NCBI GenBank assembly: GCA_900315425.1
Contig: OMZA01000009.1
Coordinates: forward strand, 964 to 64,963
Origin: an uncultured Eubacteriales bacterium
GTDB lineage: Bacteria > Bacillota > Clostridia > Lachnospirales > Lachnospiraceae
Reading direction: 5' to 3'
Length of the DNA: 64,000 bases
Shown here: positions 1 through 64,000 of the stretch, in pieces
Numbering within the stretch: the first letter of the stretch is position 1
How the letters are laid out: each line of letters opens with the position of its first letter
The notes under the pieces: generated by a model
Databases searched by the model: none
Told to the model about the DNA's origin: nothing
What the model saw: the letters and a program-made list of their open reading frames with translations, nothing else
Translations under genes and position numbers: made by a program

Positions 1-38
1 ACTAACCTCCCGTACCGGTTCGATTCCGGTCGCCGGCA
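1..38 (+). tRNA. 3' part of a tRNA, probably tRNA-Leu (cut by window edge)
   Basis: End of a long variable arm, T-arm CCGGTTCGATTCCGG, acceptor 3' strand TCGCCGGC plus discriminator A; anticodon lies outside the window. Confidence 0.75.
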
Positions 39-65
39 TTTTTTCAATTTTATAATTTGAAAGTT

Positions 66-139
66 GTGCGTATAGCTCAGCTGGATAGAGCGTCTGGCTA
101 CGGACCAGAAGGTCGGGGGTTCGAATCCTCTTACGCACG
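66..139 (+). tRNA. tRNA-Arg(ACG)
   Basis: GTGCGTA/TACGCAC acceptor stem, TCTGG-CTACGGA-CCAGA anticodon arm, GTTCGAATC T-loop. Confidence 0.95.
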
Positions 140-164
140 TTAGATAATAAGTTAATAATTCCAT

Positions 165-235
165 AGGGGATTGGTCAAATGGTATGATAGGGGTCTCCAA
201 AACCTTTGGTGGGAGTTCGATTCTCTCATCCCCTG
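165..235 (+). tRNA. tRNA-Trp(CCA)
   Basis: AGGGGAT/ATCCCCT acceptor stem, CTCCAAA anticodon loop, GTTCGATTC T-loop. Confidence 0.93.
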
Positions 236-240
236 CTTTA

Positions 241-275
241 AAAAGTCTTGAAAACAAAGTTTTCAAGACTTTTTT
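241..275 (+). terminator. Intrinsic terminator after the tRNA cluster
   Basis: AAAAGTCTTGAAAAC...GTTTTCAAGACTTTT inverted repeat with T-tract. Confidence 0.85.
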
Positions 276-346
276 GCTGTGTTATAATAATATTTACATA
301 GATAATAAAGTGGGAAATTAGTGAAGAGAAAGGAGAAATCGAGAAA

Positions 347-1405
347 TTGAATAGTTTTAAACTTCCGTATCATTTACTAATAGAAGAGGGTATTTTTTAT
401 AAAATACCAGAGACAATGGAAGATGAGATACCCGGATTTGGAGATAAAAAGACAGTTATTGTAACTGAAACGAATTTAAAAGATATTTTCTCGGATATCC
501 TTGATAAAATAGAAAAAAGCTTTCCTAATAGTGAAATGTATTTAATTAAAGAATCTTCCTTTGACGCCGCAGTTTCCTTGGCAAAATATATGGCAATGAA
601 TGACATTAAAACGGTTATTGGTTTTGGAGGAGGAACGGTTTTGGATTTGGCGAAATTTGCTGCTTACGTAAGTAAAGCCAGACTTATTTCCTTACCAACC
701 ACTTTAAGTAATGATAGCCTAGCATCTCCTGTAGCTGTTTTAGGTACAACTGGTAAGGCCAGAAAGACTTTTAGATGTACTATTCCTTCGGCAATACTTG
801 TTGATACAGATGTTATTATGTCAGCACCCAGAAGACAGATTTTGTCAGGTATTGGAGATACTATAAGTAAATATACGGCTTTAAATGATTGGAAAATAGC
901 TCAAAATAAGGATAAAGAGAAGGTGGATGATTTTGCTTATATGATTTCAAAAATGGCATTTAATTCCATCTGTTACAATGATCAAATGGATCTTGGAGGA
1001 AAGTCATTTATAAAGATTCTTACGCAGGCTTTGGTAATGGGTGGTCTTGCTATGGAGATTGCAGGATTTTCCAGACCTAGTAGTGGATCAGAGCATTTGT
1101 TCTGTCATTCATTAGAAGAGAATTTTAGTGAAGAAGTAAATGTACCTCATGGTATAGCAGTTGCAATGGGGAGTTATGGAGCATGTATTTTCCAAAATCG
1201 TAATATTGAAAAGATTACAGGTGTAATTAAAAAATATGATATTCCAATCAGACCATCAGAATGGAATATAACAAAAGAAATATTTATCAATGCATGGATA
1301 CAAGCACCGGCTACAAGATCAGATAGATATACAATTTTAAATGAAACGGATCTTTCACCGGAAAGATTGGGGCGTATTTACGATGATATGGAAGATAAGT
1401 TTTAG
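347..1405 (+). CDS. sn-glycerol-1-phosphate dehydrogenase-like protein (AraM/EgsA, DHQ-synthase-like fold)
   Basis: GFGGGTVLDLAK and PTTLSNDSLASP NAD-binding motifs, SGSEH..H and HG..VA metal-binding His motifs; TTG start after GGAGA SD. Confidence 0.75.
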   Translation: MNSFKLPYHLLIEEGIFYKIPETMEDEIPGFGDKKTVIVTETNLKDIFSDILDKIEKSFPNSEMYLIKESSFDAAVSLAKYMAMNDIKTVIGFGGGTVLDLAKFAAYVSKARLISLPTTLSNDSLASPVAVLGTTGKARKTFRCTIPSAILVDTDVIMSAPRRQILSGIGDTISKYTALNDWKIAQNKDKEKVDDFAYMISKMAFNSICYNDQMDLGGKSFIKILTQALVMGGLAMEIAGFSRPSSGSEHLFCHSLEENFSEEVNVPHGIAVAMGSYGACIFQNRNIEKITGVIKKYDIPIRPSEWNITKEIFINAWIQAPATRSDRYTILNETDLSPERLGRIYDDMEDKF

Positions 1406-1469
1406 GTTTTAAATAATAAAGGGAAAGGTAATTTGTATTTGTTTTGATATAGGAAAAGGGGAAGGTAAT

Positions 1470-2519
1470 TTGGAAGACGAAAGATGTAAAATACTAATTG
1501 CTGATGATAATTATGTAAATAGAGCAATTCTAAGAGAATTTCTTGAAGATGACTATGAGATTTTAGAATCTGAAGATGGTATTTCTGCTCAGGATATTTT
1601 AGATAAAGAAAATATTTCATTGGTTTTACTAGATTATAATCTTCCTAAAAAGAACGGGGTAGAGATAACTGAATATATGAAATCCAAGGATGGGCTAAAA
1701 GATATTCCGGTTTTAGTTATTTCAAGTATTTATACAGCAGATGCAGTGGATAAATTTTTCGATATTGGTTGTATTGATTATATAAGCAAACCCTATAACA
1801 TAAAAGTAGTAAAGCATAGAGTTTATAATGCTATCAAGATTTATGAAAAACAGCGTGAATTATCCCAGGAATTAGAAAGACAAAGAAAAAAAAGAAAACA
1901 GGATTCAGATCTTTTAGTTCATATGATTGGTCATATTGTAGAATTTCGTAATGAAGAAAGTGGTCCTCATGTTATGAATGTAGAGAATATTACCAGAAGA
2001 ATTCTTTTTGACATTTATTCTAAAACAGAGAGATACGAACTTAATGAAGAAAAAATTGAGATGATGTCTTTAGCTTCTGCATTACATGATATTGGAAAGA
2101 TTAGGATTCCAGAAGAGATTTTAAATAAACCGGGTGCACTTACAAAGGAAGAGTTTGAAATTATGATGACCCATACCAGTATGGGGGCTAATATGGTTTC
2201 AAAATTGCCATCAGTATTTAATAATTCTGAATTAACTGATTGTGTTAAGGAAATATGTCTTTATCATCATGAGAAATATGATGGTAACGGATATCCAAAA
2301 AAATTACATGGCGATGAAATTCCTATTGGAGCCCAGGCGGTCAGCATAGCTGATGTATATGATGCACTTACTTCTAAGAGAGTGTATAAAGATGCATATA
2401 GTCATGAAAAGGCTATAGATATGATATTGGCTGGAGAATGTGGAACATTTAATCCGCTAATTATTGATTGTTTTATTAATGACCAGGATGCAATCAAAGA
2501 GATAAAAAAGAGTTATTGA
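1470..2519 (+). CDS. Response regulator with HD-GYP phosphodiesterase domain (RpfG-like)
   Basis: Receiver domain (ILIADDN, LLDYNLP, YISKP) followed by LHDIGK and HHEKYDGNGYP. Confidence 0.9.
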   Translation: MEDERCKILIADDNYVNRAILREFLEDDYEILESEDGISAQDILDKENISLVLLDYNLPKKNGVEITEYMKSKDGLKDIPVLVISSIYTADAVDKFFDIGCIDYISKPYNIKVVKHRVYNAIKIYEKQRELSQELERQRKKRKQDSDLLVHMIGHIVEFRNEESGPHVMNVENITRRILFDIYSKTERYELNEEKIEMMSLASALHDIGKIRIPEEILNKPGALTKEEFEIMMTHTSMGANMVSKLPSVFNNSELTDCVKEICLYHHEKYDGNGYPKKLHGDEIPIGAQAVSIADVYDALTSKRVYKDAYSHEKAIDMILAGECGTFNPLIIDCFINDQDAIKEIKKSY

Positions 2520-2545
2520 TATTTATAAAATCCAATTATAAAAAG

Positions 2546-2579
2546 TAAAACAGCTAAAGGTTAATCCTTTAGCTGTTTT
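2546..2579 (+). terminator. Intrinsic terminator (bidirectional-type)
   Basis: AAAACAGCTAAAGG-TTAAT-CCTTTAGCTGTTTT. Confidence 0.8.
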
Positions 2580-2729
2580 GAGGGGAGTATAAATAATTAA
2601 TAAGGGGTTATAAAACAAAGGGTCATTTGAAGGGTTGCCCTTTGCTGAGTATTATATTAATATAGTTTTCGAAAAAAAGCAACATGAAATTTATATTTTT
2701 TTAAATTATATAAAAAGAAAAGAGATGAC

Positions 2730-3884
2730 ATGAATAAGTATATTTTAGTAGCTCCTTGCCACTTTGGTTTGGAATCAGTATTGAAAAGAGAGATTTATGA
2801 TCTAGGTTATGAAATTATCAAAGTTGAAGATGGAAGAGTAACCTTTGAGGGTGATGAGGAGGCTATTTGCAGAAGTAATATTTTTCTTAGAACCACAGAA
2901 AGAGTTATGATTCAGGTGGGAAGATTTAAGGCATATACATTTGATGAGTTTTTTGAAAAGGTAAAGGCTTTGGATTGGGAGAGATACATTCCTGAAAATG
3001 GTAGGTTTTGGGTTACAAAAGCTAATTCTATTAAAAGTAAATTGTATAGTAGTTCAGATATTCAAAGTCTTGCTAAAAAGGCTATAGTTGATAGATTAAA
3101 ATCAGTATATGGAATTCAATGGTTTAAAGAGGATGGAGCAAATTATCCAATAAGAATATTTTTTAATAAGGACGAAGCTATGGTTTGCTTAGATACATCT
3201 GGAGATTCTTTGCATAAGAGAGGGTATAGAAAGATGGTATCTAAGGCACCTATTTCAGAGACCTTAGCGGCAGCATTAATTATGCTAACACCTTGGCATA
3301 AGGATAGAATTTTATTAGATCCTTTTTGCGGATGCGGTACATTTCCAATTGAAGCTGCTATGATTGCGGCTAATATTGCTCCAGGCATGAACAGGGAATT
3401 TACAGGAGAAAAATGGAATAATGTAATTCCTAAGAAAATGTGGTATGAAGCAGTTAATGAGGCTATGGATTTAGTAGATACAGATATTGATACAGATATT
3501 CAGGGTAGCGATATTGACGGTGAAATTATAAAAGCTGCTATGAAAAATGCTGAGGATGCAGGTGTAGCTAATTTGATACATTTTCAAAGACATCCTGTAA
3601 ATGAGGTAAGTCACAGAAAGAAATATGGATTTATTATTACGAATCCACCATATGGAGAACGTATTGAAGATAGGGAGAATCTTCCTTCTATATATGGAGA
3701 CTTGGGAAATCTGTACAGGTCTTTGGATTCCTGGTCTGCTTATGTTATTACGTCTTATGATAAAACAGAAGAGGATATGGGAATAAAAGCCACAAAGAAT
3801 AGAAAGATATATAATGGGATGATGAAAACTTATTTCTATCAGTTTTTAGGACCAAAACCGCCTAAAAAGGAAGGCAAGAAATGA
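2730..3884 (+). CDS. THUMP-domain class I SAM-dependent RNA methyltransferase (RlmL N-terminal/YpsC-like)
   Basis: LHKRGYR, APISETLAAALI, LDPFCGCGT and ITNPPYGER motifs. Confidence 0.88.
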   Translation: MNKYILVAPCHFGLESVLKREIYDLGYEIIKVEDGRVTFEGDEEAICRSNIFLRTTERVMIQVGRFKAYTFDEFFEKVKALDWERYIPENGRFWVTKANSIKSKLYSSSDIQSLAKKAIVDRLKSVYGIQWFKEDGANYPIRIFFNKDEAMVCLDTSGDSLHKRGYRKMVSKAPISETLAAALIMLTPWHKDRILLDPFCGCGTFPIEAAMIAANIAPGMNREFTGEKWNNVIPKKMWYEAVNEAMDLVDTDIDTDIQGSDIDGEIIKAAMKNAEDAGVANLIHFQRHPVNEVSHRKKYGFIITNPPYGERIEDRENLPSIYGDLGNLYRSLDSWSAYVITSYDKTEEDMGIKATKNRKIYNGMMKTYFYQFLGPKPPKKEGKK

Positions 3885-5611
3885 AAAGAAAGATTAACAC
3901 AATTATTATTGTGATAATGTTGATTGCAGGTATTGCAGTGTTACTTCGAGGCTTTGTTTTTAATGGAACTGTTAAAAAAACTAAAAAAGTTATATCAGCC
4001 GATGAAATTTGGAGTGCCACTAAGGCTGAGGTTGTTAATCAAACTCCAATAGTAGCTAACGTTGATAATACGCAGTTGAAATCATCTATTGATGGTATAT
4101 ATATGAACGATAGAATGGAACTTATGATTCCTATCAACAAGGTTAGAGACGCATTTAATTGTTCGGCGAGAACTTATTCTAACGGTGAAATTAAAATACA
4201 AAAGGGAGAGGATATATTAACTGCCAATATCGGAAATAATAATTATAAATTCAATGATATAAATTATGAATTGGAAAATCCAGTAAACATGGTAGGTACT
4301 CAGATATTTGTTTCCACAAAGATTTTGTGTGATTCATTTAACTATACTTATGAGTTTGATACCGCAGCTAATGAAGCGGAAATTATTTGCAGGGATGAAA
4401 ATGCAAATGCTTTACCGTATAGGTATAGTTATGAGGAAGAAAAACGTGTTCCTATTGCGGAGGATCAGGGAGATTTAGGAACCTGTTGGGCTTTTGCTTC
4501 TATTACTGCTTTGGAATCCAGTTTAATGCCAGAAGAGAAACATGTTTTTTCTGTGGATAATATGTCTTTATGTAATTCTTTTAATCGCAGCCAAGACGAG
4601 GGCGGGGATTACAACATGGCTATGGCATATTTGCTGGCATGGCAGGGACCGGTATTTGAAGCAGATGACCCTTATGGAGATGGAGTCAGCGATCCGAATT
4701 TACAGGAAGTAAAGCATGTTCAGGAAATTCAGCTGGTGGAATCTAAGGATTATACAAAGATAAAAGAAATGATTTTTAAGTATGGTGGTGTGCAGAGTAC
4801 ATTTTATGCTGAGGATTTAGGATATTACTTTGCTGACAGCATTTACTATAATGGAATTACCAATGCTTATTGTTACAAAGGAGAGGCTGCGCCTAATCAT
4901 GATATTGTTATAATTGGTTGGGATGATACTTATCCTGCTGAGAATTTTAACATGGAAGTAGAAGGGGATGGAGCCTTTTTATGTAGGAATAGCTGGGGCA
5001 AGGACTTTGGAGATAATGGAGATTTTTACATATCATATTATGACACGAATATTGGTGTAAACAACGTAGTCTATACAAGGGTTGACGCAAACAATAACTA
5101 TGATAATATATATCAGAGTGATTTGTGTGGATATGTAGGCGATATGGGATATGAGGAATCTACAGCGTATTTTGCAAATGTTTATACAGCGGAAAGTGAC
5201 GAGAGTATAGAGGCTGTTGGTTTTTATACCACAGGAAAAAATTCGGAATATTCGGTGTATGTTGTAAAAGATTTTCAAGACGTTAAAAGTCTTGGTTCCA
5301 GGTCAGATCCGGTTCAGACAGGTAGTTTTGAAAATGCTGGATTTCATACAGTAGATTTTAATAATTCCATAGGGCTGAGTAAAGGCACCAGATTTGCGAT
5401 AATTGTAAGAATAAATACTCCAGGTGCTATTAGACCGGTAGCGGTGGAATTTGCCCATGATTATACCACTGAATCAGTTGATATTACTGATGGTGAGGGA
5501 TATATCAGCTATTTGGGTACAGAATGGGAGAATACTGAGTCAGTATATTCTTGTAATGTCTGCTTAAAAGCATATACAAAATTAGATGAAGAGGAAGTTA
5601 ACAATGAATAA
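3881..5611 (+). CDS. Exported papain-like (C1A) cysteine protease with N-terminal copper-amine-oxidase-N-like region and C-terminal lectin-like domain
   Basis: Hydrophobic N-terminus; QGDLGTCWAF (Cys), NHDIVIIGWDD (His), RNSWG (Asn); C-terminal ANVYTA...NVCLKAYT region. Confidence 0.82.
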   Translation: MKRKINTIIIVIMLIAGIAVLLRGFVFNGTVKKTKKVISADEIWSATKAEVVNQTPIVANVDNTQLKSSIDGIYMNDRMELMIPINKVRDAFNCSARTYSNGEIKIQKGEDILTANIGNNNYKFNDINYELENPVNMVGTQIFVSTKILCDSFNYTYEFDTAANEAEIICRDENANALPYRYSYEEEKRVPIAEDQGDLGTCWAFASITALESSLMPEEKHVFSVDNMSLCNSFNRSQDEGGDYNMAMAYLLAWQGPVFEADDPYGDGVSDPNLQEVKHVQEIQLVESKDYTKIKEMIFKYGGVQSTFYAEDLGYYFADSIYYNGITNAYCYKGEAAPNHDIVIIGWDDTYPAENFNMEVEGDGAFLCRNSWGKDFGDNGDFYISYYDTNIGVNNVVYTRVDANNNYDNIYQSDLCGYVGDMGYEESTAYFANVYTAESDESIEAVGFYTTGKNSEYSVYVVKDFQDVKSLGSRSDPVQTGSFENAGFHTVDFNNSIGLSKGTRFAIIVRINTPGAIRPVAVEFAHDYTTESVDITDGEGYISYLGTEWENTESVYSCNVCLKAYTKLDEEEVNNE

Positions 5612-6206
5612 GCCAGAAAAAATTATTTTTGCTACAGGTAATGAAGATAAAATGAAGGAAATAAGAATGATTCTTAAGGATGTAGGAATTCCTATTGAAT
5701 CATTAAAGGATGCGGGTGTTGAGGTCGATATTGTAGAGGATGGTAAAACATTTGAGGAAAATGCTATTATTAAGGCCAAGGCAGTTATGGAAATGACAGG
5801 GTGTATTACCCTTGCTGATGATTCCGGATTAGAGGTTGATTATATTAATAAAGAGCCAGGGATTTATTCTGCAAGGTATTTAGGAAGAGATACATCTTAT
5901 GAAGAGAAAAATCAAAATATAATTGATAGACTTAAAGATGCCAAGGGAGATGAAAGAAGTGCCAGATTTGTATGTGTTATTGCAGCAGCACTTCCGGATG
6001 GTAGAATTCTTACTGCAAGAGGAACCATTGAGGGTGTAATTGGTTACGAGGAAAAGGGACATAATGGATTTGGGTATGATCCAATTCTCTATGTACCAGA
6101 GTATGGTATGACTACTGGGGAAATGACTATGGAAGATAAGAATAAGATTAGTCATAGAGGTAAAGCCTTAACAGAGATTAGAAGAAAGTTAAAGGAGATT
6201 TTATGA
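5604..6206 (+). CDS. rdgB: Non-canonical purine NTP pyrophosphatase (RdgB/HAM1)
   Basis: FATGNEDK, TFEENAIIKA, ADDSGL, GFGYDP, KISHRGKA; start placed at ATG 5604. Confidence 0.93.
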   Translation: MNKPEKIIFATGNEDKMKEIRMILKDVGIPIESLKDAGVEVDIVEDGKTFEENAIIKAKAVMEMTGCITLADDSGLEVDYINKEPGIYSARYLGRDTSYEEKNQNIIDRLKDAKGDERSARFVCVIAAALPDGRILTARGTIEGVIGYEEKGHNGFGYDPILYVPEYGMTTGEMTMEDKNKISHRGKALTEIRRKLKEIL

Positions 6207-6691
6207 GAGTTCTTGTAATAAGCGATACCCACGGTAAGGATGAGAATTTAAATAAAGTTTTGGAGATGGAAAAAAACAGAGATATGCTTTTTCATCTTGG
6301 AGATATTGAAGGAAGAGAAGGCTATATTAGTCTTAATTCTAATTGTCCTTGTTATATGGTGGCAGGAAATAATGATTATTTTTCGCCTCTTAAAAATATA
6401 TTGGTTGTGGATGTTGGCTCTCATAAGGTTCTATTAACCCATGGACATCATTTTTATGTTTCCTTAAGTACAGAGTATTTAAAGGCGGAAGCAATAGCTC
6501 AGGGGTGTGATATCGTTATGTATGGTCATACCCACAAGCCTGAGGTAGATGTTGATGATGAAGTTACTGTTGTAAATCCGGGAAGTTTATCTTATCCAAG
6601 ACAGGAGGGCAGATTGCCTAGCTATGTTATTATGGAAATTGATGATGAAACACAGGAGGTACACTATACAATTAAGTACTTAAACAAGTGA
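6203..6691 (+). CDS. YfcE/YsnB-family metallophosphoesterase
   Basis: SDTHG, HLGD, GNND, THGH, GHTH, NPGS motifs. Confidence 0.9.
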   Translation: MRVLVISDTHGKDENLNKVLEMEKNRDMLFHLGDIEGREGYISLNSNCPCYMVAGNNDYFSPLKNILVVDVGSHKVLLTHGHHFYVSLSTEYLKAEAIAQGCDIVMYGHTHKPEVDVDDEVTVVNPGSLSYPRQEGRLPSYVIMEIDDETQEVHYTIKYLNK

Positions 6692-6725
6692 TTATTGTCT
6701 TTTGAAATTATTTATAAAAAAGTTG

Positions 6726-6754
6726 TTGACATTTCATATCCGTTAAAGTATAAT
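6726..6754 (+). promoter_or_regulatory. Sigma-A promoter of the tRNA cluster
   Basis: TTGACA-17 nt-TATAAT. Confidence 0.85.
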
Positions 6755-6787
6755 ACTTCTTGCGTCATGAAAGACGATAAACACCAA

Positions 6788-6862
6788 CGGGGTGTGGCTC
6801 AGCTTGGCTAGAGCGCTTGATTTGGGATCAAGAGGTCGCAGGTTCGAATCCTGTCACCCCGA
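6788..6862 (+). tRNA. tRNA-Pro(TGG)
   Basis: CGGGGTG acceptor, CTTGA-TTTGGGA-TCAAG anticodon arm. Confidence 0.95.
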
Positions 6863-6892
6863 CTTATCATAAATATTTGATATACTCATTTT

Positions 6893-6963
6893 GCGGGTGT
6901 AGTTCAATGGTAGAACACCAGCCTTCCAAGCTGGATACGTGGGTTCGATTCCCATCACCCGCT
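6893..6963 (+). tRNA. tRNA-Gly(TCC)
   Basis: GCGGGTG acceptor, CCAGC-CTTCCAA-GCTGG anticodon arm. Confidence 0.95.
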
Positions 6964-7008
6964 TTTATGCTGACTAATATGTATTTTGCGTATTTCTCAG
7001 TATGATGT

Positions 7009-7082
<74 letters not shown>

Positions 7083-7141
7083 TTTTACCTGTTATGTTTG
7101 ATGAATAAGAGTTGCTGAATGGCGACTCAATTCTTTTTTAT

Positions 7142-7217
7142 GGTGGGTATAGCGCAGTTGGTTAGCGCGCCAGATTGTGGCTCTGGAGGCCAAGGGTTCG
7201 AATCCCTTTATCCACCC
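7142..7217 (+). tRNA. tRNA-His(GTG)
   Basis: Encoded G-1, CCAGA-TTGTGGC-TCTGG anticodon arm. Confidence 0.95.
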
Positions 7218-7278
7218 TTTATTTCTCAATATTTTGTTTGCCGCTAATCAAAGATTGGTGGCTATATTTTTACAATTT

Positions 7279-7350
7279 TGGGCCATCGCCAAGCGGTAAG
7301 GCACAGGACTTTGACTCCTGCATTCGAGGGTTCGAATCCCGCTGGCCCAG
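7279..7350 (+). tRNA. tRNA-Gln(TTG)
   Basis: TGGGCCA/TGGCCCA acceptor, CAGGA-CTTTGAC-TCCTG anticodon arm; one A-G mismatch in the T-stem. Confidence 0.92.
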
Positions 7351-7352
7351 CT

Positions 7353-7392
7353 AAAAAAAGCTTTCACCTTGAATCTTGGTGAAAGCTTTTTT
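7353..7392. terminator. Bidirectional terminator between the tRNAs and folE
   Basis: AAAAAAGCTTTCACC...GGTGAAAGCTTTTTT. Confidence 0.85.
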
Positions 7393-7401
7393 GTATTTGT
7401 A

Positions 7402-7977
7402 TTATAATTTTAATTGAAGTAATAGTTTGTTTTGAAGGTCTGTATTATCTTTAAATGCTCCATAGTAAGTAGTAGTAACTGTTAATGCATTAGTTTTCTT
7501 AATGCCTCTAGCACTCATGCAAGAATGGCAACCTTTAATTATAACAGCAACGTCGTCTGAGCCTGATGCTAGGGATATAATCTCGGCAATGTCTTTTCCC
7601 AGGCGTTCCTGTAGCTGAAGTCTTTTTGCAGCCATATCGGCGATTCTGGCCACCTTAGAAAGCCCTAGAACTTTGTCTTTAGGAATATATGCCACAGAAA
7701 CCTTCATGTTGTACATAAGGGCCAAGTGATGTTCACAGTATGAGAAAACATCGATATCCTTAATGAGAACCATGTCTTTTGAATTGTTGGTTAATTCAAA
7801 TGTTTTTCCGTACATTTCAGCGATTTCTTTGTTGGTATAGGCTGTGCCTGCAAGGACTTCCTGGCACATTCTGGCAACTCTGTCAGGAGTTTCAACAAGG
7901 CCTTCTCTGTTAGGGTCTTCTCCAATAGCTTCTAAAAATTCTACAACTGCATGTTTAATTCTTTCTGTATCCATCAT
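7402..7977 (-). CDS. folE: GTP cyclohydrolase I
   Basis: GLVETPDRVAR, SYCEHHL, LGLSKVAR, RLQLQERL, HSCMSARG. Confidence 0.95.
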   Translation of the reverse strand: MMDTERIKHAVVEFLEAIGEDPNREGLVETPDRVARMCQEVLAGTAYTNKEIAEMYGKTFELTNNSKDMVLIKDIDVFSYCEHHLALMYNMKVSVAYIPKDKVLGLSKVARIADMAAKRLQLQERLGKDIAEIISLASGSDDVAVIIKGCHSCMSARGIKKTNALTVTTTYYGAFKDNTDLQNKLLLQLKL

Positions 7978-8666
7978 ACACCTCTCTGATCAGGGTTCCA
8001 AATTATCTTGTGAAGCTGGACCTGAACTCTTATTTTATCGGTATTTATATGGGACGAGTGAAGTTCTTTTAAGAATTCCACAAGTTCCAGGGGCTGAATC
8101 TCGTTAAATACGGGACTAAGATAAATATAACTTTTAATATTATAGTGGGAAATAATTTCTTTAACCTTTGACAAATCATTTCTCATACAAACAAATTTTA
8201 ATACATCATTTTCACGAAGAAGCTCTAGATTATCAAGATACATAAGTCTTTCGGTATTACTTGAAGGACATTTGTAATCCATGGTTATGATAACGTTATC
8301 AAGTTGATATTTAGATATTGGTATAGAACCATTGGTTTCTATGTTTACAATGTATCCTTTTTTGAGTAAAGCCTTAATAAGATAATAAGAGTTTTCATGA
8401 ATTAAAGGCTCTCCGCCTGTTAGGGTAACGTGTTTATAGCCATTTTTATCTACTTCATCAAGGATGTTTTCTATAGAAATAAAATCAGCATCTTTAGTGG
8501 ATAAAGCGTAGGTAGTATCACAGTAGCTGCATTTCATATTACATCCACAAAGTCGAATAAATGTAGCAAGTCCCCCGGCGGTAATGCCCTCTCCGTCTAT
8601 GCTGCCAAATATTTCGTTAACAGGGAGCAAAGCGTTAAGATTTAAAGTATATTCACTATTTTTCAT
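7974..8666 (-). CDS. queE: 7-carboxy-7-deazaguanine synthase (radical SAM)
   Basis: EIFGSIDGEG, CNMKCSYCDT, LTGGEP, IETNG, QLHK; start moved to ATG 8666, overlapping the queD end. Confidence 0.9.
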   Translation of the reverse strand: MKNSEYTLNLNALLPVNEIFGSIDGEGITAGGLATFIRLCGCNMKCSYCDTTYALSTKDADFISIENILDEVDKNGYKHVTLTGGEPLIHENSYYLIKALLKKGYIVNIETNGSIPISKYQLDNVIITMDYKCPSSNTERLMYLDNLELLRENDVLKFVCMRNDLSKVKEIISHYNIKSYIYLSPVFNEIQPLELVEFLKELHSSHINTDKIRVQVQLHKIIWNPDQRGV

Positions 8667-8988
8667 ATTCAGCAATATTTCCTTCGCTTTCCTGAACAGT
8701 AACCTTGTAGCATTTTTCGCCAATCTGGTCGCAAATCCATTTCGCAATATTTTCTGCTGTTGGGTTAACATCTAAAACATCATTTAAATATTTATGGTCA
8801 AGTTTTTCCATGATTTCTTCTTTTATATGTGTAAAATCATATACCATTCCGTTTTGATCTAGGGTTTCACTTTGAAGATATACATAAATAATCCAGTTGT
8901 GACCGTGGATATTAGTACATTTGCTTTCGTAGTCAAGGTTAAGTCTGTGAGCTGCGCTGATTTCTAAACGTTTTTTTACTCTATACAT
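8656..8988 (-). CDS. queD: 6-carboxytetrahydropterin synthase
   Basis: SAAHRL, CTNIHGHNW, LDHKYLN, NPTAEN, VQESE. Confidence 0.93.
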   Translation of the reverse strand: MYRVKKRLEISAAHRLNLDYESKCTNIHGHNWIIYVYLQSETLDQNGMVYDFTHIKEEIMEKLDHKYLNDVLDVNPTAENIAKWICDQIGEKCYKVTVQESEGNIAEYEK

Positions 8989-9005
8989 AATATACCTGCC
9001 TTAAT

Positions 9006-9710
9006 TTATTTAATAAGTTTAATTGCCGGATCTTCAACATTGTTGGCGGCAAAGGCTGCAGCCCTGTCAATACAAGTACCACATTTACCACAAGGAGTGT
9101 CTTTACCCTCGTAACAGCTCCAGGTAAGTTCATATGGAGTCTTAAGTTCAAGCCCTTTTTTTACTACACCTGCTTTGTTTGAATCAACAAATGGTGCAAC
9201 TATTTTGATCTTTTCATAAGTACCTATATTAATGGCCTTGGCCATGGCATCTACAAATTCAGTGGAACAGTCGGCATAGGCATTGCCTGCTGCATCATCT
9301 GCATGGGCACCTATATAAATGTCACATTCTTCATTTTCGTAAATACTGTCTGCCAAAGCGGCGGCAGCAGAAAGCATCAAACCATTTCTAAAAGGTACGT
9401 AAGTAGAAACTCTTCCCTCACCATTTTCAGCAATTTGCTCTGCATAACTTTGGTGCTTGATTTCCTGGGTTGAATTTGTAAGTAACGAACAATTGGAATA
9501 TTGCATTATGGAAGATAAATCAAGTTCATAATGCTTTATGTGATAGTAATTTGCCAGCTCTCTGGCACATTTAAGTTCTTTGTCGTGTTTTTGACCGTAG
9601 AAAAATGAAACGCTGGTTACATTTTCTGAACCGAACTTATTAATTGCTAAAGATAAACAAGTAGTGGAATCTACGCCACCACTTGATAATACAAGTGCTT
9701 TTTTAGACAT
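9006..9710 (-). CDS. queC: 7-cyano-7-deazaguanine synthase
   Basis: SGGVDSTT, YGQKH, TYVPFRNG, TWSCY, CGKCGTC. Confidence 0.95.
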   Translation of the reverse strand: MSKKALVLSSGGVDSTTCLSLAINKFGSENVTSVSFFYGQKHDKELKCARELANYYHIKHYELDLSSIMQYSNCSLLTNSTQEIKHQSYAEQIAENGEGRVSTYVPFRNGLMLSAAAALADSIYENEECDIYIGAHADDAAGNAYADCSTEFVDAMAKAINIGTYEKIKIVAPFVDSNKAGVVKKGLELKTPYELTWSCYEGKDTPCGKCGTCIDRAAAFAANNVEDPAIKLIK

Positions 9711-9720
9711 ATTGACCTCC

Positions 9721-9756
9721 TAGTATTTTTATAGTTGGATGGGATTTCGAACAACT
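9721..9756 (-). promoter_or_regulatory. preQ1 class I riboswitch (translational type)
   Basis: Minus strand reads AGTTG-TTCG-AAATCCCATC-CAACT-ATAAAAATACTA directly followed by the GGAGG SD of queC; stem, loop and A-rich tail match preQ1-I architecture. Confidence 0.85.
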
Positions 9757-9917
9757 TGTGTTTAAATAGTTCCTCTCCATAAACACTAAAAGTAAGTATA
9801 TACATTTCTAATACATTTATCAATAAAATACTTTGTTAAATTTTTAATTATCATTTCTTTTATATAAATAAATGTTTATAATGTAAACAAGAGAAGCTTG
9901 TTGATAGTTGAAACGTT

Positions 9918-10439
9918 TTGAGAAAGGGGGCCGTCGGAAAATTGGACGAAATATCGTACAAGAACACGGTTATGGAGCTAGCTAATAATCCTTTAGTCTT
10001 ACAGATGGCAAAGTATGTTCAACATGGGAATAGCACTACGTATCAGCATAGTGTAAATGTGGCCATTATAGCAGGTAAGATTGCAAAGAAGTTGCACATT
10101 AAAATATCTGCGGTGGAATTAGCAAGAGGAGCCATGTTACATGATTTCTTTTTATATGATATTCATGGCGGAAGTGTAGGTACATGGGAGCACGGTTTTG
10201 GGCACGCGTCAGTTGCCTTGGAGAATGCTTGCAAGCACTTTGATTTAACAGATATCGAGAAAGATATTATATATACTCACATGTGGCCTTTGAATATAAC
10301 AAGGGTTCCTGGTTGTAAAGAAAGTGTTATAGTTGGTATTGCAGATAAAATTAGTGCAGTTACTGAAAGGATTATGAAGAGTAGCTATACTAAGGAAGGT
10401 GACTTTAAAAAAATAAAATACATAGCTTTTGCATATTGA
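9918..10439 (+). CDS. HD-domain protein, substrate unknown
   Basis: QH..TYQHS, MLHDFFLYD, IYTHMWP, ADK; start could be TTG 9918 or a downstream ATG. Confidence 0.8.
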   Translation: MRKGAVGKLDEISYKNTVMELANNPLVLQMAKYVQHGNSTTYQHSVNVAIIAGKIAKKLHIKISAVELARGAMLHDFFLYDIHGGSVGTWEHGFGHASVALENACKHFDLTDIEKDIIYTHMWPLNITRVPGCKESVIVGIADKISAVTERIMKSSYTKEGDFKKIKYIAFAY

Positions 10440-10442
10440 TTA

Positions 10443-10527
10443 TTGACAAATTAGCTAATTGAGATATAATATGTAAGGTAAAGACAAGGGCGTCTGATTC
10501 ACATTAGGTGGGTCGGACGCTTTTTTT
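10443..10527 (+). promoter_or_regulatory. Sigma-A promoter followed by an ANTAR-like hairpin overlapping an intrinsic terminator
   Basis: TTGACA-16-TATAAT (10443-10470); GAC-AAGGGC-GTC (10483-10494); terminator GCGTCTGA...TCGGACGC-T7 (10490-10527). Confidence 0.55.
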
Positions 10528-10785
10528 GTTTGACGAATGTAAAAATGTATCTAATACATTTTTAACATAAAAAAATAAAATCACAAATTACACGGACAAA
10601 GAGCAGGTTTAATACCTGCTCTTTGTGATTGTATGATATTGTATTAAATAAAAACTTAATGATAAAACATATCAAAAAGAAAATAAATGTTGTAGAATAA
10701 CTTCATGTGATTATTAGAGAATCACGAAAGTTAGAAAGATATTAGAAGACATAAGTGGTAAGGTCACAAAGAAAGGAGTTAGGAT

Positions 10786-11433
10786 ATGAAGTACGTTTGT
10801 AAAGTATGTGGATATGTACATGAGGGGGACGAAGCACCAGAAACATGTCCAAAATGCGGACAGAGTGGGGTTTTTGAAGAGGTTAAGGAAAATGCGAAGA
10901 ACCCTTATGCAGGAACAAAGACTGAGAAAAACTTATGGGAAGCTTTTGCCGGTGAGTCTCAGGCAAGAAATAAATATACATATTTTGCTTCAGTAGCTAA
11001 GAAAGCTGGTTATGAGCAGATTGCAGCGTTATTTCTTAAAACTGCTGACAATGAAAAGGAACATGCAAAACTTTGGTTCAAACATCTTGGTGAATTAGGA
11101 ACTACAGAAGAGAATCTTTTACAGGCAGCAGAAGGTGAAAATCATGAGTGGACAGATATGTACGACAGAATGGCTAAGGAAGCTGATGAGGAAGGATTCC
11201 ATGAACTTGCTGAACAGTTCCGTGGAGTTGCTGCTATTGAAAAACACCATGAGGAGAGATATAGAAAACTTCTTGAGAATGTAAAAGCAATGGAAGTATT
11301 TGAAAAGAGTGGTGTTACAATATGGGAATGTAGAAATTGCGGACATATTGTTGTTGGAACAAAAGCACCTGATGTGTGTCCTGTTTGCAATCATCCACAG
11401 AGTTTCTTTGAAGTACATGCAGAGAATTATTAA
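10786..11433 (+). CDS. rbr: Rubrerythrin with an extra N-terminal rubredoxin-like domain
   Basis: CKVCG...CPKC N-terminus, [23 protein letters not shown]-terminal CRNCG...CPVC. Confidence 0.92.
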
Positions 11434-11448
11434 TAATAAAAAATAAAA

Positions 11449-11492
11449 CAAACTCTTCGAAGTCTGGGAATTTTAAGACTTCGAAGAGTTTT
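11449..11492. terminator. Bidirectional terminator between rbr and nadC
   Basis: AAACTCTTCGAAGTCT...AGACTTCGAAGAGTTT, A-rich left and T-rich right flanks. Confidence 0.85.
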
Positions 11493-11497
11493 TATTT

Positions 11498-12352
11498 TTA
11501 TTCTACAGGTTTTAAATTTTTGAGAGATAAATCAAGGATTGGTGCTGAGTGAGTTAAAGCACCACTAGAAATATAATCAACGCCAATATCCTTAAGAGAT
11601 TGAATTTTTTCTGCGGTAACATTTCCAGAGCATTCAGTTTTTGCCCTGCCGTCAATGTATGCAACAGCTTCTTTCATTTCATCAGGAGTCATATTGTCTA
11701 ACATAATAATGTCAGCGCCTGCATCCACAGCTTCCTTAACCATTTCAAGATTCTCTGTTTCAACTTCTATTTTTCTGACAAAGGAAGCGTAATTCTTTGC
11801 CATTTCAACGGCCTTTTTAATAGAACCAGCTGCACCTATGTGATTATCTTTAAGAAGTATACCATCGGATAGGTTGTATCTATGATTGCTTCCGCCACCA
11901 ACTTTAACGGCGTATTTTTCAAAAACTCTCATGTTAGGAGTGGTTTTTCTTGTATCTAAAAGAGTGATGTCAGTACCTTCAAGCATTTTTACTATTCCAT
12001 TAGTATAAGTTGCTATACCGCTCATTCTTTGCAGGTAGTTAAGGGCTGTACGTTCTCCTGATAGAAGAACTCTAATGTCACCCTTAAGAACGCCAATTAA
12101 ATCTCCGTTTTTAACAGTATCTCCATCTTTGAAAAAGAATTGGATTTCAACGTCTTCATCTAGGAGTTTGAAAACTCTTTCGAATACTTGAAGTCCGGCA
12201 ATTACCCCGTCTTGTTTACAGATTAAATCAGCCGTTCCTAGTTTGAATTCAGGCATTACAGAATTAGTAGTAATATCTTCGCGGGTTATATCTTCTTCTA
12301 AGGCCATCATAATTAGTTTGTCGGCCTGTATTTTCATAGTAACGTTATTCAT
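11498..12352 (-). CDS. nadC: Quinolinate phosphoribosyltransferase
   Basis: ALEEDI, GERTALNYLQRMSGIAT, DTRKTTP, LKDNH, IMLDNM, ISSGALTHS. Confidence 0.96.
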   Translation of the reverse strand: MNNVTMKIQADKLIMMALEEDITREDITTNSVMPEFKLGTADLICKQDGVIAGLQVFERVFKLLDEDVEIQFFFKDGDTVKNGDLIGVLKGDIRVLLSGERTALNYLQRMSGIATYTNGIVKMLEGTDITLLDTRKTTPNMRVFEKYAVKVGGGSNHRYNLSDGILLKDNHIGAAGSIKKAVEMAKNYASFVRKIEVETENLEMVKEAVDAGADIIMLDNMTPDEMKEAVAYIDGRAKTECSGNVTAEKIQSLKDIGVDYISSGALTHSAPILDLSLKNLKPVE

Positions 12353-12385
12353 TTAAAATTCTCTCTTTCATAAATATATTTTTGA

Positions 12386-13624
12386 CTATTTAAATTCTTC
12401 TTTAAAATGTTCTTGGTCAAAATAAGTATTGTTATTCTTTATATGTTGTTTGATTTCATTGGCTGCTCTTTTGGCAAATACCATACTTTCTAAAAGAGAA
12501 TTGCTGGCTAGGCGGTTTTTGCCGTGTACACCATTACAAGCGGTTTCTCCAACTGCGTAGAGCCTATCCATGGAAGTATGGCTGTTAGAATTAACTTTTA
12601 TTCCACCCATGAAATAATGTTGGGCTGGAACTACAGGAATGCATTCTCTAGTAACGTCATATCCATTTTTAAGACAGTGCTCATAAATATGAGGGAAATG
12701 TCCTAATATGGTTTCTTTTGGGATTGGACGCATATCTAAAAGAACATATTCCGTACGGTCTTTTTTCATTTGTTTTCTAATTTCATCGGTTACAACATCT
12801 CTTGGCTGAAGTTCATCGCAGAATCGATTGCCGTTTTTATCTAAAAGAACTGCACCCTCGCCTCTTACGGATTCAGATATGAGAAATCGTCTTCCGGAAG
12901 CAGTGGAATAAAACGTTGTTGGATGAATTTGAACATAATCAAGATGCTCTGTTTGGATGTTGTATTTTTTAGCTACATCCAGTGCATCTCCTGTTAGAAT
13001 TGGAAAATTCGTAGAATGTTTATATAATCCACCAATACCACCTGTTGCCAATATGGTTTCCTTGGCTAGAATCTCATATTCAGTAGATTGATCATCTCTT
13101 GCTCTGATTCCGAGACAAACTCCGTCTTCTACTATTAAGTCATACATAGTGGTATATTCCATCATTTCGATATTAGGTTTTGCTTTAGCAGCAGCGAAAA
13201 GCTTCTTTGTGATTTCTTCACCGGTAATATCCTCATGGAAAGCAATTCTATTTTTAGAATGGGCACCTTCTTTTGTAAAAATCAGATTACCCTGTGAATC
13301 CTTGGCAAAATCCACACCGTAGTTAATTAGATCTTTAATTAAATCCTTTGAAGAACGAATCATGATTTCTACGCTTTCAGGATTGTTCTCGTAGTGACCG
13401 GCCTTCATTGTGTCATTATAGTATGCATCATAATCATCTTCATCCCAAAGCACACAAATACCACCCTGTGCCAAAAAAGAATCACAGGTTTCAAAAGTAT
13501 CTTTCGATAACATAAGAATGGAAACATCTTCTGGGAGATTAAGGGCACAGTAAAGACCTGAGACGCCACATCCAACGATTACGTAGTCTGGTTGAAGGAC
13601 CAGTTTTTCTATATCTGTATTCAT
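12386..13624 (-). CDS. nadB: L-aspartate oxidase
   Basis: VIVGCGVSG, SFLAQGGI, EGAHS, QIHPT, LISESVRGEG, PAQHYFMGG, HGKNRLASNSLLE; start placed at ATG 13624. Confidence 0.93.
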   Translation of the reverse strand: MNTDIEKLVLQPDYVIVGCGVSGLYCALNLPEDVSILMLSKDTFETCDSFLAQGGICVLWDEDDYDAYYNDTMKAGHYENNPESVEIMIRSSKDLIKDLINYGVDFAKDSQGNLIFTKEGAHSKNRIAFHEDITGEEITKKLFAAAKAKPNIEMMEYTTMYDLIVEDGVCLGIRARDDQSTEYEILAKETILATGGIGGLYKHSTNFPILTGDALDVAKKYNIQTEHLDYVQIHPTTFYSTASGRRFLISESVRGEGAVLLDKNGNRFCDELQPRDVVTDEIRKQMKKDRTEYVLLDMRPIPKETILGHFPHIYEHCLKNGYDVTRECIPVVPAQHYFMGGIKVNSNSHTSMDRLYAVGETACNGVHGKNRLASNSLLESMVFAKRAANEIKQHIKNNNTYFDQEHFKEEFK

Positions 13625-13691
13625 ATTAGTTAAGTTGATAAAACAACTTATCTCCTTTCTTTCAGATGTGTGAAAGTCTATATTTAAGAAA

Positions 13692-13720
13692 ATTTTAGAA
13701 GAATATAATTGAGGTGTCAA
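13692..13720 (-). promoter_or_regulatory. Sigma-A promoter of nadB-nadC; possible NiaR-type half-site overlapping -35
   Basis: Minus strand TTGACA-17-TAAAAT; TTGACACCT resembles half of the Firmicute NiaR box (partial match only). Confidence 0.6.
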
Positions 13721-13825
13721 GGCGTACTTGATAATTAATTAGCGAGAAAAGCATTTGCAATGACAAAAAAATAGTATATAATGAAAACGATTTAGAAAGA
13801 AATATGAATTACGGAGGTAATTAAA

Positions 13826-14689
13826 ATGTTAGTATCAGCAGAAGAGATGCTTAAAAAAGCAAAAGCTGGACACTACGCAGTAGGTCAGTTCAATATCAAC
13901 AATCTTGAGTGGACAAAGGCTGTTTTATTAACAGCTCAGGAACTTAACTCACCAGTTATCTTAGGTGTATCTGAAGGTGCTGGAAAGTACATGACAGGAT
14001 TTAAGACAGTAGCAGCGATGGTTAAAGCTATGGACGAATCCCTTGGAATTACAGTTCCAGTTGCACTTCATTTAGATCATGGTACATATGAAGGATGTTA
14101 CAAATGTATCAAAGCAGGATTCACATCTATCATGTTTGATGGTTCTTCATACTCAATTGAAGAGAACGTTGAGAAGACAAAAGAGTTAGTTAAGGTTGCA
14201 GAGGCTATGGGACTTTCAATCGAGGCTGAAGTTGGATCAATTGGTGGAGAAGAAGATGGAGTTATCGGTGCTGGAGAATGTGCAGATCCAAACGAATGTA
14301 AGATGATTGCAGACCTTGGAGTAACAATGCTTGCAGCAGGTATCGGAAATATCCATGGAAAATATCCAGACAATTGGGCTGGACTTTCATTTGACACTCT
14401 TGCAGCTATCCAGGAGAAGACAGGTGAGATGCCATTAGTTCTTCATGGTGGTTCAGGTATTCCAGATGAGCAGATTAAGAAAGCTATTGATCTTGGAGTA
14501 TCAAAAGTTAATGTTAATACAGAGTGTCAGTTAGTATTTGCTGATGCTACTCGTAAATACATTGAAGCTGGAAAAGACCTTGAAGGAAAAGGATTTGATC
14601 CTCGTAAATTACTTGCTCCAGGTTTTGAAGCTATTAAAGAAGAAGTTAAAGTTAAAATGGAATTATTCGGATCAGTTGGAAAGGCTTAA
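13826..14689 (+). CDS. fba: Class II fructose-1,6-bisphosphate aldolase
   Basis: VALHLDHG, MFDGS, EAEVG, GNIHG, LVLHGGSG, KVNVNTE. Confidence 0.96.
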   Translation: MLVSAEEMLKKAKAGHYAVGQFNINNLEWTKAVLLTAQELNSPVILGVSEGAGKYMTGFKTVAAMVKAMDESLGITVPVALHLDHGTYEGCYKCIKAGFTSIMFDGSSYSIEENVEKTKELVKVAEAMGLSIEAEVGSIGGEEDGVIGAGECADPNECKMIADLGVTMLAAGIGNIHGKYPDNWAGLSFDTLAAIQEKTGEMPLVLHGGSGIPDEQIKKAIDLGVSKVNVNTECQLVFADATRKYIEAGKDLEGKGFDPRKLLAPGFEAIKEEVKVKMELFGSVGKA

Positions 14690-14727
14690 TTGCTTTTAAC
14701 ATAGGATTCATATAATTACGAATATTA

Positions 14728-14770
14728 AAGAACTAAGTTTTGTATCTATGCAGAGCTTAGTTCTTTTTTT
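14728..14770 (+). terminator. Intrinsic terminator after fba
   Basis: AAGAACTAAGTTTTG...CAGAGCTTAGTTCTT plus T-tract. Confidence 0.8.
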
Positions 14771-14931
14771 GATTAGACAATTGGTGAAAATGTATAAAAT
14801 AATGTATTCAAATATAGATGTTTTGTATAAAATTACAAAAACAACTATGAAGAAAATATTAATTTATGTATAATGTATCTAGGTTAATGGGGTAGTTTAT
14901 AAAGAGTATTAAGAGAGAGATAAAAGGAGAA

Positions 14932-16842
14932 GTGTATACTATGCATATAACAAGCTTTTTTAAGAACAAGTTGGTTATGTGTTGGGTAGTATTGCTGGTT
15001 TTCGTATTTGGATTTTTGTTGATACCAAGATTGTTTAATAAAGAGAGCGAAGCTGACATTTCAGATAAAAATGCAGCACAATATGGATTGCAGGCGAAGG
15101 TCCAGGACGGAGTCATATTAGATTGCTGGGGTTGGTCTTATGAGACTATTAGAAATAATCTTGTAGATATAGCAGCGGCAGGATATTCAGCAGTACAGAC
15201 ATCACCAGTGCAAAAACCAACTGATTACGATGCTGGAGAAACCGGTATGGGTGATCAATGGTGGAAGCTTTATCAGCCGGTAAGTTTATCCATTGCGGAT
15301 ACGTCTTGGTTGGGAACAAAAACAACTTTAAAAGAATTATGCAGTGTAGCAGATAATTATGGAATTAAAGTAATAGTAACAATCGAAGCTAACAATATGG
15401 GAAGTGGAGATGATTCAACTTCTTTAAATGAAGATGTAGAAAATTATGAAAGTCAGATATATAACGATTATGGACAGTATTTTCATACATATATTTCTTA
15501 TGATAATACCTCTGTTCAGGGGATAGTTCAGGGGAATACCGGCTCGCCGGATCTTAACACCGCTAATAGTTACGTTCAAAACAGAGTGGGTAAGTTATTA
15601 TGTGATTGTATAGATTTGGGAGTTGATGGTTTTAGATTTGAAGATGCAAAGTGTATAGAGACTTCAGGAGATAGTTATTATAGTTCCAGCTTTTTTGAAA
15701 CTGTAATAGGAAGAGCTAGAAATTATGCAAAGTCAAAGGGTAAAAGAGTTTATTTCTATGGAGTTATTCTTGGTGATCCGGGACCTGAAAGAAGCTACAG
15801 TAATTATGCTGCAAATATGCATGTAACTGATACGAGAACAGGACAGGCAATTATGTCAGCCATAACTGATAAAAAGGCTTCAGATGCAGCTTCTACACAC
15901 ATATATAGTGATTTGGACACAGATGAAATTGTATTGTGGGCAGAATCTTATGAATCATACATGGGTTTAAATAATACAGATGGAATTAAGTCAACAAAAT
16001 CCATCTCAGAAGCTGATGTTAATAAGGCATGGGCTCTTGTAGGTAATGTAAAAGGTGCAACAGCTATTTACTATGCAAGACCTTCGGATACTATAGGAAG
16101 TACAGGGTCTAGCGCATGGATGTCTGATGAGGTAATAGCAATCAATAAGTTCCATAATGCATTTATAAATGCTGAGGAGCACACAAGTTCAGATGGCGAC
16201 ATTGTTATAAAAGAGAAAAAGATTTCATCTGGCGATGATAATGATGGAATTATTCTGGTAAATGTTAATGGCATGGAAGCTGACGTTGAAGTTAAGGCTG
16301 ATAATGTTGAAAAGGGAGATTATGTGGATGAAATAACTGGTAATTTATTCAAACTTGAACAGGGTAAATTAACAGGAACCATAGGTGATACAGGTATTGC
16401 TGTTTTATATTGTAAGAGTGAAAAGGAAATGACTACTTATGATGGTTCAAAAGCAGATTCTGATAACGGTGACAGTACAAAAGAGTCAAAATCAGGTCAG
16501 GATGTTTACGAAACTAAAGAATCATCTGTAAAAGAAATTGAAGTGGCAGCTGGTGAACAGATTATCTATTTCAATACGGAAAAATGTGATTGGTTTAAGG
16601 AAAAAAATACCATTCCGGTTCTAAAGGCTGAAGACGGGGAATATATTGAAATGGTTCAAATTGATGATTACTTGTATTACGTTAGTATTAAAGATACAGT
16701 TAAATCAGTTGTTATTGCTAGATTATCAGCAGAGGGAAATATCGAAAAACCATACAGCACGTCTATTCCTTCTGGAAAAAATATTTATTCGGCAGTTAAA
16801 GATTGGTCAGGTGGAGGAACTTGGAGTTCAACCAATAACTAA
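14932..16842 (+). CDS. Membrane-anchored GH13 alpha-amylase homologue (AmyE-like) with substituted catalytic residues and a possible C-terminal starch-binding module
   Basis: N-terminal TM helix; ILDCWGWSY...AGYSAVQTSP, WWKLYQP, PDLNT, GVDGFRFEDAKCIE, YGVILGD, WAESYESY; C-terminal IYFNTEKCDW segment. Confidence 0.8.
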   Translation: MYTMHITSFFKNKLVMCWVVLLVFVFGFLLIPRLFNKESEADISDKNAAQYGLQAKVQDGVILDCWGWSYETIRNNLVDIAAAGYSAVQTSPVQKPTDYDAGETGMGDQWWKLYQPVSLSIADTSWLGTKTTLKELCSVADNYGIKVIVTIEANNMGSGDDSTSLNEDVENYESQIYNDYGQYFHTYISYDNTSVQGIVQGNTGSPDLNTANSYVQNRVGKLLCDCIDLGVDGFRFEDAKCIETSGDSYYSSSFFETVIGRARNYAKSKGKRVYFYGVILGDPGPERSYSNYAANMHVTDTRTGQAIMSAITDKKASDAASTHIYSDLDTDEIVLWAESYESYMGLNNTDGIKSTKSISEADVNKAWALVGNVKGATAIYYARPSDTIGSTGSSAWMSDEVIAINKFHNAFINAEEHTSSDGDIVIKEKKISSGDDNDGIILVNVNGMEADVEVKADNVEKGDYVDEITGNLFKLEQGKLTGTIGDTGIAVLYCKSEKEMTTYDGSKADSDNGDSTKESKSGQDVYETKESSVKEIEVAAGEQIIYFNTEKCDWFKEKNTIPVLKAEDGEYIEMVQIDDYLYYVSIKDTVKSVVIARLSAEGNIEKPYSTSIPSGKNIYSAVKDWSGGGTWSSTNN

Positions 16843-16905
16843 AAAGTGATATAATAGTGAGCAAATACATGAAGATGTGTTTGCTCATTAATTTTTTAGG
16901 GGTGA

Positions 16906-17319
16906 TTGAGTATGAAAAAAAGAATACTAGCTTATTTAAGTTATGTTGACGGAATTATTGCAAAGGAAAAGAAGGATAAGAATCAGAATCTGGATTTGGT
17001 AATTGAAAGGCATTTGGTGCAAATTGCTTTTTTTGCGCATGAAAGATTCATACATTTAGTGGTAACTGTGTTATTTGCACTGGGTACATTGTTGTCGATA
17101 TTTACATTTTTAGCTACAGGGCAGGCATCAATCTTAGCATTGATTGTAATGCTTTTGGTTTTATTGGTGCCTTATGTAATGCATTATTATCTTTTAGAAA
17201 ATGGTGTTCAGAAAATGTATACTCAATACGATGAGTTATTAAAGCTTCAGTATGAAAAAGATGGAAAGAAATTAGAGTTGGAAAAAGGAAAGTACGAGGT
17301 ATTTACAGTTGAAGGATGA
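16906..17319 (+). CDS. Small conserved-type membrane protein
   Basis: Two hydrophobic helices between HERFIHL and HYYLLENGVQK. Confidence 0.7.
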   Translation: MSMKKRILAYLSYVDGIIAKEKKDKNQNLDLVIERHLVQIAFFAHERFIHLVVTVLFALGTLLSIFTFLATGQASILALIVMLLVLLVPYVMHYYLLENGVQKMYTQYDELLKLQYEKDGKKLELEKGKYEVFTVEG

Positions 17320-19681
17320 GAAGTTAGCATTATCCATATCTGTAAGGGAATTAGTTGAATTTATTATGAGGTCCGGAGACATAGACAATAGGACTACATC
17401 TCAGGTAGGAATTGAGGCTATGTTAGAAGGAAGCCGGTTACATAAATGGATACAGGATTCCATGGATGACAATTATCATCCGGAAGTGTCCATGAAAACA
17501 ATCTGGGATGCCACAGACTATTCTATAACTGTTGAAGGTAGAGCAGATGGTGTGATTATAGATGATGGAAGATATATCATTGATGAGATAAAAACTATGT
17601 ATGCTTCCCTGGAGAAAATGTCAAAACCTTTAACTGTACATAAAGCACAGGCAATGTGTTATGGATATATGTGCGTAGTTAAATATGATTTGAAAAACAT
17701 TGGTATCCAGATGACATATTGTAATATTTCAGATAAAACGATAAAAAGATTTAATTATGAATATGAATCTGAAGAGATTATAAAATGGTTTGGTGAATTG
17801 ATGGAGAAATACATTCGATTCACCGACTTTGTTTTTAAGGAAAAAGACAGGGTAGTAAATTCCATACAACCTTTGGAGTTTCCGTTTGAATACAGACCTG
17901 GTCAAAAACAAGTAATGTCGTATGTGTATAGTGCTGTGGATTCCCAGGAAAATTTATTTATACAGGCACCCACAGGGGTTGGAAAAACTATATCAGTAAT
18001 ATATCCGGCTTTGAAAAATATCGGAAACAAAAAAGCTGATAAGATATTTTATTTGACAGCTAAGACTGTAACTAGAAGTGTTGCCATGGAAACTTACGAT
18101 ATCCTCAGGAAGGCAGGACTTCATTTTAAAACCATAGCCCTGACGGCGAAAGAAAAGATTTGCCCTATGGAAGAAATGGTGTGTAACCCTGTTAAATGCA
18201 TTAGAGCCAAGGGTCATTTTGACAGAATTAATGAAGCAATATATGACATCATAACTCATGAGCAGGGTATTAATAGAGAAATTATTGAGAAGTATGCCCT
18301 AAAGCATAACGTATGTCCTTTTGAAATGAGTTTGGATGTTAGTAATTTTATGGACGGAATTATATGTGACTATAATTATGTCTTCGATCCTAGCGTCAAG
18401 TTAAAAAGATATTTTACAGATGGGATTCAGGGAAATTATGTTTTTTTAGTTGACGAGGCACATAATCTGGTGGACAGAGCAAGAGAGATGTACAGTGCAT
18501 CCTTAACAAAAGAGGATTTTTTACAGGTTAGGAAAATAGTTGAGCCAATTGATAAACATGTGGCGAAATGTCTGCTTAGATGTAACAGAAAAATGTTGGA
18601 ATTAAAAAGGCAATGTGTGGGAACAGGAAAATATACCTACACCATTATAAGCGAAACGGATGAGCTTAATAGTAGTTTAAAACAGTTGGAATCTGCTATG
18701 GAAAACATGTTGGATAAACATAAAGAATTTCATGACAGGGAAACAACTATGGATTTATATTTTTCTATAAAGAAATATCTGGAAATACATTCCATGGCGG
18801 ATAGTTGTTATATTCACTATACGGATTTTAAAGACAATGGAGATTTTTTTGTAAAACTGTTTTGCGTTAATCCTTCAAATAACTTAAAAGATTGCATGAA
18901 TACCGGGCTATCTACTATTTTATTTTCGGCTACGTTGTTACCGGTGAATTTTTATAAGGAGATGTTAAGCGGAAATTCTAATGATAAGGCGATTTATATA
19001 AATTCACCTTTTGATGTGAGAAAGAGATATCTTGGAGTATCTAGGGATGTAAGCAGTAGATATGACAGAAGAAACCAAAGAGAATATGAAAAAATAATAA
19101 AGACTATAGAAAATGTGGTATCTCAATGTCAGGGGAATTATATGGTGTTTTTCCCATCTTATAAATATATGCAGGATATTAAGGAATTAATTGATGATAT
19201 GGGGAGGCTTAAAAATGCCAATATAATAATGCAACAAAGGGAAATGGATGAAATTGCCAAAGAAAATTTTCTTGATGAGTTTAAAGATTATGGAAGTGAA
19301 ATTAAAATAGGGTTTTGCGTGTTAGGTGGCGTTTTTTCTGAGGGTATTGATTTAAAAAATGAATGTCTTATTGGCAGCTTAATCATAGGAACAGGACTTC
19401 CTATGATTAATTCAGAGGGAGAAATTTTAAAGAATTATTTCGATGAGCATAACAAGAACGGATTTAACTATGCGTATAGATACCCCGGAATGAATAAAGT
19501 TGAACAGGCAGCAGGCAGGGTTATTAGAACCAGCGAGGATTACGGAGTAATTATTTTAATGGATGACAGATTTTTAAATTGGGATTATAAAGGTTTATTT
19601 CCAAGGGAGTGGAGTGATTATAAGGTTATTGATTGTGAAAGCGTTGGGGAAGATGTTAAACACTTCTGGCGTTACGTTTGA
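17309..19681 (+). CDS. DinG/Rad3-family Fe-S helicase with N-terminal PD-(D/E)XK-like domain
   Basis: EGRADG...IDEIKT, QAPTGVGKT, Cys cluster, VDEAHNL, FFPSY, EGID, QAAGRVIR. Confidence 0.88.
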   Translation: MKDEKLALSISVRELVEFIMRSGDIDNRTTSQVGIEAMLEGSRLHKWIQDSMDDNYHPEVSMKTIWDATDYSITVEGRADGVIIDDGRYIIDEIKTMYASLEKMSKPLTVHKAQAMCYGYMCVVKYDLKNIGIQMTYCNISDKTIKRFNYEYESEEIIKWFGELMEKYIRFTDFVFKEKDRVVNSIQPLEFPFEYRPGQKQVMSYVYSAVDSQENLFIQAPTGVGKTISVIYPALKNIGNKKADKIFYLTAKTVTRSVAMETYDILRKAGLHFKTIALTAKEKICPMEEMVCNPVKCIRAKGHFDRINEAIYDIITHEQGINREIIEKYALKHNVCPFEMSLDVSNFMDGIICDYNYVFDPSVKLKRYFTDGIQGNYVFLVDEAHNLVDRAREMYSASLTKEDFLQVRKIVEPIDKHVAKCLLRCNRKMLELKRQCVGTGKYTYTIISETDELNSSLKQLESAMENMLDKHKEFHDRETTMDLYFSIKKYLEIHSMADSCYIHYTDFKDNGDFFVKLFCVNPSNNLKDCMNTGLSTILFSATLLPVNFYKEMLSGNSNDKAIYINSPFDVRKRYLGVSRDVSSRYDRRNQREYEKIIKTIENVVSQCQGNYMVFFPSYKYMQDIKELIDDMGRLKNANIIMQQREMDEIAKENFLDEFKDYGSEIKIGFCVLGGVFSEGIDLKNECLIGSLIIGTGLPMINSEGEILKNYFDEHNKNGFNYAYRYPGMNKVEQAAGRVIRTSEDYGVIILMDDRFLNWDYKGLFPREWSDYKVIDCESVGEDVKHFWRYV

Positions 19682-19801
19682 CATTGTTAATAGGTTATTG
19701 TAAACTTGCATTGATAGTGGATTTGTATGCACTTTTGTCAGGAAATTATGGCAAAATGCCAAACATTTCCTGGATGAATTAAAATACATGGAGGCAGTCT
19801 A

Positions 19802-22800
19802 ATGAACAAAGTAAGAAGAGTTTATGTAGAAAAGAAAAGGGAATATGCGGTAAAAGCAGATGAACTCAGACATGAGATTAAGCATTATTTAGGTGTTCCG
19901 GGAGTTACAGGGGTAAGACAGCTTGTTAGATATGATGTGGAAAATATTTCTGATGACGTTTACAGAGAAGCGTTGGTAACAGTTTTTTCTGAGCCACCAG
20001 TTGACAATTATTATGAGGGACAATTCCCATTAGATAGCGATAATGAAGTTGCATTTTGTGTAGAATTTCTTCCAGGACAGTTTGATCAGAGAGCTGATTC
20101 AGCTGTTCAGTGTATAAGATTTTTAAAAGAAGATGAAGATCCTGTTGTTAAGACTGCTTTAGTTTATGTAATCCAGGGTAAGGTTTCAAATGAAGAATTA
20201 GAAAAGATTAAAGAATATAAGATTAATCCGGTGGATTCAAGAGAGACAAATTTTGTAGTACCGGAGACGTTGGTTACTAATTTTGACGAACCTGCAGATG
20301 TTATAGTTTTCGATGGATTTAAGGATATGGAAGATGATAAGCTTAATGAGCTTTACACATCTCTTAATCTTGCTATGACATTTAATGATTTTAAGCACAT
20401 CCAGAATTATTTTAAAAATGAAGAAAACAGAGATCCTTCAATGACTGAGATTAGAGTGTTAGATACTTATTGGTCTGATCATTGTAGACATACAACATTC
20501 AATACAGAGCTTACAGATGTAAAATTTGATGATGGTTATTATAAGAAACCAATTGAAGATACATTTAACCGTTATCAGGATGATAGAAAGGTTCTTTATC
20601 AGGGAAGAGATGATAAATTTATCTGTCTTATGGACCTTGCTGTATTAGCTGCCAAAAAGCTTAAAAAAGAAGGAAAACTTGAAGATCAGGAAGAGTCTGA
20701 TGAGATAAATGCATGTTCTATTGTAGTTCCAATTGAAATTGATAAAGAAGATGGAAATGGAGTTATTACTGAAGAGTGGCTTATTAACTTTAAAAATGAG
20801 ACACATAATCATCCTACAGAGATTGAACCATTTGGTGGCGCTGCTACTTGTCTTGGTGGAGCTATTAGAGATCCACTTTCAGGACGTACTTATGTATATC
20901 AGGCTATGCGTGTAACCGGAGCTGCAGATCCAACAATTCCTGTAAGTGAGACATTACATGGAAAGCTTCCACAGAAAACTATTGTTCGTCAGGCAGCCGA
21001 TGGTTATAGTTCATATGGTAATCAGATTGGACTTGCAACCGGTCTCGTTAAGGAAATATATCATCCGGATTATGTTGCAAAGAGAATGGAGATTGGTGCA
21101 GTTATTGCTGCAGCTCCAAGATATGCTGTTAAACGTGAGAATTCTGATCCGGGAGATATTATTATTCTTTTAGGTGGAAGAACAGGTCGTGATGGATGTG
21201 GTGGAGCTACAGGTTCTTCAAAGGCACACACTGATACATCTATTGAGACATGCGGAGCTGAGGTTCAGAAAGGTAATCCACCTACAGAAAGAAAACTTCA
21301 AAGGTTATTTAGAAGAGAAGAAGTAAGTAAACTTATTAAGAAATGTAACGACTTTGGTGCCGGCGGTGTATCCGTTGCTATTGGAGAGTTAGCAGATGGT
21401 CTTAATATTGACCTTGATAAAGTAACTAAGAAATATGCTGGTCTTGATGGAACTGAAATAGCTATATCAGAGTCTCAGGAGCGTATGGCTGTAGTTGTAG
21501 CTCCAGAAGATGTGGAGCAGTTTATGATTTATGCCAATGAGGAAAATCTTGAGGCAACAAAGGTAGCTGTTGTTACTGAAGATCCAAGACTTGTTCTCAA
21601 CTGGAGAGGAAAGAAAATCGTAGATATCAAGAGATCTTTCCTTGATACTAACGGTGCACATCAGGAAACAGCTGTAGAAGTTGAAATGCCGGATGAAAAA
21701 GAGAATTTCTTCAAGAAAACAGAAGAACCTAAGGATATCAAGAAGGCATGGTTAGATGTACTTGCAGATTTAAATGTATGCTCGCAGAAGGGACTTGTGG
21801 AGAGATTCGACAGCTCTATTGGAGCAGGTTCAGTATATATGCCATATGGCGGACGTTATCAGTTAACAGAGACTCAGTCAATGGTGGCAAAGGTTCCGGT
21901 ACTTAAAGGTAAAACAGATGCAGTAACATTGATGAGTTATGGATTTGATCCATATCTTTCAAAATGGAGCCCATACCATTCAGCTATTTACGCTGTTCTT
22001 GTATCTCTATCAAAGATTGTTGCAGCAGGTGGAGACTATAAGAAGGTAAGACTTACATTCCAGGAGTATTTTAGAAGAATGAGTGAAGATCCAAAGAGAT
22101 GGAGCCAGCCATTTGCAGCTTTACTTGGGGCTTACTCAGCACAGCTTGGATTTGGACTTCCATCAATTGGAGGTAAAGATAGTATGTCAGGTTCATTTAA
22201 TGAAATTGACGTACCTCCAACATTGGTTTCATTTGCAGTAGATGTTGCTAAAGAAAAAGATATCATTACACCTGAATTTAAGAATACAGGAAGTGCCATT
22301 TGCTTATTTGAAGTGGCAAGAGATGAGTACGATCTTCCTATATATGAGAAAGTTATGGAAATGTATGAGAAGATTCATGAACTTATTCAGGCAGGTATTA
22401 TTAAGTCCGCATATGTTGTAGAAGAAAAAGGCGTTGTAGCTGCTGTTAGTAAAATGGCATTTGGTAACAAACGTGGTGTTTCTATAAACGATGATGTGGA
22501 TAGTGATAGATTATTTGGAAAGGGCCTTGGAAATATAGTTGTCGAGGTTGATAAGAATAAAGTTGATGAGCTTAAGGATGTGGCTACTGTAATTGGTACA
22601 GTAACAGGAACTGCAACTTTCGAATACAAAGATGTAATTATTACTATGAAAGAAGCACTAGAGGCTTGGAAGGGTACCCTTGAAGGAGTATTCAAGAGTG
22701 TTGCCAAGGATGAAAGTGAAGAAAGCGAAGTTGATACAGGTACATATGTTGCAGGACATATTCACGTATGTAAAAACAAAGTTGCAAAACCTACAGTATT

Positions 22801-23584
22801 TATTCCTGTATTTCCAGGTACTAACTGTGAATATGACAGTGCCAAGGTATTTGAAAAGGCTGGAGCAAATGTAATTACAAAAGTATTTAGAAATCTTACA
22901 ACACAGGATATTGTTGAGTCGGTAGATGCTTTTGAAGAAGCAATTAATCAGTCACAGATTATTATGTTCCCAGGTGGATTCAGTGCAGGTGACGAACCAG
23001 ATGGCTCAGCTAAATTCTTTGCCACAGCATTTAGAAATGAAAAAATTAAAGAGGCTGTTAATAAGCTTCTTGAAGATAGAGATGGATTAGCTCTTGGTAT
23101 TTGTAATGGATTCCAGGCACTTATCAAATTAGGTCTTGTGCCAAATGGTAAAATTACAGGACAAAATGAGAATTCTCCAACTCTTACATATAACACAATC
23201 AACAGACACATTTCCAAAATGGCATATATCAAGGTTGTTTCTAATAAATCACCTTGGTTAAGACTTGCTCAGCTTGGACAGACATACACTAATCCGGCAT
23301 CTCATGGTGAAGGAAGATTTGTATGCGATAAACTTTGGCTTAAGAAGTTATTTGAAAACGGACAGGTTGCCACTCAGTATGTAAATGAACACGGTATCCC
23401 AACTATGGATGGGGAATGGAATATTAATGGTTCATATGCAGCTATTGAAGGTATCACAAGTCCGGATGGAAGATGCTTAGGTAAGATGTGCCATAGTGAA
23501 AGACAGGGAGACGGAGTTGCTATAAATATTTATGGCGAACAGGATATGAAGATATTCCAGTCTGGTGTTGAATACTTTAAGTAA
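19802..23584 (+). CDS. purL: Phosphoribosylformylglycinamidine synthase (large fused type)
   Basis: WSDHCRH, ETHNHPTEIEP, DFGAGG, SESQERM, FPGTNCE, GICNGFQ, SHGEG, MCHSER. Confidence 0.95.
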   Translation: MNKVRRVYVEKKREYAVKADELRHEIKHYLGVPGVTGVRQLVRYDVENISDDVYREALVTVFSEPPVDNYYEGQFPLDSDNEVAFCVEFLPGQFDQRADSAVQCIRFLKEDEDPVVKTALVYVIQGKVSNEELEKIKEYKINPVDSRETNFVVPETLVTNFDEPADVIVFDGFKDMEDDKLNELYTSLNLAMTFNDFKHIQNYFKNEENRDPSMTEIRVLDTYWSDHCRHTTFNTELTDVKFDDGYYKKPIEDTFNRYQDDRKVLYQGRDDKFICLMDLAVLAAKKLKKEGKLEDQEESDEINACSIVVPIEIDKEDGNGVITEEWLINFKNETHNHPTEIEPFGGAATCLGGAIRDPLSGRTYVYQAMRVTGAADPTIPVSETLHGKLPQKTIVRQAADGYSSYGNQIGLATGLVKEIYHPDYVAKRMEIGAVIAAAPRYAVKRENSDPGDIIILLGGRTGRDGCGGATGSSKAHTDTSIETCGAEVQKGNPPTERKLQRLFRREEVSKLIKKCNDFGAGGVSVAIGELADGLNIDLDKVTKKYAGLDGTEIAISESQERMAVVVAPEDVEQFMIYANEENLEATKVAVVTEDPRLVLNWRGKKIVDIKRSFLDTNGAHQETAVEVEMPDEKENFFKKTEEPKDIKKAWLDVLADLNVCSQKGLVERFDSSIGAGSVYMPYGGRYQLTETQSMVAKVPVLKGKTDAVTLMSYGFDPYLSKWSPYHSAIYAVLVSLSKIVAAGGDYKKVRLTFQEYFRRMSEDPKRWSQPFAALLGAYSAQLGFGLPSIGGKDSMSGSFNEIDVPPTLVSFAVDVAKEKDIITPEFKNTGSAICLFEVARDEYDLPIYEKVMEMYEKIHELIQAGIIKSAYVVEEKGVVAAVSKMAFGNKRGVSINDDVDSDRLFGKGLGNIVVEVDKNKVDELKDVATVIGTVTGTATFEYKDVIITMKEALEAWKGTLEGVFKSVAKDESEESEVDTGTYVAGHIHVCKNKVAKPTVFIPVFPGTNCEYDSAKVFEKAGANVITKVFRNLTTQDIVESVDAFEEAINQSQIIMFPGGFSAGDEPDGSAKFFATAFRNEKIKEAVNKLLEDRDGLALGICNGFQALIKLGLVPNGKITGQNENSPTLTYNTINRHISKMAYIKVVSNKSPWLRLAQLGQTYTNPASHGEGRFVCDKLWLKKLFENGQVATQYVNEHGIPTMDGEWNINGSYAAIEGITSPDGRCLGKMCHSERQGDGVAINIYGEQDMKIFQSGVEYFK

Positions 23585-23625
23585 TATTTGTTCTAAAAAG
23601 TGATTACACATTAAGGATGATATAA

Positions 23626-24534
23626 ATGAGTATCAATGATTTTGGTCAAAAAGAAGGACCTATTAAGAGATTTGCCTTATGGATAAAAGATAAGGTTAAG
23701 GAAGATATTGAAGAATTAAGAAGTCATAGCAAACAATACATTGTAAAAGAGTTAATTAGACGTTTGGTAATGGTAGGTGCGTTGCTGGTATTTACATATT
23801 CTTCCTACGAAGTATCTGGTATGATTTTGGATTATAAAGAAGATAAAAAGGAATACCAGAATATGGAAGAGATGTTTGAAATTCCTAATATAGATGGAAG
23901 TAGTGATAGCGGCGATGGTACTGTAAAGGGTTCTACTATCTCCAATTCCAATCAGGAAAATGTATGGAAATATGACTACAACGCTTTAGTTAATATGAAT
24001 CCAGATGCAGTAGGCTGGATAAAACAGGAAAATATTATCAGTTATCCAATAGTTATGGGGACTGATAATACATATTACCTAAAACATAATGCAGCTCATA
24101 GGGAAAATGGAGCAGGGTCGATATTCGTAGACTATAGAATAGATGGCGGATTAGATGGTTGGAATTGTATTATTTATGGCCATGATATGAAGGATTATTC
24201 TATGTTTGGTAGTCTGACAAAGTATATGGAGAAATCCTATGCAGACGCTCACCCTACATTTGATATATACATTGGAGATGTAGGCTATAGATATTATGTG
24301 TTTGCTGCATATGAGACAGATGCAGTAGGAGATACTTACTCGTATAATTTTGTAGATGAAGGTGAATTCATTAACTATGTTAATCTGGTTTGCATGCCTC
24401 AGAGAAGATATGAAACAGAGATTAAAGAAATAGTTGGTACAGATAAAATTGTAACTTTATCTACATGTACAAGAAATGGACGTAACGAAAGAAGATTCGT
24501 AGTCCAGGCAGTAAGAAGGGAACAGATAACCTGA
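23626..24534 (+). CDS. srtB: Class B sortase
   Basis: N-terminal TM, NPDAVGWI, YPIVMG.DN.YYL, IYGHDM, TLSTC, RFVV. Confidence 0.85.
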   Translation: MSINDFGQKEGPIKRFALWIKDKVKEDIEELRSHSKQYIVKELIRRLVMVGALLVFTYSSYEVSGMILDYKEDKKEYQNMEEMFEIPNIDGSSDSGDGTVKGSTISNSNQENVWKYDYNALVNMNPDAVGWIKQENIISYPIVMGTDNTYYLKHNAAHRENGAGSIFVDYRIDGGLDGWNCIIYGHDMKDYSMFGSLTKYMEKSYADAHPTFDIYIGDVGYRYYVFAAYETDAVGDTYSYNFVDEGEFINYVNLVCMPQRRYETEIKEIVGTDKIVTLSTCTRNGRNERRFVVQAVRREQIT

Positions 24535-24686
24535 TTCCCTGTATAATATAAGGATTAATAGATATTTAAATACTTACGCCTATAAGGTTATCGAAAAACA
24601 TTATCAAAAAAGTGCTTGCATTTTGAATACAAATGAGTTATTTTATACCCATAAAGTTTGAGAACTTTTAAAAGATTGTTTTTAAG

Positions 24687-24725
24687 AGGACAACGGCGTT
24701 CCTATAAGGGGACGCCCTTTTTATT
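24687..24725 (+). promoter_or_regulatory. ANTAR-like hairpin overlapping a leader terminator upstream of glnA
   Basis: GGAC-AACGGC-GTTC overlaps GGCGTTCC...GGACGCC followed by a T-tract. Confidence 0.55.
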
Positions 24726-24783
24726 GCAATATGCAAAGGAACCAAAGCTCTTATAAAAAAATTAATTATTAGGAGGACAAGCC

Positions 24784-26901
24784 ATGAGCGAAGTAACAGA
24801 TGTTAAAGAAATTTTCGGTGAAGACGTATTTAATGATACTGTGATGAAGGAACGACTTCCAAAGAAAATATATCAAGAACTTAGAAAAGTAATTGATGAA
24901 GGAGCAGAACTTTCACTTCAAGTTGCAGATGTAGTTGCAAATGAGATGAAAGATTGGGCTGTCGAAAAAGGAGCGACACATTATACACATTGGTTCCAGC
25001 CATTAACAGGTACAACAGCAGAGAAACATGATAGTTTTATTTCTGCACCAAAGGAAAACGGAAAGGTTTTACTTGAATTTTCAGGAAAAGAACTTATTAA
25101 AGGTGAGCCTGATGCATCTTCATTTCCTTCTGGTGGATTAAGAGCTACTTTTGAAGCAAGAGGATATACAGCATGGGATATTACATCTCCTGCATTTGTA
25201 AAGAGAACAGCAGTAGGTGCTACACTTTGTATTCCAACAGCTTTCTGTTCATATACAGGCGAGGCGCTTGATAAAAAGACTCCTTTGCTTAGATCTATGG
25301 AAGCTATTAATACACAGGCACTTAGATTATTAAAACTTTTTGGAAATACAACTTCAAAAAGGGTTACACCTTCAGTAGGATCAGAACAGGAGTACTTCTT
25401 AGTAGATAGAGATTTATTCTTAAAGAGAAAAGATTTAGTATTTACAGGACGTACATTGTTTGGTGCTATGCCTCCAAAGGGACAGGAATTAGATGACCAT
25501 TACTTTGGCACAATAAAAGAGCGTATTGGCGCATTTATGAAGGATTTAAATGAAGAGTTGTGGAAATTAGGTATTCCAGCTAAGACTCAGCATAACGAGG
25601 TTGCACCAGCTCAGCACGAGTTAGCACCTATTTATGCAGAAGCAAATATTGCAACAGACCAGAACCAGCTCACAATGGAAATTATGAAGAGAGTAGCATA
25701 TAAGCATGGTCTTATGTGTCTTATTCATGAGAAACCATTTGCAGGAGTAAATGGTTCAGGAAAACATAATAACTGGTCAATTACCACAGATGATGGAATC
25801 AATCTTCTTGATCCGGGTAAGACACCTCATGAGAATAAACAGTTCTTATTAGTCCTTACAGCAGTTATGTCAGCAGTTGATAAACATGCAGCTCTTTTAA
25901 GAGAATCAGCAGCAAGTCCGGGAAATGATCATAGACTTGGTGCTAACGAAGCACCTCCGGCAATTATCTCTATTTTCCTTGGAGATCAGTTAGAGGATGT
26001 TGTAGAACAGCTTGTTAACAAAGGCGATGCTACAAGCAGTATTAAAGCTGGTAAAATGGGAATGGGTGTCAGCACAATTCCTCAGTTTAGAAAAGATGCT
26101 ACAGATAGAAACAGAACATCACCATTTGCATTTACCGGTAATAAATTTGAGTTCAGATCAGTTGGTTCATCAGCTTCCGTTGCAAGTCCAAACGTTGTAT
26201 TAAATACAATAGTAGCAGAGGCATTCAGTGATATATGCGATGAGCTTGAAAAAGCAGATGATTTTGATCTTGCAGTACATGATCTTATTAAGAAACTTGC
26301 TACTGAACACGAAAGAATTATATTCAACGGTGATGGATATGCTGATGATTGGGTTGTAGAAGCTGAGAGAAGAGGTCTTCCAAATATGAAGACAACTGTA
26401 GATGCAATCCCAGCACTTACAACAGATCAGACGATTAAATTATTCGAGAAGTTTGGAGTGTTCTCTAAGGCAGAGCTTGAATCAAGAACAGAAGTTGCTT
26501 ATGAAGCATATGCTAAAGAAATTAACATTGAAGCAAGAGCAATGATTGACATTGCAGGAAAACAGATTGTGCCTTCAGTTGTTAAGGCTGTTAATAAACT
26601 TGCAGATTCCCTTAATTCAGTTAAGGCAGCAGTTCCAACAGCAAATGTATCAACACAGGCTTCCCTTCTTGAAGAGACATCTTCATTACTTGCAGATACA
26701 GAAAATGCATTGGTTGCTTTAAAGAAAGTATTAGCAGATGTACCTACAGCAGTATCAGCACAGGAACTTGCTACATATTTTAAAGATGATGTAATTAAAG
26801 CAATGGATGAATTAAGAGCACCAGTAGATAAACTTGAAATGATAGTCGATAAAGAATTATGGCCAATGCCTTCATATGGCGATCTTCTTTTCGAGGTATA
26901 A
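24784..26901 (+). CDS. glnA: Glutamine synthetase type III
   Basis: [60 protein letters not shown]. Confidence 0.96.
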
Positions 26902-26933
26902 TAAATAAAAATCCGCTATATTAATCCAAAACG

Positions 26934-26971
26934 AACAGACTATGCAACTAAAATTACATAGTCTGTTTTTA
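26934..26971 (+). terminator. Intrinsic terminator after glnA
   Basis: AACAGACTATG...CATAGTCTGTT plus T-tract. Confidence 0.8.
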
Positions 26972-27186
26972 TTAATAGTCAAATAATTAAAAACAATAAA
27001 AAAAGAAGCGCCATCTCGCTTCTTTTTTTATTATCTTATTTTCTATGAAACAAAAAGGGGAGTAATATGAAAAAAATGTAAATCAATTTCTATAGTTACA
27101 TAATAAACGGGAAAGTTGAATAAATCATTAGCATGATATTAACTTAAAAAAAACAAATTGTTAATAAATTGTAAACGAAAGAGGAA

Positions 27187-27215
27187 TTGACGTAAATTTA
27201 AAAAGAAGTTATCAT
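27187..27215 (+). promoter_or_regulatory. Sigma-A promoter of the cyclophilin-HAD-GNAT operon
   Basis: TTGACG-17-TATCAT. Confidence 0.6.
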
Positions 27216-27248
27216 TTTAAAGAATATTGGAAATTTGGAGGTATCAAA

Positions 27249-27773
27249 ATGAGTAAACAAAACCCAATAGTAACATTTGAAATGGCAGATGGAAAGGTTA
27301 TTAAAGCAGAACTTTATCCAGAGATTGCTCCAAACACAGTTAAAAACTTTGTGAGCCTTGTTAGTAAAGGATTCTATGATGGTCTTACATTTCATAGAAT
27401 TATCAAAGGATTTATGATTCAAGGTGGAGATCCAGAGGGAAATGGAACTGGCGGTCCAGGATATGGAATAAAAGGTGAGTTTAGTAGTAATGGTTTTAAA
27501 AATGACTTCAGACATGAACCAGGTGTATTATCAATGGCTCGTGCTATGAATCCAAATTCAGCAGGTTCCCAGTTTTTTATTATGCATGAGACTTCGCCAC
27601 ATTTGGATGGAGATTATGCAGCTTTTGGAAAAGTTATCGAAGGTCTTGAAAATGTCAATGCAATAGCTGAAGTTAGAACTGATTTGAGTGACAGACCTTT
27701 AGAAGATGTAGTTATGAAGAGAGTTACAGTTGAGACTTTTGGAGAAGAATACGGAGAGCCGGAAAAATGCTAA
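27249..27773 (+). CDS. ppiB: Cyclophilin-type peptidyl-prolyl isomerase
   Basis: FYDGLTFHRII.GFMIQGGDP, LSMARA, SAGSQFFI, HLDG.YAAFG. Confidence 0.93.
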   Translation: MSKQNPIVTFEMADGKVIKAELYPEIAPNTVKNFVSLVSKGFYDGLTFHRIIKGFMIQGGDPEGNGTGGPGYGIKGEFSSNGFKNDFRHEPGVLSMARAMNPNSAGSQFFIMHETSPHLDGDYAAFGKVIEGLENVNAIAEVRTDLSDRPLEDVVMKRVTVETFGEEYGEPEKC

Positions 27774-28441
27774 AAGCAGTAATATTTGATATGGATGGAG
27801 TCTTAATAGATAGTGAGCCGGTACATTTAAAGGCGCATGAATTAATTATGAAGGAATTAGGGCTTAATTATAATCCAAAATATTATGAGCAATTTATTGG
27901 AAGTACCACAGAAAATATGTGGAACACTATGATTAGGGATTTTAATCTTAACAAGACTCATGCCCAGTTAGATGAAATGTCTGATAAGATTATAAAAAAG
28001 TTAAATGCAGAAAATGGTTATCCTAAGATTAAAGGTGCTGCAGATGTTGTAAAAAAAGTACATGCAGCAGGTTATAAAGTAGCTCTGGCGTCATCATCCG
28101 GACTTGAACGTATTAAAAAGTGTACAGATGAAATGGGCATTTATCAGGAGTTTGATGGAATTGTAAGTGGGATGTTAGTGGATAATCCAAAGCCGGCACC
28201 GGATACATTTTTAAAGGCCGCAGAGATGATAAACGTAAAACCTGAGGAATGTATCGTTGTTGAAGATTCAGACAAAGGGTTAGTTGCAGCGAAAAATGCA
28301 AAAATGGCTTACGTAAGGTTTGATGGCGGTGCTTTAAAATTAAAGCATGAAGAGGATGTAGAATACATTTTAGAAAGCTTTGAAGGAATCTCTGCAAAAT
28401 ACTTTGAAGAGATATACGCAAGGATTATGAAAGAACCATGA
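27767..28441 (+). CDS. HAD-family phosphatase (beta-PGM-like); probably the N-terminal half of a HAD-GNAT fusion
   Basis: FDMDGVLIDSE, LASSS, KPAPD, VVEDS; ends in TGA in frame with the next ORF. Confidence 0.85.
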   Translation: MLKAVIFDMDGVLIDSEPVHLKAHELIMKELGLNYNPKYYEQFIGSTTENMWNTMIRDFNLNKTHAQLDEMSDKIIKKLNAENGYPKIKGAADVVKKVHAAGYKVALASSSGLERIKKCTDEMGIYQEFDGIVSGMLVDNPKPAPDTFLKAAEMINVKPEECIVVEDSDKGLVAAKNAKMAYVRFDGGALKLKHEEDVEYILESFEGISAKYFEEIYARIMKEP

Positions 28442-28450
28442 ACAGTCGGG

Positions 28451-28906
28451 GTGACCAAACGATTAATCCTTCGGGAATTTGCCAAAACAGATATACCGGA
28501 TATAAAAATAATACTTAATGAAGCACCGGAAGCTGTGAATTTTATGGGTGTTGAAGATGCCTGTCATATGCCCCTGGAAGATTTGCTGATGGCATACATA
28601 GATAACCAATATAGATTTTATGGCTATGGAATGTGGGGTATCTTTGAAAAGGACAATCAGAAGTTGATTGGAATGGCAGGACTATGTAATACAGATAATG
28701 GTGTTGAATTAGGGTATGTAATTAAAAAATCTAAGCAAAGACAAGGGTTTGCCACAGAAGCATGTAGATATATATTAAACGAAATATGTGAGTATATGGG
28801 AATAGATAGTGTAATTTGCACTATTGAAAGTGGTAATTATGCGTCAATTAAACTTGCAGAAAAATTACAAAGACATAATGAATTAAAAATTATAAAAATA
28901 CCTTAA
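28451..28906 (+). CDS. RimJ/RimL-type GNAT acetyltransferase domain
   Basis: TKRLILRE, YGMWG, ELGYVI, QRQGFATEA, N.ASIKLAEKL; GTG start without a clear SD. Confidence 0.8.
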   Translation: MTKRLILREFAKTDIPDIKIILNEAPEAVNFMGVEDACHMPLEDLLMAYIDNQYRFYGYGMWGIFEKDNQKLIGMAGLCNTDNGVELGYVIKKSKQRQGFATEACRYILNEICEYMGIDSVICTIESGNYASIKLAEKLQRHNELKIIKIP

Positions 28907-29131
28907 GGTAAATGAAGAACAGCCCATACTGTGCGGAGTAGGGCTGTTCTCTGATAAAATAAGTATAATGTGAGGGAAATATCGTCCGTAGACGATAAAA
29001 AACGAGGGCGCTCCAATTATGAAACGTCCTCGTTTATTAATATGATTATACTATAATGGGTAAAAATGTCAATAAAAAAGTAAGATTTGAGATAAGATAG
29101 AATTCATTGTAAATTTTATAAAAAAAAGTAC

Positions 29132-29160
29132 TTGCATTTTTATTTAACATCTGCTAGAAT
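29132..29160 (+). promoter_or_regulatory. Sigma-A promoter of tRNA-Gln(CTG)
   Basis: TTGCAT-17-TAGAAT. Confidence 0.7.
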
Positions 29161-29182
29161 AAGCTTCGTTGCAAAACAACAT

Positions 29183-29255
29183 TGGCCCATCGCCAAATGG
29201 TAAGGCACTGGACTCTGACTCCAGCATTTTCCAGGTTCGAATCCTGGTGGGCCAG
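29183..29255 (+). tRNA. tRNA-Gln(CTG)
   Basis: TGGCCCA/TGGGCCA acceptor, CTGGA-CTCTGAC-TCCAG anticodon arm; terminator CTTCACTAC...GTAGTGAAG-T8 follows. Confidence 0.95.
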
Positions 29256-29325
29256 CTACTTCACTACGTTTGGTAGTGAAGTTTTTTTTTACTTAAATGC
29301 ATGTTGATATAAGGATAGGAGTACT

Positions 29326-30039
29326 ATGAAATTTTCTTATGATACACAAATTAGATTCAGTGATGTGGATTGTACAAATAAAGTCAGTTTGGGGAAAATA
29401 GTGGATTTTTTACAAAACTGCTCGGCGCTTCAATCAGAGGTACTTGATATTGGAGTGGATTATCAGATGAAAACCAGAAAGGCATGGATAATAAACTCGT
29501 GGCAGATTAATATTTTAGAACCACTGAGATATACTGAAAACATAAAAGTAAGTACATGGGCTACTTCATTTAAGAGAGGAATAGGCAAGAGAAACTACAC
29601 TATTTATAGCGAAGACGGCAGTAAGAATATGGTGGAAGCAGATAGTACATGGGTTTCCATAGATATGGATAAAAAAATAATGGTTGCACCGGATCCTAAA
29701 GAAGTTGAAGTGTATGGATATGAAGAAAAACTTCCAATGGAATCTTTTGGTAGAAAAATAAGGGATATGGAAGGACTTGAGTACAAGGAAGATTTCAAGG
29801 TTCATAACTTTCAGTTAGATATTAATGGACATATGAATAATGCGTGGTATGTTAAAATTGCAGAAGAATTTTTAAAAGAATCGGCTGATAAAGTAAAGGT
29901 GCTTAGAGTTGAATATAAGAATTCAGCGGTATACGGAGATATAATAAAGGCATACGCCACAGAGGACGAAGAGAGACAGTTAGTAGAATTAAAAAGCGAA
30001 AATGAAGAAATATTTGCTAAAATAGAATTTAGATTTTAA
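29326..30039 (+). CDS. Acyl-ACP thioesterase
   Basis: IRFSDVD, LDINGHMNNAWY, double hot-dog layout. Confidence 0.88.
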   Translation: MKFSYDTQIRFSDVDCTNKVSLGKIVDFLQNCSALQSEVLDIGVDYQMKTRKAWIINSWQINILEPLRYTENIKVSTWATSFKRGIGKRNYTIYSEDGSKNMVEADSTWVSIDMDKKIMVAPDPKEVEVYGYEEKLPMESFGRKIRDMEGLEYKEDFKVHNFQLDINGHMNNAWYVKIAEEFLKESADKVKVLRVEYKNSAVYGDIIKAYATEDEERQLVELKSENEEIFAKIEFRF

Positions 30040-30055
30040 AGATTGGAGATATTAC

Positions 30056-30886
30056 ATGGTAGTATTAGGTGAAAGACAAGGAATGACTTGTTATAAAAAA
30101 GTGGATTTTGGTGTGTATTTAGGCTCCAATGAGAATGAAAGGGTGCTTTTGCCAAAAAAAGAAGTCCCAGAAGATTTTGAAGAAGGGGATAGCATTGATG
30201 TATTTATTTATAAGGATTCAGAGGATAGGCTTATTGCTACAACCAGAACTCCTTATATAACTCTTAATAATCTTGCTGTCTTAAATGTAAAAAGTGTAGG
30301 TAAGATAGGTGCTTTTTTAGATTGGGGATTAGAAAAAGATCTTTTTATGCCATTTAAAGAAATGACAGAAAGAGCTGAAGAAGGAAAGAGCTATCTGGTG
30401 TACCTTTATGTAGATAAAAGCGATAGGCTAGCAGCTACAATGAAGGTATATAAATACTTGAAAACTACAGATAAATACGCAAAAGATGATGTGGTTACAG
30501 GTACAGTATTTGAGATAAACAATAACATAGGGGCTTTTGTAGCCGTAGATAATAAGTATTATGGATTGATTCCTAAAAAAGAGATGCATACAAAGCTTAA
30601 ACTAGGAAGTCAGGTACAGGCTAGAGTAACCTCTGTTAGAGATGATGGAAAGCTTAATTTAAGCATAAACAAAAAGATTCCTGAACAAATGGAAGAAGAT
30701 GCAATAAAAATACTTGAGGTTATAAAAGAGTATGATGGAGAACTTCCGTACAACGATAAGGCATCTCCGGAAATAATTGCCAGAGATTTTGGAATCAGCA
30801 AAGCTGCATTTAAGCGTGGAGTTGGGCGTTTGCTTAAGGCTGGTAAGATTGACATTGATGAAAAAAGTATTAAAATAAAAGAATAA
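30056..30886 (+). CDS. cvfB: CvfB/YitL S1-domain RNA-binding protein
   Basis: FGVYL, FIYKDSEDR, GAFLDWGLEKDL, FGISKAAFKR.VG.LLK. Confidence 0.85.
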   Translation: MVVLGERQGMTCYKKVDFGVYLGSNENERVLLPKKEVPEDFEEGDSIDVFIYKDSEDRLIATTRTPYITLNNLAVLNVKSVGKIGAFLDWGLEKDLFMPFKEMTERAEEGKSYLVYLYVDKSDRLAATMKVYKYLKTTDKYAKDDVVTGTVFEINNNIGAFVAVDNKYYGLIPKKEMHTKLKLGSQVQARVTSVRDDGKLNLSINKKIPEQMEEDAIKILEVIKEYDGELPYNDKASPEIIARDFGISKAAFKRGVGRLLKAGKIDIDEKSIKIKE

Positions 30887-30967
30887 TTAGCTGCAGATAT
30901 TTCAACGAAAGGAGTAGATTCTCAACATTAAGGCAGCGAACGTGATTTAAGAGAATCAAACTATAAA

Positions 30968-31342
30968 ATGAAGAAAATTATAAGTACAGACAAGGCCCCA
31001 GCAGCAATTGGACCATATTCACAGGCAATTGAAGTTAATGGAATGGTATATACATCAGGTGTTATTCCTGTAGTACCATCAACAGGTGAGATTCCAGAAG
31101 GCGTTGAAGCACAGGCAAATCAGGCTATTGGAAATCTTTGTGCATTGTTAAAAGAAGCAGGAACATCTCCTGAAAATGTAATCAAAACAACAGTATTCAT
31201 AAAGAATATGGATGATTTTGGAAAAATTAACGAGATATATTCAAAATATTTTGTTTCAGAATGTCCAACACGTTCATGCGTTGAGGTAGCAAGGCTTCCA
31301 AAAGATGTGCTTATAGAGATAGAAGCTATAGCTATAAAATAG
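30968..31342 (+). CDS. ridA: RidA (YjgF/YER057c) enamine deaminase
   Basis: APAAIGPYSQA, KTTVFI, PTRSCVEV..LPK. Confidence 0.9.
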   Translation: MKKIISTDKAPAAIGPYSQAIEVNGMVYTSGVIPVVPSTGEIPEGVEAQANQAIGNLCALLKEAGTSPENVIKTTVFIKNMDDFGKINEIYSKYFVSECPTRSCVEVARLPKDVLIEIEAIAIK

Positions 31343-31495
31343 CAAAAAAATGCTAAAAACCCTTGTAAATTATGCAAATGTAACAAAAATTATTTTATTT
31401 TTCAGTAATTAAGCCAATGGGAAAATGACATGAAATGTTATAAAATAATAAAGGTATTAAATACTACGTGAGTAAAAATTTAGGAGGAAGCTTAA

Positions 31496-32608
31496 ATGGC
31501 TAGTTTATCTTTAAAGAACATAACAAAACAGTACCCTAATGGATTCGTTGCTGTTAAAGATTTCAGCATGGAAATCCAAGATAAGGAGTTTATAATTTTC
31601 GTTGGACCTTCTGGATGTGGAAAGTCTACAACACTCAGAATGATTGCCGGACTTGAAGAGATTTCAGGCGGTGAGCTTTACATTGGAGACAGACTTGTAA
31701 ATGATGTTGAACCAAAGGATAGAGATATTGCGATGGTTTTCCAGAACTACGCTTTGTATCCACATATGACAGTTTATGATAATATGGCATTCGGTCTTAA
31801 GTTAAGAAAGACACCAAAGGATCAGATTAACAAGCTCGTTCACGAAGCTGCTAGAATCCTTGATATCGAGCATCTTCTTGATCGTAAACCAGCTGCTTTA
31901 TCAGGTGGTCAGAGACAGAGAGTTGCCATGGGACGTGCTATCGTACGTAACCCTAAGGTATTCCTTATGGATGAGCCTTTATCAAACCTTGATGCTAAGT
32001 TAAGAGTACAGATGAGAACTGAGATTTCTAAGTTACATCAGAGACTTGAGACAACAATTATATACGTTACACATGACCAGACAGAGGCTATGACACTTGG
32101 TACAAGAATCGTAGTTCTTAAGGATGGTGAAGTACAGCAGATTGATACACCTGAAGAGCTTTACAACAATCCATGTAACTTATTCGTTGCTGGATTCATG
32201 GGTTCTCCACAGATGAACTTCATTGATGCACAGGTACTTCAGCAGGGCAATGATGTATTATTATCATTTGCAGCACATACAATTAAAGTTCCAGCTGGAA
32301 AAGCAGAGACACTTATTTCTGGTAACTATATTGATAAGACAGTTATTGTTGGTGTTAGACCAGAAGATTTCCATGATGAAGAAGTATTCATTAATGCTAA
32401 TCCAGATAACGTTATTGAAGCAACAATTAGATTATACGAGATGCTTGGTGCAGAAGTATTCTTATATTTCGATGTAGATCAGTGGAGCTGTACAGCAAGA
32501 GTTAACCCTCGTACATCAGCTAGACCTGGTGATACAATTAAGATTGCTATTGATCCTTCTAAGATGCATATCTTTGATAAGGATACACACCTTGTAATCA
32601 CAAACTAG
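31496..32608 (+). CDS. msmX: Shared sugar ABC transporter ATPase (MsmX/UgpC-like)
   Basis: GPSGCGKST, LSGGQRQR, MDEPLSNLDAKLR, C-terminal TOBE; no permease adjacent. Confidence 0.85.
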   Translation: MASLSLKNITKQYPNGFVAVKDFSMEIQDKEFIIFVGPSGCGKSTTLRMIAGLEEISGGELYIGDRLVNDVEPKDRDIAMVFQNYALYPHMTVYDNMAFGLKLRKTPKDQINKLVHEAARILDIEHLLDRKPAALSGGQRQRVAMGRAIVRNPKVFLMDEPLSNLDAKLRVQMRTEISKLHQRLETTIIYVTHDQTEAMTLGTRIVVLKDGEVQQIDTPEELYNNPCNLFVAGFMGSPQMNFIDAQVLQQGNDVLLSFAAHTIKVPAGKAETLISGNYIDKTVIVGVRPEDFHDEEVFINANPDNVIEATIRLYEMLGAEVFLYFDVDQWSCTARVNPRTSARPGDTIKIAIDPSKMHIFDKDTHLVITN

Positions 32609-32637
32609 TATAAAATCTGAATATACTATGAATTTAT

Positions 32638-32679
32638 GGGGAAATACATTAAAAATGATGTATTTCCCCTTTTATTTTT
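32638..32679 (+). terminator. Intrinsic terminator
   Basis: GGGGAAATACAT...ATGTATTTCCCC plus T-tract. Confidence 0.8.
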
Positions 32680-32713
32680 TGGTAAAATAGTATAAGATTA
32701 AACTATCTGAAGA

Positions 32714-33817
32714 ATGGGAGTGGAGGCAATGATTTCAAACCAAATTTTATCAAATATCATAGACGGTATTAAAAACATTTCAAGAATTGACATGTGTGTT
32801 ACAGACACAGAAGGAAAGATGCTTGTTACGACTTTTAATGACACAGACAGCGTGGAAAAATCAGCAGTGTCATTTGCAAAATCACCTGCAGACAGTCAAA
32901 CAGTTTCTGAATTTCAATTCTTTAAAGTAATGGAGGACAATCAATTAGAGTATATATTAGTTGCTAAGGGAAATAGTGATGATGTGTACATGGTAGGTAA
33001 AATGGCTGTTTTCCAGTTACAGAGCCTTCTTGTAGCATATAAAGAGAGATATGATAAAGATAATTTTATTAAGAATCTCCTTTTAGATAATATGCTTTTG
33101 GTAGATATATATTCAAGAGCAAAAAAACTACATATAGACATTGATGTACGTAGAGTTGTTTTTATTATTGAGACTGAAAACGAAAAGGATGTTAATGCTC
33201 TTGAGACTATAAGAGGTCTCTTTGCTAGTAAATCTAAGGATTTCATTACAGCGGTTGATGAGAATAATATAATTCTTGTTAAGGAAGTAGAAGAAGACCA
33301 GACTTATGATGATATGGATAAGATTGCCAATATCATTTTGGATATGTCTAATACAGAGGCCATGGCAAAGGTTAATATTGCATATGGTACTATGATTAAC
33401 GATATCAAAGAAGTGTCTAGATCATACAAAGAAGCAAAACTTGCATTGGATGTAGGAAAAATCTTTTACAGTGATAAAAAGGTTATTGCTTATAGCAAGC
33501 TTGGTATAGGAAGACTTATATATCAGTTGCCATTACCACTTTGTAAGATGTTTATTAAAGAGATTTTCGATGGAAAATCGCCTGATGAGTTTGATGAAGA
33601 AACTCTTACTACAATTAATAAATTCTTTGAAAATAATCTTAATGTTTCAGAGACATCTAGACAGTTGTATATTCATAGAAATACATTGGTGTACAGACTT
33701 GATAAGTTGCAGAAATCAACAAATCTTGATTTGAGAGTATTTGATGATGCAATTACATTTAAGATTGCACTTATGGTAGTAAAATATATGAAATATATAG
33801 AAAAAACTGATTTTTAA
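32714..33817 (+). CDS. CdaR/PucR-family transcriptional regulator
   Basis: C-terminal FFENNLNVSETSRQLYIHRNTLVYRLDK HTH. Confidence 0.88.
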   Translation: MGVEAMISNQILSNIIDGIKNISRIDMCVTDTEGKMLVTTFNDTDSVEKSAVSFAKSPADSQTVSEFQFFKVMEDNQLEYILVAKGNSDDVYMVGKMAVFQLQSLLVAYKERYDKDNFIKNLLLDNMLLVDIYSRAKKLHIDIDVRRVVFIIETENEKDVNALETIRGLFASKSKDFITAVDENNIILVKEVEEDQTYDDMDKIANIILDMSNTEAMAKVNIAYGTMINDIKEVSRSYKEAKLALDVGKIFYSDKKVIAYSKLGIGRLIYQLPLPLCKMFIKEIFDGKSPDEFDEETLTTINKFFENNLNVSETSRQLYIHRNTLVYRLDKLQKSTNLDLRVFDDAITFKIALMVVKYMKYIEKTDF

Positions 33818-33863
33818 GAATGTATTCCATAGTAGTCCATAAATAATTAACTGGAGGAATATA

Positions 33864-34547
33864 ATGATAGAACTTGAAGGAGTGAGCAAGTCATATTCGA
33901 CCGGCTCACCGGCATTAAAAAATGTTAGCTTAAAAATTAATAAAGGTGAATTTGTCTTTGTAGTGGGTAACAGTGGCTCTGGCAAATCCACCCTTATTAA
34001 ATTGTTATTGAAAGAACTTGAACCAACCAGTGGCAAAATTGTCGTAAACGGTAAAGAGATTGGTAAGCTTAAGAGAAAAAAGATACCGGAGTACAGAAGG
34101 AATATTGGCGTTGTTTTCCAGGATTTCCGTCTTTTGAAGGATAGAAACATATACGATAACATTGCTTTTGCTCAGAGAGTAATTGAAACGCCAACTAAAG
34201 TTATAAAAAGAAGAGTGCCTGCTATGTTATCATTAGTGGGTCTTTCAGAAAAATATCGTTCCTTTCCAAAAGAGTTATCAGGTGGTGAGCAGCAAAGGGT
34301 TGCCATGGCAAGGGCAATTGTAAATAATCCTGCAATCATGCTGGCAGATGAGCCAACGGGTAACTTGGATCCGAAGAATTCATGGGAAATCATGAAGTTG
34401 CTTGAGGAGATCAATAAAAGAGGAACAACAGTGGTAGTAGTTACCCATAATAGAGAAATCGTAGATGCTATGAATAAGAGAGTTATTACAATGCATAAAG
34501 GCGAAATAGTTAGCGATGAGGAGAAGGGCGAATATCATGAAGATTAG
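33864..34547 (+). CDS. ftsE: Cell-division ABC ATPase
   Basis: GNSGSGKST, VFQDFRLL, LSGGEQQR, DEPTGNLDP; ftsEX context. Confidence 0.93.
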   Translation: MIELEGVSKSYSTGSPALKNVSLKINKGEFVFVVGNSGSGKSTLIKLLLKELEPTSGKIVVNGKEIGKLKRKKIPEYRRNIGVVFQDFRLLKDRNIYDNIAFAQRVIETPTKVIKRRVPAMLSLVGLSEKYRSFPKELSGGEQQRVAMARAIVNNPAIMLADEPTGNLDPKNSWEIMKLLEEINKRGTTVVVVTHNREIVDAMNKRVITMHKGEIVSDEEKGEYHED

Positions 34548-35445
34548 AACATTCATTTATAGCCTTGGACAGGGTTTTAAAAATATAAGACGTAATAAAC
34601 TTTTCTCCCTTGCTTCAATAGGAACAATCACAGCATGTATTTTTCTTATGGGACTTTTTTATGCTGTTTTGGCTAATTTTCAACACATGGTTGATGAGGC
34701 TGGAGAAACTGTTTGTGTAACGGTTTTCTTTAAAGAAGGAATCGGACAGCAAGAGATGGAAAAAATTGGTAATCAAATTAAATCCAGACCGGAAGTTGAT
34801 AGAATTGTGTTTGTATCAGCCGATGAAGCCTGGGATTCCTTTAGTAAACAGTATTTTAAAGATGAGCCGGAGTTAGCAGAAGGTTTTAAGGATGATAATC
34901 CATTAGTTAATTCCGCTAACTATGAGGTTTATGTAAAAGATCTTTCTAAACAAAATAAATTAGTTAAATATATAGAAAATATTAACGGTGTTCGTAAAGT
35001 TAGAAATTCTGAAAAGACCGCCAGATCATTTACGGATTTTGCTAAAATGGTGGGATATGTATCTGTTGTAATTATTGTAATTCTGTTGGCAGTAGGTATC
35101 TTCCTTATAAGCAATACTGTCATGATAGGTATAACAGTAAGAAGAGAAGAAATAAGAATTATGAAACTCATTGGTGCTACGGATTTCTTCGTAAGATCAC
35201 CATTTATCGTAGAGGGTGTGGTCATTGGTATTATTGGAGCAGCCATACCGGTAACTGTTTTATATTTTATGTATGAAAAAGTAATAAGTTATTTAATGGG
35301 ACAGTTCTCTACATTTACAAGTAAAATTCAATTCCTTCCAACTAACAGTGTGTTTACAGTGATTATTCCGGGAGCGTTATTAATTGGTGCAGGGATTGGT
35401 TATTTAGGAAGTAGAATAACTATTAAAAAGCATTTGAAGGTATAA
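34537..35445 (+). CDS. ftsX: Cell-division permease-like protein
   Basis: Four TM layout, IMKLIGAT.FFVRSPF.VEG; start placed at ATG 34537. Confidence 0.92.
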   Translation: MKIRTFIYSLGQGFKNIRRNKLFSLASIGTITACIFLMGLFYAVLANFQHMVDEAGETVCVTVFFKEGIGQQEMEKIGNQIKSRPEVDRIVFVSADEAWDSFSKQYFKDEPELAEGFKDDNPLVNSANYEVYVKDLSKQNKLVKYIENINGVRKVRNSEKTARSFTDFAKMVGYVSVVIIVILLAVGIFLISNTVMIGITVRREEIRIMKLIGATDFFVRSPFIVEGVVIGIIGAAIPVTVLYFMYEKVISYLMGQFSTFTSKIQFLPTNSVFTVIIPGALLIGAGIGYLGSRITIKKHLKV

Positions 35446-35451
35446 GAAAGG

Positions 35452-36735
35452 GTGTCAAGCTTGAGAAATAAAGCTATTAGATGTTTAAGTATATTGTTAT
35501 TAGGGGCAATGATTATGCCTATGACAGTATATACAAAGGCTGATATTGAAGAAGAGAGAGAAAAGCAGGAACAAATAGAGCAAAGTATCACAGATGTTCA
35601 GGCAACTCTTGATGAACTTGAAAGCGTTAAAAATGATACCACAGCGTATATAACGGAGATGGATGCAAAATTAACGGAGATTGCAACTAATATTCAATCC
35701 CTTAATGAGCAGTCACAAGCAAAACAATTAGAAATTGATGCAACTAATTCCCAGCTGGAATTACAGCAGGAAGAACTTGATAGACAATACGATTTGATGA
35801 AAAAAAGAATCCAGTTCATGTATGAGAATGGTGACAGTCAAATGCTGGATTTGTTATTTGGCTCAGAGAGTATTAGCGATTTTTTGAATAAAGCAGAATA
35901 TATAAAGACCTTAACTGATTATGACAGAAAAGCTATTCAGGAGTTGAAGGACGCTAAGCAGGCAGTGGAGGATTCAAAAACTCAGCTAGAGACTGAGCAG
36001 GCTGAACTTCAGACTCTTACAGACACAGCATTAGCTGAACAGTCATCTATGGAAACTTTAGTTGCTGCGAAAGAAGAAGAGTTAAGAAAGACTGAAGCGG
36101 AGATATCTAGTGCAGAACAGGATATTATTACAAAACAGAAGGCATTAGAAGAGCAGGCAGCTCTTGTATCACAGATGGAAGCTGTTGAAGAGAGAAGACG
36201 ACAGCAAGAAGCAGCTGCAAAGGCGGCAGCAGAGGATGCGGCAAGAAGAGCAGCAGAAGCAGGAAACAATACGGATTCTTCAAATAGTTCCACTGATTCT
36301 AATAATAATTCATCAAGTGATATAGAATATAATACATCTGAAGCTACATCATTTATATGGCCACTTAATGGATATTACACCATATCATCAGAATATAGCG
36401 ATAGAATCAGTCCTATTTCTGGTAAAAGCGAAATGCACAATGGTATCGATATACCTGCGCCTATAGGAACTCCAATATATGCGGTAGCAGATGGTACTGT
36501 AGATTGGGCATGGACAAGCAGTTCAGCAGGTAACTGGATGGGAATCGCCCATGGCAATGGATTATATTCTGTGTATATGCATATGTCAGCATTTGCAGTT
36601 TCTTCGGGAACATATGTAAAGCAAGGGCAGATTATAGGATATGTAGGATCAACAGGTTGGTCCACAGGTGCACATTTACATTTAAGTTTTAGATTAAATG
36701 GTTCATATGTAAATCCACATATTTATGTTGGATAA
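35452..36735 (+). CDS. Coiled-coil M23 peptidase (EnvC/CwlO-like murein hydrolase or activator)
   Basis: Signal peptide, long coiled coil, HNGID, YMHMS, GSTGWSTGAHLH (intact M23 zinc motifs). Confidence 0.88.
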   Translation: MSSLRNKAIRCLSILLLGAMIMPMTVYTKADIEEEREKQEQIEQSITDVQATLDELESVKNDTTAYITEMDAKLTEIATNIQSLNEQSQAKQLEIDATNSQLELQQEELDRQYDLMKKRIQFMYENGDSQMLDLLFGSESISDFLNKAEYIKTLTDYDRKAIQELKDAKQAVEDSKTQLETEQAELQTLTDTALAEQSSMETLVAAKEEELRKTEAEISSAEQDIITKQKALEEQAALVSQMEAVEERRRQQEAAAKAAAEDAARRAAEAGNNTDSSNSSTDSNNNSSSDIEYNTSEATSFIWPLNGYYTISSEYSDRISPISGKSEMHNGIDIPAPIGTPIYAVADGTVDWAWTSSSAGNWMGIAHGNGLYSVYMHMSAFAVSSGTYVKQGQIIGYVGSTGWSTGAHLHLSFRLNGSYVNPHIYVG

Positions 36736-36759
36736 TATTAATAAAAAGTAGGCAAAGAT

Positions 36760-38058
36760 ATGTTTGGCAAGAAAAAAAGTGATGACCTTGGTCAGAATAT
36801 AGATGAAGAAACAATGGAATATCATGATGAGTCCGAGAATATAGCGCAATTGTTAAAGGACAGACAAAAGGATGGTTTTATTAGTGGCCTTTTGTGTGGG
36901 ATTACAATTATATTTGTATTGATAATTGCACTTACCTTGTTATCAAGAGCGTCGGGTACATCTAACATAAAAGAAAAAGTAGCCAAGATAACTGGCACCG
37001 ATAAGGAAAGTCAGTTAAAGGAAATGGTGAAGAAGTATTATTACAAAGATGTAGATGACGAGACTTTGGAAGAAGGTTCTTATAAGGGATTATTGGAAAG
37101 TCTTAATGATCCATACTCTGTGTATTACACAAAAGATGAATACAAAATACTTATGCAGCAAATGGATGGTGACTACGTCGGAATAGGAGTTATGGTAGCT
37201 CAGGATAAAAACACAAAGGAATTTGTGGTGACTGGGGTGATTAAGAATTCGCCGGCAGAAGATGCAGGAATGCTGGAAAAAGACGTAATCATTAAAGTAG
37301 ACGGACAAGATGTTACCAATTGTGATTTAGATAAGCTTGTAAGCTTAGTTAGAGGAAAAAAAGGTACTGGAGTAAGTATTACAGTTACCAGAGAAAATGA
37401 GGAAATAGAATTTCAATTAGATAGAGCAGAGGTAAGCGAGCAGATAGTTTACTACGAAATGCTTGATGATAATATAGGTTATATCGAATTGACTCAGTTT
37501 AGTGAGAATTCAGCAGAACAGGTTAAAGATGCTCTTGAAGAACTTAAAAGTCAGAATATGGAAAAGTTAATATTCGATGTAAGGGACAATCCAGGTGGAG
37601 ATCTTCAGCAGATTCTTAAAATAGCAGGATATTTTATTCCTAAGGATGAGATTATTCTTTCCTACAAAATGAAAGATGGTAGTGGAGAGGATTATAAAAA
37701 TGATACTGAGGGTGAATACCAGGATATTCCTATGGTGGTTCTTGTAAATGAAGATTCTGCAAGTGCTGCTGAGGCTTTTTCAGGATGTATGAAGGCATAT
37801 GAAAGAGCAACTATTGTAGGCACAAATACTTATGGAAAAGGAATTATGCAGACTCTTTATCAGTTAGATGATGGTAGTGCAGTTAAAATTACAATTGCAA
37901 AATACTATTTACCTGATGGAAGTAATATTCAAGACGTAGGTATTGCGCCAGATGTGGAAGTTGAGGAAGATGAAAATATTAATATATGGGATCTTGAAAA
38001 AAGAGATAGCGAACCTCAATTTCAAAAAGCATTAGAAGTAATAAAGGGAATCTCATAA
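36760..38058 (+). CDS. ctpA: S41 C-terminal processing protease
   Basis: DPYSVY, PDZ GIGV, DVRDNPGG, SASAAE, TYGKG, KYYLP.G. Confidence 0.88.
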   Translation: MFGKKKSDDLGQNIDEETMEYHDESENIAQLLKDRQKDGFISGLLCGITIIFVLIIALTLLSRASGTSNIKEKVAKITGTDKESQLKEMVKKYYYKDVDDETLEEGSYKGLLESLNDPYSVYYTKDEYKILMQQMDGDYVGIGVMVAQDKNTKEFVVTGVIKNSPAEDAGMLEKDVIIKVDGQDVTNCDLDKLVSLVRGKKGTGVSITVTRENEEIEFQLDRAEVSEQIVYYEMLDDNIGYIELTQFSENSAEQVKDALEELKSQNMEKLIFDVRDNPGGDLQQILKIAGYFIPKDEIILSYKMKDGSGEDYKNDTEGEYQDIPMVVLVNEDSASAAEAFSGCMKAYERATIVGTNTYGKGIMQTLYQLDDGSAVKITIAKYYLPDGSNIQDVGIAPDVEVEEDENINIWDLEKRDSEPQFQKALEVIKGIS

Positions 38059-38102
38059 GAGATATCCCTTTTATTTTTTCAAACATAATGTAGGGTGATT
38101 AT

Positions 38103-40091
38103 ATGGATAAATTTAAATTAGTATCAGAATACAAGCCAACGGGAGATCAGCCAGAGGCAATAAAAAAATTAGTAGAAGGATTTAAAGAAGGAAATCAGTT
38201 TGAGACTTTGCTGGGAGTTACTGGTTCTGGTAAAACATTTACCATGGCAAATGTTATCAAGGAACTTAATAAACCCACATTAATTCTCTCACACAATAAA
38301 ACTTTAGCAGCCCAGTTGTACGGAGAATTTAAAGAGTTTTTCCCGGAAAATGCAGTAGAGTATTTTGTGTCTTATTACGATTATTATCAGCCGGAAGCCT
38401 ATGTTCCTTCAACGGATACATATATTGCCAAGGACTCTGCTATTAATGATGAAATAGATAAGTTGAGACATTCTGCCGCAGCAGCTTTGTCGGAACGTAG
38501 AGATGTTATTATAGTGTCATCGGTGTCTTGTATATACGGATTGGGAGACCCTATAGATTATAGAGAAATGGTGGTTTCTTTAAGACCTGGCATGGAAAGG
38601 GACAGAGATGACATTATAAGGAAACTGGTGGATATTCAGTATGCCAGGAATGACATAGATTTCAAACGAGGAACTTTTAGGGTGAGAGGAGATGTGTTGG
38701 AGGTATTTCCAATATCTTCTTCGGATTTGGCAGTGAGAATAGAATTCTTTGGGGATGAAGTGGATAGAATATGCGAAATAGAGCCATTAACAGGGGAAAT
38801 AAAGAGTTCTTTAGAACATGTGGCAATATTCCCGGCCTCTTTATATATTGCTTCTCAGGAAAGGATTGAGAAGGCCATAGGAACCATTGAAGAGGAACTA
38901 AAGGAAAGAGTGGATTATTTTAAAAGTGAGGATAAATTAATAGAGGCTCAAAGAATATCAGAAAGAACCAATTATGATATTGAAATGCTTAGAGAGACTG
39001 GATTTTGCTCAGGAATTGAGAATTATTCAAGACACATGGCAGGACTAGAACCAGGGGCAACCCCACATACATTGTTGGATTATTTTCCAGATGATTTTCT
39101 TATTATCGTAGATGAGTCCCACATTACCATCCCCCAGATAGGTGGAATGTATGCAGGTGACCAGTCTAGAAAACAGACTTTGGTGGATTATGGGTTTAGA
39201 TTACCTTCAGCCAAGGATAACAGACCTTTGAATTTTCAAGAGTTTGAAAGTAAGATTGATCAGATGATGTTTGTATCTGCTACTCCGGGAAAATACGAGG
39301 CAGAACATGAAATGGAAAGGGCAGAGCAGATAATTAGACCGACCGGTTTACTAGATCCTAAAGTAGATGTAAGACCGGTAGAAGGTCAGGTGGATGACCT
39401 GATTGCAGAGATAAATAAAGAGACAGAAAAGAAAAATAAGGTTTTAGTTACAACTCTTACCAAGAAAATGGCAGAGGATCTTACAGATTACATGAAGGAA
39501 GTAGGAATACGAGTTAAATACCTGCATTCAGATATAGATACTTTGGAAAGAAGTGATATAATCAGAGACATGAGACTTGACGTATTTGATGTGTTGGTTG
39601 GAATTAATCTTTTAAGAGAGGGATTGGACATTCCTGAGATTACATTGGTTGCCATATTAGATGCGGATAAAGAGGGATTTTTAAGATCGGAGACATCTTT
39701 GGTTCAGACCATAGGACGAGCGGCAAGAAATTCCCAAGGTCATGTAATTATGTACGCTAATACAATTACCGATTCTATGAAAAATGCTATCTCAGAAACC
39801 AATAGACGTAGGGAAATCCAAAATAAATATAATGAAGAGCACGGCATAACCCCTACAACTATAAAGAAAGCGGTCAGAGATAGAATAAGTATTACGAAAG
39901 AGGCAATTAAAAGCGTTGATAAATTGGAAAAAGATCCTGAGTCTATGAGTGCTAAGGAAATTGAGAAACTAATTGGAAAGATTCAAAAAGAAATGAAGAA
40001 AGCGGCAGCAGAGCTTAATTTTGAGGCGGCAGCAGAGCTTAGAGATCAAATGTTAACCCTTAAAAAGGAGTTAAATCAGAAAGAAGATTAA
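38103..40091 (+). CDS. uvrB: Excinuclease ABC subunit B
   Basis: [34 protein letters not shown]-terminal UVR domain. Confidence 0.98.
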
Positions 40092-40092
40092 A

Positions 40093-42948
40093 ATGAGTGA
40101 TAAGATAAAATACGACAACTCCTCTAAGAGATTTATAAAAATAAGAGGAGCAAATGAGCATAATTTAAAAGGGATAGATATTGATATACCCAGGGATTCC
40201 CTGGTGGTTATGACGGGACTCAGTGGTTCAGGAAAATCTTCCCTGGCCTTTGATACTATTTACGCAGAAGGACAGCGAAGATATATGGAATCGCTGTCAT
40301 CATATGCCAGACAGTTTTTAGGGCAAATGGAAAAACCCGAAGTGGAGTCCATAGAAGGGCTATCCCCGGCTATTTCCATTGATCAAAAATCTACTAATCA
40401 TAATCCAAGGTCTACAGTAGGAACAGTTACGGAAATATACGATTATTTCAGACTTTTGTATGCTAGAATTGGTATTCCCCATTGCCCTAATTGTGGTAAG
40501 CCAATTATGAAGCAGACGGTAGATCAAATGGTAGACCAGATAATGCATTTACCAGAAAGAAGTAAGATACTTCTTTTAGCACCGGTTGTAAGAGGACGAA
40601 AAGGTGAGCATGTCAAGGTGTTAGAACAGGCTAAGAAAGCCGGATATGTGCGTGTCATGGTGGATGACCATATGTATGAATTGTCTGAGGAAATAAAGCT
40701 TGAGAAGAACAAGAAGCATAATATAGAGATTGTTGTGGATCGTTTGGTGGTTAAGGAAGGACTGGAAAAACGTCTTACAGATTCTATTGAAACAGTTATG
40801 AAATTATCAGAAGGCCTTATGTACGTTGAGGTTATCGATGGAGAAAAGTTAAGCTTTAGCGAAAGTTTTTCTTGTCCTGACTGTGGAATCAGCATTGAAG
40901 AGATACAGCCTAGAAGTTTTTCTTTTAACAATCCATTTGGAGCGTGTCCGGTGTGTTCCGGTCTGGGATATAAGATGGAGTTTAGCATTGATTTGATAAT
41001 TCCGGATAAATCTCTTAGTATAAATGACGGCTGTATTGTGGCTATGGGTTGGCAATCAAGTAATAAAAAGGGAAGCTTTTCAAATGCAGTTCTTCAAGCC
41101 ATGGCTGAAAAATATGAGTTTTCTTTGGATACACCTTTTGAGAACCTCAGCAAAAAAGCACAGGATGTTATTATAAATGGAACTAATGGTGAAGTGTTAA
41201 AAGTTCACTACACAGGTCAAAGAGGGACTGGTATATACGACGTCCCATTCGAAGGGCTTTTAGCAAACGAGGAAAGAAGGTATAGAGAAACATTTTCTGA
41301 AAGGGGTAAGCAGGAATACGAACAGTATATGAGTATAACCCCTTGTACGGAGTGTAATGGTCAGAGACTTAAGAAGTCATCTCTGGCAGTTACTGTGGCT
41401 GACAAAAACATTTTTCAGATTACGTCTATGTCTGTTAAAGAGCTCAGCGAATTCCTAGAGGAAATGCCGTTAACGGATAGGCAGAAGTTTATTGGAGAAG
41501 AGGTGCTAAAGGAGATTAAATCCAGAGTCAATTTTCTTAAGAATGTTGGGCTTGAATATCTGTCCTTGTCCAGAGGAGCATCTACTCTATCAGGAGGAGA
41601 AGCTCAGCGTATAAGACTGGCAACTCAGATAGGTTCTGGTTTGGTAGGTGTTGCCTACATCCTTGATGAACCTAGTATCGGATTGCATCAAAGAGATAAT
41701 GACAAGCTTATTGATACCTTGAAGAAACTTAGGGATATTGGCAATTCTCTAATTGTGGTAGAACACGACGAAGACACTATGAGGCAGGCGGATTACATTG
41801 TGGATATAGGTCCTGGAGCTGGCGAGCATGGTGGAAATGTGGTGGCTTGCGGTACATATAAGGAAATAATGGCTAATAAAAATTCTCTTACAGGAGACTA
41901 TCTTAGTGGTAGAAAGAAGATAGAGGTTCCGGGATTTAGAAGAAAGCCTACTGGCTGGCTTACAGTTAAAGGGGCTAGAGAAAATAATCTTAAAAACATT
42001 GAGGTAAATATTCCTTTGGGCATTCTTACAGTTGTAACCGGAGTTTCCGGTTCTGGTAAGAGTTCTTTGGTAAATGAGATTTTATACAAAGCACTGGCTA
42101 AAAAGCTTAACAGAGCAAGAACTATTCCAGGTAAACACGATAGAATTAATGGTGTTAATAAGTTAGATAAGATTATTAATATAGACCAGTCACCTATTGG
42201 AAGAACTCCAAGGTCAAATCCAGCAACATACACTGGGGTATTTGACATGATTCGTGATTTATTTGCAAAGACAGCAGATGCAAAAGCTATGGGTTATTCA
42301 AAGGGAAGATTCTCTTTTAACGTAAAAGGTGGAAGATGCGAAGCTTGTCAGGGTGATGGGATTATAAAGATTGAGATGCATTTTCTTCCAGATGTCTATG
42401 TACCTTGTGAAGTGTGTGGAGGTAAAAGATACAACAGAGAAACTCTGGAAGTTAAGTACAAAGGGAAAAGCATTTTCGACGTATTGGATATGACTGTTGA
42501 GGAGGCTTTACCATTTTTTGAAAATGTTCCTAGCATTTATAGAAAGATTAAAACCCTTTATGATGTCGGACTTTCATATATTAAACTGGGTCAACCTTCT
42601 ACTACCTTGTCAGGTGGTGAAGCCCAGCGTATAAAACTTGCCACAGAACTTAGCAGAAGAGGAACCGGAAAAACTATTTATATCTTAGACGAACCTACAA
42701 CAGGTCTTCATTTTGACGACGTAAATAAATTGGTGAAGATTCTTAGAGAATTGTCGGAGTCTGGCAATACGGTAGTTGTCATTGAACACAACATGGATGT
42801 TATTAAAGTTGCGGATTTTATAATTGACATGGGACCAGAAGGGGGAGATGGTGGCGGAACTGTTGTAGCCACTGGAACTCCTGAGGAAATATGTGGTGTC
42901 AAGGAAAGCTACACCGGTCAATATCTAAAGAGATATTTAGAGAATTGA
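40093..42948 (+). CDS. uvrA: Excinuclease ABC subunit A
   Basis: Two ABC modules ([26 protein letters not shown] twice) and zinc fingers. Confidence 0.98.
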
Positions 42949-42973
42949 CATATATTGATGCATTTTTTATAAT
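42945..42973 (+). promoter_or_regulatory. Sigma-A promoter of guaA
   Basis: TTGACA-17-TATAAT. Confidence 0.8.
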
Positions 42974-43025
42974 TAAGTTTGATTTTTAGAATAAACATTA
43001 GAGTTTTAGAAACGGAGGATTAGCT

Positions 43026-44579
43026 TTGAGCAGAGAAATGATTCTGGTCCTTGATTTTGGAGGACAGTACAATCAGCTTATCGCCAGAAGAGTTCGTGAA
43101 TGTAACGTATATTGCGAAGTTCATTCATATACAATGACTCTGGATGAAATTAAGGAAATGAATCCTAAGGGAATCATTTTCACAGGTGGACCAAATAGCG
43201 TATATTTGGAGACTTCACCATCATATTCAAAAGAAATATTTGATTTGGGAATACCGGTTCTTGGTATTTGCTATGGATCACAGCTTATGGCACATTTACT
43301 TGGAGGAAAGGTTTCAACTGCACCTGTAAGTGAGTATGGTCATACAGCTACAGAAATCACAGAAGAGTCCATGCTTTTTAAGAATATCAAATCAAATATC
43401 AATGTATGGATGAGCCATACTGACTATATATCACAGGTTCCAGAAGGATTTAAGATTACAGCTCACACTGCCAATTGCCCTGTTGCAGCTATGGAAAATG
43501 CTCAGAAGAAGTTCTATGCAACCCAGTTTCACCCAGAGGTTATGCATACTGAGCAGGGTAAAGATATGCTCCGAAATTTTGTTATAGATGTTTGTGAATG
43601 TAGTGGAGATTGGAAGATGGATAGCTTTGTTGAAACTACCATTAAAGATCTCAAGGAAAAAATAGGAAACGGTAAGGTTTTACTTGCTCTATCAGGTGGA
43701 GTTGATTCTTCGGTAGCAGCTGCACTTCTTGCCAAAGCTGTTGGTAAACAGCTTACATGTGTATTTGTTGATCATGGTCTTCTTCGTAAGGATGAGGGTG
43801 ATCAGGTTGAGGAAGTATTTGGTCCTCAAGGAGAATTCGACCTTAATTTTATCCGCATAAATGCAGCTGATCGTTACTATGCTAAACTTGCCGGTGTAAC
43901 AGAGCCTGAAAAAAAGAGAAAAATTATTGGCGAAGAATTCATTCGTATTTTTGAAGAAGAGTCTAAGAAGATTGGTACAGTGGATTTCCTTGCTCAAGGA
44001 ACCATTTACCCGGATGTTATTGAATCTGGTCTTGGTAAATCTGCTGTAATTAAGTCGCATCATAATGTAGGAGGACTTCCTGAAGACGTTGATTTTAAGG
44101 AAATAGTTGAGCCTTTAAGAATTTTGTTCAAAGATGAGGTTAGAAAAGCAGGTCTCGAATTAGGTCTTCCTGAACATCTTGTGTATCGTCAGCCATTCCC
44201 TGGTCCGGGTCTTGGAATCAGAATAATCGGTGAAGTAACTGCCGAGAAAGTTAAAATTGTTCAGGATGCAGATGCTATTTACCGTGAAGAGATTGACAAA
44301 GCATTTGACGAAGGAAAGATGACTGCAAAACCAAATCAGTATTTTGCAGCTTTGACCAATATGAGATCTGTTGGAGTAATGGGAGACTTTAGAACTTACG
44401 ATTATGCTGTTGCTCTTCGAGCAGTGAACACATCAGATTTCATGACAGCTAGTTGTACAGAGATTCCATTTGAGGTACTCCAAACAGTAATGAACAGGAT
44501 TATTAATGAGGTTAAAGGAGTTAACAGAGTAATGTATGACTTAACTTCAAAACCACCTGGAACGATAGAGATGGAATAA
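43026..44579 (+). CDS. guaA: GMP synthase
   Basis: [42 protein letters not shown]; TTG start. Confidence 0.98.
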
Positions 44580-44589
44580 TAACGGACAG

Positions 44590-44659
44590 AAATGCCGAAA
44601 GCCTGTATTTATGCGGGTTTCCGGCATTTATTTTATCAAATGGCTCTACTTTGGCTCTA
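44590..44659. repeat. Hairpin plus TGGCTCTA direct repeat immediately after guaA (att-end-like)
   Basis: AAATGCCGAAAGCC...GGGTTTCCGGCATTT, then TGGCTCTA at 44641 and 44652. Confidence 0.6.
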
Positions 44660-44723
44660 TTTGTGGGCGGAGTAATAGAATAAATACTTATAAGATTTTC
44701 ATTTTAGGAAGGTATAGTGTAAT

Positions 44724-45584
44724 ATGGAACGATTATTTACCAGGAATGAGACCGAAAATAATGAAATAGTATCGAAGTTGTTTATCGGTATATTTATATT
44801 TGTTTTATTGGTATGGACGCTCTGTTGGTGTGGTGTGTTTGATTTTGATATACAAGTAGCATCTATCTTTTTATGTATATCAGCGATCTTTTTATTAACG
44901 CCTTATGTTTTCATTTATGTATTCCATTTAAATTCCAAAGGCATGAAATATATATTGATTCTTAATCTATCACTATGTATAGGAGTCTGTTATTATATTT
45001 TTACTTTCCAAATGGTAATAATGTTGATACTTCCGTTTTTGGTAGCAATGTTATACATGAACAAGAGACTTCTGTATTTTTCGGGTGCTATTAATTTTGT
45101 TATTGTTGTGATAGCACATTTTGTTTCTGCATTATTTGTGCTACAACCTTGGTTAGAACCATTTATTGGGATCAAAAATGTAATCCGTTTTGATCTGATT
45201 CCAAGAATTATGCAATTAGGTATATGTTTTGTATTGCTTTTTGTATTGATGAACAGAATGTTAGCTTATATGGAACAGTTAAAATGTATTAATGAAGAAT
45301 TAATGAATGAGGTTAGCTTAACCAATAAAAATCAAAGTGCGGAAAGAAAAGAGTTGGAAGGGTATTTGTCTTGTTTGACAGATAGGGAAAAAGAGATATT
45401 TATACAAATGCTTCAGGGCAAGACAAATATGCAGATTGCAGAAAGGTTATGCCTTTCAAGTGGAACAGTTAAAAACTATGTTTCATCTGTATATGATAAA
45501 ATTGGTATAAAAGAACGAAACTATCTTATTCTTAAATTTGGGCATATAATAGCAGATTATGACCAAAGTAATGAGGGAAAATGA
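44724..45584 (+). CDS. Polytopic membrane protein with C-terminal LuxR-type HTH
   Basis: About 5-6 hydrophobic helices, then LTDREKEI...GKTN.QIAERLCLSSGTVKNYVSSVYDKIG. Confidence 0.85.
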   Translation: MERLFTRNETENNEIVSKLFIGIFIFVLLVWTLCWCGVFDFDIQVASIFLCISAIFLLTPYVFIYVFHLNSKGMKYILILNLSLCIGVCYYIFTFQMVIMLILPFLVAMLYMNKRLLYFSGAINFVIVVIAHFVSALFVLQPWLEPFIGIKNVIRFDLIPRIMQLGICFVLLFVLMNRMLAYMEQLKCINEELMNEVSLTNKNQSAERKELEGYLSCLTDREKEIFIQMLQGKTNMQIAERLCLSSGTVKNYVSSVYDKIGIKERNYLILKFGHIIADYDQSNEGK

Positions 45585-45647
45585 CCGTAGTTACTTCACA
45601 ATTTTTGATATATTAGTTATTTTTGACTTAATATCGAAAGGAGTGGT

Positions 45648-46448
45648 GTGAAAATGAGATTTTTTGATAGTAATGAAAGTAGAAGAAAAAGGAAAGTTGG
45701 CAGATTTATATTGGTAACTATCGTATGCCTGTGTTTAATTTGTTTTATTAATTTTATACCTACTTTTAATTTAGAAACATCTAATATGTCTTTGTTAGAA
45801 GGAAAGTGGGTAAATGTATATTATGAGACAGAAAAAGATGCGGCTGAGGATGTGTTTCAATATGCAGATGCTGAAACAGAGGATATTGCTGAAAAGTTGG
45901 GTTTTGACAAAAAACAAAATATCAATATATACATATATGATCACCAAAGCACAATGCAAAAAAAGAAATATGGTTATATCGGTCCGTTGTTAGGTTTGGA
46001 TTGGTATATTGGGGATAATATCGGTACAGATGTAATCTTAACATCACCAGCAAATCCAGGAAAGGTACACGATTATGATAATAACAAATATGCTGTTCTT
46101 CATGAAATTGTACATGCATACATTAGTGTGAAAAATCCTAATATTCATTTGTGGTTGACCGAAGGAATGGCTTTATATTTGAGCAATGGCGAGGAGTTTT
46201 ATAAAGAGTATTTAGAAGAAATGAAAATTCCGACATATGAAGATACGTGTACAAGGAATCCTATTCGCTTTTCAAATTGTGGAGGATATACATTTGCAAA
46301 TACCTACATAGAATATTTGGAATCAACATATGGTTGGAGTAAAGTTTTAGAATTAATTGAGACGGAAAAGTATGAGCAAGTATTTGGGAAGAGTTCAGAG
46401 GAGATATATGATGAGTGGGTTTTGTATTTGAACAACTATTATCAGTAA
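45648..46448 (+). CDS. Exported or anchored zinc metallopeptidase (gluzincin, peptidase MA-like)
   Basis: N-terminal TM, HEIVH followed by WLTEGMA. Confidence 0.75.
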   Translation: MKMRFFDSNESRRKRKVGRFILVTIVCLCLICFINFIPTFNLETSNMSLLEGKWVNVYYETEKDAAEDVFQYADAETEDIAEKLGFDKKQNINIYIYDHQSTMQKKKYGYIGPLLGLDWYIGDNIGTDVILTSPANPGKVHDYDNNKYAVLHEIVHAYISVKNPNIHLWLTEGMALYLSNGEEFYKEYLEEMKIPTYEDTCTRNPIRFSNCGGYTFANTYIEYLESTYGWSKVLELIETEKYEQVFGKSSEEIYDEWVLYLNNYYQ

Positions 46449-46500
46449 TTCTCTTGTACTGGAAAAAAGAAGGATGATTAAATTATCAAGAGGGTAGACA

Positions 46501-47310
46501 ATGCAAAAAGCTATAATCGTAGGGTGTTCTGGAAGCGGAAAGAGCACTTTGTCCAGAAAAATACATACATTAACAGGACTACCGCTATATCATTTGGATA
46601 ATATTTTTTGGAGGGCGAATAAAACTCGTATCTCAAGGGAAGAATTTGATGGAAAATTAGCTGAGATTCTTCATCGCGACAGTTGGATCATTGATGGCGA
46701 TTATAATAGAACGTACGAGCCTCGCATCGCTGCATGTGACACAGTGATCTTCTTAGACTATGCAGAAGAAGTATGCATGGAGGGAATAACCAATAGAGTC
46801 GGTCAAAAACGTGAAGATATGCCATGGGTAGAGGAGAAAGTGGATCCAGAACTTGTGGAGCTTGTAAAAGAATTCGATAAGAAGCATAAACCTAAGCTTC
46901 TGGCGCTGTTAGCCAAGTATCCGGAGAAGAGAGTTGTCACTTTACATTCAAGGGATGAGGCGTATAAGTGGATGTTGAAGGAGTTTGTTATTGGTGCTAC
47001 GGTGGAAGGCCATGTTGACAGGCCGCTTGGAACAGCACACCCTGACTATCCGACCATGGTTTATCCAATCAATTATGGTTACGTAGACGGAATAATGGCA
47101 GAAGATGATGAAGAGCAGGATGTTTACATTTTGGGTAGCGATAAGCCGTTGGCTACATATAAAGGGGAAATAATAGCTGTTTATCATCGTACAAATGATA
47201 ATGAAGATAAATGGATTGTTTCATTAGGTGATAGGGACTATGCGGATGAAGAAATTCTTGAGGCTATACATTTTCAAGAAAAGTATTTTGAAGGGGAATT
47301 GCTGAGATAG
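46501..47310 (+). CDS. Fusion of an adenylate-kinase/FlaR-like P-loop domain and a family-I inorganic-pyrophosphatase-like domain
   Basis: GCSGSGKST, HLD..FW, WIIDG.Y; C-terminal DRPLG..HP...YPINYGY...DDEEQDVY...EDKW. Confidence 0.78.
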   Translation: MQKAIIVGCSGSGKSTLSRKIHTLTGLPLYHLDNIFWRANKTRISREEFDGKLAEILHRDSWIIDGDYNRTYEPRIAACDTVIFLDYAEEVCMEGITNRVGQKREDMPWVEEKVDPELVELVKEFDKKHKPKLLALLAKYPEKRVVTLHSRDEAYKWMLKEFVIGATVEGHVDRPLGTAHPDYPTMVYPINYGYVDGIMAEDDEEQDVYILGSDKPLATYKGEIIAVYHRTNDNEDKWIVSLGDRDYADEEILEAIHFQEKYFEGELLR

Positions 47311-47367
47311 CAATTTACAAAGGAGATTTCGTGATAAAGGCACATAATCAGGCGGTAAATGTGTTTA

Positions 47368-47421
47368 TTGACATCACCATTTTATAAAGATATAATTACG
47401 TATATACGTACGCAGTACGTC
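47368..47421 (+). promoter_or_regulatory. Consensus sigma-A promoter with a palindromic operator at the start site
   Basis: TTGACA-17-TATAAT (47368-47396); TACGTATATACGTA (47397-47410) and a further TACGT. Confidence 0.75.
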
Positions 47422-47452
47422 AAGACGTTGCTGTAAGAAGGAGGGGATATTT

Positions 47453-47896
47453 ATGGCATATCCGGAAATAAATATCAACGAATTGATTGCAAAACTTGAT
47501 TCGGCAGACTTTTATAAGGAATATGGAAATCCTGTAAGATGCAAGATTTTTGACACGGATAAAATCCTTTTGGCTTTTGATTTGTATGAGCGACTGTTTG
47601 GCGAAGTTGATATTGATAAGGAACAAACAATAGAAATGGATGACTTTATTAGAGCGTTGGTGTTGCAAAGATTGGATGATAATCCAGTAAGGGTTACTGA
47701 TAAAGAGGACGGATATTCTCTTTCTATGGAGACAGAAGTGTATGATTACTTAGCTCGAATCGCTATGAAAGATTATGGGGTTACCCTTGAAGAATTGATG
47801 AACAATTATTTAGTGTGGATGGTTGCGTGCCCAGAGGAGTTTCGGGCGTGGGTAGAACAAAATATGATGGAGAGAGGAAACGAAAATGACAATTAG
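47453..47896 (+). CDS. Hypothetical protein; possible Phd/YefM-like N-terminus and RHH-like C-terminus
   Basis: Good SD and ATG; fold resemblance judged by eye only. Confidence 0.5.
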   Translation: MAYPEININELIAKLDSADFYKEYGNPVRCKIFDTDKILLAFDLYERLFGEVDIDKEQTIEMDDFIRALVLQRLDDNPVRVTDKEDGYSLSMETEVYDYLARIAMKDYGVTLEELMNNYLVWMVACPEEFRAWVEQNMMERGNENDN

Positions 47897-48218
47897 TGAA
47901 CGTATTTTTAAACTAATGGAAGAACGTGAGATTGCTCAGACGGACTTTTCAAAAGCTACTGGAATTGCGCAAAGTACTATTAGTGACTGGAAACGTAAGA
48001 AAACGAATCCGTCTGCGGATAAGATAATGATTATTTGTAAAGTATTAAATGTAACGCCATACGAGCTGCTCCAGGATACAGTTCAATCAGTGGAAGAATT
48101 GGATTATCGAGTGGTTTCAAAAGGTACAAAGGAATATGATTTTTTGATTGAAATGGAAAGCCTTAAGAAATCGCAAAAAGAAAGATTGTTGGGGTATATA
48201 GAGGCATTAAAACAATAG
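47886..48218 (+). CDS. XRE/Cro-CI HTH regulator
   Basis: QTDFSKATGIAQSTISDWKRKKTNPSADKIMIIC.VL. Confidence 0.88.
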   Translation: MTISERIFKLMEEREIAQTDFSKATGIAQSTISDWKRKKTNPSADKIMIICKVLNVTPYELLQDTVQSVEELDYRVVSKGTKEYDFLIEMESLKKSQKERLLGYIEALKQ

Positions 48219-48336
48219 AGTGTTGTGGAAGATTTTGGAGTCAGTTGTCAAGAATTCCTTTAATACTGCCGGAGATGAATTATGTTACTTGAGAAAAGTA
48301 GTGGTGACAAGGAAAAAGTGACAGGGGGTAAATAGA

Positions 48337-48914
48337 ATGGAGATAAAAAAAGATAAAGTTCAATTATTTGAAGAACAACCAATTAGAACGGCATGGGTAG
48401 AAGACGAGGAAGAATGGTATTTTTCTATCGTGGATGTAGTGCGTGTGTTAACAGAACAACCCAATACGGATGGTGCAAGAAATTATTGGAAAGTATTAAA
48501 GAACAGAATGAAAGAAGAGGGAAATGAACTGGTTACAAATTGTAACCAGTTGAAAATGAGGGCTCAAGATGGAAAGATGAGATTTCTAAAGCCTGGTCTG
48601 GGATGACCACTCGTGAATATAAGAATCTTAAAGGGCTGAAAAAAGAAAATCTCCGGGATAATATGTCTACATTGGAACTTGTACTTAATATGCTGGCGGA
48701 GGCCACCACTACAGAGATTTCAAAGCAAAAGAAACCGGGAACTTTTGAGGAAAATCGAGTGGTTGCAATTGAGGGAGGGGAGGCTGCCGGGGAAGCAAGA
48801 AATGCAGTTGAAAAGCGTACCGGAAAGTCTGTGATCACTAGTAAGAATGCCACGCAATTACAGGATTTGGTTGCTGGGTTGATTGATGCAGACCTTAGGG
48901 AAGACAATAATTGA
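48337..48914 (+). pseudogene. Bro-N domain (phage antirepressor-like) gene with internal deletion and frameshift
   Basis: N-terminal WYFSIVDVV..LT...NYWKVLK..DGKMR joined out of frame to DEISKAWSGMTTREYK.LKGLKKENLRDNM. Confidence 0.78.
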
Positions 48915-48931
48915 TAAAGTGAGATGAGGGT

Positions 48932-49579
48932 ATGAGTAAATCTTTAAGTATTTTAATACTGTTGCCGATGAATGATTATAATAGTGCGGACGTCTATTGT
49001 GAGGATAATCGGTTAAAACAAATATATGGTGAAGTGCCTGAGATAGATAATTATTTTAAAACCTTAAAGATGCGTTCAGTATATACTTCAGGGAAGGATC
49101 TCGAAGTGTATTTTCAAAAAAAGTATCAGCTGGAAAAAGAAGAATTTAAAAATTATTCTATTAGTTATAACGGTAGAGAATATAATTACCATTTTAGGAA
49201 TGGTACAACTATACAATTAACAACCGAAGAGGATGAAAAACTTAAGCGGGAACATGTTGATGAGGGTGTTTATTGTCTTCCTTACAAATGTTTAGCTGTG
49301 GATATATATGGTTCGGTTATAAGCAAATTATTGAGTGATACATTTACCATTATCGACGATGAATTGATTGACAGGGCAATAAAACTGATTGGATGTCAAT
49401 ACAGTTCCGATTTGGATTTTGAAGAAGCAGGTTCAAAACATGGATTTTTGGGGGATAATGCGTTTGATATCGAATTGGATTACGAAGGTGATATGGATGG
49501 AAAGCTTCTTATCAGCCTTATAGTTGGAAAGTATATGGCTGAACGTGTTAAAGGAATAGCAGTTGCGGAATATGATTAA
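48932..49579 (+). CDS. Hypothetical protein
   Basis: 215 aa ORF with GAGG SD; no recognised motif. Confidence 0.6.
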   Translation: MSKSLSILILLPMNDYNSADVYCEDNRLKQIYGEVPEIDNYFKTLKMRSVYTSGKDLEVYFQKKYQLEKEEFKNYSISYNGREYNYHFRNGTTIQLTTEEDEKLKREHVDEGVYCLPYKCLAVDIYGSVISKLLSDTFTIIDDELIDRAIKLIGCQYSSDLDFEEAGSKHGFLGDNAFDIELDYEGDMDGKLLISLIVGKYMAERVKGIAVAEYD

Positions 49580-49594
49580 GGATAGACGAAAACA

Positions 49595-49780
49595 ATGCTC
49601 AAAGAAAATGACAGAGTAAAAACACTTGTAGAAAAAGAGGGATTTCCTGCGGGTACAATTGGAGTTGTTGTAAGTATTTATTCTGAGGGCTCGCAATGTG
49701 AAGTTGAGTTATGGGACGCTGATGAATATCCACTTGATGTTGTGACGTTTAGCTTTGATGAGATTATAAGCGTTGAATAA
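49595..49780 (+). CDS. Small acidic protein, DUF4926-like
   Basis: D.V......G.PAGTIG.VV.IY....CEVE pattern. Confidence 0.55.
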   Translation: MLKENDRVKTLVEKEGFPAGTIGVVVSIYSEGSQCEVELWDADEYPLDVVTFSFDEIISVE

Positions 49781-49952
49781 AGAAGGAACGTTACATTAAC
49801 GATGGTTGATTGTAGTATCACGGTGATACCCCTTATGATACTATTATGATACTATTTCTTCGAAAAACACAAGAAATACAAGGCATTTCAAACAATTGTG
49901 AAAAATAAGGATGCCGTATTTAACATGATTTACCTTGAAAAATAAATTTAGA

Positions 49953-49970
49953 ACTACCGAGATGGAGTAA
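49953..49970 (+). repeat. guaA 3'-end copy 1 (attR-like)
   Basis: ACTACCGAGATGGAGTAA versus guaA ACGATAGAGATGGAATAA (44562-44579). Confidence 0.8.
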
Positions 49971-50332
49971 TGCGTCTTTTGACTCATAATGTGCTGAATT
50001 ATTCTGAAGTACTTGAAAGCAGCATGCGTTCTTCGGAATGCCTGCTGTTTTTTGTTATCAGCATTGATAACGATCTGATTTACACATAAGGTTACGGTGG
50101 TGGGGAGCAATACCCGCCGCTTTTTCTGTATGCAGCATTCCTTTTGTTGCGGCTTACGGGGTAGTATTATTGAACTTGAGCATGTCGTAGGTCTCATCCG
50201 AATCGAACAGCTGGTACATGAGTCTTATTGTTTGCATGACCGCATGACGGCATAAAAGCACTTGAATATTTTTGGGGTACTTTTTTTTGGCTTTATATTG
50301 ACAAAATGCAGAAAAGATGTATTATAATTAAT

Positions 50333-50356
50333 GTTATATAACGATAGTTACATAAC
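50333..50356. promoter_or_regulatory. Tandem palindromic boxes, likely TetR operator
   Basis: GTTATATAAC (50333-50342) and GTTACATAAC (50347-50356) between promoter and SD. Confidence 0.5.
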
Positions 50357-50369
50357 GGAAAGGAGAAAA

Positions 50370-50963
50370 ATGTGTATGCCGCCCAAAACAAGAATTACGA
50401 AAGACATGATCATAAATGCGGCTATTGAGATTGCAAAACAAAGTGGATATGAGAGCATCAACGCCAGGACAGTCTCTGAGCAGCTCCACTGTTCCACGCA
50501 GCCGGTCATGTATCATTTTTCGACAATTGATGCCTTGAAACGGGCTTCTTACGCACAAGTTGATCATCTGCATTCAAAGTATCTGATGACGATGATACCG
50601 GAACAGGATCCGATCCTTGGGATAGGCTTGAATTATATCCGTTTCGCCGTGGAGGAGCCTCAGTTATTCCGCTTCCTGTTTCAGTCCGGATATGCGGTGG
50701 AGCACAGCTTGTTGGAGATGATCGATTCCGAAGAACTGATCCCGGTCCTTATTGCCATGCAAGAGGGCACCGGATTGAGCATGGAAAAAACCAAGCAGAT
50801 ATTTCTGACCGTGGCGCTGTTTGCGCACGGCTATGCCAGCATCATTGCCAACAATGGTCTGGAATATGACGAAAAACTGGTCGCGGAGCACCTGGAACGG
50901 GCCTGGAACGGTGCTTTTCTCGTGGCTGTGCAGGAGGAGAAGAAACATGAAAAAAATGTATGA
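50370..50963 (+). CDS. TetR/AcrR-family regulator
   Basis: ITKDMIINAA.....SGYESINARTVSEQLHCSTQPVMYHF; start placed at ATG 50370; higher GC. Confidence 0.88.
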   Translation: MCMPPKTRITKDMIINAAIEIAKQSGYESINARTVSEQLHCSTQPVMYHFSTIDALKRASYAQVDHLHSKYLMTMIPEQDPILGIGLNYIRFAVEEPQLFRFLFQSGYAVEHSLLEMIDSEELIPVLIAMQEGTGLSMEKTKQIFLTVALFAHGYASIIANNGLEYDEKLVAEHLERAWNGAFLVAVQEEKKHEKNV

Positions 50964-51696
50964 AAAAAGTGAGATTACCTTTGCAATCCTATGGATCGTG
51001 ATCTACGCGGTGGGCATGGGGACGCTGCAAAACAATTTCGGCCTCGATTCGCTGTGGCACATGCTCGGCCTGATCGTGATATCCGCAGCGATTTTCCTGT
51101 TTGTGAAAAAGAACGGGCTCATGGAAGTGTACGGCCTGGCCGGCTGGGCGAAGAACAGCAGAGCCGTGCTGTGGTTCATTCCTTTGTGGTTCCTCTCTTG
51201 TATGAATCTCTTAAGCGGATTTCAGCATGATTATCCTGTACCGGGACTGTTCTATGCCGTTGTATCCATGGCTTTGGTCGGATTTGCAGAGGAACTGATC
51301 TTCCGAGGCTTCCTGTTCAAAGCCATGCTGAAGGACGGCAATGTGAAAGCAGCCGTCATCGTTTCCTCCGTCACCTTCGGGATGGGACATATTATAAATC
51401 TTTTTACCGGACATGAGCTGATTGCCACCCTCATCCAGGTGGTTTTCGCGGTTGCCATGGGCTTTGTCTTTACGCTCGTTTTTTACAAGAGCGGGAGCCT
51501 TCTGCCCGGGATCCTGGCGCACAGCTTCATCGACGTAACCTCTGTCCTCGCATCCGACGAAGGCTCCCAGTCTATGAATTTGATCGTGCATATCGTGGTC
51601 ATTGTCGTATCTGTAGTCTACAGCCTGTATCTGGCAAAACGCGTTGAGACGCCGGCAATCAATCGGACAGACACAAAACAGGAGAATCTGGCATGA
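50947..51696 (+). CDS. CPBP (CAAX/Abi) intramembrane metalloprotease
   Basis: EELIFRG, FGMGH, GILAHSFID motifs; start placed at ATG 50947. Confidence 0.88.
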   Translation: MKKMYEKSEITFAILWIVIYAVGMGTLQNNFGLDSLWHMLGLIVISAAIFLFVKKNGLMEVYGLAGWAKNSRAVLWFIPLWFLSCMNLLSGFQHDYPVPGLFYAVVSMALVGFAEELIFRGFLFKAMLKDGNVKAAVIVSSVTFGMGHIINLFTGHELIATLIQVVFAVAMGFVFTLVFYKSGSLLPGILAHSFIDVTSVLASDEGSQSMNLIVHIVVIVVSVVYSLYLAKRVETPAINRTDTKQENLA

Positions 51697-51845
51697 AAAA
51701 ATCATTCATTGGTGGAATGGCTTTAGGGGCATTTCTGGTATCGCTGATCCCGTACAGAGTTCAGACACACGAAAAGACCGGTTATGCATTTGCCATTCCT
51801 CCGTCCGGACTGGACGAACAATATTTCCTAAACGGAATCAGTTAA
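51693..51845 (+). CDS. Short, possibly truncated membrane or exported protein (50 aa, MKKSFIGGMALGAFLVSLIP...)
   Basis: ATGA overlap with the CPBP stop and GGAG SD; ends just before a guaA-end copy. Confidence 0.4.
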   Translation: MKKSFIGGMALGAFLVSLIPYRVQTHEKTGYAFAIPPSGLDEQYFLNGIS

Positions 51846-51853
51846 GTCCTGTC

Positions 51854-51865
51854 GAGATGGAATAG
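51854..51865 (+). repeat. guaA 3'-end copy 2 (attR-like)
   Basis: GAGATGGAATAG at the high-GC to low-GC transition. Confidence 0.72.
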
Positions 51866-51923
51866 ATAAATGTATTTTATAAAATACTTATTGACTGTGC
51901 TGATAAATACGGGATATAATATT

Positions 51924-52053
51924 AAAGGTTTAGGGAGTAGCTCGCATAGGTATTATGCGATATATTTCGTCAGTACGGGATTTAATCCCCGGGATATGTC
52001 ATAAGTAGCGAGACTTTACCACAGTTTATCTGTGGTGGAGTCTCGCTTTTTTT
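51924..52053 (+). promoter_or_regulatory. yybP-ykoY (Mn2+) riboswitch with terminator expression platform
   Basis: GGGAGTAGC, CGTCAGTACGGG...CCCGG, AGCGAGACTTT; terminator GCGAGAC...GTCTCGC-T7; promoter TTGACT-18-TATAAT at 51891-51920. Confidence 0.82.
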
Positions 52054-52074
52054 ATTGCTTGGAAGGAGGAAAAA

Positions 52075-53052
52075 ATGTTTTTAGTAAGTATTTTTATTTT
52101 AGTTGTTGGTTTTGTAGCCTTAATAAAAGGCGCTGATTGGTTTGTTGATGGAAGTTCGGCTATGGCGAAAACGCTTCATGTGCCAGGGGTGATAATCGGT
52201 TTGACGATAGTAGCACTTGGAACAAGCGCACCTGAATTAGCGGTAAGTACACTTGCAGCTCTTCAAGGGTCAAATGAGATAGCTATTAGTAATGTTGTTG
52301 GCTCTAACATATTTAATCTATTGTGTGTGTTGGGTGTTTGTTCTCTAATATATCCTGTGCCAGTTGAGAAAGGAATATTAAACAGAGATTATCCGGTGAC
52401 AATAGCAGTTACAGTCATTGTTTTGTTGGGAGCTTGTTTTAAAACTTTATTTTCCACAGGATGGGTGCATATAGATATGGATTCAAATGTGGGATTGATT
52501 AGTAGACCATTGTCGATTGCACTTTTGTTATTATTTATTGCTTATATTGTGTATCTGATTATTGATGCTAAAAAGAATCCGACAGAAGATGATGATATAG
52601 ATGTACAGCCATTATGGAAAAGTGTTGTATTGATAATCATTGGAATTATGTTGATTATAGGTGGAGGTCAGGCTGTTGTATATGCTGCAAAGGCAATTGC
52701 GAGAACCTTTGGAATGACTGAGACTTTAATTGGACTTACGATAGTTGCGGTAGGAACATCGCTTCCTGAATTGGTTACATCTATTGTTGCAGCTAAAAAA
52801 GGTGAGACTGGAATGGCTGTCGGAAATGTTGTTGGATCAAACATCTTTAATATGATGTTTATTCTGGGGCTTTCCTCATTGATTAATCCAATTGATGTAA
52901 ATATGGCATCATTGTGGGATTTGATAATACTGGTCATAGTAAGTGTAATTGTATACGTTTTTTCCGGTACAAAAAGAAACATAGGAAAACGAGAAGGGGC
53001 GATTATGCTCTTGATATACTTGGCTGACATGGTATTTGCTATTCTACGATAA
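52075..53052 (+). CDS. Ca2+:cation antiporter (YrbG/CaCA family)
   Basis: Two alpha repeats GTSAPE...NVVGSNIFN and GTSLPE...NVVGSNIFN. Confidence 0.92.
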   Translation: MFLVSIFILVVGFVALIKGADWFVDGSSAMAKTLHVPGVIIGLTIVALGTSAPELAVSTLAALQGSNEIAISNVVGSNIFNLLCVLGVCSLIYPVPVEKGILNRDYPVTIAVTVIVLLGACFKTLFSTGWVHIDMDSNVGLISRPLSIALLLLFIAYIVYLIIDAKKNPTEDDDIDVQPLWKSVVLIIIGIMLIIGGGQAVVYAAKAIARTFGMTETLIGLTIVAVGTSLPELVTSIVAAKKGETGMAVGNVVGSNIFNMMFILGLSSLINPIDVNMASLWDLIILVIVSVIVYVFSGTKRNIGKREGAIMLLIYLADMVFAILR

Positions 53053-53062
53053 AAGGAGAGAG

Positions 53063-54694
53063 ATGATGAGCTTATACAATTATATTTCTGTCATAGGTGG
53101 ATTGGCATTTTTCTTGTTTGGAATGACAGTGCTTTCATCTGGATTAAAGAAGGTTGCGGGAGATAGACTGGAATCTGTTTTGAAAAAAATGACAGATAAT
53201 CCATTGAAAGGATTGATGTTTGGAGCAGTTATAACGATTGCAATGCAATCTTCTTCGGCATTAACTGTTATGTTGGTTGGATTGGTGAACTCTGGAATTA
53301 TGGCACTTGCGCAGACGGTTGGAATCATAATGGGTTCAAATATAGGAACGACACTAACTGCCTGGATTCTCAGCTTGAGTGGAGTACAGACAGATAATGT
53401 GTTGCTTTTGATGTTAAAGCCGGAGTATTTTTCACCTGTACTAGCTCTTGTTGGTGTAATCCTGATTATGGGTGGAAAGGATGATAAAAAGAAGAATCTT
53501 GGATATGTATTAATTGGATTTTCGGTTTTGATGCATGGGATGAATTGGATGTCGGATTCTCTTTCGCCCCTTGCAGATATGCCGGAATTTACAAGTATCT
53601 TAACCGCATTTGATAACCCATTGTTAGGCGTATTAATAGGTACTGTTTTTACAGGAGTAATCCAATCGTCGGCAGCTTCTGTCGGTGTACTTCAGGCATT
53701 AAGTTTGACAGGACATATTTCTTATGGGGTGGCTATTCCGATTATTATGGGACAAAATATAGGAACCTGTGTCACGGCTTTAATATCCTCTATTGGTGTT
53801 AGTAAAAATGCTAAGAGAGTTTCTGTGATACATATAAGTTTTAATGTGATAGGAACTGCAATTGGTTTGGTGATTTACTTTATATGCAGAGGTTTGTTCC
53901 AACTTACTGTATTTGATGAAATGATTACACCGTTCGCGATTGCAGCATTTCATTCAGCTTTTAATATTATGACAACATTGATTCTGCTTCCTTTTTCTAA
54001 ACATTTGGTATATATTGTTGAACATTTGATTAAAAAAGATAATGCGAAAACCGCTTTCTTGGATGAACGACTGTTAGTTTCGCCGGCGATTGCTGTAACC
54101 GAATGCCGAAAGAAGACGATGGAAGTTTTAAATGTGTCTGTTGAGGGAGTTTCAAAGGCAATGGCAATGTTGGAGAGCTATGATGAGAATACCAAAGATG
54201 AGCTCCGTCAGTTAGAAGTTGATGTGGATGGAATGGTAGAAGGATGTAATCAGTTCTTGATTCGATTATCATCCAAAGAGATATCAAACAGAGAGAGCAT
54301 AGTTGTAGCAAATATGCTTCACGCTTTGGGAGACATGGAACGAATCAGTGATTATTCGTTAAACCTGATTTCAGTAGCTAAGAAGGTAAATAAATCTACA
54401 ATTGAAATAAGGAATGAAATATGGTCTCTTGTATCGCCTTTGATTATGGAGTTGAATCATATTTTGGAAATGACACGATTGGTTTATGTAGAAGGTGATG
54501 CAAAAAAAGCATCTGAAATCATAGAAGAAACAGATAAACTCATACAGAAGATAAAGAAAGTAAAGAAATCTGATTTGAAATTATTACGAAATGGCGAAGG
54601 ATATGCAGAATCAAGCGTTTATATTTCAGATTATCTTTCAGTACTAAGGCGTATAACGGAGCACAGTCAAAATATAGCAGAGTCATTGATCTAG
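53063..54694 (+). CDS. Na+/Pi cotransporter (NptA/YjbB family) with PhoU-like C-terminus
   Basis: QSSSA...GSNIGTT and QSSAA...GQNIGTC repeats, DMERISD; start placed at ATG 53063. Confidence 0.9.
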   Translation: MMSLYNYISVIGGLAFFLFGMTVLSSGLKKVAGDRLESVLKKMTDNPLKGLMFGAVITIAMQSSSALTVMLVGLVNSGIMALAQTVGIIMGSNIGTTLTAWILSLSGVQTDNVLLLMLKPEYFSPVLALVGVILIMGGKDDKKKNLGYVLIGFSVLMHGMNWMSDSLSPLADMPEFTSILTAFDNPLLGVLIGTVFTGVIQSSAASVGVLQALSLTGHISYGVAIPIIMGQNIGTCVTALISSIGVSKNAKRVSVIHISFNVIGTAIGLVIYFICRGLFQLTVFDEMITPFAIAAFHSAFNIMTTLILLPFSKHLVYIVEHLIKKDNAKTAFLDERLLVSPAIAVTECRKKTMEVLNVSVEGVSKAMAMLESYDENTKDELRQLEVDVDGMVEGCNQFLIRLSSKEISNRESIVVANMLHALGDMERISDYSLNLISVAKKVNKSTIEIRNEIWSLVSPLIMELNHILEMTRLVYVEGDAKKASEIIEETDKLIQKIKKVKKSDLKLLRNGEGYAESSVYISDYLSVLRRITEHSQNIAESLI

Positions 54695-54704
54695 ATTTTT
54701 AATT

Positions 54705-54935
54705 ATGCCTATTAGAGACATGAGAAATACAAGTGCTCTTTCAGAACTTGCGCATAAACAACAGGAACCTATTTTTATAACAAAGAAGGGTTATAGTGAT
54801 TTGGTTGTTATGAGTGCAGAGTACTTTGATCGATTTGCTAGAGAAAATCGTATTGACCAGGCGATTTTTAGAATTAATGAAAACAGAAAGGTTGTATATG
54901 TAGTAACCGTTCAGGATCAAGGGAGGGATTTATAA
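54705..54935 (+). pseudogene. Chimeric remnant: Phd/YefM antitoxin N-terminus fused to a RelE/ParE-like toxin C-terminus
   Basis: PIRDMRNT...EPIFITKKGYSDLVVMS.EYF then FRINENRKVVYVVTV.DQ.RD. Confidence 0.62.
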
Positions 54936-55049
54936 CCTAAAGTACTGTTTGAGTAATAGGAGATATAAAATACAGATAATACGAATAAAAGATTAACAAA
55001 TATGTTAACGAAAACTATGAGAAAAAGGTTATTCCATCAACCCGTTGCG

Positions 55050-55061
55050 GAGATGGAGTAG
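55050..55061 (+). repeat. guaA 3'-end copy 3 (attR-like)
   Basis: GAGATGGAGTAG followed by AAAAGCCCGTATTTAAGGGCTTTT, a hairpin resembling the one after guaA. Confidence 0.78.
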
Positions 55062-55139
55062 AAACTTTTTGAAAAAGCCCGTATTTAAGGGCTTTTTCTT
55101 AATTTTAAACCCCCATATTATTTGCGTGGTTGGGGCTGA

Positions 55140-55235
55140 AAAGTAAAAGACTATTTCGGACACCAAGACACAGAAATGTTAAACAAGGTCTATGCAAGGC
55201 TGAATACAATGCAGAAAGCCGACTATATAAAGCAT
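55140..55235 (+). pseudogene. C-terminal fragment of a tyrosine recombinase/integrase
   Basis: KVKDYFGHQDTEMLNKVYARL, matching the box II H-x9-Y pattern; preceded by in-frame TGA at 55137. Confidence 0.6.
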
Positions 55236-55303
55236 TGTTTCCGTTATCGTTATCATTGTAATATAAAGAGGGTGGCTAACCTTGCCTTTGTGCTGATTGT
55301 GGG

Positions 55304-55594
55304 CTATGGTTGCCGCCTTTTTACTTTCTTTTGTTGCTTTTCCTCTATTCGTTTTAATCCCTCGTTTCTGTATAGGGCGTTTAACTCGTTTTCCTCATAG
55401 GTTATTATATCCTCTACATTACATTGTAGTATGCTACAAAGTTTATCTATGGTGGTTGTGTTGATTGGTTCGTTTCTTTGCAGTTTAGTTATCAATCGTG
55501 GCGATAATTCAAAGTAATGTGTAAGGGTGTACTTTGTCATTCCCTTTTGCTCTAATGTTTTCCAAAGTTTCTGATAATGTATTCCCATAAGCAT
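55304..55594 (-). CDS. Cro/C1-type HTH regulator
   Basis: YQKLWKTL...MTKY.L......PRLITKLQRNEPIN..TIDKLC.ILQCNVEDII. Confidence 0.8.
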   Translation of the reverse strand: MLMGIHYQKLWKTLEQKGMTKYTLTHYFELSPRLITKLQRNEPINTTTIDKLCSILQCNVEDIITYEENELNALYRNEGLKRIEEKQQKKVKRRQP

Positions 55595-55712
55595 AAACCC
55601 CTTTCAAATTGCTTTAAATAACACTTGCATTTTATCGTATAGGCATTTATACTTTTAGCTGTATTATCGTATAGCCATACGATAGTATCACTAAAAAGTG
55701 AGGTATTGAAAA

Positions 55713-56405
55713 ATGGTGAAAAGAACAATAGTAACATTATTAACCGCTATTCTTTGCTTTTCCCTTTGCTCTTGTGGTAAAGAGAACGCAAAGCAGAGCC
55801 AAGAGCCGACAAAAACAGCGGAAACTGCACAAGAGAGCGATAAGAGCCAAGAGGTAACAGATACAGAGGTGACAGCAACAACAGAAGCCGCAACGAATGA
55901 AACAGCATTTACAGATGTTTCTATGGGGGAAACTATCAGCCTTGACTATGTGGAAATGAGTTTAGAGAGGTTAGAGGTTGCGGATAGATACGATTTTTCA
56001 TACACAGAAGATACATCAGTTGGCACAAGCACAAATAGTGTTAGTTTAGAGCCGAGTGGGGATTTAATGTTGGTATCTCTTATAGGTACATTTCAAAATA
56101 AAACAAATAAAGACTACTATACAAGCAACAATGGCGTATTTGGCAAAATGATAATAAATGGCAATGAATACAATGCAAGGTTTGAGTGTTATGATACAGA
56201 ACAAGCAGAAAGTTATTTAAAAGTAGCCGCACAACAAAAGACATCATACTTTCTTTATGCAGAAGTGCCGCAAGAGGTAGCGGAAAACATAGAAGATTGT
56301 GTAGTACAGTTTGGATTTACACAAGATTTTGAGAGTAAACCGATAGGCAAGGTAGAGGATTTAGATAGTATTTATCAGTTATCTGCTATACCAACAAAGA
56401 GCTAA
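55713..56405 (+). CDS. Lipoprotein with Thr/Glu-rich linker
   Basis: Signal peptide with lipobox SLCSC; GAGG SD. Confidence 0.78.
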   Translation: MVKRTIVTLLTAILCFSLCSCGKENAKQSQEPTKTAETAQESDKSQEVTDTEVTATTEAATNETAFTDVSMGETISLDYVEMSLERLEVADRYDFSYTEDTSVGTSTNSVSLEPSGDLMLVSLIGTFQNKTNKDYYTSNNGVFGKMIINGNEYNARFECYDTEQAESYLKVAAQQKTSYFLYAEVPQEVAENIEDCVVQFGFTQDFESKPIGKVEDLDSIYQLSAIPTKS

Positions 56406-56514
56406 GAAGTAACAGTTGAAACACACACAGCAGAAGAAATAGAAGAAAAGCAAAGAGCGAGAGACGCATATTATTTTCAACAAGAGTTAGAGAAAAGAGA
56501 TAAATAAAGAATTA

Positions 56515-56820
56515 AGGGCGACTAATGAAGGCACAGGTAATTTCAGTAGTGCAGGCATAGGACTTGGAATGATGGCCGGTGTTGGTGGAAGTGTCGGCAG
56601 TGCATTTGGCACAGCTTTTTCAGGAGCTTTGAATGGTATACAGCAAAATACGACAGACTTATTCTGTGAAGAATGTGGTGCACAGATATTACCGGGTGCA
56701 GAGTTTTGCGATGAGTGTGGACATCCATTAAATAAGGGCGAAAATACATCCCCTAAATGTGGTTATGCATTTGAAAGACCGGGAAAGTTCTGCCCTAAAT
56801 GCGGAACTAAGAGAGGATGA
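56515..56820 (+). pseudogene. 5'-truncated gene retaining an SPFH-like tail and double zinc ribbon
   Basis: NEG.G...AGIGLGMM glycine-rich motif, then CEECG..FCDECG..KCG..FCPKCG; no SD/ATG in front. Confidence 0.6.
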
Positions 56821-57055
56821 AGCCTATGGGAAAATCTAAGATAATAAAATGTGTGATCTGGTTTTTTATAGCCGTAATGGATCATCAATTCCATTTAAAA
56901 CGTCATTAATTATTAACTTCGTTGTAATGGTCATAGCATGGATTATTCTCTTGATGATGATTTTGTCAAAAGATCACGTTGAAAGAATAGACTCCCGGCA
57001 AAAGGATCATCATGTGGAGTTGTAATACATAGTTTTTTAAGAGGAGGATTACAAA

Positions 57056-58408
57056 ATGAAACAGCTGACCTGTGAAATGTGCGGTGGAACAGATTTGATC
57101 AAGCAGGATGGTATATTTGTATGCCAAAACTGTGGAACGAAGTATTCTGTTGAAGAAGCAAAAAAAATGATGATTGAGGGGACTGTAGATGTTACTGGCT
57201 CCACTGTAAAAGTTGATGATTCGGGTAGAATTGAAAACTATATGACGATGGCTAATAATGCCTACGCTTCTAGTAATAATAAAGAAGCAGAAGAATACTG
57301 TAACAAGATTATCGAAATTGATCCAATACATCCCGAAGCTTGGTTACTAAAGGGCATTGTAGCGGGTTGGCAATCTACTAGCAGAAATATTCGTATGGAT
57401 GAGTTTCTCTCATGCGTAAAAAATTCTTTATCAAACGCTAAGACAACCGAAGATTTGGATGATTTGGCTGATCGAGCATATAAAGAATATTATAATCTGA
57501 CATTAGCTATTAATAAGCTAAAGGTAGATTCAGTTGTATCCTATTCAAAGAATTGGAAAGATTATATTTCTTTCCCCCCTATATTCTTAATGTGGGGTAT
57601 TAATATTCAAATAGCGTATGCTACTGCATACAAGGCACTAAACACTGATAAAGGAGATGATGTTAAACCACGTTATCTTAGCGAGGAGTTGGGGCTTGAT
57701 GATCTGTATATTAAATGTAAAGAAACCCTTATTTCAGGGGGGATAAAGTTGTGGAATTCTTCATTGCATGATTATGAAAGCAATGGATATCCCACAGATT
57801 TTATGTTAGATCGCATGATGGAAGAAGGTAAAATTGCAATGCTGATGCTAAATTATGTTATTCCTTCTGACACTTCGAAAATCACAGACAATGAAAAGCC
57901 TAACATTATTAAAGCTTGCAAAAATCTGATTACAATGAAAACAGTTTGGATGGACCTTAAGTCGTATACTGTTAGTTTTTATAACGGGGTTGAATCGCAT
58001 CCGGTGAGCAAGTGCATTACAATGCAGTCAAAGCAAGAAGTAACAGCGGAAATTAGAAAGTATCATGATATTATTAAACTTTGTGACCCATCCTATGTGG
58101 TACCAACTGTAGACGATCCCAAACCGCAGGCGGCTAATGGCGGATGTTATGTTGCTACAGCGGTATATGGTTCTTATGATTGTCCGCAGGTTTGGACACT
58201 TAGAAGATATCGCGATTATGATTTAGCGGAAACCTGGTACGGTCGAGTGTTTATTCGTACATACTATGCAATTAGTCCGACTCTCGTGAAATGGTTTGGT
58301 CATACTGAATGGTTCAAACGGATATGTAGAGGGAAACTTGATCGTATCGTTAAGAATCTTCAAGATAAAGGATTCGAGTCAACTCCATACGAAGATAAAG
58401 CTTGGTAA
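57056..58408 (+). CDS. Zinc ribbon, TPR-like helical region and CFI-box-CTERM-like domain protein
   Basis: CEMCGG...CQNCG; helical repeats (AEEYCNKIIEIDP...AWLLKG); GCYVATAVYGSYDCPQVWTLRRYRD. Confidence 0.78.
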   Translation: MKQLTCEMCGGTDLIKQDGIFVCQNCGTKYSVEEAKKMMIEGTVDVTGSTVKVDDSGRIENYMTMANNAYASSNNKEAEEYCNKIIEIDPIHPEAWLLKGIVAGWQSTSRNIRMDEFLSCVKNSLSNAKTTEDLDDLADRAYKEYYNLTLAINKLKVDSVVSYSKNWKDYISFPPIFLMWGINIQIAYATAYKALNTDKGDDVKPRYLSEELGLDDLYIKCKETLISGGIKLWNSSLHDYESNGYPTDFMLDRMMEEGKIAMLMLNYVIPSDTSKITDNEKPNIIKACKNLITMKTVWMDLKSYTVSFYNGVESHPVSKCITMQSKQEVTAEIRKYHDIIKLCDPSYVVPTVDDPKPQAANGGCYVATAVYGSYDCPQVWTLRRYRDYDLAETWYGRVFIRTYYAISPTLVKWFGHTEWFKRICRGKLDRIVKNLQDKGFESTPYEDKAW

Positions 58409-58435
58409 TAGAGGTTTGATGGAAGGTCACAAAGA

Positions 58436-58672
58436 ATGAACAAACGGATAGATTATAATGTTTTGATAGAAGAAATAAAAAAATGTGGTGACATAGTTGT
58501 TGATCAGAAACTTGCAATAAAATTATTAAAAGATGAATTGCCAAAATCGTGTTTTGATAAAAATTATTTAATGCGTGGTCGTAATGCGCTTGGAAGATTC
58601 TTAATTGAAAATGCAGATATATATGAGACAGAGTTTATTAGACCCCAAATAATAATCAAAAAAAAGCAATGA
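58436..58672 (+). CDS. Small hypothetical protein
   Basis: 78 aa ORF with GGAAGG SD. Confidence 0.5.
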   Translation: MNKRIDYNVLIEEIKKCGDIVVDQKLAIKLLKDELPKSCFDKNYLMRGRNALGRFLIENADIYETEFIRPQIIIKKKQ

Positions 58673-59036
58673 TTGGTCATAGCTAAAAAAATGAGTGATA
58701 TTTCTCAATATAAGAATATGAGAAGCATATATTATACTTTAGTATTGATATGTTTTATTACGTGTATGCGACTGAGACTTCTTAAGGAAAGGAAATGCCA
58801 ACGTGAGTCGGTTCATTACTATTTTGATGAAGCGATGTACAGTTTCGAATTATTATTCCGATATTAGATAGTTGACTATTAACTGCTAAGAAGAATAATT
58901 TCAAAAACGTTCATCAAAGTTTTATAGCTATATAAAGGTGGAATCATATTTTATCAGAAATGGCTGTGCCGGTCGGGCATGGTCATTTTCTTATGGATAA
59001 AAGTGTGAATTTCGATTATAATTATGGACAATGTGA

Positions 59037-59318
59037 CGCCGGAACAATTCATTACTGAGATACGTAAGCCAATCCAAGAGTGACATCCAGAAGGGCATTC
59101 AGAGTGACAATGACACTCTGAGTGGCACTCTGAACCATTCAGACGCGCAAAAAGATACCCTAAAAGTTCTGATAAGACAGAATAATAAAATAACAAGGAA
59201 GCAGATGGCAGAGACCTTAAACGTGAGTGAGAGGACAATTCAAAGGTTAATAAACGATATGCCGGAGATTTCTTTTACAGGCGGTGGTCGCAGTGGACAT
59301 TGGGAGATTGATGAATAG
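59037..59318 (+). pseudogene. Orphan C-terminal winged-HTH fragment (Fic/AlbA-type regulator tail)
   Basis: Open frame without start: NNKITRKQMAETLNVSERTIQRLIN...GGGRSGHWEI. Confidence 0.6.
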
Positions 59319-59496
59319 TGGGTTTGATTTGGAGGTTACAAACTATGTTGCCAACCAAGTTGGTGATCAAGATACATGTAACGTCTCTAAAATGTCTATC
59401 AAAAATCTTAAAAAGCCGTGGACGTGCTGGAATAATCGGAATATTTATATCAGATATACCGTTTTATAGATTATAAAAACACAAGATATAGATGTT

Positions 59497-59514
59497 ACTA
59501 CCGAGATGGAGTAG
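59497..59514 (+). repeat. guaA 3'-end copy 4 (attR-like; distal island boundary)
   Basis: ACTACCGAGATGGAGTAG, 17 bp identical to copy 1. Confidence 0.8.
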
Positions 59515-59624
59515 TCAGAATGTCAGGTATTTGTATGTTAATAAATCAGATTTTCTGATAATATTATTAATATAAAAAAGTTTGTTGATTGCAGGCGAGT
59601 ACATCATATGAAAGAAGGATAAAA

Positions 59625-60527
59625 ATGACATTACAGCAGTTGAAATACATTGTAACCGTAGCAGAAGCAGGAAATATTACAGAGGCGGCAAAACGCCTCT
59701 TTATTTCACAGCCTAGTCTTACCAATGCTATACGGGAATTGGAAAAGGAAATGCAGGTTACTATTTTTAACAGAACGAATAAAGGGGTAATCATTTCTGA
59801 TGAAGGAGATGTCTTTTTGTCCTATGCCCGTCAGGTATTAGAACAGGCGGATTTATTGGAAGAGAAGTTTCTCAATAAGAAAGAAACAAAGCCGAGATTT
59901 TCTGTTTCCTGTCAGCATTATTCCTTTGCGGTGAACGCTTTTGTGGATTTGATTCGTTCCTTTGATTCGGACAAGTATGATTTTACATTAAGGGAAACCC
60001 AGACTTTTGAAATCATAGAGGACGTGAGTCGGATGAGAAGTGAAATCGGAATTTTATATACCTCGCCAAAGAATGAACAGGTTTTAATGAAACTGATGAA
60101 ACAACATGAATTGGAATTCGAGGAATTATTTGTGGCAAAGCCTCATGTATTTATTAATTCAAATCACCCCTTGTCAAAAAATAAGGTGATTACCTTGGAG
60201 GATTTAGAGGATTATCCGTATCTTTCTTTTGAACAGGGAGAATATAATTCTTTCTATTTCTCAGAGGAAATCCTAAGTACCTTGGATCGAAAGAAAAATA
60301 TCAAGGTTCGTGATCGGGCGACTTTGTTTAATTTATTGATTGGTTTGAACGGATATACAGTTAGTTCCGGTGTGATAAGTAAAGAATTAAACGGCGAGAA
60401 TATTATTGCAAAGCCGTTGAAGGTAGAAGAATATATGCGCATTGGTGTGATTACACAGAAGAATGCAACACTGAGTAGATATGGAAAAGTGTATATGGAA
60501 GCATTGAAACGGCACATAGAGGTTTGA
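59625..60527 (+). CDS. LysR-family regulator (MetR/MtaR-like by context)
   Basis: LQQLKY....AEAGNITEAAKRLFISQPSLT.AIRELE; start placed at ATG 59625. Confidence 0.9.
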   Translation: MTLQQLKYIVTVAEAGNITEAAKRLFISQPSLTNAIRELEKEMQVTIFNRTNKGVIISDEGDVFLSYARQVLEQADLLEEKFLNKKETKPRFSVSCQHYSFAVNAFVDLIRSFDSDKYDFTLRETQTFEIIEDVSRMRSEIGILYTSPKNEQVLMKLMKQHELEFEELFVAKPHVFINSNHPLSKNKVITLEDLEDYPYLSFEQGEYNSFYFSEEILSTLDRKKNIKVRDRATLFNLLIGLNGYTVSSGVISKELNGENIIAKPLKVEEYMRIGVITQKNATLSRYGKVYMEALKRHIEV

Positions 60528-60562
60528 AATAGTTTTAAACTATTTCAAACCTCTATTTTTTT
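60519..60562 (+). terminator. Perfect 18 bp hairpin/terminator containing a MetR-box-like core
   Basis: AGAGGTTTGAAATAGTTT-T-AAACTATTTCAAACCTCT plus T-rich tail. Confidence 0.7.
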
Positions 60563-60645
60563 GTATTTTTCATATGGCTCAAAGTTATTTATACTTATAC
60601 CCAATAAAACCTACAAGAAAAATAGGAATATAAAGGAGGCTATCA

Positions 60646-62916
60646 ATGAATAATACAATAGTTGGTTTCCCAAGAGTGGGAAAACTGAGAGAATTGAAAT
60701 TTATATCAGAAAAATATTTTCGTGGAGAAGTGACAAAAGAAGAATTGCAGCAAGTTGCAAAAGCATTGCGTGCAGAACATTGGAAATTTCAAAAAAGTGC
60801 AGGAATCAACCTGATTCCTTCCAATGATTTCTCCTTCTATGATGGAGTGTTGGACACGGCAGTACTGTTTAATGTGATTCCAAAGAAATATCAGGAACTG
60901 AATCTGGATGAGATAGATACTTACTTTGCAATGGCGCGAGGCTACCAGGGAGAAGCAGGCGATGTATCAGCGTTGGCAATGAAGAAGTGGTTTAATACGA
61001 ACTACCACTATTTGGTTCCGGAAATTAGTGACGATACAGAAGTGAAGCTGGTAGGCGAAAAGCCTTTTGAAGAGTATGTGGAGGCAAAGCAGTTTGGCAT
61101 TCAGACGAAGGCGGTTCTGATTGGTCCTTTTACATTCTTAAAACTGGCAAAATATCAGGGGGAAAAGAAAGCAGCAGAGTTTGCTCAGGACTTTGTGAAA
61201 GGATATGTAGAAATCCTGAAAAAGTTTGAAAGTCTTGGAACTGAATGGGTTCAGTTTGATGAACCTGCTTTGGTTCAGGATCTGACTGTTGAGGATTTAA
61301 ACTTATTTAATACGCTTTATAAAAATATATTAAAGGAAAAAAGAAATACTAAAATTTTATTACAGACCTATTTTGGAGACCTTAGGGATTACTATCAGGA
61401 AATAACAGCATTGGATTTTGATGGTTTCGGTTTGGATTTTCTGGAAGGAAAAGAAACTTTGCATTTGATTGAAAAGTATGGATTTCCGGAAGGAAAAGTT
61501 CTGTTTGCGGGATTGGTAAATGGAAAGAATATTTGGAAGAGCAGTTATGAAAAAGTGCTGGGAACTTTAGAAGAACTGAAGAAGTACACAAAGGAAATTG
61601 TATTGTCTACATCCTGCTCATTACTTCACGTACCTTACACACTGCAGAATGAGAATTCCTTAAAGCCGGAAGTAGAACAGTACTTTGCATTTGCACTGGA
61701 AAAATTACAGGAACTTCGTGAACTGAGTGTGTTAACAGATACTGATGATTATAGAATAGAAAAAGAATACCAGGAAAATAAGGAATTGTTTGCTAAGGAA
61801 CGTCTCGGCCAAAATCCGGATGTGAAAGCAAAGGTTGATGATTTAAAAGAAGAAGATTTTATTCGACTTCCAAAGCGAAGCGAAAGACAGAAAATCCAGA
61901 AGGATGACTTAGAGCTTCCAATCTTCCCAACCACAACTATTGGTTCTTTCCCACAAACAATCGAAGTGAAAAAGAACAGAACTGCATATCGTAAGGGAGA
62001 AATTGATAAGGCAGCTTACGACAGCAAAGTTAATGAGTTCATTAAGGCATGTATTGAAAAGCAGGAAGAAATCGGTATTGATGTGTTGGTACATGGAGAA
62101 TATGAGCGAAACGACATGGTGGAATTTTTCGGTGAAAACTTAGAAGGTTATGTGTTTACGGAAAAAGCATGGGTACAGTCTTATGGAACAAGGTGTGTAA
62201 AACCGCCGATTATCTTTGGAGATGTGAAGAGAACGAAGGCAATTACTACCTCTTATTTGGAGTATGCACAGAGTCTGACAGATAAGCCGGTGAAAGGAAT
62301 GTTAACAGGTCCTGTAACCATTCTGAACTGGTCCTTCCCAAGGGAAGATATTTCGCTGAAGGAAATGGCTTACCAAATTGGAATTGCTATTCGTGAAGAG
62401 GTGCTGGACTTGGAAAAAGCAGGCATCAAAATCATTCAGATTGACGAAGCTGCTTTGAAGGAAAAACTTCCAATCCGTCAAAGCGATTGGTACACAGAAT
62501 ATCTGGATTGGGCAATTCCGGCATTCCGCTTATGCCACAGTGGTGTTAAACCGGAAACACAGATTCACACTCATATGTGCTACAGCGAATTTAACGCAAT
62601 TATCAAAGACATTGACAATATGGATGCAGATGTAATCTCCTTTGAGGCATCCCGTTCCAAATTAACGATTTTGGATGCCATTCAGGAAAGTGGTTTTGAA
62701 ACCGAGGTTGGCCCGGGTGTTTATGATATCCACTCCCCAAGAGTTCCTTCGGTAGAAGAGATTATGGGTGCTTTAGAAACTATGCTTAAAAAAATTGATA
62801 AAGATAAATTGTGGGTAAATCCGGATTGTGGTTTGAAAACAAGAGGAATTTTGGAAACAGAAGCCAGCTTAATCAATTTAGTTGAAGCAGCAAAGATTTT
62901 GAGAAAGCAATATTAG
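60646..62916 (+). CDS. metE: Cobalamin-independent methionine synthase
   Basis: GFPRVG..RELK, KWFNTNYHY, PTTTIGSFPQT, HGEYERNDMV, HTHMCY, WVNPDCGLKTR. Confidence 0.97.
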   Translation: MNNTIVGFPRVGKLRELKFISEKYFRGEVTKEELQQVAKALRAEHWKFQKSAGINLIPSNDFSFYDGVLDTAVLFNVIPKKYQELNLDEIDTYFAMARGYQGEAGDVSALAMKKWFNTNYHYLVPEISDDTEVKLVGEKPFEEYVEAKQFGIQTKAVLIGPFTFLKLAKYQGEKKAAEFAQDFVKGYVEILKKFESLGTEWVQFDEPALVQDLTVEDLNLFNTLYKNILKEKRNTKILLQTYFGDLRDYYQEITALDFDGFGLDFLEGKETLHLIEKYGFPEGKVLFAGLVNGKNIWKSSYEKVLGTLEELKKYTKEIVLSTSCSLLHVPYTLQNENSLKPEVEQYFAFALEKLQELRELSVLTDTDDYRIEKEYQENKELFAKERLGQNPDVKAKVDDLKEEDFIRLPKRSERQKIQKDDLELPIFPTTTIGSFPQTIEVKKNRTAYRKGEIDKAAYDSKVNEFIKACIEKQEEIGIDVLVHGEYERNDMVEFFGENLEGYVFTEKAWVQSYGTRCVKPPIIFGDVKRTKAITTSYLEYAQSLTDKPVKGMLTGPVTILNWSFPREDISLKEMAYQIGIAIREEVLDLEKAGIKIIQIDEAALKEKLPIRQSDWYTEYLDWAIPAFRLCHSGVKPETQIHTHMCYSEFNAIIKDIDNMDADVISFEASRSKLTILDAIQESGFETEVGPGVYDIHSPRVPSVEEIMGALETMLKKIDKDKLWVNPDCGLKTRGILETEASLINLVEAAKILRKQY

Positions 62917-62961
62917 AAATCGGGGTGGCTTCTCGCCCTGATTAAAAGAAAGGGAATTAGA

Positions 62962-63819
62962 ATGCAAATATCAGAAGTATACGAAAAAAAGGGAAGAAGC
63001 CTGTCCTTTGAAATTTTTCCGCCAAAGAAAGATGAAGAGTTAAAGAATATTGATGAAACCTTATCAGTGCTTAGCGAATTGAAGCCGGATTTCATCAGTG
63101 TCACCTTTGGAGCCGGAGGTGGGTCAAATTGTAACCGAACCATTGAACTGGCAAAGAAAATAAAAAAGGATTATCAGATTGAACCGGTGGTTCATTTGAC
63201 CTGCTTAAGTTACAATCAAAAAGAAATTGACGAATTTGCCAAGGTGTTAAAAGCGGAAGGAATCCAGAATGTGCTGGCGTTACGGGGAGACAGAAATCCC
63301 AATGTGCCGGAAAAGAATGACTTTCATCACGCATCTGATTTGATTTCCTATATTAAAAATCGAGGGGATTTTTGTGTGGCAGGAGCTTGCTATCCGGAAT
63401 GTCATCCGGAATCTGATAATCGAGTCAGTGAGATGAGAAATTTGAAGACAAAGGTTGATGCCGGAGCAGAGATTCTCTTATCTCAACTGTTTTTTGACAA
63501 TAGCGAGTTTTATCGGTTTGTAGATGATTGCAGGATTGCAGAAATAGATGTGCCGGTCATCCCGGGAATTATGCCAGTTATTAATGCAGCACAGATTAAG
63601 AGAATGATTACGATGTGTGGTGCGTCCTTACCGGTGCGTTTCCAAAAGATTATCAGCAAATACGAGAACAATAAAGAAGCATTGTTTGATGCAGGAATTT
63701 CTTATGCAACCAGTCAGATTATTGATTTGTTAGCCAATGACATTGATGGAATACATTTATATACAATGAATAACCCGAGAGTAGCAAGAAGAATCTGCGA
63801 GGGGATAAAACACCTTTAA
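62962..63819 (+). CDS. metF: 5,10-methylenetetrahydrofolate reductase
   Basis: SFEIFPPK, FISVTFGAGG, VHLTC, LALRGD, YPECH, QLFFDN, GIHLYTMN. Confidence 0.95.
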   Translation: MQISEVYEKKGRSLSFEIFPPKKDEELKNIDETLSVLSELKPDFISVTFGAGGGSNCNRTIELAKKIKKDYQIEPVVHLTCLSYNQKEIDEFAKVLKAEGIQNVLALRGDRNPNVPEKNDFHHASDLISYIKNRGDFCVAGACYPECHPESDNRVSEMRNLKTKVDAGAEILLSQLFFDNSEFYRFVDDCRIAEIDVPVIPGIMPVINAAQIKRMITMCGASLPVRFQKIISKYENNKEALFDAGISYATSQIIDLLANDIDGIHLYTMNNPRVARRICEGIKHL

Positions 63820-63861
63820 ATAAAGGTATTTTTGGCTCTGGCAATAGCCGAGAGAGTTAAT

Positions 63862-63904
63862 AATTCAGGTGCTATAGTGTAGGCTGTAGCACCTGAATTG
63901 TTTT
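63862..63904. terminator. Terminator-like hairpin after metF
   Basis: AATTCAGGTGCTATAG...CTGTAGCACCTGAATT. Confidence 0.7.
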
Positions 63905-64000
63905 GTGAAGGCAGCAATATTAACGATGTTAGTTGAGAAACAATCGCAAGAAGTGTTACTATTCACGGAATAATTGACTAAAAATATGGCTACCCGATCG

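What the first reader, a model, noticed from the sequence alone, without database searches (positions are those of the whole stretch)
14932..16842. Pseudo-amylase: membrane-anchored GH13 with all catalytic residues replaced but an intact ORF
Seen, compared with the B. subtilis AmyE conserved regions from memory: region II GFRFDAAKH becomes GFRFEDAKC (nucleophile Asp to Glu237), region III YGEIL becomes YGVIL (acid/base Glu to Val278), region IV WVESHD becomes WAESYE (His to Tyr, Asp to Glu341), and region I loses its His. The 636-aa frame, TM anchor, beta-sandwich, linker and aromatic C-terminal module are all retained. Four independent site changes without frameshifts suggest selection for a non-catalytic role. 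Inference: a surface starch/maltodextrin-binding or sensing protein, or a scaffold for other enzymes.
Basis: partly seen in the sequence, partly recalled or inferred. Interest (0 to 1): 0.68.

Follow-up and report, generated by a model that had tools for sequence, protein, structure and literature searches.

The report
Conserved catalytically dead secreted amylase homologue
A rumen Lachnospiraceae bacterium carries a secreted amylase look-alike that has lost its key catalytic residues yet has been kept intact by selection in five related lineages, so it most likely does a non-enzymatic job, probably sugar binding, that remains to be tested.

Summary
The ORF (most likely ATG 14941 to 16842, 633 aa; the GTG at 14932 sits too close to the ribosome-binding site) encodes a protein closest to B. 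subtilis AmyE and R. bromii Amy16 (GH13_28). The nucleophile Asp is Glu, the acid/base Glu is Val, the transition-state Asp is Glu, and three active-site His are Asn, Cys and Tyr. The invariant Arg remains.

It is not a decaying gene:
- The positional orthologue in Lachnospiraceae bacterium RM5 (49% identity, same fba/helicase/purL synteny) and three further lineages are also degenerate.
- The five form one clade (98/100 bootstrap) nested among more than 180 intact amylases.
- dN/dS is 0.14-0.34 between lineages.
- Within the species there are 14 synonymous against 4 non-synonymous polymorphisms (P = 4e-7).

The barrel and domain B are the most constrained part. The C-terminal module is an undescribed ~100-aa beta-sandwich. 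It is rare (47 clusters), occurs with GH13, CBM26 and pilin-adhesin domains, and is nearest in fold to CBM41.

"Membrane-anchored" is unproven, because a conserved signal-peptidase-like site follows the hydrophobic segment. The function is inferred: most likely a non-catalytic alpha-glucan-binding protein. It is a new variant of a known kind (pseudo-glycosidase).

The parts
14727..14766 (+). Terminator-like hairpin plus T-run after the upstream aldolase gene (fba, 13826-14689). It separates the pseudo-amylase from fba.
14774..14803 (+). Promoter-like site (TAGACA-18-AATAAT). This is a consensus match only. A perfect TATAAT also lies at 14869-14874.
   Evidence: the number of promoter-like sites in the region is no higher than in shuffles, so this is weak
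14926..14930 (+). Ribosome-binding site AGGAG, 10 nt upstream of ATG 14941 and 1 nt upstream of GTG 14932.
14941..16842 (+). Coding sequence of the pseudo-amylase (633 aa plus stop). The mechanical ORF starts at GTG 14932 (636 aa).
14971..15057 (+). N-terminal hydrophobic segment (residues 11-29, LVMCWVVLLVFVFGFLLIP) followed by S-E-A|D (residues 36-39). It is either a Sec signal peptide or a signal anchor; this is unresolved.
15088..16419 (+). GH13 (GH13_28-like) fold: (beta/alpha)8 barrel, domain B (about residues 151-212) and beta-sandwich domain C (about 406-493).
   Evidence: TM-score 0.90 on 1UA7, rmsd 2.6 A
15259..15276 (+). WWKLYQ loop, equivalent to AmyE W58-Q63, the sugar-stacking platform of alpha-amylases. 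W107, K109 and Y111 are invariant in all five pseudo-amylase lineages.
   Evidence: the role of these residues is from established knowledge of alpha-amylases
15379..15396 (+). Region I, TIEANN (consensus DIVxNH). The Asp is Thr, the Val is Glu and the His is Asn.
15628..15654 (+). Region II, GFRFEDAKC (consensus GFRFDAAKH). The Arg is kept, the nucleophile Asp is Glu, the Ala is Asp and the His is Cys.
15757..15771 (+). Region III, YGVIL (consensus YGEIL). The acid/base Glu is Val.
15937..15957 (+). Region IV, WAESYES (consensus WAESHDT). The His is Tyr and the transition-state Asp is Glu.
16420..16551 (+). Disordered Ser/Lys/Asp/Glu-rich linker. Most within-species amino-acid variation falls here.
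16552..16839 (+). C-terminal 'X module', a ~100-aa beta-sandwich with no Pfam, NCBIfam or PDB sequence match. It keeps the module's invariant residues: the Tyr of YF, then C, W, F, M, Y, R, W, GG, W.
16855..16890 (+). Terminator-like hairpin plus T-run after the stop codon, so the gene looks monocistronic.

Best explanation
The gene encodes an exported, catalytically dead descendant of a GH13_28-type extracellular alpha-amylase. An ancestor of a small group of rumen/gut Lachnospiraceae lost the transition-state Asp and two active-site His. The lineage leading to this window and to strain RM5 then also lost the acid/base Glu and the region I Asp and His. This window additionally changed the nucleophile Asp to Glu.

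The protein has since been kept as a folded, expressed product by purifying selection. Its most likely job is non-enzymatic ligand binding outside the cell, and the most likely ligand is an alpha-glucan (starch or maltodextrin). Two elements would do the binding: the retained cleft platform (W107, Y111, R232, K237 and domain B) and the C-terminal CBM-like X module.

What is shown:
- homology and fold;
- loss of the catalytic residues;
- monophyly of the degenerate clade;
- conserved synteny;
- purifying selection;
- association of the X module with starch-active proteins.

What is inferred:
- absence of hydrolytic activity;
- the ligand;
- the cellular location (free or anchored).
For: **Homology and fold.** AmyE and Amy16 match at E about 1e-52. 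Foldseek gives TM-score 0.90 on 1UA7. The model has pLDDT above 90 over residues 50-493.

**Dead site.** D176E, E208V, D269E, H102N, H180C and H268Y, against 116-118 of 120 homologues with the canonical residues. The AmyE triad is Asp176/Glu208/Asp269 (PMC8927782).

**Not a pseudogene.**
- The fba, gene, small protein, helicase, purL, sortase order is the same in RM5 and in the P0003 genome, and the gene, small protein, helicase part is also seen on the shorter P0144 contigs.
- The five degenerate lineages are monophyletic, 98/100 bootstrap.
- dN/dS is 0.30-0.34 (Q vs RM5), 0.14-0.19 (P0003 vs P0012) and 0.17 (P0135 vs P0144).
- Six haplotypes give 14 synonymous against 4 non-synonymous sites, P = 3.8e-7.
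- The 14 complete listed members of the 64-member cluster are all 633 aa, and none differs from the representative at a degenerate catalytic position.
- At the observed dS, a neutral frame would be expected to carry about 100 stop codons.

**Where the constraint lies.** The barrel and domain B are the most constrained part (identity 54-66%, omega 0.14-0.22, similar to the neighbouring helicase at 0.25). W107, K109, Y111 and R232 are invariant in all five lineages. 108 of 136 family-conserved positions are kept.

**X module.** Its signature residues are kept. Its partners are GH13, CBM26, dockerin and pilin-adhesin domains. Its nearest fold is CBM41, then CBM48-type domains.

**Transcription.** Rumen metatranscriptome contigs cover parts of the ORF.
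Against: - No binding or activity data exist.
- The -1 subsite is heavily remodelled. Two longer Glu, a Tyr and a new Glu149 may fill it, so canonical glucan binding across the cleft may be lost.
- RM5 has additionally changed W108R, Q112E and K237G, and P0012 has deleted most of domain B. The cleft is therefore not uniformly preserved across the clade.
- This protein has lost the CBM26 that its sister lineages and active relatives carry.
- The X module's similarity to CBM41 is weak (E = 4e-3, TM 0.62) and its ligand is unknown.
- The genomic context here is housekeeping, with no maltodextrin transporter or other amylase in the 64 kb.
- RNA coverage is low (depth 2-5) and DNA carry-over cannot be excluded.
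Confidence: 0.55

Rival explanations
1. It is a partner or regulatory pseudoenzyme. The dead amylase binds another protein rather than a glycan, for example an active amylase, a transporter or another surface protein, and activates, scaffolds or localises it. Plant BAM9 does this with AMY3, ISA2 with ISA1, and the GH13-like ectodomains of 4F2hc/rBAT with SLC7 transporters.
For: - The barrel and domain B, not the CBM-like module, carry the strongest constraint.
- Several clade-specific replacements are shared by this window and RM5: V149E, W252F, H337Y, D338E.
- The precedents are real (PMC12046210 and PMC8537225, found).
- If uncleaved, an N-terminal hydrophobic segment plus a GH13 ectodomain mimics the 4F2hc topology.
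Against: - No candidate partner is encoded next to it here. The gene is monocistronic between two terminators.
- No other GH13 lies in the window.
- No close active paralogue from RM5 appeared among the 80 best genome loci.
- The protein derives from GH13_28, not the GH13_34/35 lineage of 4F2hc/rBAT.
Confidence: 0.2
2. It is an extracellular carbohydrate sensor feeding a signalling pathway (two-component or c-di-GMP).
For: - In the three sister lineages (P0003, P0012, P0144) the pseudo-amylase is followed by a cytoplasmic GGDEF-EAL protein. A weak receiver-domain match at its N-terminus was seen only in the P0003-lineage copy (25 bits, below the Pfam cut-off).
- In the P0003 and P0144 loci a divergently transcribed orphan OmpR-type response regulator lies upstream. 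The P0012 contig does not reach far enough upstream to show this.
- The arrangement is kept although the proteins are only about 53% identical.
Against: - This window and RM5 have neither neighbour.
- Only about 10 residues precede the hydrophobic segment, so there is no cytoplasmic signalling domain.
- The intact relative P0004 also sits next to a response regulator (43% identical to the one beside P0003) plus a histidine kinase. The simpler reading is that the regulators control expression of the (pseudo-)amylase gene.
Confidence: 0.1
3. It is still an enzyme with residual or new chemistry, for example Glu234 acting as nucleophile, or a non-hydrolytic activity in a remodelled acidic pocket (E149, E234, D235, E338).
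For: - The pocket keeps or gains acidic residues.
- The barrel is the most constrained region.
- The sister lineage P0003 still has both the nucleophile Asp and the acid/base Glu.
Against: - The acid/base position is Val here and Ala in RM5.
- The transition-state Asp and all three active-site His are gone.
- The replacements differ between lineages at the same positions: H180 becomes C, L, N, Y or G, and D269 becomes E, E, S or T. That is the pattern of relaxed constraint at the old site, not of a redesigned one.
Confidence: 0.07
4. It is a decaying pseudogene, or a neutrally drifting relic that happens to be open.
For: - It is the fastest-evolving gene of its neighbourhood (49% identity to RM5, against 53-87% for its neighbours).
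- It scores below the Pfam gathering threshold.
Against: - The frame is open in five lineages, and every haplotype and complete cluster member examined is full length.
- omega is 0.14-0.34.
- The synonymous excess within the species has P = 3.8e-7, and P(no stop) under neutrality is about 1e-47.
- The model is confident.
- The gene has its own RBS and terminator.
Confidence: 0.02

Closest known systems
GH13_28 extracellular alpha-amylases (B. subtilis AmyE, PDB 1BAG/1UA7/3DC0; R. bromii Amy16, PDB 9QF9)
   Same: - Same fold (TM-score 0.87-0.90) and about 30% identity.
- Recognisable conserved regions I-IV.
- The region II Arg, the WxxLYQ platform and the Asn101/Asp146 calcium ligands are kept.
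- N-terminal export signal.
- A modular C-terminal extension.
   Different: - The nucleophile, acid/base and transition-state residues and three active-site His are all replaced.
- It scores below the Pfam PF00128 threshold.
- It has no CBM26 or dockerin.
Closest intact relatives in the databases (P0004, P0005, P0011: signal peptide, GH13, Ig-like domain, one or two X modules, CBM26)
   Same: - 38-40% identity over 95-98% of the length.
- Same N-terminal signal region and same X module.
- They belong to the group of active amylases that is sister to the pseudo-amylase clade in the tree.
   Different: - They keep all catalytic residues and a CBM26.
- P0004 sits next to a histidine kinase and response regulator pair.
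4F2hc (CD98hc) and rBAT, the GH13-like heavy chains of heteromeric amino-acid transporters
   Same: GH13-fold ectodomains that have taken on a non-glycosidase role after a single N-terminal membrane segment. 4F2hc lacks the catalytic residues.
   Different: - They are eukaryotic and derive from the oligo-1,6-glucosidase-like subfamilies (GH13_34/35).
- They are disulphide-linked to a transporter.
- No such partner or linking Cys is conserved here, since RM5 lacks the Cys.
Plant non-catalytic starch-metabolism proteins (ISA2 in GH13; BAM4 and BAM9 in GH14)
   Same: They are inactive members of amylolytic families, are kept by selection, and act by binding glucan or an active partner enzyme.
   Different: They are intracellular (plastidial) and eukaryotic, come from different subfamilies, and have known partners.
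Non-catalytic starch-binding surface proteins of gut Firmicutes (R. bromii Sas6 and Sas20)
   Same: They are exported, non-catalytic, starch-associated modular proteins in gut anaerobes. Some X-module proteins found here (CBM26 plus X, no GH13) have this type of architecture.
   Different: Sas proteins are built from CBMs and dockerins, not from a degenerate catalytic domain.
CBM41 and CBM48 alpha-glucan-binding modules (for the C-terminal X module only)
   Same: Beta-sandwich of about 100 residues. The best Foldseek hits are T. maritima PulA CBM41 (2J72, TM 0.62) and the N-terminal domains of GH13 trehalohydrolases and pullulanases. It occurs in starch-active proteins.
   Different: - No sequence similarity was detectable by HMM.
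- It has a different signature (YFD-x3-C-x-WF ... AR ... W-x-GG-x-W).
- Binding is untested.

Membership tests
GH13 (alpha-amylase family), as a homologous fold family | (beta/alpha)8 barrel with domain B inserted after beta3, and a C-terminal beta-sandwich domain C | tested here: met
   The AF2 model has pLDDT above 90 over residues 50-493. Foldseek gives TM-score 0.90 and rmsd 2.6 A to 1UA7.
GH13 (alpha-amylase family), as a homologous fold family | Recognisable conserved sequence regions I-IV, including the invariant Arg of region II | tested here: met
   Regions align column for column with 119 homologues, and R232 is kept.
GH13, as an active retaining glycosidase or transglycosidase | Catalytic triad: Asp nucleophile (region II), Glu acid/base (region III), Asp transition-state stabiliser (region IV) | tested here: not met
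   The three positions are E234, V275 and E338. The triad is defined for AmyE as D176/E208/D269.
GH13, Pfam PF00128 membership | Score at or above the curated gathering threshold (22 bits) | tested here: not met
   18.3 bits, E = 0.0015, with only residues 127-243 matched.
GH13 subfamily 28 | Closer to characterised GH13_28 members than to other subfamilies | tested here: inconclusive
   The best solved relatives are AmyE and Amy16, at about 180 bits against 48 bits or less for other amylases. Amy16 is called GH13_28 in PMC12663171. No CAZy or dbCAN subfamily model was available to run.
Pseudoenzyme (non-catalytic homologue retained by selection) | Loss of essential catalytic residues shared by orthologues | tested here: met
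   Five lineages are degenerate and monophyletic.
Pseudoenzyme (non-catalytic homologue retained by selection) | Purifying selection and an intact frame | tested here: met
   omega is 0.14-0.34; polymorphisms are 14 synonymous to 4 non-synonymous, P = 3.8e-7.
Pseudoenzyme (non-catalytic homologue retained by selection) | Demonstrated absence of the ancestral activity | not testable with these tools
   This needs an enzyme assay of the recombinant protein.
Starch-binding CBM (CBM41/CBM48-like), for the X module | Sequence membership of a described CBM family | tested here: not met
   No Pfam, NCBIfam or PDB sequence hit. CAZy's own CBM models were not available.
Starch-binding CBM (CBM41/CBM48-like), for the X module | Beta-sandwich CBM fold similar to alpha-glucan-binding modules | tested here: inconclusive
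   The model has pLDDT 94. The best hit is 2J72 CBM41, TM 0.62, E = 4e-3, and no hit reaches E = 1e-3.
Starch-binding CBM (CBM41/CBM48-like), for the X module | Binding of alpha-glucan | not testable with these tools
   There is only guilt by association. Among the 27 carrier proteins scanned against Pfam, most carry GH13 and/or CBM26, and three are pilin-type adhesins.
4F2hc/rBAT-type transporter heavy chain | GH13_34/35 ectodomain disulphide-linked to an SLC7-type light chain | tested here: not met
   The nearest relatives are GH13_28. There is no adjacent transporter. The only Cys near the hydrophobic segment is not conserved in RM5.
RsgI-type anti-sigma polysaccharide sensors of Clostridia | N-terminal cytoplasmic anti-sigma domain before the membrane segment | tested here: not met
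   Only 10 residues precede the hydrophobic segment.

The most novel reading that the evidence does not exclude
The clade may be a bacterial case of a glycoside hydrolase turned into a dedicated non-enzymatic extracellular receptor. In this reading the remodelled, newly acidic former active site (E149, E234, D235, E338, Y337) no longer binds alpha-glucan. It has acquired a new ligand or protein partner, and in the sister lineages it works together with the adjacent orphan response regulator and GGDEF-EAL protein (weak receiver-domain match) to couple an extracellular cue to c-di-GMP signalling. Separately, the X module may be a new starch-binding CBM family.
Probability: 0.12. Interest if true: 0.8.

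Novelty: new variant of a known kind. Interest (0 to 1): 0.5.

Why it matters
- **Annotation.** Automatic annotation calls these proteins alpha-amylase (RM5 is named so). CAZyme counts for these rumen Lachnospiraceae therefore overstate their starch-degrading capacity.
- **An evolutionary series.** The clade runs from intact amylase, to loss of the transition-state Asp and two His, to loss of the acid/base and further residues, all at one syntenic locus. That makes it a useful system for studying how a secreted glycosidase is converted to a non-catalytic protein.
- **Tractability.** RM5 is listed as a named strain rather than a metagenome-assembled genome, so if it is in culture the function could be tested directly.
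- **A candidate new CBM family.** The X module is rare, well folded and associated with GH13, CBM26 and pilus-adhesin proteins. It is a candidate new carbohydrate-binding family for starch-active proteins of gut Firmicutes.

Tried and rejected
1. **Profile search with the X-module alignment in the word-indexed protein database.** It returned only a 99-aa fragment of the query and was uninformative. The exhaustive HMMER search replaced it.
2. **Metagenome-contig scan.** It found only one close relative (99% identity) and otherwise active amylases, so it gave no new intermediate lineages.
3. **Genome-contig scan.** The window's own species is not among the species representatives, and RM5 is the nearest genome. 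I could not scan RM5 or the window organism for active paralogues.
4. **A second profile search with the five pseudo-amylases.** All 68 newly listed proteins have intact motifs, so the clade stays at five lineages.
5. **Literature searches for a described bacterial GH13 pseudo-amylase.** Nothing was found for this clade. The hits were plant BAM/ISA and animal 4F2hc/rBAT analogues.
6. **Rfam scan.** No riboswitch or regulatory RNA lies near the gene.
7. **Lipoprotein anchoring.** Rejected by eye, because the Cys lies inside the hydrophobic segment without a lipobox and is not conserved.
8. **Sortase anchoring.** Rejected. There is no LPXTG at the C-terminus, although a sortase gene lies 7 kb downstream.
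9. **Coupling to the downstream small membrane protein.** Judged unlikely. A terminator lies between them, and the small ORF overlaps the helicase start.
10. **Mapping changed residues onto the model surface.** This was not possible, because model coordinates are not exposed to the script tool.
Full report

Yes. A single open frame runs from 14932 to 16842 on the + strand.

The ribosome-binding site AGGAG (14926-14930) is 1 nt from the GTG at 14932 and 10 nt from the ATG at 14941. Public gene calls for the identical protein use the ATG (P0001, 633 aa). I therefore take 14941-16842 as the gene.

The gene has terminator-like hairpins before it (14727-14766, after fba) and after it (16855-16890), so it looks monocistronic.

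**2. What is it homologous to?**

- Pfam gives only a sub-threshold alpha-amylase match (18.3 bits against a cut-off of 22).
- A direct search of solved structures gives B. subtilis-type AmyE (3DC0, 1BAG, 1UA7) and the GH13 domain of Ruminococcus bromii Amy16 (9QF9) at E about 1e-52 over residues 47-495. All other amylases score far lower.
- Amy16 is described as a GH13_28 member, like the B. subtilis enzyme (PMC12663171).
- An AlphaFold model built from 56 homologues has pLDDT above 90 across the barrel, domain B and domain C. It superposes on 1UA7 with TM-score 0.90.

**3. The catalytic residues.**

I rebuilt the AmyE numbering from the printed 1BAG alignment. The catalytic triad is Asp176, Glu208 and Asp269 (PMC8927782). 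1BAG itself shows Gln at position 208 where the native 3DC0 sequence has Glu.

| AmyE residue | Role | This protein (633-numbering) |
|---|---|---|
| Asp176 | nucleophile | Glu234 |
| Glu208 | acid/base | Val275 |
| Asp269 | transition-state stabiliser | Glu338 |
| His102 | active-site His | Asn152 |
| His180 | active-site His | Cys238 |
| His268 | active-site His | Tyr337 |
| Asp97 | region I Asp | Thr147 |
| Arg174 | invariant Arg | Arg232 (kept) |

Among 120 aligned homologues, 116-118 carry the canonical residue at each of these columns.

**4. Do orthologues share the changes?**

This is the key test, and they do. The four nearest relatives are also degenerate.

| Protein | Region I | Region II | Region III | Region IV |
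|---|---|---|---|---|
| P0002 (Lachnospiraceae bacterium RM5, 50%) | E.E..K | D S . . L | Ala | Y E |
| P0003 (45%) | intact | D C . . N | Glu | Y S |
| P0012 (40%) | intact | E S . . Y | Glu | Y T |
| P0144 | His lost | FRFSNVKG | YVELD | LMTENGY |

- The changes common to the four aligned lineages are at the His268, Asp269, His180 and Ala177 equivalents. That points to one ancestral inactivation followed by further erosion.
- A neighbour-joining tree of the amylase domain puts the five together in 98 of 100 bootstraps. The clade is nested among intact amylases and is sister to a group that includes P0004, P0005 and P0011.
- A profile search seeded with the five found no further degenerate members among 68 additional proteins. 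The clade is therefore small.

**5. Orthology by position.**

| Genome | Gene order |
|---|---|
| This window | nadB, nadC, fba, pseudo-amylase, small two-helix membrane protein, DinG-like helicase, purL, sortase |
| RM5 | nadB, nadC, fba, pseudo-amylase, small protein, helicase in the 14-kb locus read |
| P0003/P0135 genome | fba, response regulator (minus strand), pseudo-amylase, GGDEF-EAL, small protein, helicase, purL, sortase |
| P0144 contigs | response regulator, pseudo-amylase, GGDEF-EAL, small protein, helicase |

The gene has therefore stayed at one locus while these species diverged. Their aldolases are 87% identical and their helicases 53%, against 49% for the pseudo-amylase (window versus RM5).

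**6. Selection.**

- *Within the species.* Six haplotypes from rumen metagenomes differ at 18 sites in the ORF, 14 synonymous and 4 non-synonymous. With 79% of sites non-synonymous, so few non-synonymous changes has P = 3.8e-7 under neutrality.
- *Cluster members.* The 14 complete listed members of the 64-member 90% cluster are all 633 aa. Their amino-acid differences fall mainly in the linker, at residue 4 and at residue 167, and never at the degenerate catalytic positions.
- *Between lineages.* dN/dS is 0.30-0.34 (window versus RM5), 0.14-0.19 (P0003 versus P0012) and 0.17 (P0135 versus P0144). dS is saturated, so these are rough values.
- *Neighbouring genes.* They give 0.07-0.25 over the same comparison.
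- *Neutral expectation.* At one substitution per site, a neutral frame of this length would be expected to collect about 100 stop codons.

The 'neutral relic' reading is excluded.

**7. Where is the constraint?**

Between the window and RM5, the two halves of the barrel and domain B are the best conserved parts (54-66% identity, omega 0.14-0.22). Domain C (44%), the linker (30%) and the C-terminal module (38%) are looser.

Of 136 positions that are at least 90% conserved in 52 active relatives, this protein keeps 108. It keeps the WWKLYQ loop, the equivalent of the Trp58/Tyr62/Gln63 sugar platform of alpha-amylases (established knowledge). W107, K109, Y111 and R232 are invariant in all five lineages. 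The Asn101 and Asp146 calcium ligands (by alignment) are also kept.

This argues that the old catalytic domain itself, and not only the appended module, carries the retained function.

Against a simple 'still binds starch in the cleft' reading:
- RM5 has changed W108, Q112 and K237.
- P0012 has deleted most of domain B.
- The -1 pocket now holds two longer Glu, a Tyr and a new Glu149.

**8. The C-terminal module.**

Residues 538-633 match nothing in Pfam, NCBIfam or PDB by sequence. The module is shared with the other pseudo-amylases. It is also shared with intact relatives, where one or two copies sit between the amylase and a CBM26.

An exhaustive HMMER search of 1.84 billion representatives found only 47 proteins with it. 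Their other domains are GH13, CBM26, dockerin and Listeria-Bacteroides repeats. In three cases they are SpaA/FctA pilin domains typical of sortase-assembled adhesins.

Modelled alone, the module gives a confident beta-sandwich (pLDDT 94). Its best structural neighbours are the CBM41 of Thermotoga maritima PulA (TM 0.62, E = 4e-3) and CBM48-type N-domains of GH13 enzymes. No hit reaches E = 1e-3.

The window's copy keeps the module's invariant residues. I read it as a probable ligand-binding, CBM-like module, most likely for alpha-glucan. That is association, not proof.

**9. Export and anchoring.**

Residues 11-29 are hydrophobic. They are followed by S-E-A|D at residues 36-39. This aligns with T-K-A|A or A-K-A|A in the intact relatives, which looks like a conserved signal-peptidase I site.

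There is no LPXTG, dockerin, lipobox or CBM26.

**10. Expression.**

The sequence occurs in many bovine and sheep gut or rumen metagenomes. Four metatranscriptomes hold contigs covering parts of the ORF at depth 2-5. That is similar to the helicase and 10-100 times below fba. This is consistent with low-level transcription, but DNA carry-over cannot be ruled out.

**11. Context.**

No other GH13 and no maltodextrin uptake genes lie in the 64 kb, and no riboswitch is nearby.

In the P0003 and P0144 loci the gene sits between an orphan OmpR-type response regulator and a cytoplasmic GGDEF-EAL protein. The shorter P0012 contig shows only the GGDEF-EAL gene downstream. A weak receiver-domain match (25 bits, below the Pfam cut-off) was seen at the N-terminus of the P0003-lineage GGDEF-EAL protein only.

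The intact relative P0004 has a histidine kinase and a response regulator (43% identical) in the same upstream position. The most economical reading is therefore inherited transcriptional control, not sensing by the pseudo-amylase.

**12. Verdict.**

The protein is a GH13_28-derived pseudoenzyme, conserved under purifying selection in a small monophyletic clade of rumen/gut Lachnospiraceae.

The most likely mechanism is non-catalytic extracellular binding of alpha-glucan through the retained cleft platform and the X module. I put this at roughly even odds. The main rivals are:
- a protein-partner role, by analogy with BAM9, ISA2 and 4F2hc/rBAT (PMC12046210, PMC8537225);
- a sensor role;
- residual or new chemistry.

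Non-catalytic homologues of glycosidases are a known kind. I found no description of a bacterial GH13_28 lineage of this type in the searched literature. I therefore rate it a new variant of a known kind, of moderate interest. The X module is a secondary lead.

Noticed in passing
window 16552-16839; also P0004, P0005, P0011, P0042 and P0145-P0186: An undescribed ~100-aa beta-sandwich 'X module' with the signature YFD-x3-C-x-WF ... AR ... W-x-GG-x-W. Only 47 representative proteins among 1.84 billion carry it. It is combined with GH13, CBM26, dockerin, Listeria-Bacteroides repeats or SpaA/FctA pilin domains, and its nearest fold is CBM41. It is a candidate new carbohydrate-binding family.
   Followed up: yes
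L167 8693-15030; L171 402-6269; L165; L166: In the P0003 and P0144 loci the pseudo-amylase sits between a divergently transcribed orphan OmpR-type response regulator and a cytoplasmic GGDEF-EAL protein. The P0012 contig (L166) shows only the GGDEF-EAL gene downstream. The P0003-lineage copy has a weak receiver-domain match. The intact relative P0004 (L170) has a histidine kinase and response regulator in the same place. Both neighbours are absent from the window and from RM5.
   Followed up: partly
P0012 (L166 184-2550): This pseudo-amylase has a deletion of about 42 residues that removes most of domain B. Even so, dN/dS against P0003 is 0.14-0.19.
   Followed up: partly
window 16906-17319: A small predicted two-helix membrane protein (137 aa, TTG start in the mechanical ORF). 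Its end overlaps the start of the helicase gene. It is conserved in the same position in RM5 (61% identity) and in the P0003 and P0144 genomes. It has no Pfam or NCBIfam family.
   Followed up: partly
window 17309-19681: A DinG/Rad3-type helicase (DEAD_2 and Helicase_C_2) with a weak N-terminal PD-(D/E)XK nuclease match. It evolves as fast as the pseudo-amylase between the window and RM5 (53% identity).
   Followed up: no
window 14932 vs 14941: The mechanical ORF starts at a GTG 1 nt after the Shine-Dalgarno sequence. The ATG 9 nt downstream has proper spacing and is the start used in public gene calls.
   Followed up: yes
window 6788-7350 and 66-235, 29183-29255: Eight tRNA genes, five of them in a cluster at 6788-7350. 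The cluster lies upstream of a queuosine-precursor gene set on the minus strand ending at about 9710 (GTP cyclohydrolase I, radical-SAM, PTPS and QueC families).
   Followed up: no
window 50001-52000: A local G+C rise (0.46 against about 0.35 elsewhere) with low GC skew. No Rfam match lies there.
   Followed up: no
window 23626-24534: A sortase gene lies directly after purL. It is conserved in the same position in the P0003 genome. The pseudo-amylase has no LPXTG motif.
   Followed up: partly
P0002 (RM5) source names: Public annotation names the RM5 orthologue 'alpha-amylase' although it lacks the acid/base Glu, the transition-state Asp and the active-site His. This is a likely over-annotation.
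   Followed up: yes

Follow-up and report, generated by a model that had tools for sequence, protein, structure and literature searches.

A probable tandem accretion of integrase-less, CIME-like modules at the 3' end of guaA in an uncultured rumen Lachnospiraceae bacterium

The interval between guaA and the LysR-metE-metF genes of an uncultured rumen Lachnospiraceae bacterium is an integration hotspot, and the array of modules that fills it is best explained, with a probability of roughly 0.8, by tandem accretion of CIME-like modules at an attachment site in the 3' end of guaA, with gene tips carried by the elements themselves and a tyrosine integrase acting in trans. The attachment site spans the final four codons of guaA, stop codon included, and its copies along the array are, judging from the comparison of strains, recombination junctions. 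The 3' end of guaA is a target of tyrosine-integrase IMEs, and both the concept of CIMEs and a three-step model of accretion have been described (PMC5704250, PMC5357655).

The stretch of DNA analysed (64 kb, hereafter the window) was compared with about 60 contigs of the same species; all of these are metagenome contigs, so that some joints could be assembly chimeras, and the main joints recur in independent samples. Lachnospiraceae MAG contigs often break just 3' of guaA.

Gene content of the array

The features of the region are collected in Table 1. The GuaA protein of the window belongs to a 99% cluster made up of 63 GuaA sequences with the name 'Lachnospiraceae bacterium'; it terminates, as the earlier note on this DNA had read, in E-M-E and the stop codon. 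The right flank (59625..63819) shows 99.2-99.9% identity in all same-species contigs. The composition boundaries seen in the earlier reading are real: GC content rises at copy 2 of the repeat and falls at copy 3, with module B reaching up to 0.50 vs about 0.35-0.38 around it.

Table 1. Coordinates of the features in and around the array, with strand and supporting evidence.
Feature	Coordinates	Strand	Evidence
guaA, GMP synthase, 513 aa, ending in PPGTIEME and stop	43038..44579	+	Pfam GATase, GMP_synt_C
Copy 1, GAGATGGAATAA	44568..44579	+	present guaA tip and stop codon
Mobile unit of ~100 bp, terminator hairpin, ends in TGGGCGGAGTAA	44580..44679	+	cross-species matches
Module A	44680..49958	+	Pfam, PADLOC; right end TTTAGAACTACC
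Module A: LuxR/GerE regulator	44724-45584		
Module A: Peptidase_MA-like	45648-46448		
Module A: 269-aa P-loop-like protein			
Module A: 147-aa protein and HTH pair	47453-48218		
Module A: split Bro-N/PDC-S13 pseudogene	48337-48914		
Module A: 215-aa protein			
Module A: DUF4926	49595-49780		
Copy 2 with 5' extension, ACTACC-GAGATGGAGTAA	49953..49970	+	motif match; strain junctions
Module B: high-GC TetR-family regulator and CPBP/Rce1-like membrane protease (~50331-51696)	49971..51853	+	Pfam; GC 0.48-0.52
Copy 3, GAGATGGAATAG	51854..51865	+	motif match; HAD-type strains rejoin at 3' edge
Module C	51866..55049	+	Pfam; promoter/terminator prediction; fold z-score
Module C: structured leader, promoter and terminator	51891-52047		fold z-score -6.1
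Module C: Na_Ca_ex cation antiporter	52075-53052		
Module C: Na/Pi cotransporter with PhoU domains	53066-54694		
Module C: Phd/YefM-like antitoxin	54705-54935		
Presence/absence segment, 6,439 bp	53058..59496	+	strain and within-sample comparison
Copy 4, GAGATGGAGTAG	55050..55061	+	motif match; terminator 55071-55098 and divergent HTH gene after
Module D	55062..59502	+	Pfam; right end GATGTTACTACC
Module D: HTH_26 regulator	55304-55594	-	
Module D: 230-aa protein			
Module D: zinc-ribbon protein	56569-56820		
Module D: 450-aa protein, N-terminal zinc ribbon	57056-58408		
Module D: small ORFs			
Copy 5 with 5' extension, ACTACC-GAGATGGAGTAG	59497..59514	+	array's distal end
Right flank, conserved	59625..63819	+	Pfam
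Right flank: LysR-family regulator	59625-60527		
Right flank: metE	60646-62916		
Right flank: metF	62962-63819		

Pfam detected no integrase or recombinase domain in the array ORFs (>=60 aa) and an integrase profile had no match in the whole 64-kb window, in agreement with the integrase-free character attributed to the array. Excisionase, relaxase and conjugation genes are likewise absent from the array ORFs (Pfam, PHROGs), and the cargo showed no homology to the backbones of known ICEs or IMEs. The array shares with an IME the position at the guaA 3' end and integration with direct repeats, while its own integrase and a relaxase are missing (no Mob, Rep or relaxase domain in the array by Pfam and PHROGs). 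As in a CIME, tip copies in direct orientation, five exact and one degenerate, stand at the module junctions, and genes for integrase, excisionase, relaxase and conjugation are lacking; cargo flanked by att sites without an integrase makes the modules CIME-like. The earlier note had suggested a cognate integrase elsewhere, which tblastn and profile searches did not detect in the approximately 60 same-species contigs, so that the catalyst is hypothetical for this species.

The leader of module C had been interpreted as an Mn riboswitch. On this block Rfam gave no match at gathering score, and a search over 16 kb had none at E <= 1 either; a focused search of 231 nt aligned RF00080 (yybP-ykoY) with 17.3 bits (E 0.005), a match that vanishes once the 3' half is removed. 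An Mn2+ riboswitch of the yybP-ykoY type is not confirmed, since the score lies below the Rfam gathering threshold of 45 bits; the leader is nevertheless strongly structured, with a promoter and a terminator.

Distribution of the guaA tip repeat

The 12-mer GAGATGGARTAR is present in five copies in the 64-kb window, all on the + strand, starting at 44568 (the guaA stop), 49959, 51854, 55050, and 59503, in comparison to 0.06 expected from shuffled sequence; this confirms the recurrence in direct orientation reported from the first inspection, together with the 17 identical bp (ACTACCGAGATGGAGTA) common to the copies at 49959 and 59503. The motif is not a common one: the window holds no exact copies beyond the five and, in 613 kb of same-species contigs, it occurs 82 times on the + strand, in 22 flank combinations, and never on the - strand. 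A degenerate sixth copy, TGGGCGGAGTAA (44667-44678, 8/12 matches), also acts as a junction.

The left flanks of the copies do not have a common arm sequence, GGAACTAYC being found in a subset only; no inverted-repeat pair associated with the copies was found and the 12-mer is non-palindromic. The statement that the copies lie always outside real genes is only approximate, because copy 3 supplies the stop codon of a short ORF (51644-51865) that is probably spurious, and an unannotated ORF on the minus strand runs across copy 2.

Breakpoints and rearrangements among strains

The homology between the window and other strains breaks 0-6 bp from copies 1, 2, 3 and 5; with about 8 distinct breakpoints in the 15 kb, the rough chance estimate for 4 of them falling within 6 bp of a copy is <1e-6. 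The expectation that breakpoints coincide with the 12-mer therefore holds for these four copies and is not supported for copy 4, which was never seen as a breakpoint in same-species contigs and is unconfirmed as such, its flanks being identical in all of the at least 9 contigs that contain it.

The region is not a stable core, as the earlier note had anticipated, since at least 10 different sequences or architectures follow the guaA stop within the one species and the guaA left flank is joined to at least 8 right flanks. Four strain types have their breakpoint at 44578-44584; L099, L100, L103, L105, L125, L126, and L141 part from the window 0-39 bp after copy 1, and the strain with an IEFE tip (L113/L114) diverges inside the copy, after 44570. 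At copy 2, L108/L109 match the window only rightwards from 49958 and have a SLFN_AlbA_2/HATPase module on the left, and in L116, X3, and X4 the LysR flank adjoins the end of module A. HAD-type strains (L097, L098, L110, L111) regain homology at 51863-51865, the edge of copy 3, yet contain no tip copy there; module B, which is present in window-type, L001-type and L108-type strains, is missing from them. Rightwards from 59497, at copy 5, all strains share the same sequence, preceded across strains by three module ends (D, Na_Ca_ex, and A).

The modules are also re-assorted. The terminator unit plus module A follows guaA, the end of module D (L120), or the end of a Fic/RhuM module (X4). In L120, module D is upstream of module A and a hybrid site, ACTATA-GAGATGGAATAA, leads into the right flank of copy 1, and in L116 an A-type end adjoins LysR downstream of D; this variable order indicates (re-)integration at more than one copy and does not support the strictly chronological order, with the newest module beside guaA, that had been proposed. 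L126 carries an independent four-copy array with unrelated cargo. Moreover, the GuaA tip alleles IEME, IEFE, and IELE co-vary within the species with the downstream element, and arm-site-like tandem repeats are located 14 nt past the tip in three same-species element types. Strain breakpoints and re-assortment together uphold the serial site-specific integration at the guaA 3' end that was originally suggested.

Other boundaries do not lie at exact tip copies. The part of module C shared by all strains reaching LysR is only 51865-53057, and the segment that follows it is absent in L001-L006, L097, L098, and L107-L111, where the junction reads AAAGGA/ACTACCGAGATGGAGTAG; the joint 53057->59497 and the long form occur together in runs X1, X2, and X6, and contig L112, 100% identical to the window, ends at 53057. 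This breakpoint has neither repeat nor microhomology. The left boundary of module A, at 44679 in comparison to HAD-type strains, has only the degenerate tip copy; an internal breakpoint at 48575, in comparison to L001/L107/L115, is associated with IS21 and a deletion of Bro-N, and in L116 and L119 module D is cut at 58451 by IS21. The division into exactly four modules is not supported, since the ~100 bp after guaA are a mobile unit of their own, module A is a mosaic (48575) and the indel 53058-59496 starts without a repeat.

Related elements in other species

Tyrosine-integrase elements of 8-9 kb, in one case with a relaxase too, are bordered in related species by the guaA tip of the host itself. 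In L057 two copies of the host tip, GAGTTCGAATAA, lie 8.6 kb apart and enclose an element with an HTH gene, a tyrosine integrase, a DUF3987 primase, a Mob_Pre relaxase, and RelB/ParE; the arrangement at copy 4 (tip, terminator hairpin, HTH on the minus strand) parallels that at the guaA-side junction of this element. Second tip copies are present also in L049 and L038, and in other species the repeated sequence is the host's own, different tip. Homologous integrases are encoded no more than a few kb from guaA in ~17/80 species-level loci, and the only recombinases between tip repeats or beside guaA in relatives are tyrosine integrases with an arm-binding domain.

Parts of the array are shared across species. 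The right end of module A is 87% conserved in Lachnospira multipara (L016), beside that host's own decayed tip. The unit at 44580-44679 is 94-95% identical to L038, whose GuaA is 73% identical and in which the unit stands after the distal tip copy of an integrase-bearing element; 61 nt are identical to L065, directly 3' of the guaA of that species. The unit has the same end base in three contexts, with unrelated DNA after each. Arms 94-100% identical across species with ~73% GuaA identity point to recent transfer.

Proposed mechanism and alternative explanations

Elements targeting the site would each bring a guaA tip of their own, usually with a terminator hairpin, so that each integration would rebuild guaA with element-borne sequence and shift the older tip copy downstream. 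Repeated integration, and then either the loss of the genes for recombination and transfer or the capture of modules that never had them, would generate the order guaA, ~100 bp arm unit, modules A, B, C, and D, and LysR, with GAGATGGARTAR at every junction. Strand exchange is likely to occur within the invariant GAGATGGA, because the wobble bases 9 and 12 go with the right-hand partner. The catalyst would most likely be a tyrosine integrase of the family found beside guaA in related Clostridia, and an intact element, at another place in the genome or present in the population, would provide it in trans; excision and mobilisation of the modules by such an enzyme are plausible, and the modules may be mobile at present.

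It is possible, at clearly lower probability, that the tip copies are inert scars of old integrations in an array that is now fixed, its diversity being due to independent ancient integrations, to IS activity, and to homologous recombination where flanks are shared (guaA, Na_Ca_ex, LysR-metE). Such a history would account for the lack of an integrase in the window and in all same-species contigs, for the IS21 copies at some rearrangement points, and for the breakpoints 48575 and 53057 away from repeats, and circular or excision junctions were not detected, the organism being absent from the raw-read runs. However, the block C-copy 4-D, which has no integrase, is found on one side of module A in L120 and on the other in the window, with flanks >99% identical, a placement that requires the block to have been inserted recently at least twice, at different tip copies; single samples contain short together with long forms, and also A-end/LysR joints, and the cross-species identity of the arms noted above is likewise difficult to reconcile with ancient scars.

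A more far-reaching and rather doubtful proposal is that the guaA tip serves as a population-level platform for cassette exchange, in which never-resident integrases capture, reorder and exchange, between strains and species, small modules without an integrase that bear no more than a mimic of the tip, often with a terminator.

A different recombination system, namely a serine recombinase, a host Xer-type enzyme (IMEX-like), or a dedicated integron-like integrase encoded elsewhere, is improbable. The cassette-like appearance of the modules, which are short and have a 12 bp site that is conserved, the absence of shared arm sequence at most module ends, and the cognate integrase not seen in this species would be compatible with it, but the tip repeats and guaA of relatives are accompanied only by tyrosine integrases with an arm-binding domain, the 12-mer is neither dif-like nor palindromic, intI and attC-like structures are lacking and the modules have their own promoters, and three element types of this species show arm-site-like tandem repeats past the tip. 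Finally, recurrence of the 12-mer by chance or as a functional motif unrelated to recombination (RBS-like GGAG plus stop, regulatory box) could appeal to the GGAG and stop codon it contains and to the small ORF ending in copy 3, but is effectively refuted by the strain comparisons, given the five copies against 0.06 expected, their strict strand bias, their coincidence with homology breakpoints, and the repetition in other species of the host's own, different tip.

Comparison with known systems

Tandem accretion of CIME-like modules has a close counterpart in the CIMEs and tandem accretion of ICESt1/ICESt3-related elements at the fda 3' end of Streptococcus thermophilus (Pavlovic 2004, Bellanger 2011, reviewed in PMC5704250). 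As outlined in that review, these elements have, like the array, cargo enclosed by direct repeats of a conserved gene's 3' end, integration and transfer genes missing, and tandem stacking by site-specific recombination in combinations that vary by strain. In contrast, the array comprises 4-5 integrase-less modules, neither it nor the sampled strain contigs contain an intact ICE or IME, its target is guaA, and its host is an uncultured rumen Lachnospiraceae.

Tyrosine-integrase elements specific for the guaA 3' end include streptococcal Tyr_3 IMEs, ATE-1 of Trueperella, GIsul2, and the Brucella IncP island (PMC5704250, PMC5357655). These elements, the L057-type element and the array have in common the targeting of the guaA stop-codon region, a replacement tip supplied by the element, and short flanking direct repeats; unlike the guaA-specific IMEs and islands, the modules of the array are without integrase, relaxase, and replication protein, and may be remnants around guaA-targeting elements or riders with them.

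SCC and pseudo-SCC composite islands of staphylococci, at the 3' end of rlmH (orfX), are arrays of modules each bounded by a gene-tip repeat; some of these modules are without recombinase genes and rely on recombinases in trans, and the SCC recombinases are large serine recombinases (Ccr). The array is similar in having modules at the 3' end of a housekeeping gene bounded by tip repeats, and differs in the enzyme family, which in relatives is that of tyrosine integrases.

The term integron-like, used in the earlier note, is acceptable as an analogy only: small modules are ordered in one direction with a short recombination site between them, but an adjacent intI, attI, and Pc promoter are missing in the 64-kb window, the 12-mer is not a folded site of the attC type, the modules are multi-gene with their own promoters and terminators, and their order is not a simple record of insertion.

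Biological significance

Since accretion, CIMEs, and guaA as a target are already established, the array extends known biology and does not change it; the form that it takes at guaA is unusually modular and strain-variable. From sequence alone, it can be followed how a gut/rumen commensal builds and reshuffles, at one 12 bp site, a strain-specific island whose cargo consists of regulators, ion transporters, toxin-antitoxin genes, and defence-like genes. The guaA tip repeat is a marker for delimiting islands in Lachnospiraceae MAGs, and the locus offers a natural setting in which to test whether modules without an integrase are moved in trans. The C-terminal residue of GuaA, which tracks the downstream element, exemplifies how mobile elements edit the end of an essential gene. 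If the exchange-platform proposal were true, the locus would be functionally an 'integron without its own integrase', and, as a side effect, the C-terminal residue of an essential enzyme would keep changing, from IEWE to IEFE, IELE or IEME.

Repeats of the guaA Tip and Recombination Junctions

The 64 kb window contains exactly five copies of the motif GAGATGGARTAR, the 3' tip of guaA, always on the + strand, while dinucleotide-preserving shuffles give a mean of 0.06 copies and at most one. The five repeats and their direct orientation, both described in the earlier note, are thus confirmed, with 82 copies on the + strand and none on the - strand in 613 kb of same-species sequence. Copies 2 and 5 have the 17-mer ACTACCGAGATGGAGTA in common; the loose end in GAGATGGA at 47506 was rejected as a tip copy, being the coding sequence of a paralogue. 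The repeats punctuate about 15 kb of mixed cargo between guaA and a LysR regulator, in the order uvrA, guaA, cargo, LysR, metE, metF.

Features of the guaA-proximal array in the window
Feature	Position	Content or remark
guaA	43038-44579	513 aa, ...PPGTIEME*
Copy 1	44568	End of guaA
Terminator-led unit	44580-44679	About 100 bp, after copy 1
Degenerate sixth tip copy	44667-44678	TGGGCGGAGTAA, end of the unit
Module A		LuxR/GerE regulator, Peptidase_MA-like, P-loop-like, 147-aa + HTH pair, Bro-N remnant, 215-aa protein, DUF4926
147-aa + HTH pair	47453-48218	Module A
Bro-N/PDC-S13 pieces	48337-48914	ORFs of 89 aa and 103 aa (N- and C-terminal pieces)
Mosaic breakpoint	48575	Module A
Copy 2	49959	
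Module B		TetR regulator, CPBP protease; GC about 0.50
Copy 3	51854	
Na_Ca_ex leader	51891-52074	Upstream of the antiporter gene
Promoter of the leader	51891-51920	Near-consensus
Terminator of the leader	52007-52047	Intrinsic, 18 bp stem
Module C		Na_Ca_ex antiporter, Na/Pi cotransporter with PhoU domains, Phd-like antitoxin
Indel between strains	53058-59496	6,439 bp
Copy 4	55050	
Terminator hairpin	55071-55098	Right flank of copy 4
Module D		HTH regulator, 230-aa protein, zinc-ribbon protein, 450-aa protein with N-terminal zinc ribbon
Copy 5	59503	Preceded by ACTACC

About 60 contigs of the same species, collected by exact-protein look-ups (GuaA alleles, Na_Ca_ex, the 450-aa protein of module D and MetE), were compared with the window by BLAST. 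Public metagenome assemblies hold 63 GuaA sequences clustered at 99% identity with that of the window, one of them labelled 'Lachnospiraceae bacterium', and the region was found in metagenome runs from the bovine gut or rumen; a metagenome-wide pattern scan with the species-specific guaA 3' end yielded one locus. The GTDB species scan, which lacks the window's own species, was used for cross-species comparison only, and the GuaA of the nearest representatives (Lachnospira and other Lachnospiraceae) is about 78% identical.

Strains diverge at copies 1, 2, 3 and 5, as the earlier note had expected of the 12-mer. At copy 1, seven strain types part from the window 0-39 bp past the guaA stop (at 44579 in L103, 44578 in L105, 44584 in L100 and 44618 in L099; also L125, L126 and L141), and an eighth, L113/L114, parts inside the 12-mer, after 44570. 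At copy 2, contigs L108 and L109 match the window only from 49958 rightwards and have another module on the left. At copy 3, the HAD-type strains devoid of module B (L097, L098, L110, L111) regain homology at 51863-51865, in the last bases of the copy, yet have no tip copy there. At copy 5, homology is common to all strains from 59497 on, where ACTACC ahead of the copy begins. In total, about eight distinct breakpoints fall in the 15 kb, four of them within 6 bp of a tip copy. The assignment of a module boundary to each copy stands for copies 1, 2, 3 and 5 and is not confirmed for copy 4, whose flanks are identical in every contig that has it; the only argument for a junction there is its layout of tip, terminator and divergent HTH, which by analogy with the guaA side of L057, a locus of another species, suggests one.

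The repeats are junctions at which flanks are re-assorted, with 22 distinct left/right combinations around the motif in the 613 kb. The left flank of guaA is joined to at least eight different right flanks. Three sequences precede the right flank made of the terminator unit and module A: guaA in the window, the end of a Fic/RhuM module in run X4 and, in contig L120, the end of module D, which is joined to it by the hybrid site ACTATA-GAGATGGAATAA. The LysR-side flank follows the end of D (window), of Na_Ca_ex (L001 and others) or of A (L116, X3, X4), and the left end of module B follows either the end of A or that of an SLFN/HATPase module. Contig L126 has an independent four-copy array whose cargo is entirely different (Fic + DUF4417, Fic/RhuM, SdpI with RelB/ParE, 147-aa + HTH pair). 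Motif bases 9 and 12, the R positions, travel with the right-hand partner in recombinant junctions, which places the crossovers within the invariant GAGATGGA or on its left side. With at least ten alternative architectures behind guaA in one uncultured species, the downstream region is not a stable core.

Many MAG contigs of other Clostridia stop 40-130 bp past guaA (such as L008, L015, L040, L045, L046, L054, L062, L065, L067 and L078), which suggests that the hotspot after guaA routinely breaks metagenome assemblies.

Counterparts in Relatives and Search for the Integrase

In locus L057 the tip 12-mer of that species, GAGTTCGAATAA, is repeated 8.6 kb downstream, and between the two copies are a divergent HTH, a 369-aa tyrosine integrase with Arm-DNA-bind_4, SAM_3 and Phage_integrase domains, a DUF3987 primase, a Mob_Pre relaxase and RelB/ParE; this is a classical integrative mobilisable element (IME). 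In about 17 of 80 species-level loci (Blautia producta, Sellimonas and Lachnospira multipara among them), a homologue of its integrase is encoded no more than a few kb past guaA, and in L049 and L038 the tip is found a second time at a distance of 8-9 kb. Among the loci with a guaA-associated integrase, L055 and L061 have the IEME tip. The right end of module A, about 150 bp, is 87% conserved in L. multipara (L016), where the arm is followed by GAATTCGAA..., a decayed form of the host tip GAATTTGAATAA, instead of GAGATGG; an element arm beside an old, host-specific tip has the appearance expected of an attR site.

The terminator-led unit after copy 1 is 94-95% identical to L038 20253-20352, a stretch located behind the distal tip copy of an element that encodes an integrase, and 61 nt of it are identical to L065 2193-2253, directly after guaA, even though the GuaA proteins of L038 and L065 are only about 73% identical to that of the window. 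It ends at the same base, ...GTGGGSRGAGTAAT|, in three contexts with unrelated DNA beyond. This cross-species identity, the common end and the degenerate tip there indicate a mobile mini-module rather than native guaA downstream DNA.

The array itself lacks an integrase, as the earlier note had stated: its ORFs show no integrase, recombinase, relaxase or replication domains, and a tblastn search with the L057 integrase found none in the window. A profile HMM of 15 guaA-associated integrases, run at E <= 10 on the whole window and on the same-species contigs (more than 1,400 stop-to-stop ORFs of at least 80 aa), had no match; the same profile picks up distant Xer-like recombinases in control loci. 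Across the arrays of this species, IS21 and DUF772 transposases were the sole mobility genes seen. The cognate integrase presumed to lie elsewhere was thus found in none of the same-species contigs, homologues being present in the loci of relatives. Look-ups of the GuaA alleles P0125 and P0130 gave an already known Fic-type architecture and a new one (L141), respectively, and no integrase, and a scan of viral contigs for the arm-like motif AGGGCAAAGCAGATTATCCTC gave no match.

Two tandem units of about 20 bp, GGGCAAAGCAGATTATCC and AGGTAAACTGTCTTATCC, start 14 nt past the tip in L100, L103 and L105, three element types of this species, and, in another species, in L056, as well as in L102, L106 and L133-L135. 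They look like arm-type binding sites of putatively intact elements, placed at the guaA-proximal end of a family that has DUF5688 and EEP-nuclease-like genes and whose contigs stop before any integrase. The S6 element appears to be a large conjugative one, its integrase probably lying more than 10 kb away. In L056, with an IEME tip, a 3.9 kb module (8079-12024) between two identical tip copies encodes a reverse transcriptase of 311 aa (retron-like or defence-like), and neither of its two scanned ORFs is an integrase; an element with arm-like repeats follows. This is the array logic of the window in another host.

Proposed Rewriting of the GuaA C-Terminus

The penultimate residue of GuaA varies between species, the tip reading IEWE, IEFE, IELE or IEME across the 80 loci, and within this one, where most contigs have IEME, allele P0132 has IEFE and one contig of run X4 has IELE. 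The residue changes in step with the element behind guaA, as tip-carrying elements would lead one to expect: P0132 (L113/L114) has its own tip GAGTTTGAGTGA, its own terminator and different cargo. These sequences suggest that incoming elements rewrite the last codons of the essential guaA. A terminator hairpin starts the right flank of many tip copies (copies 1 and 4, L126, L113, L141, L057, L049, L055), which is consistent with elements that bring in a new end for guaA along with a terminator for it.

Order of the Modules and Probable Recent Movement

The integrase-less block comprising the long form of C, copy 4 and D is distal to module A in the window and proximal to it in L120; this changed position is the best indirect evidence of a probable recent movement. 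In addition, the A-type end adjoins LysR, downstream of D, in L116, the joint of A end and LysR also occurs in X3 and X4, and the joint 53057->59497 and the long form are both present in single samples (X1, X2, X6). The swapped order, the L116 end and these alternative joints contradict the strict chronology, newest next to guaA, of the earlier note.

The left end of the indel (53057/53058) is 5 nt after the Na_Ca_ex stop and has neither a tip copy nor microhomology; the joint 53057|59497 was rejected as a registered site-specific event with GAGATG at 53060, the registers being 2 versus 6 nt upstream. In low-depth contigs (X1, X5, X7, X8), 53925 is joined back to 49135 with six extra letters (ATTAAT) and no repeat, which may be another arrangement or a paralogous context. 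IS21-family insertions that cut or truncate modules (L001/L107, beside a 208-aa gene; L116/L119, after the equivalent of window 58451) are a second layer of array rearrangement.

Cargo Genes

With PADLOC and PHROGs, neither a defence system nor the backbone of a mobile element could be assigned confidently to the cargo, the exceptions being the split Bro-N/PDC-S13 gene and the HTH regulators. Module A is a mosaic: Bro-N/PDC-S13 is intact in L115 (961-1833, 290 aa), and the deletion in the window, near 48575-48584, coincides with the breakpoint. The 147-aa + HTH pair recurs with about 81% identity at a second chromosomal place of the same species, downstream of pdxST (L110, L111, L115, L117), and in other arrays or species (L016 18519-19257; L126 20672-21437); it may be a toxin-antitoxin-like or regulatory pair travelling with elements. 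The high GC ascribed to module B was recovered, reaching about 0.50 between copies 2 and 3. In the host-lacking bovine runs X22 and X23, mapped reads fall only in 49924-52259, in or beside this module, and B-like DNA therefore seems present in other organisms.

The leader of Na_Ca_ex folds far better than its shuffles (z = -6.1). Its designation as a Mn2+ riboswitch was not upheld, the match scoring 17.3 bits against a 45-bit threshold and being lost on deletion of the 3' half; the leader may be a divergent riboswitch, or it may be an attenuator.

Nature of the Array

Tyrosine-integrase IMEs and islands are documented to integrate at the guaA 3' end in Firmicutes, Actinobacteria and Proteobacteria, and cis-mobilisable elements (CIMEs), att-flanked and with their integration and transfer genes lost, are described in streptococci together with a three-step accretion (PMC5704250, PMC5357655). 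The conclusion is that CIME-like modules have probably accreted in tandem at the 3' att site of guaA to form the array. Strand exchange would take place in GAGATGGA and would be catalysed in this species by a tyrosine integrase acting in trans from elsewhere; the modules would descend from intact elements by decay and may still be mobile. Circular forms were not seen, the raw-read runs X22 and X23 hardly containing the organism. The array is not an integron, the term "integron-like" first proposed being an analogy, since intI and attC are missing and the modules are equipped with promoters of their own, and it is not an IME because it has neither integrase nor relaxase.

A close functional analogue of this accretion is found in the staphylococcal SCC and pseudo-SCC composites at rlmH. 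What distinguishes the guaA locus of this species is the number of stacked integrase-less modules, the existence of at least ten architectures and a polymorphism of the GuaA C-terminus that is linked to the elements.
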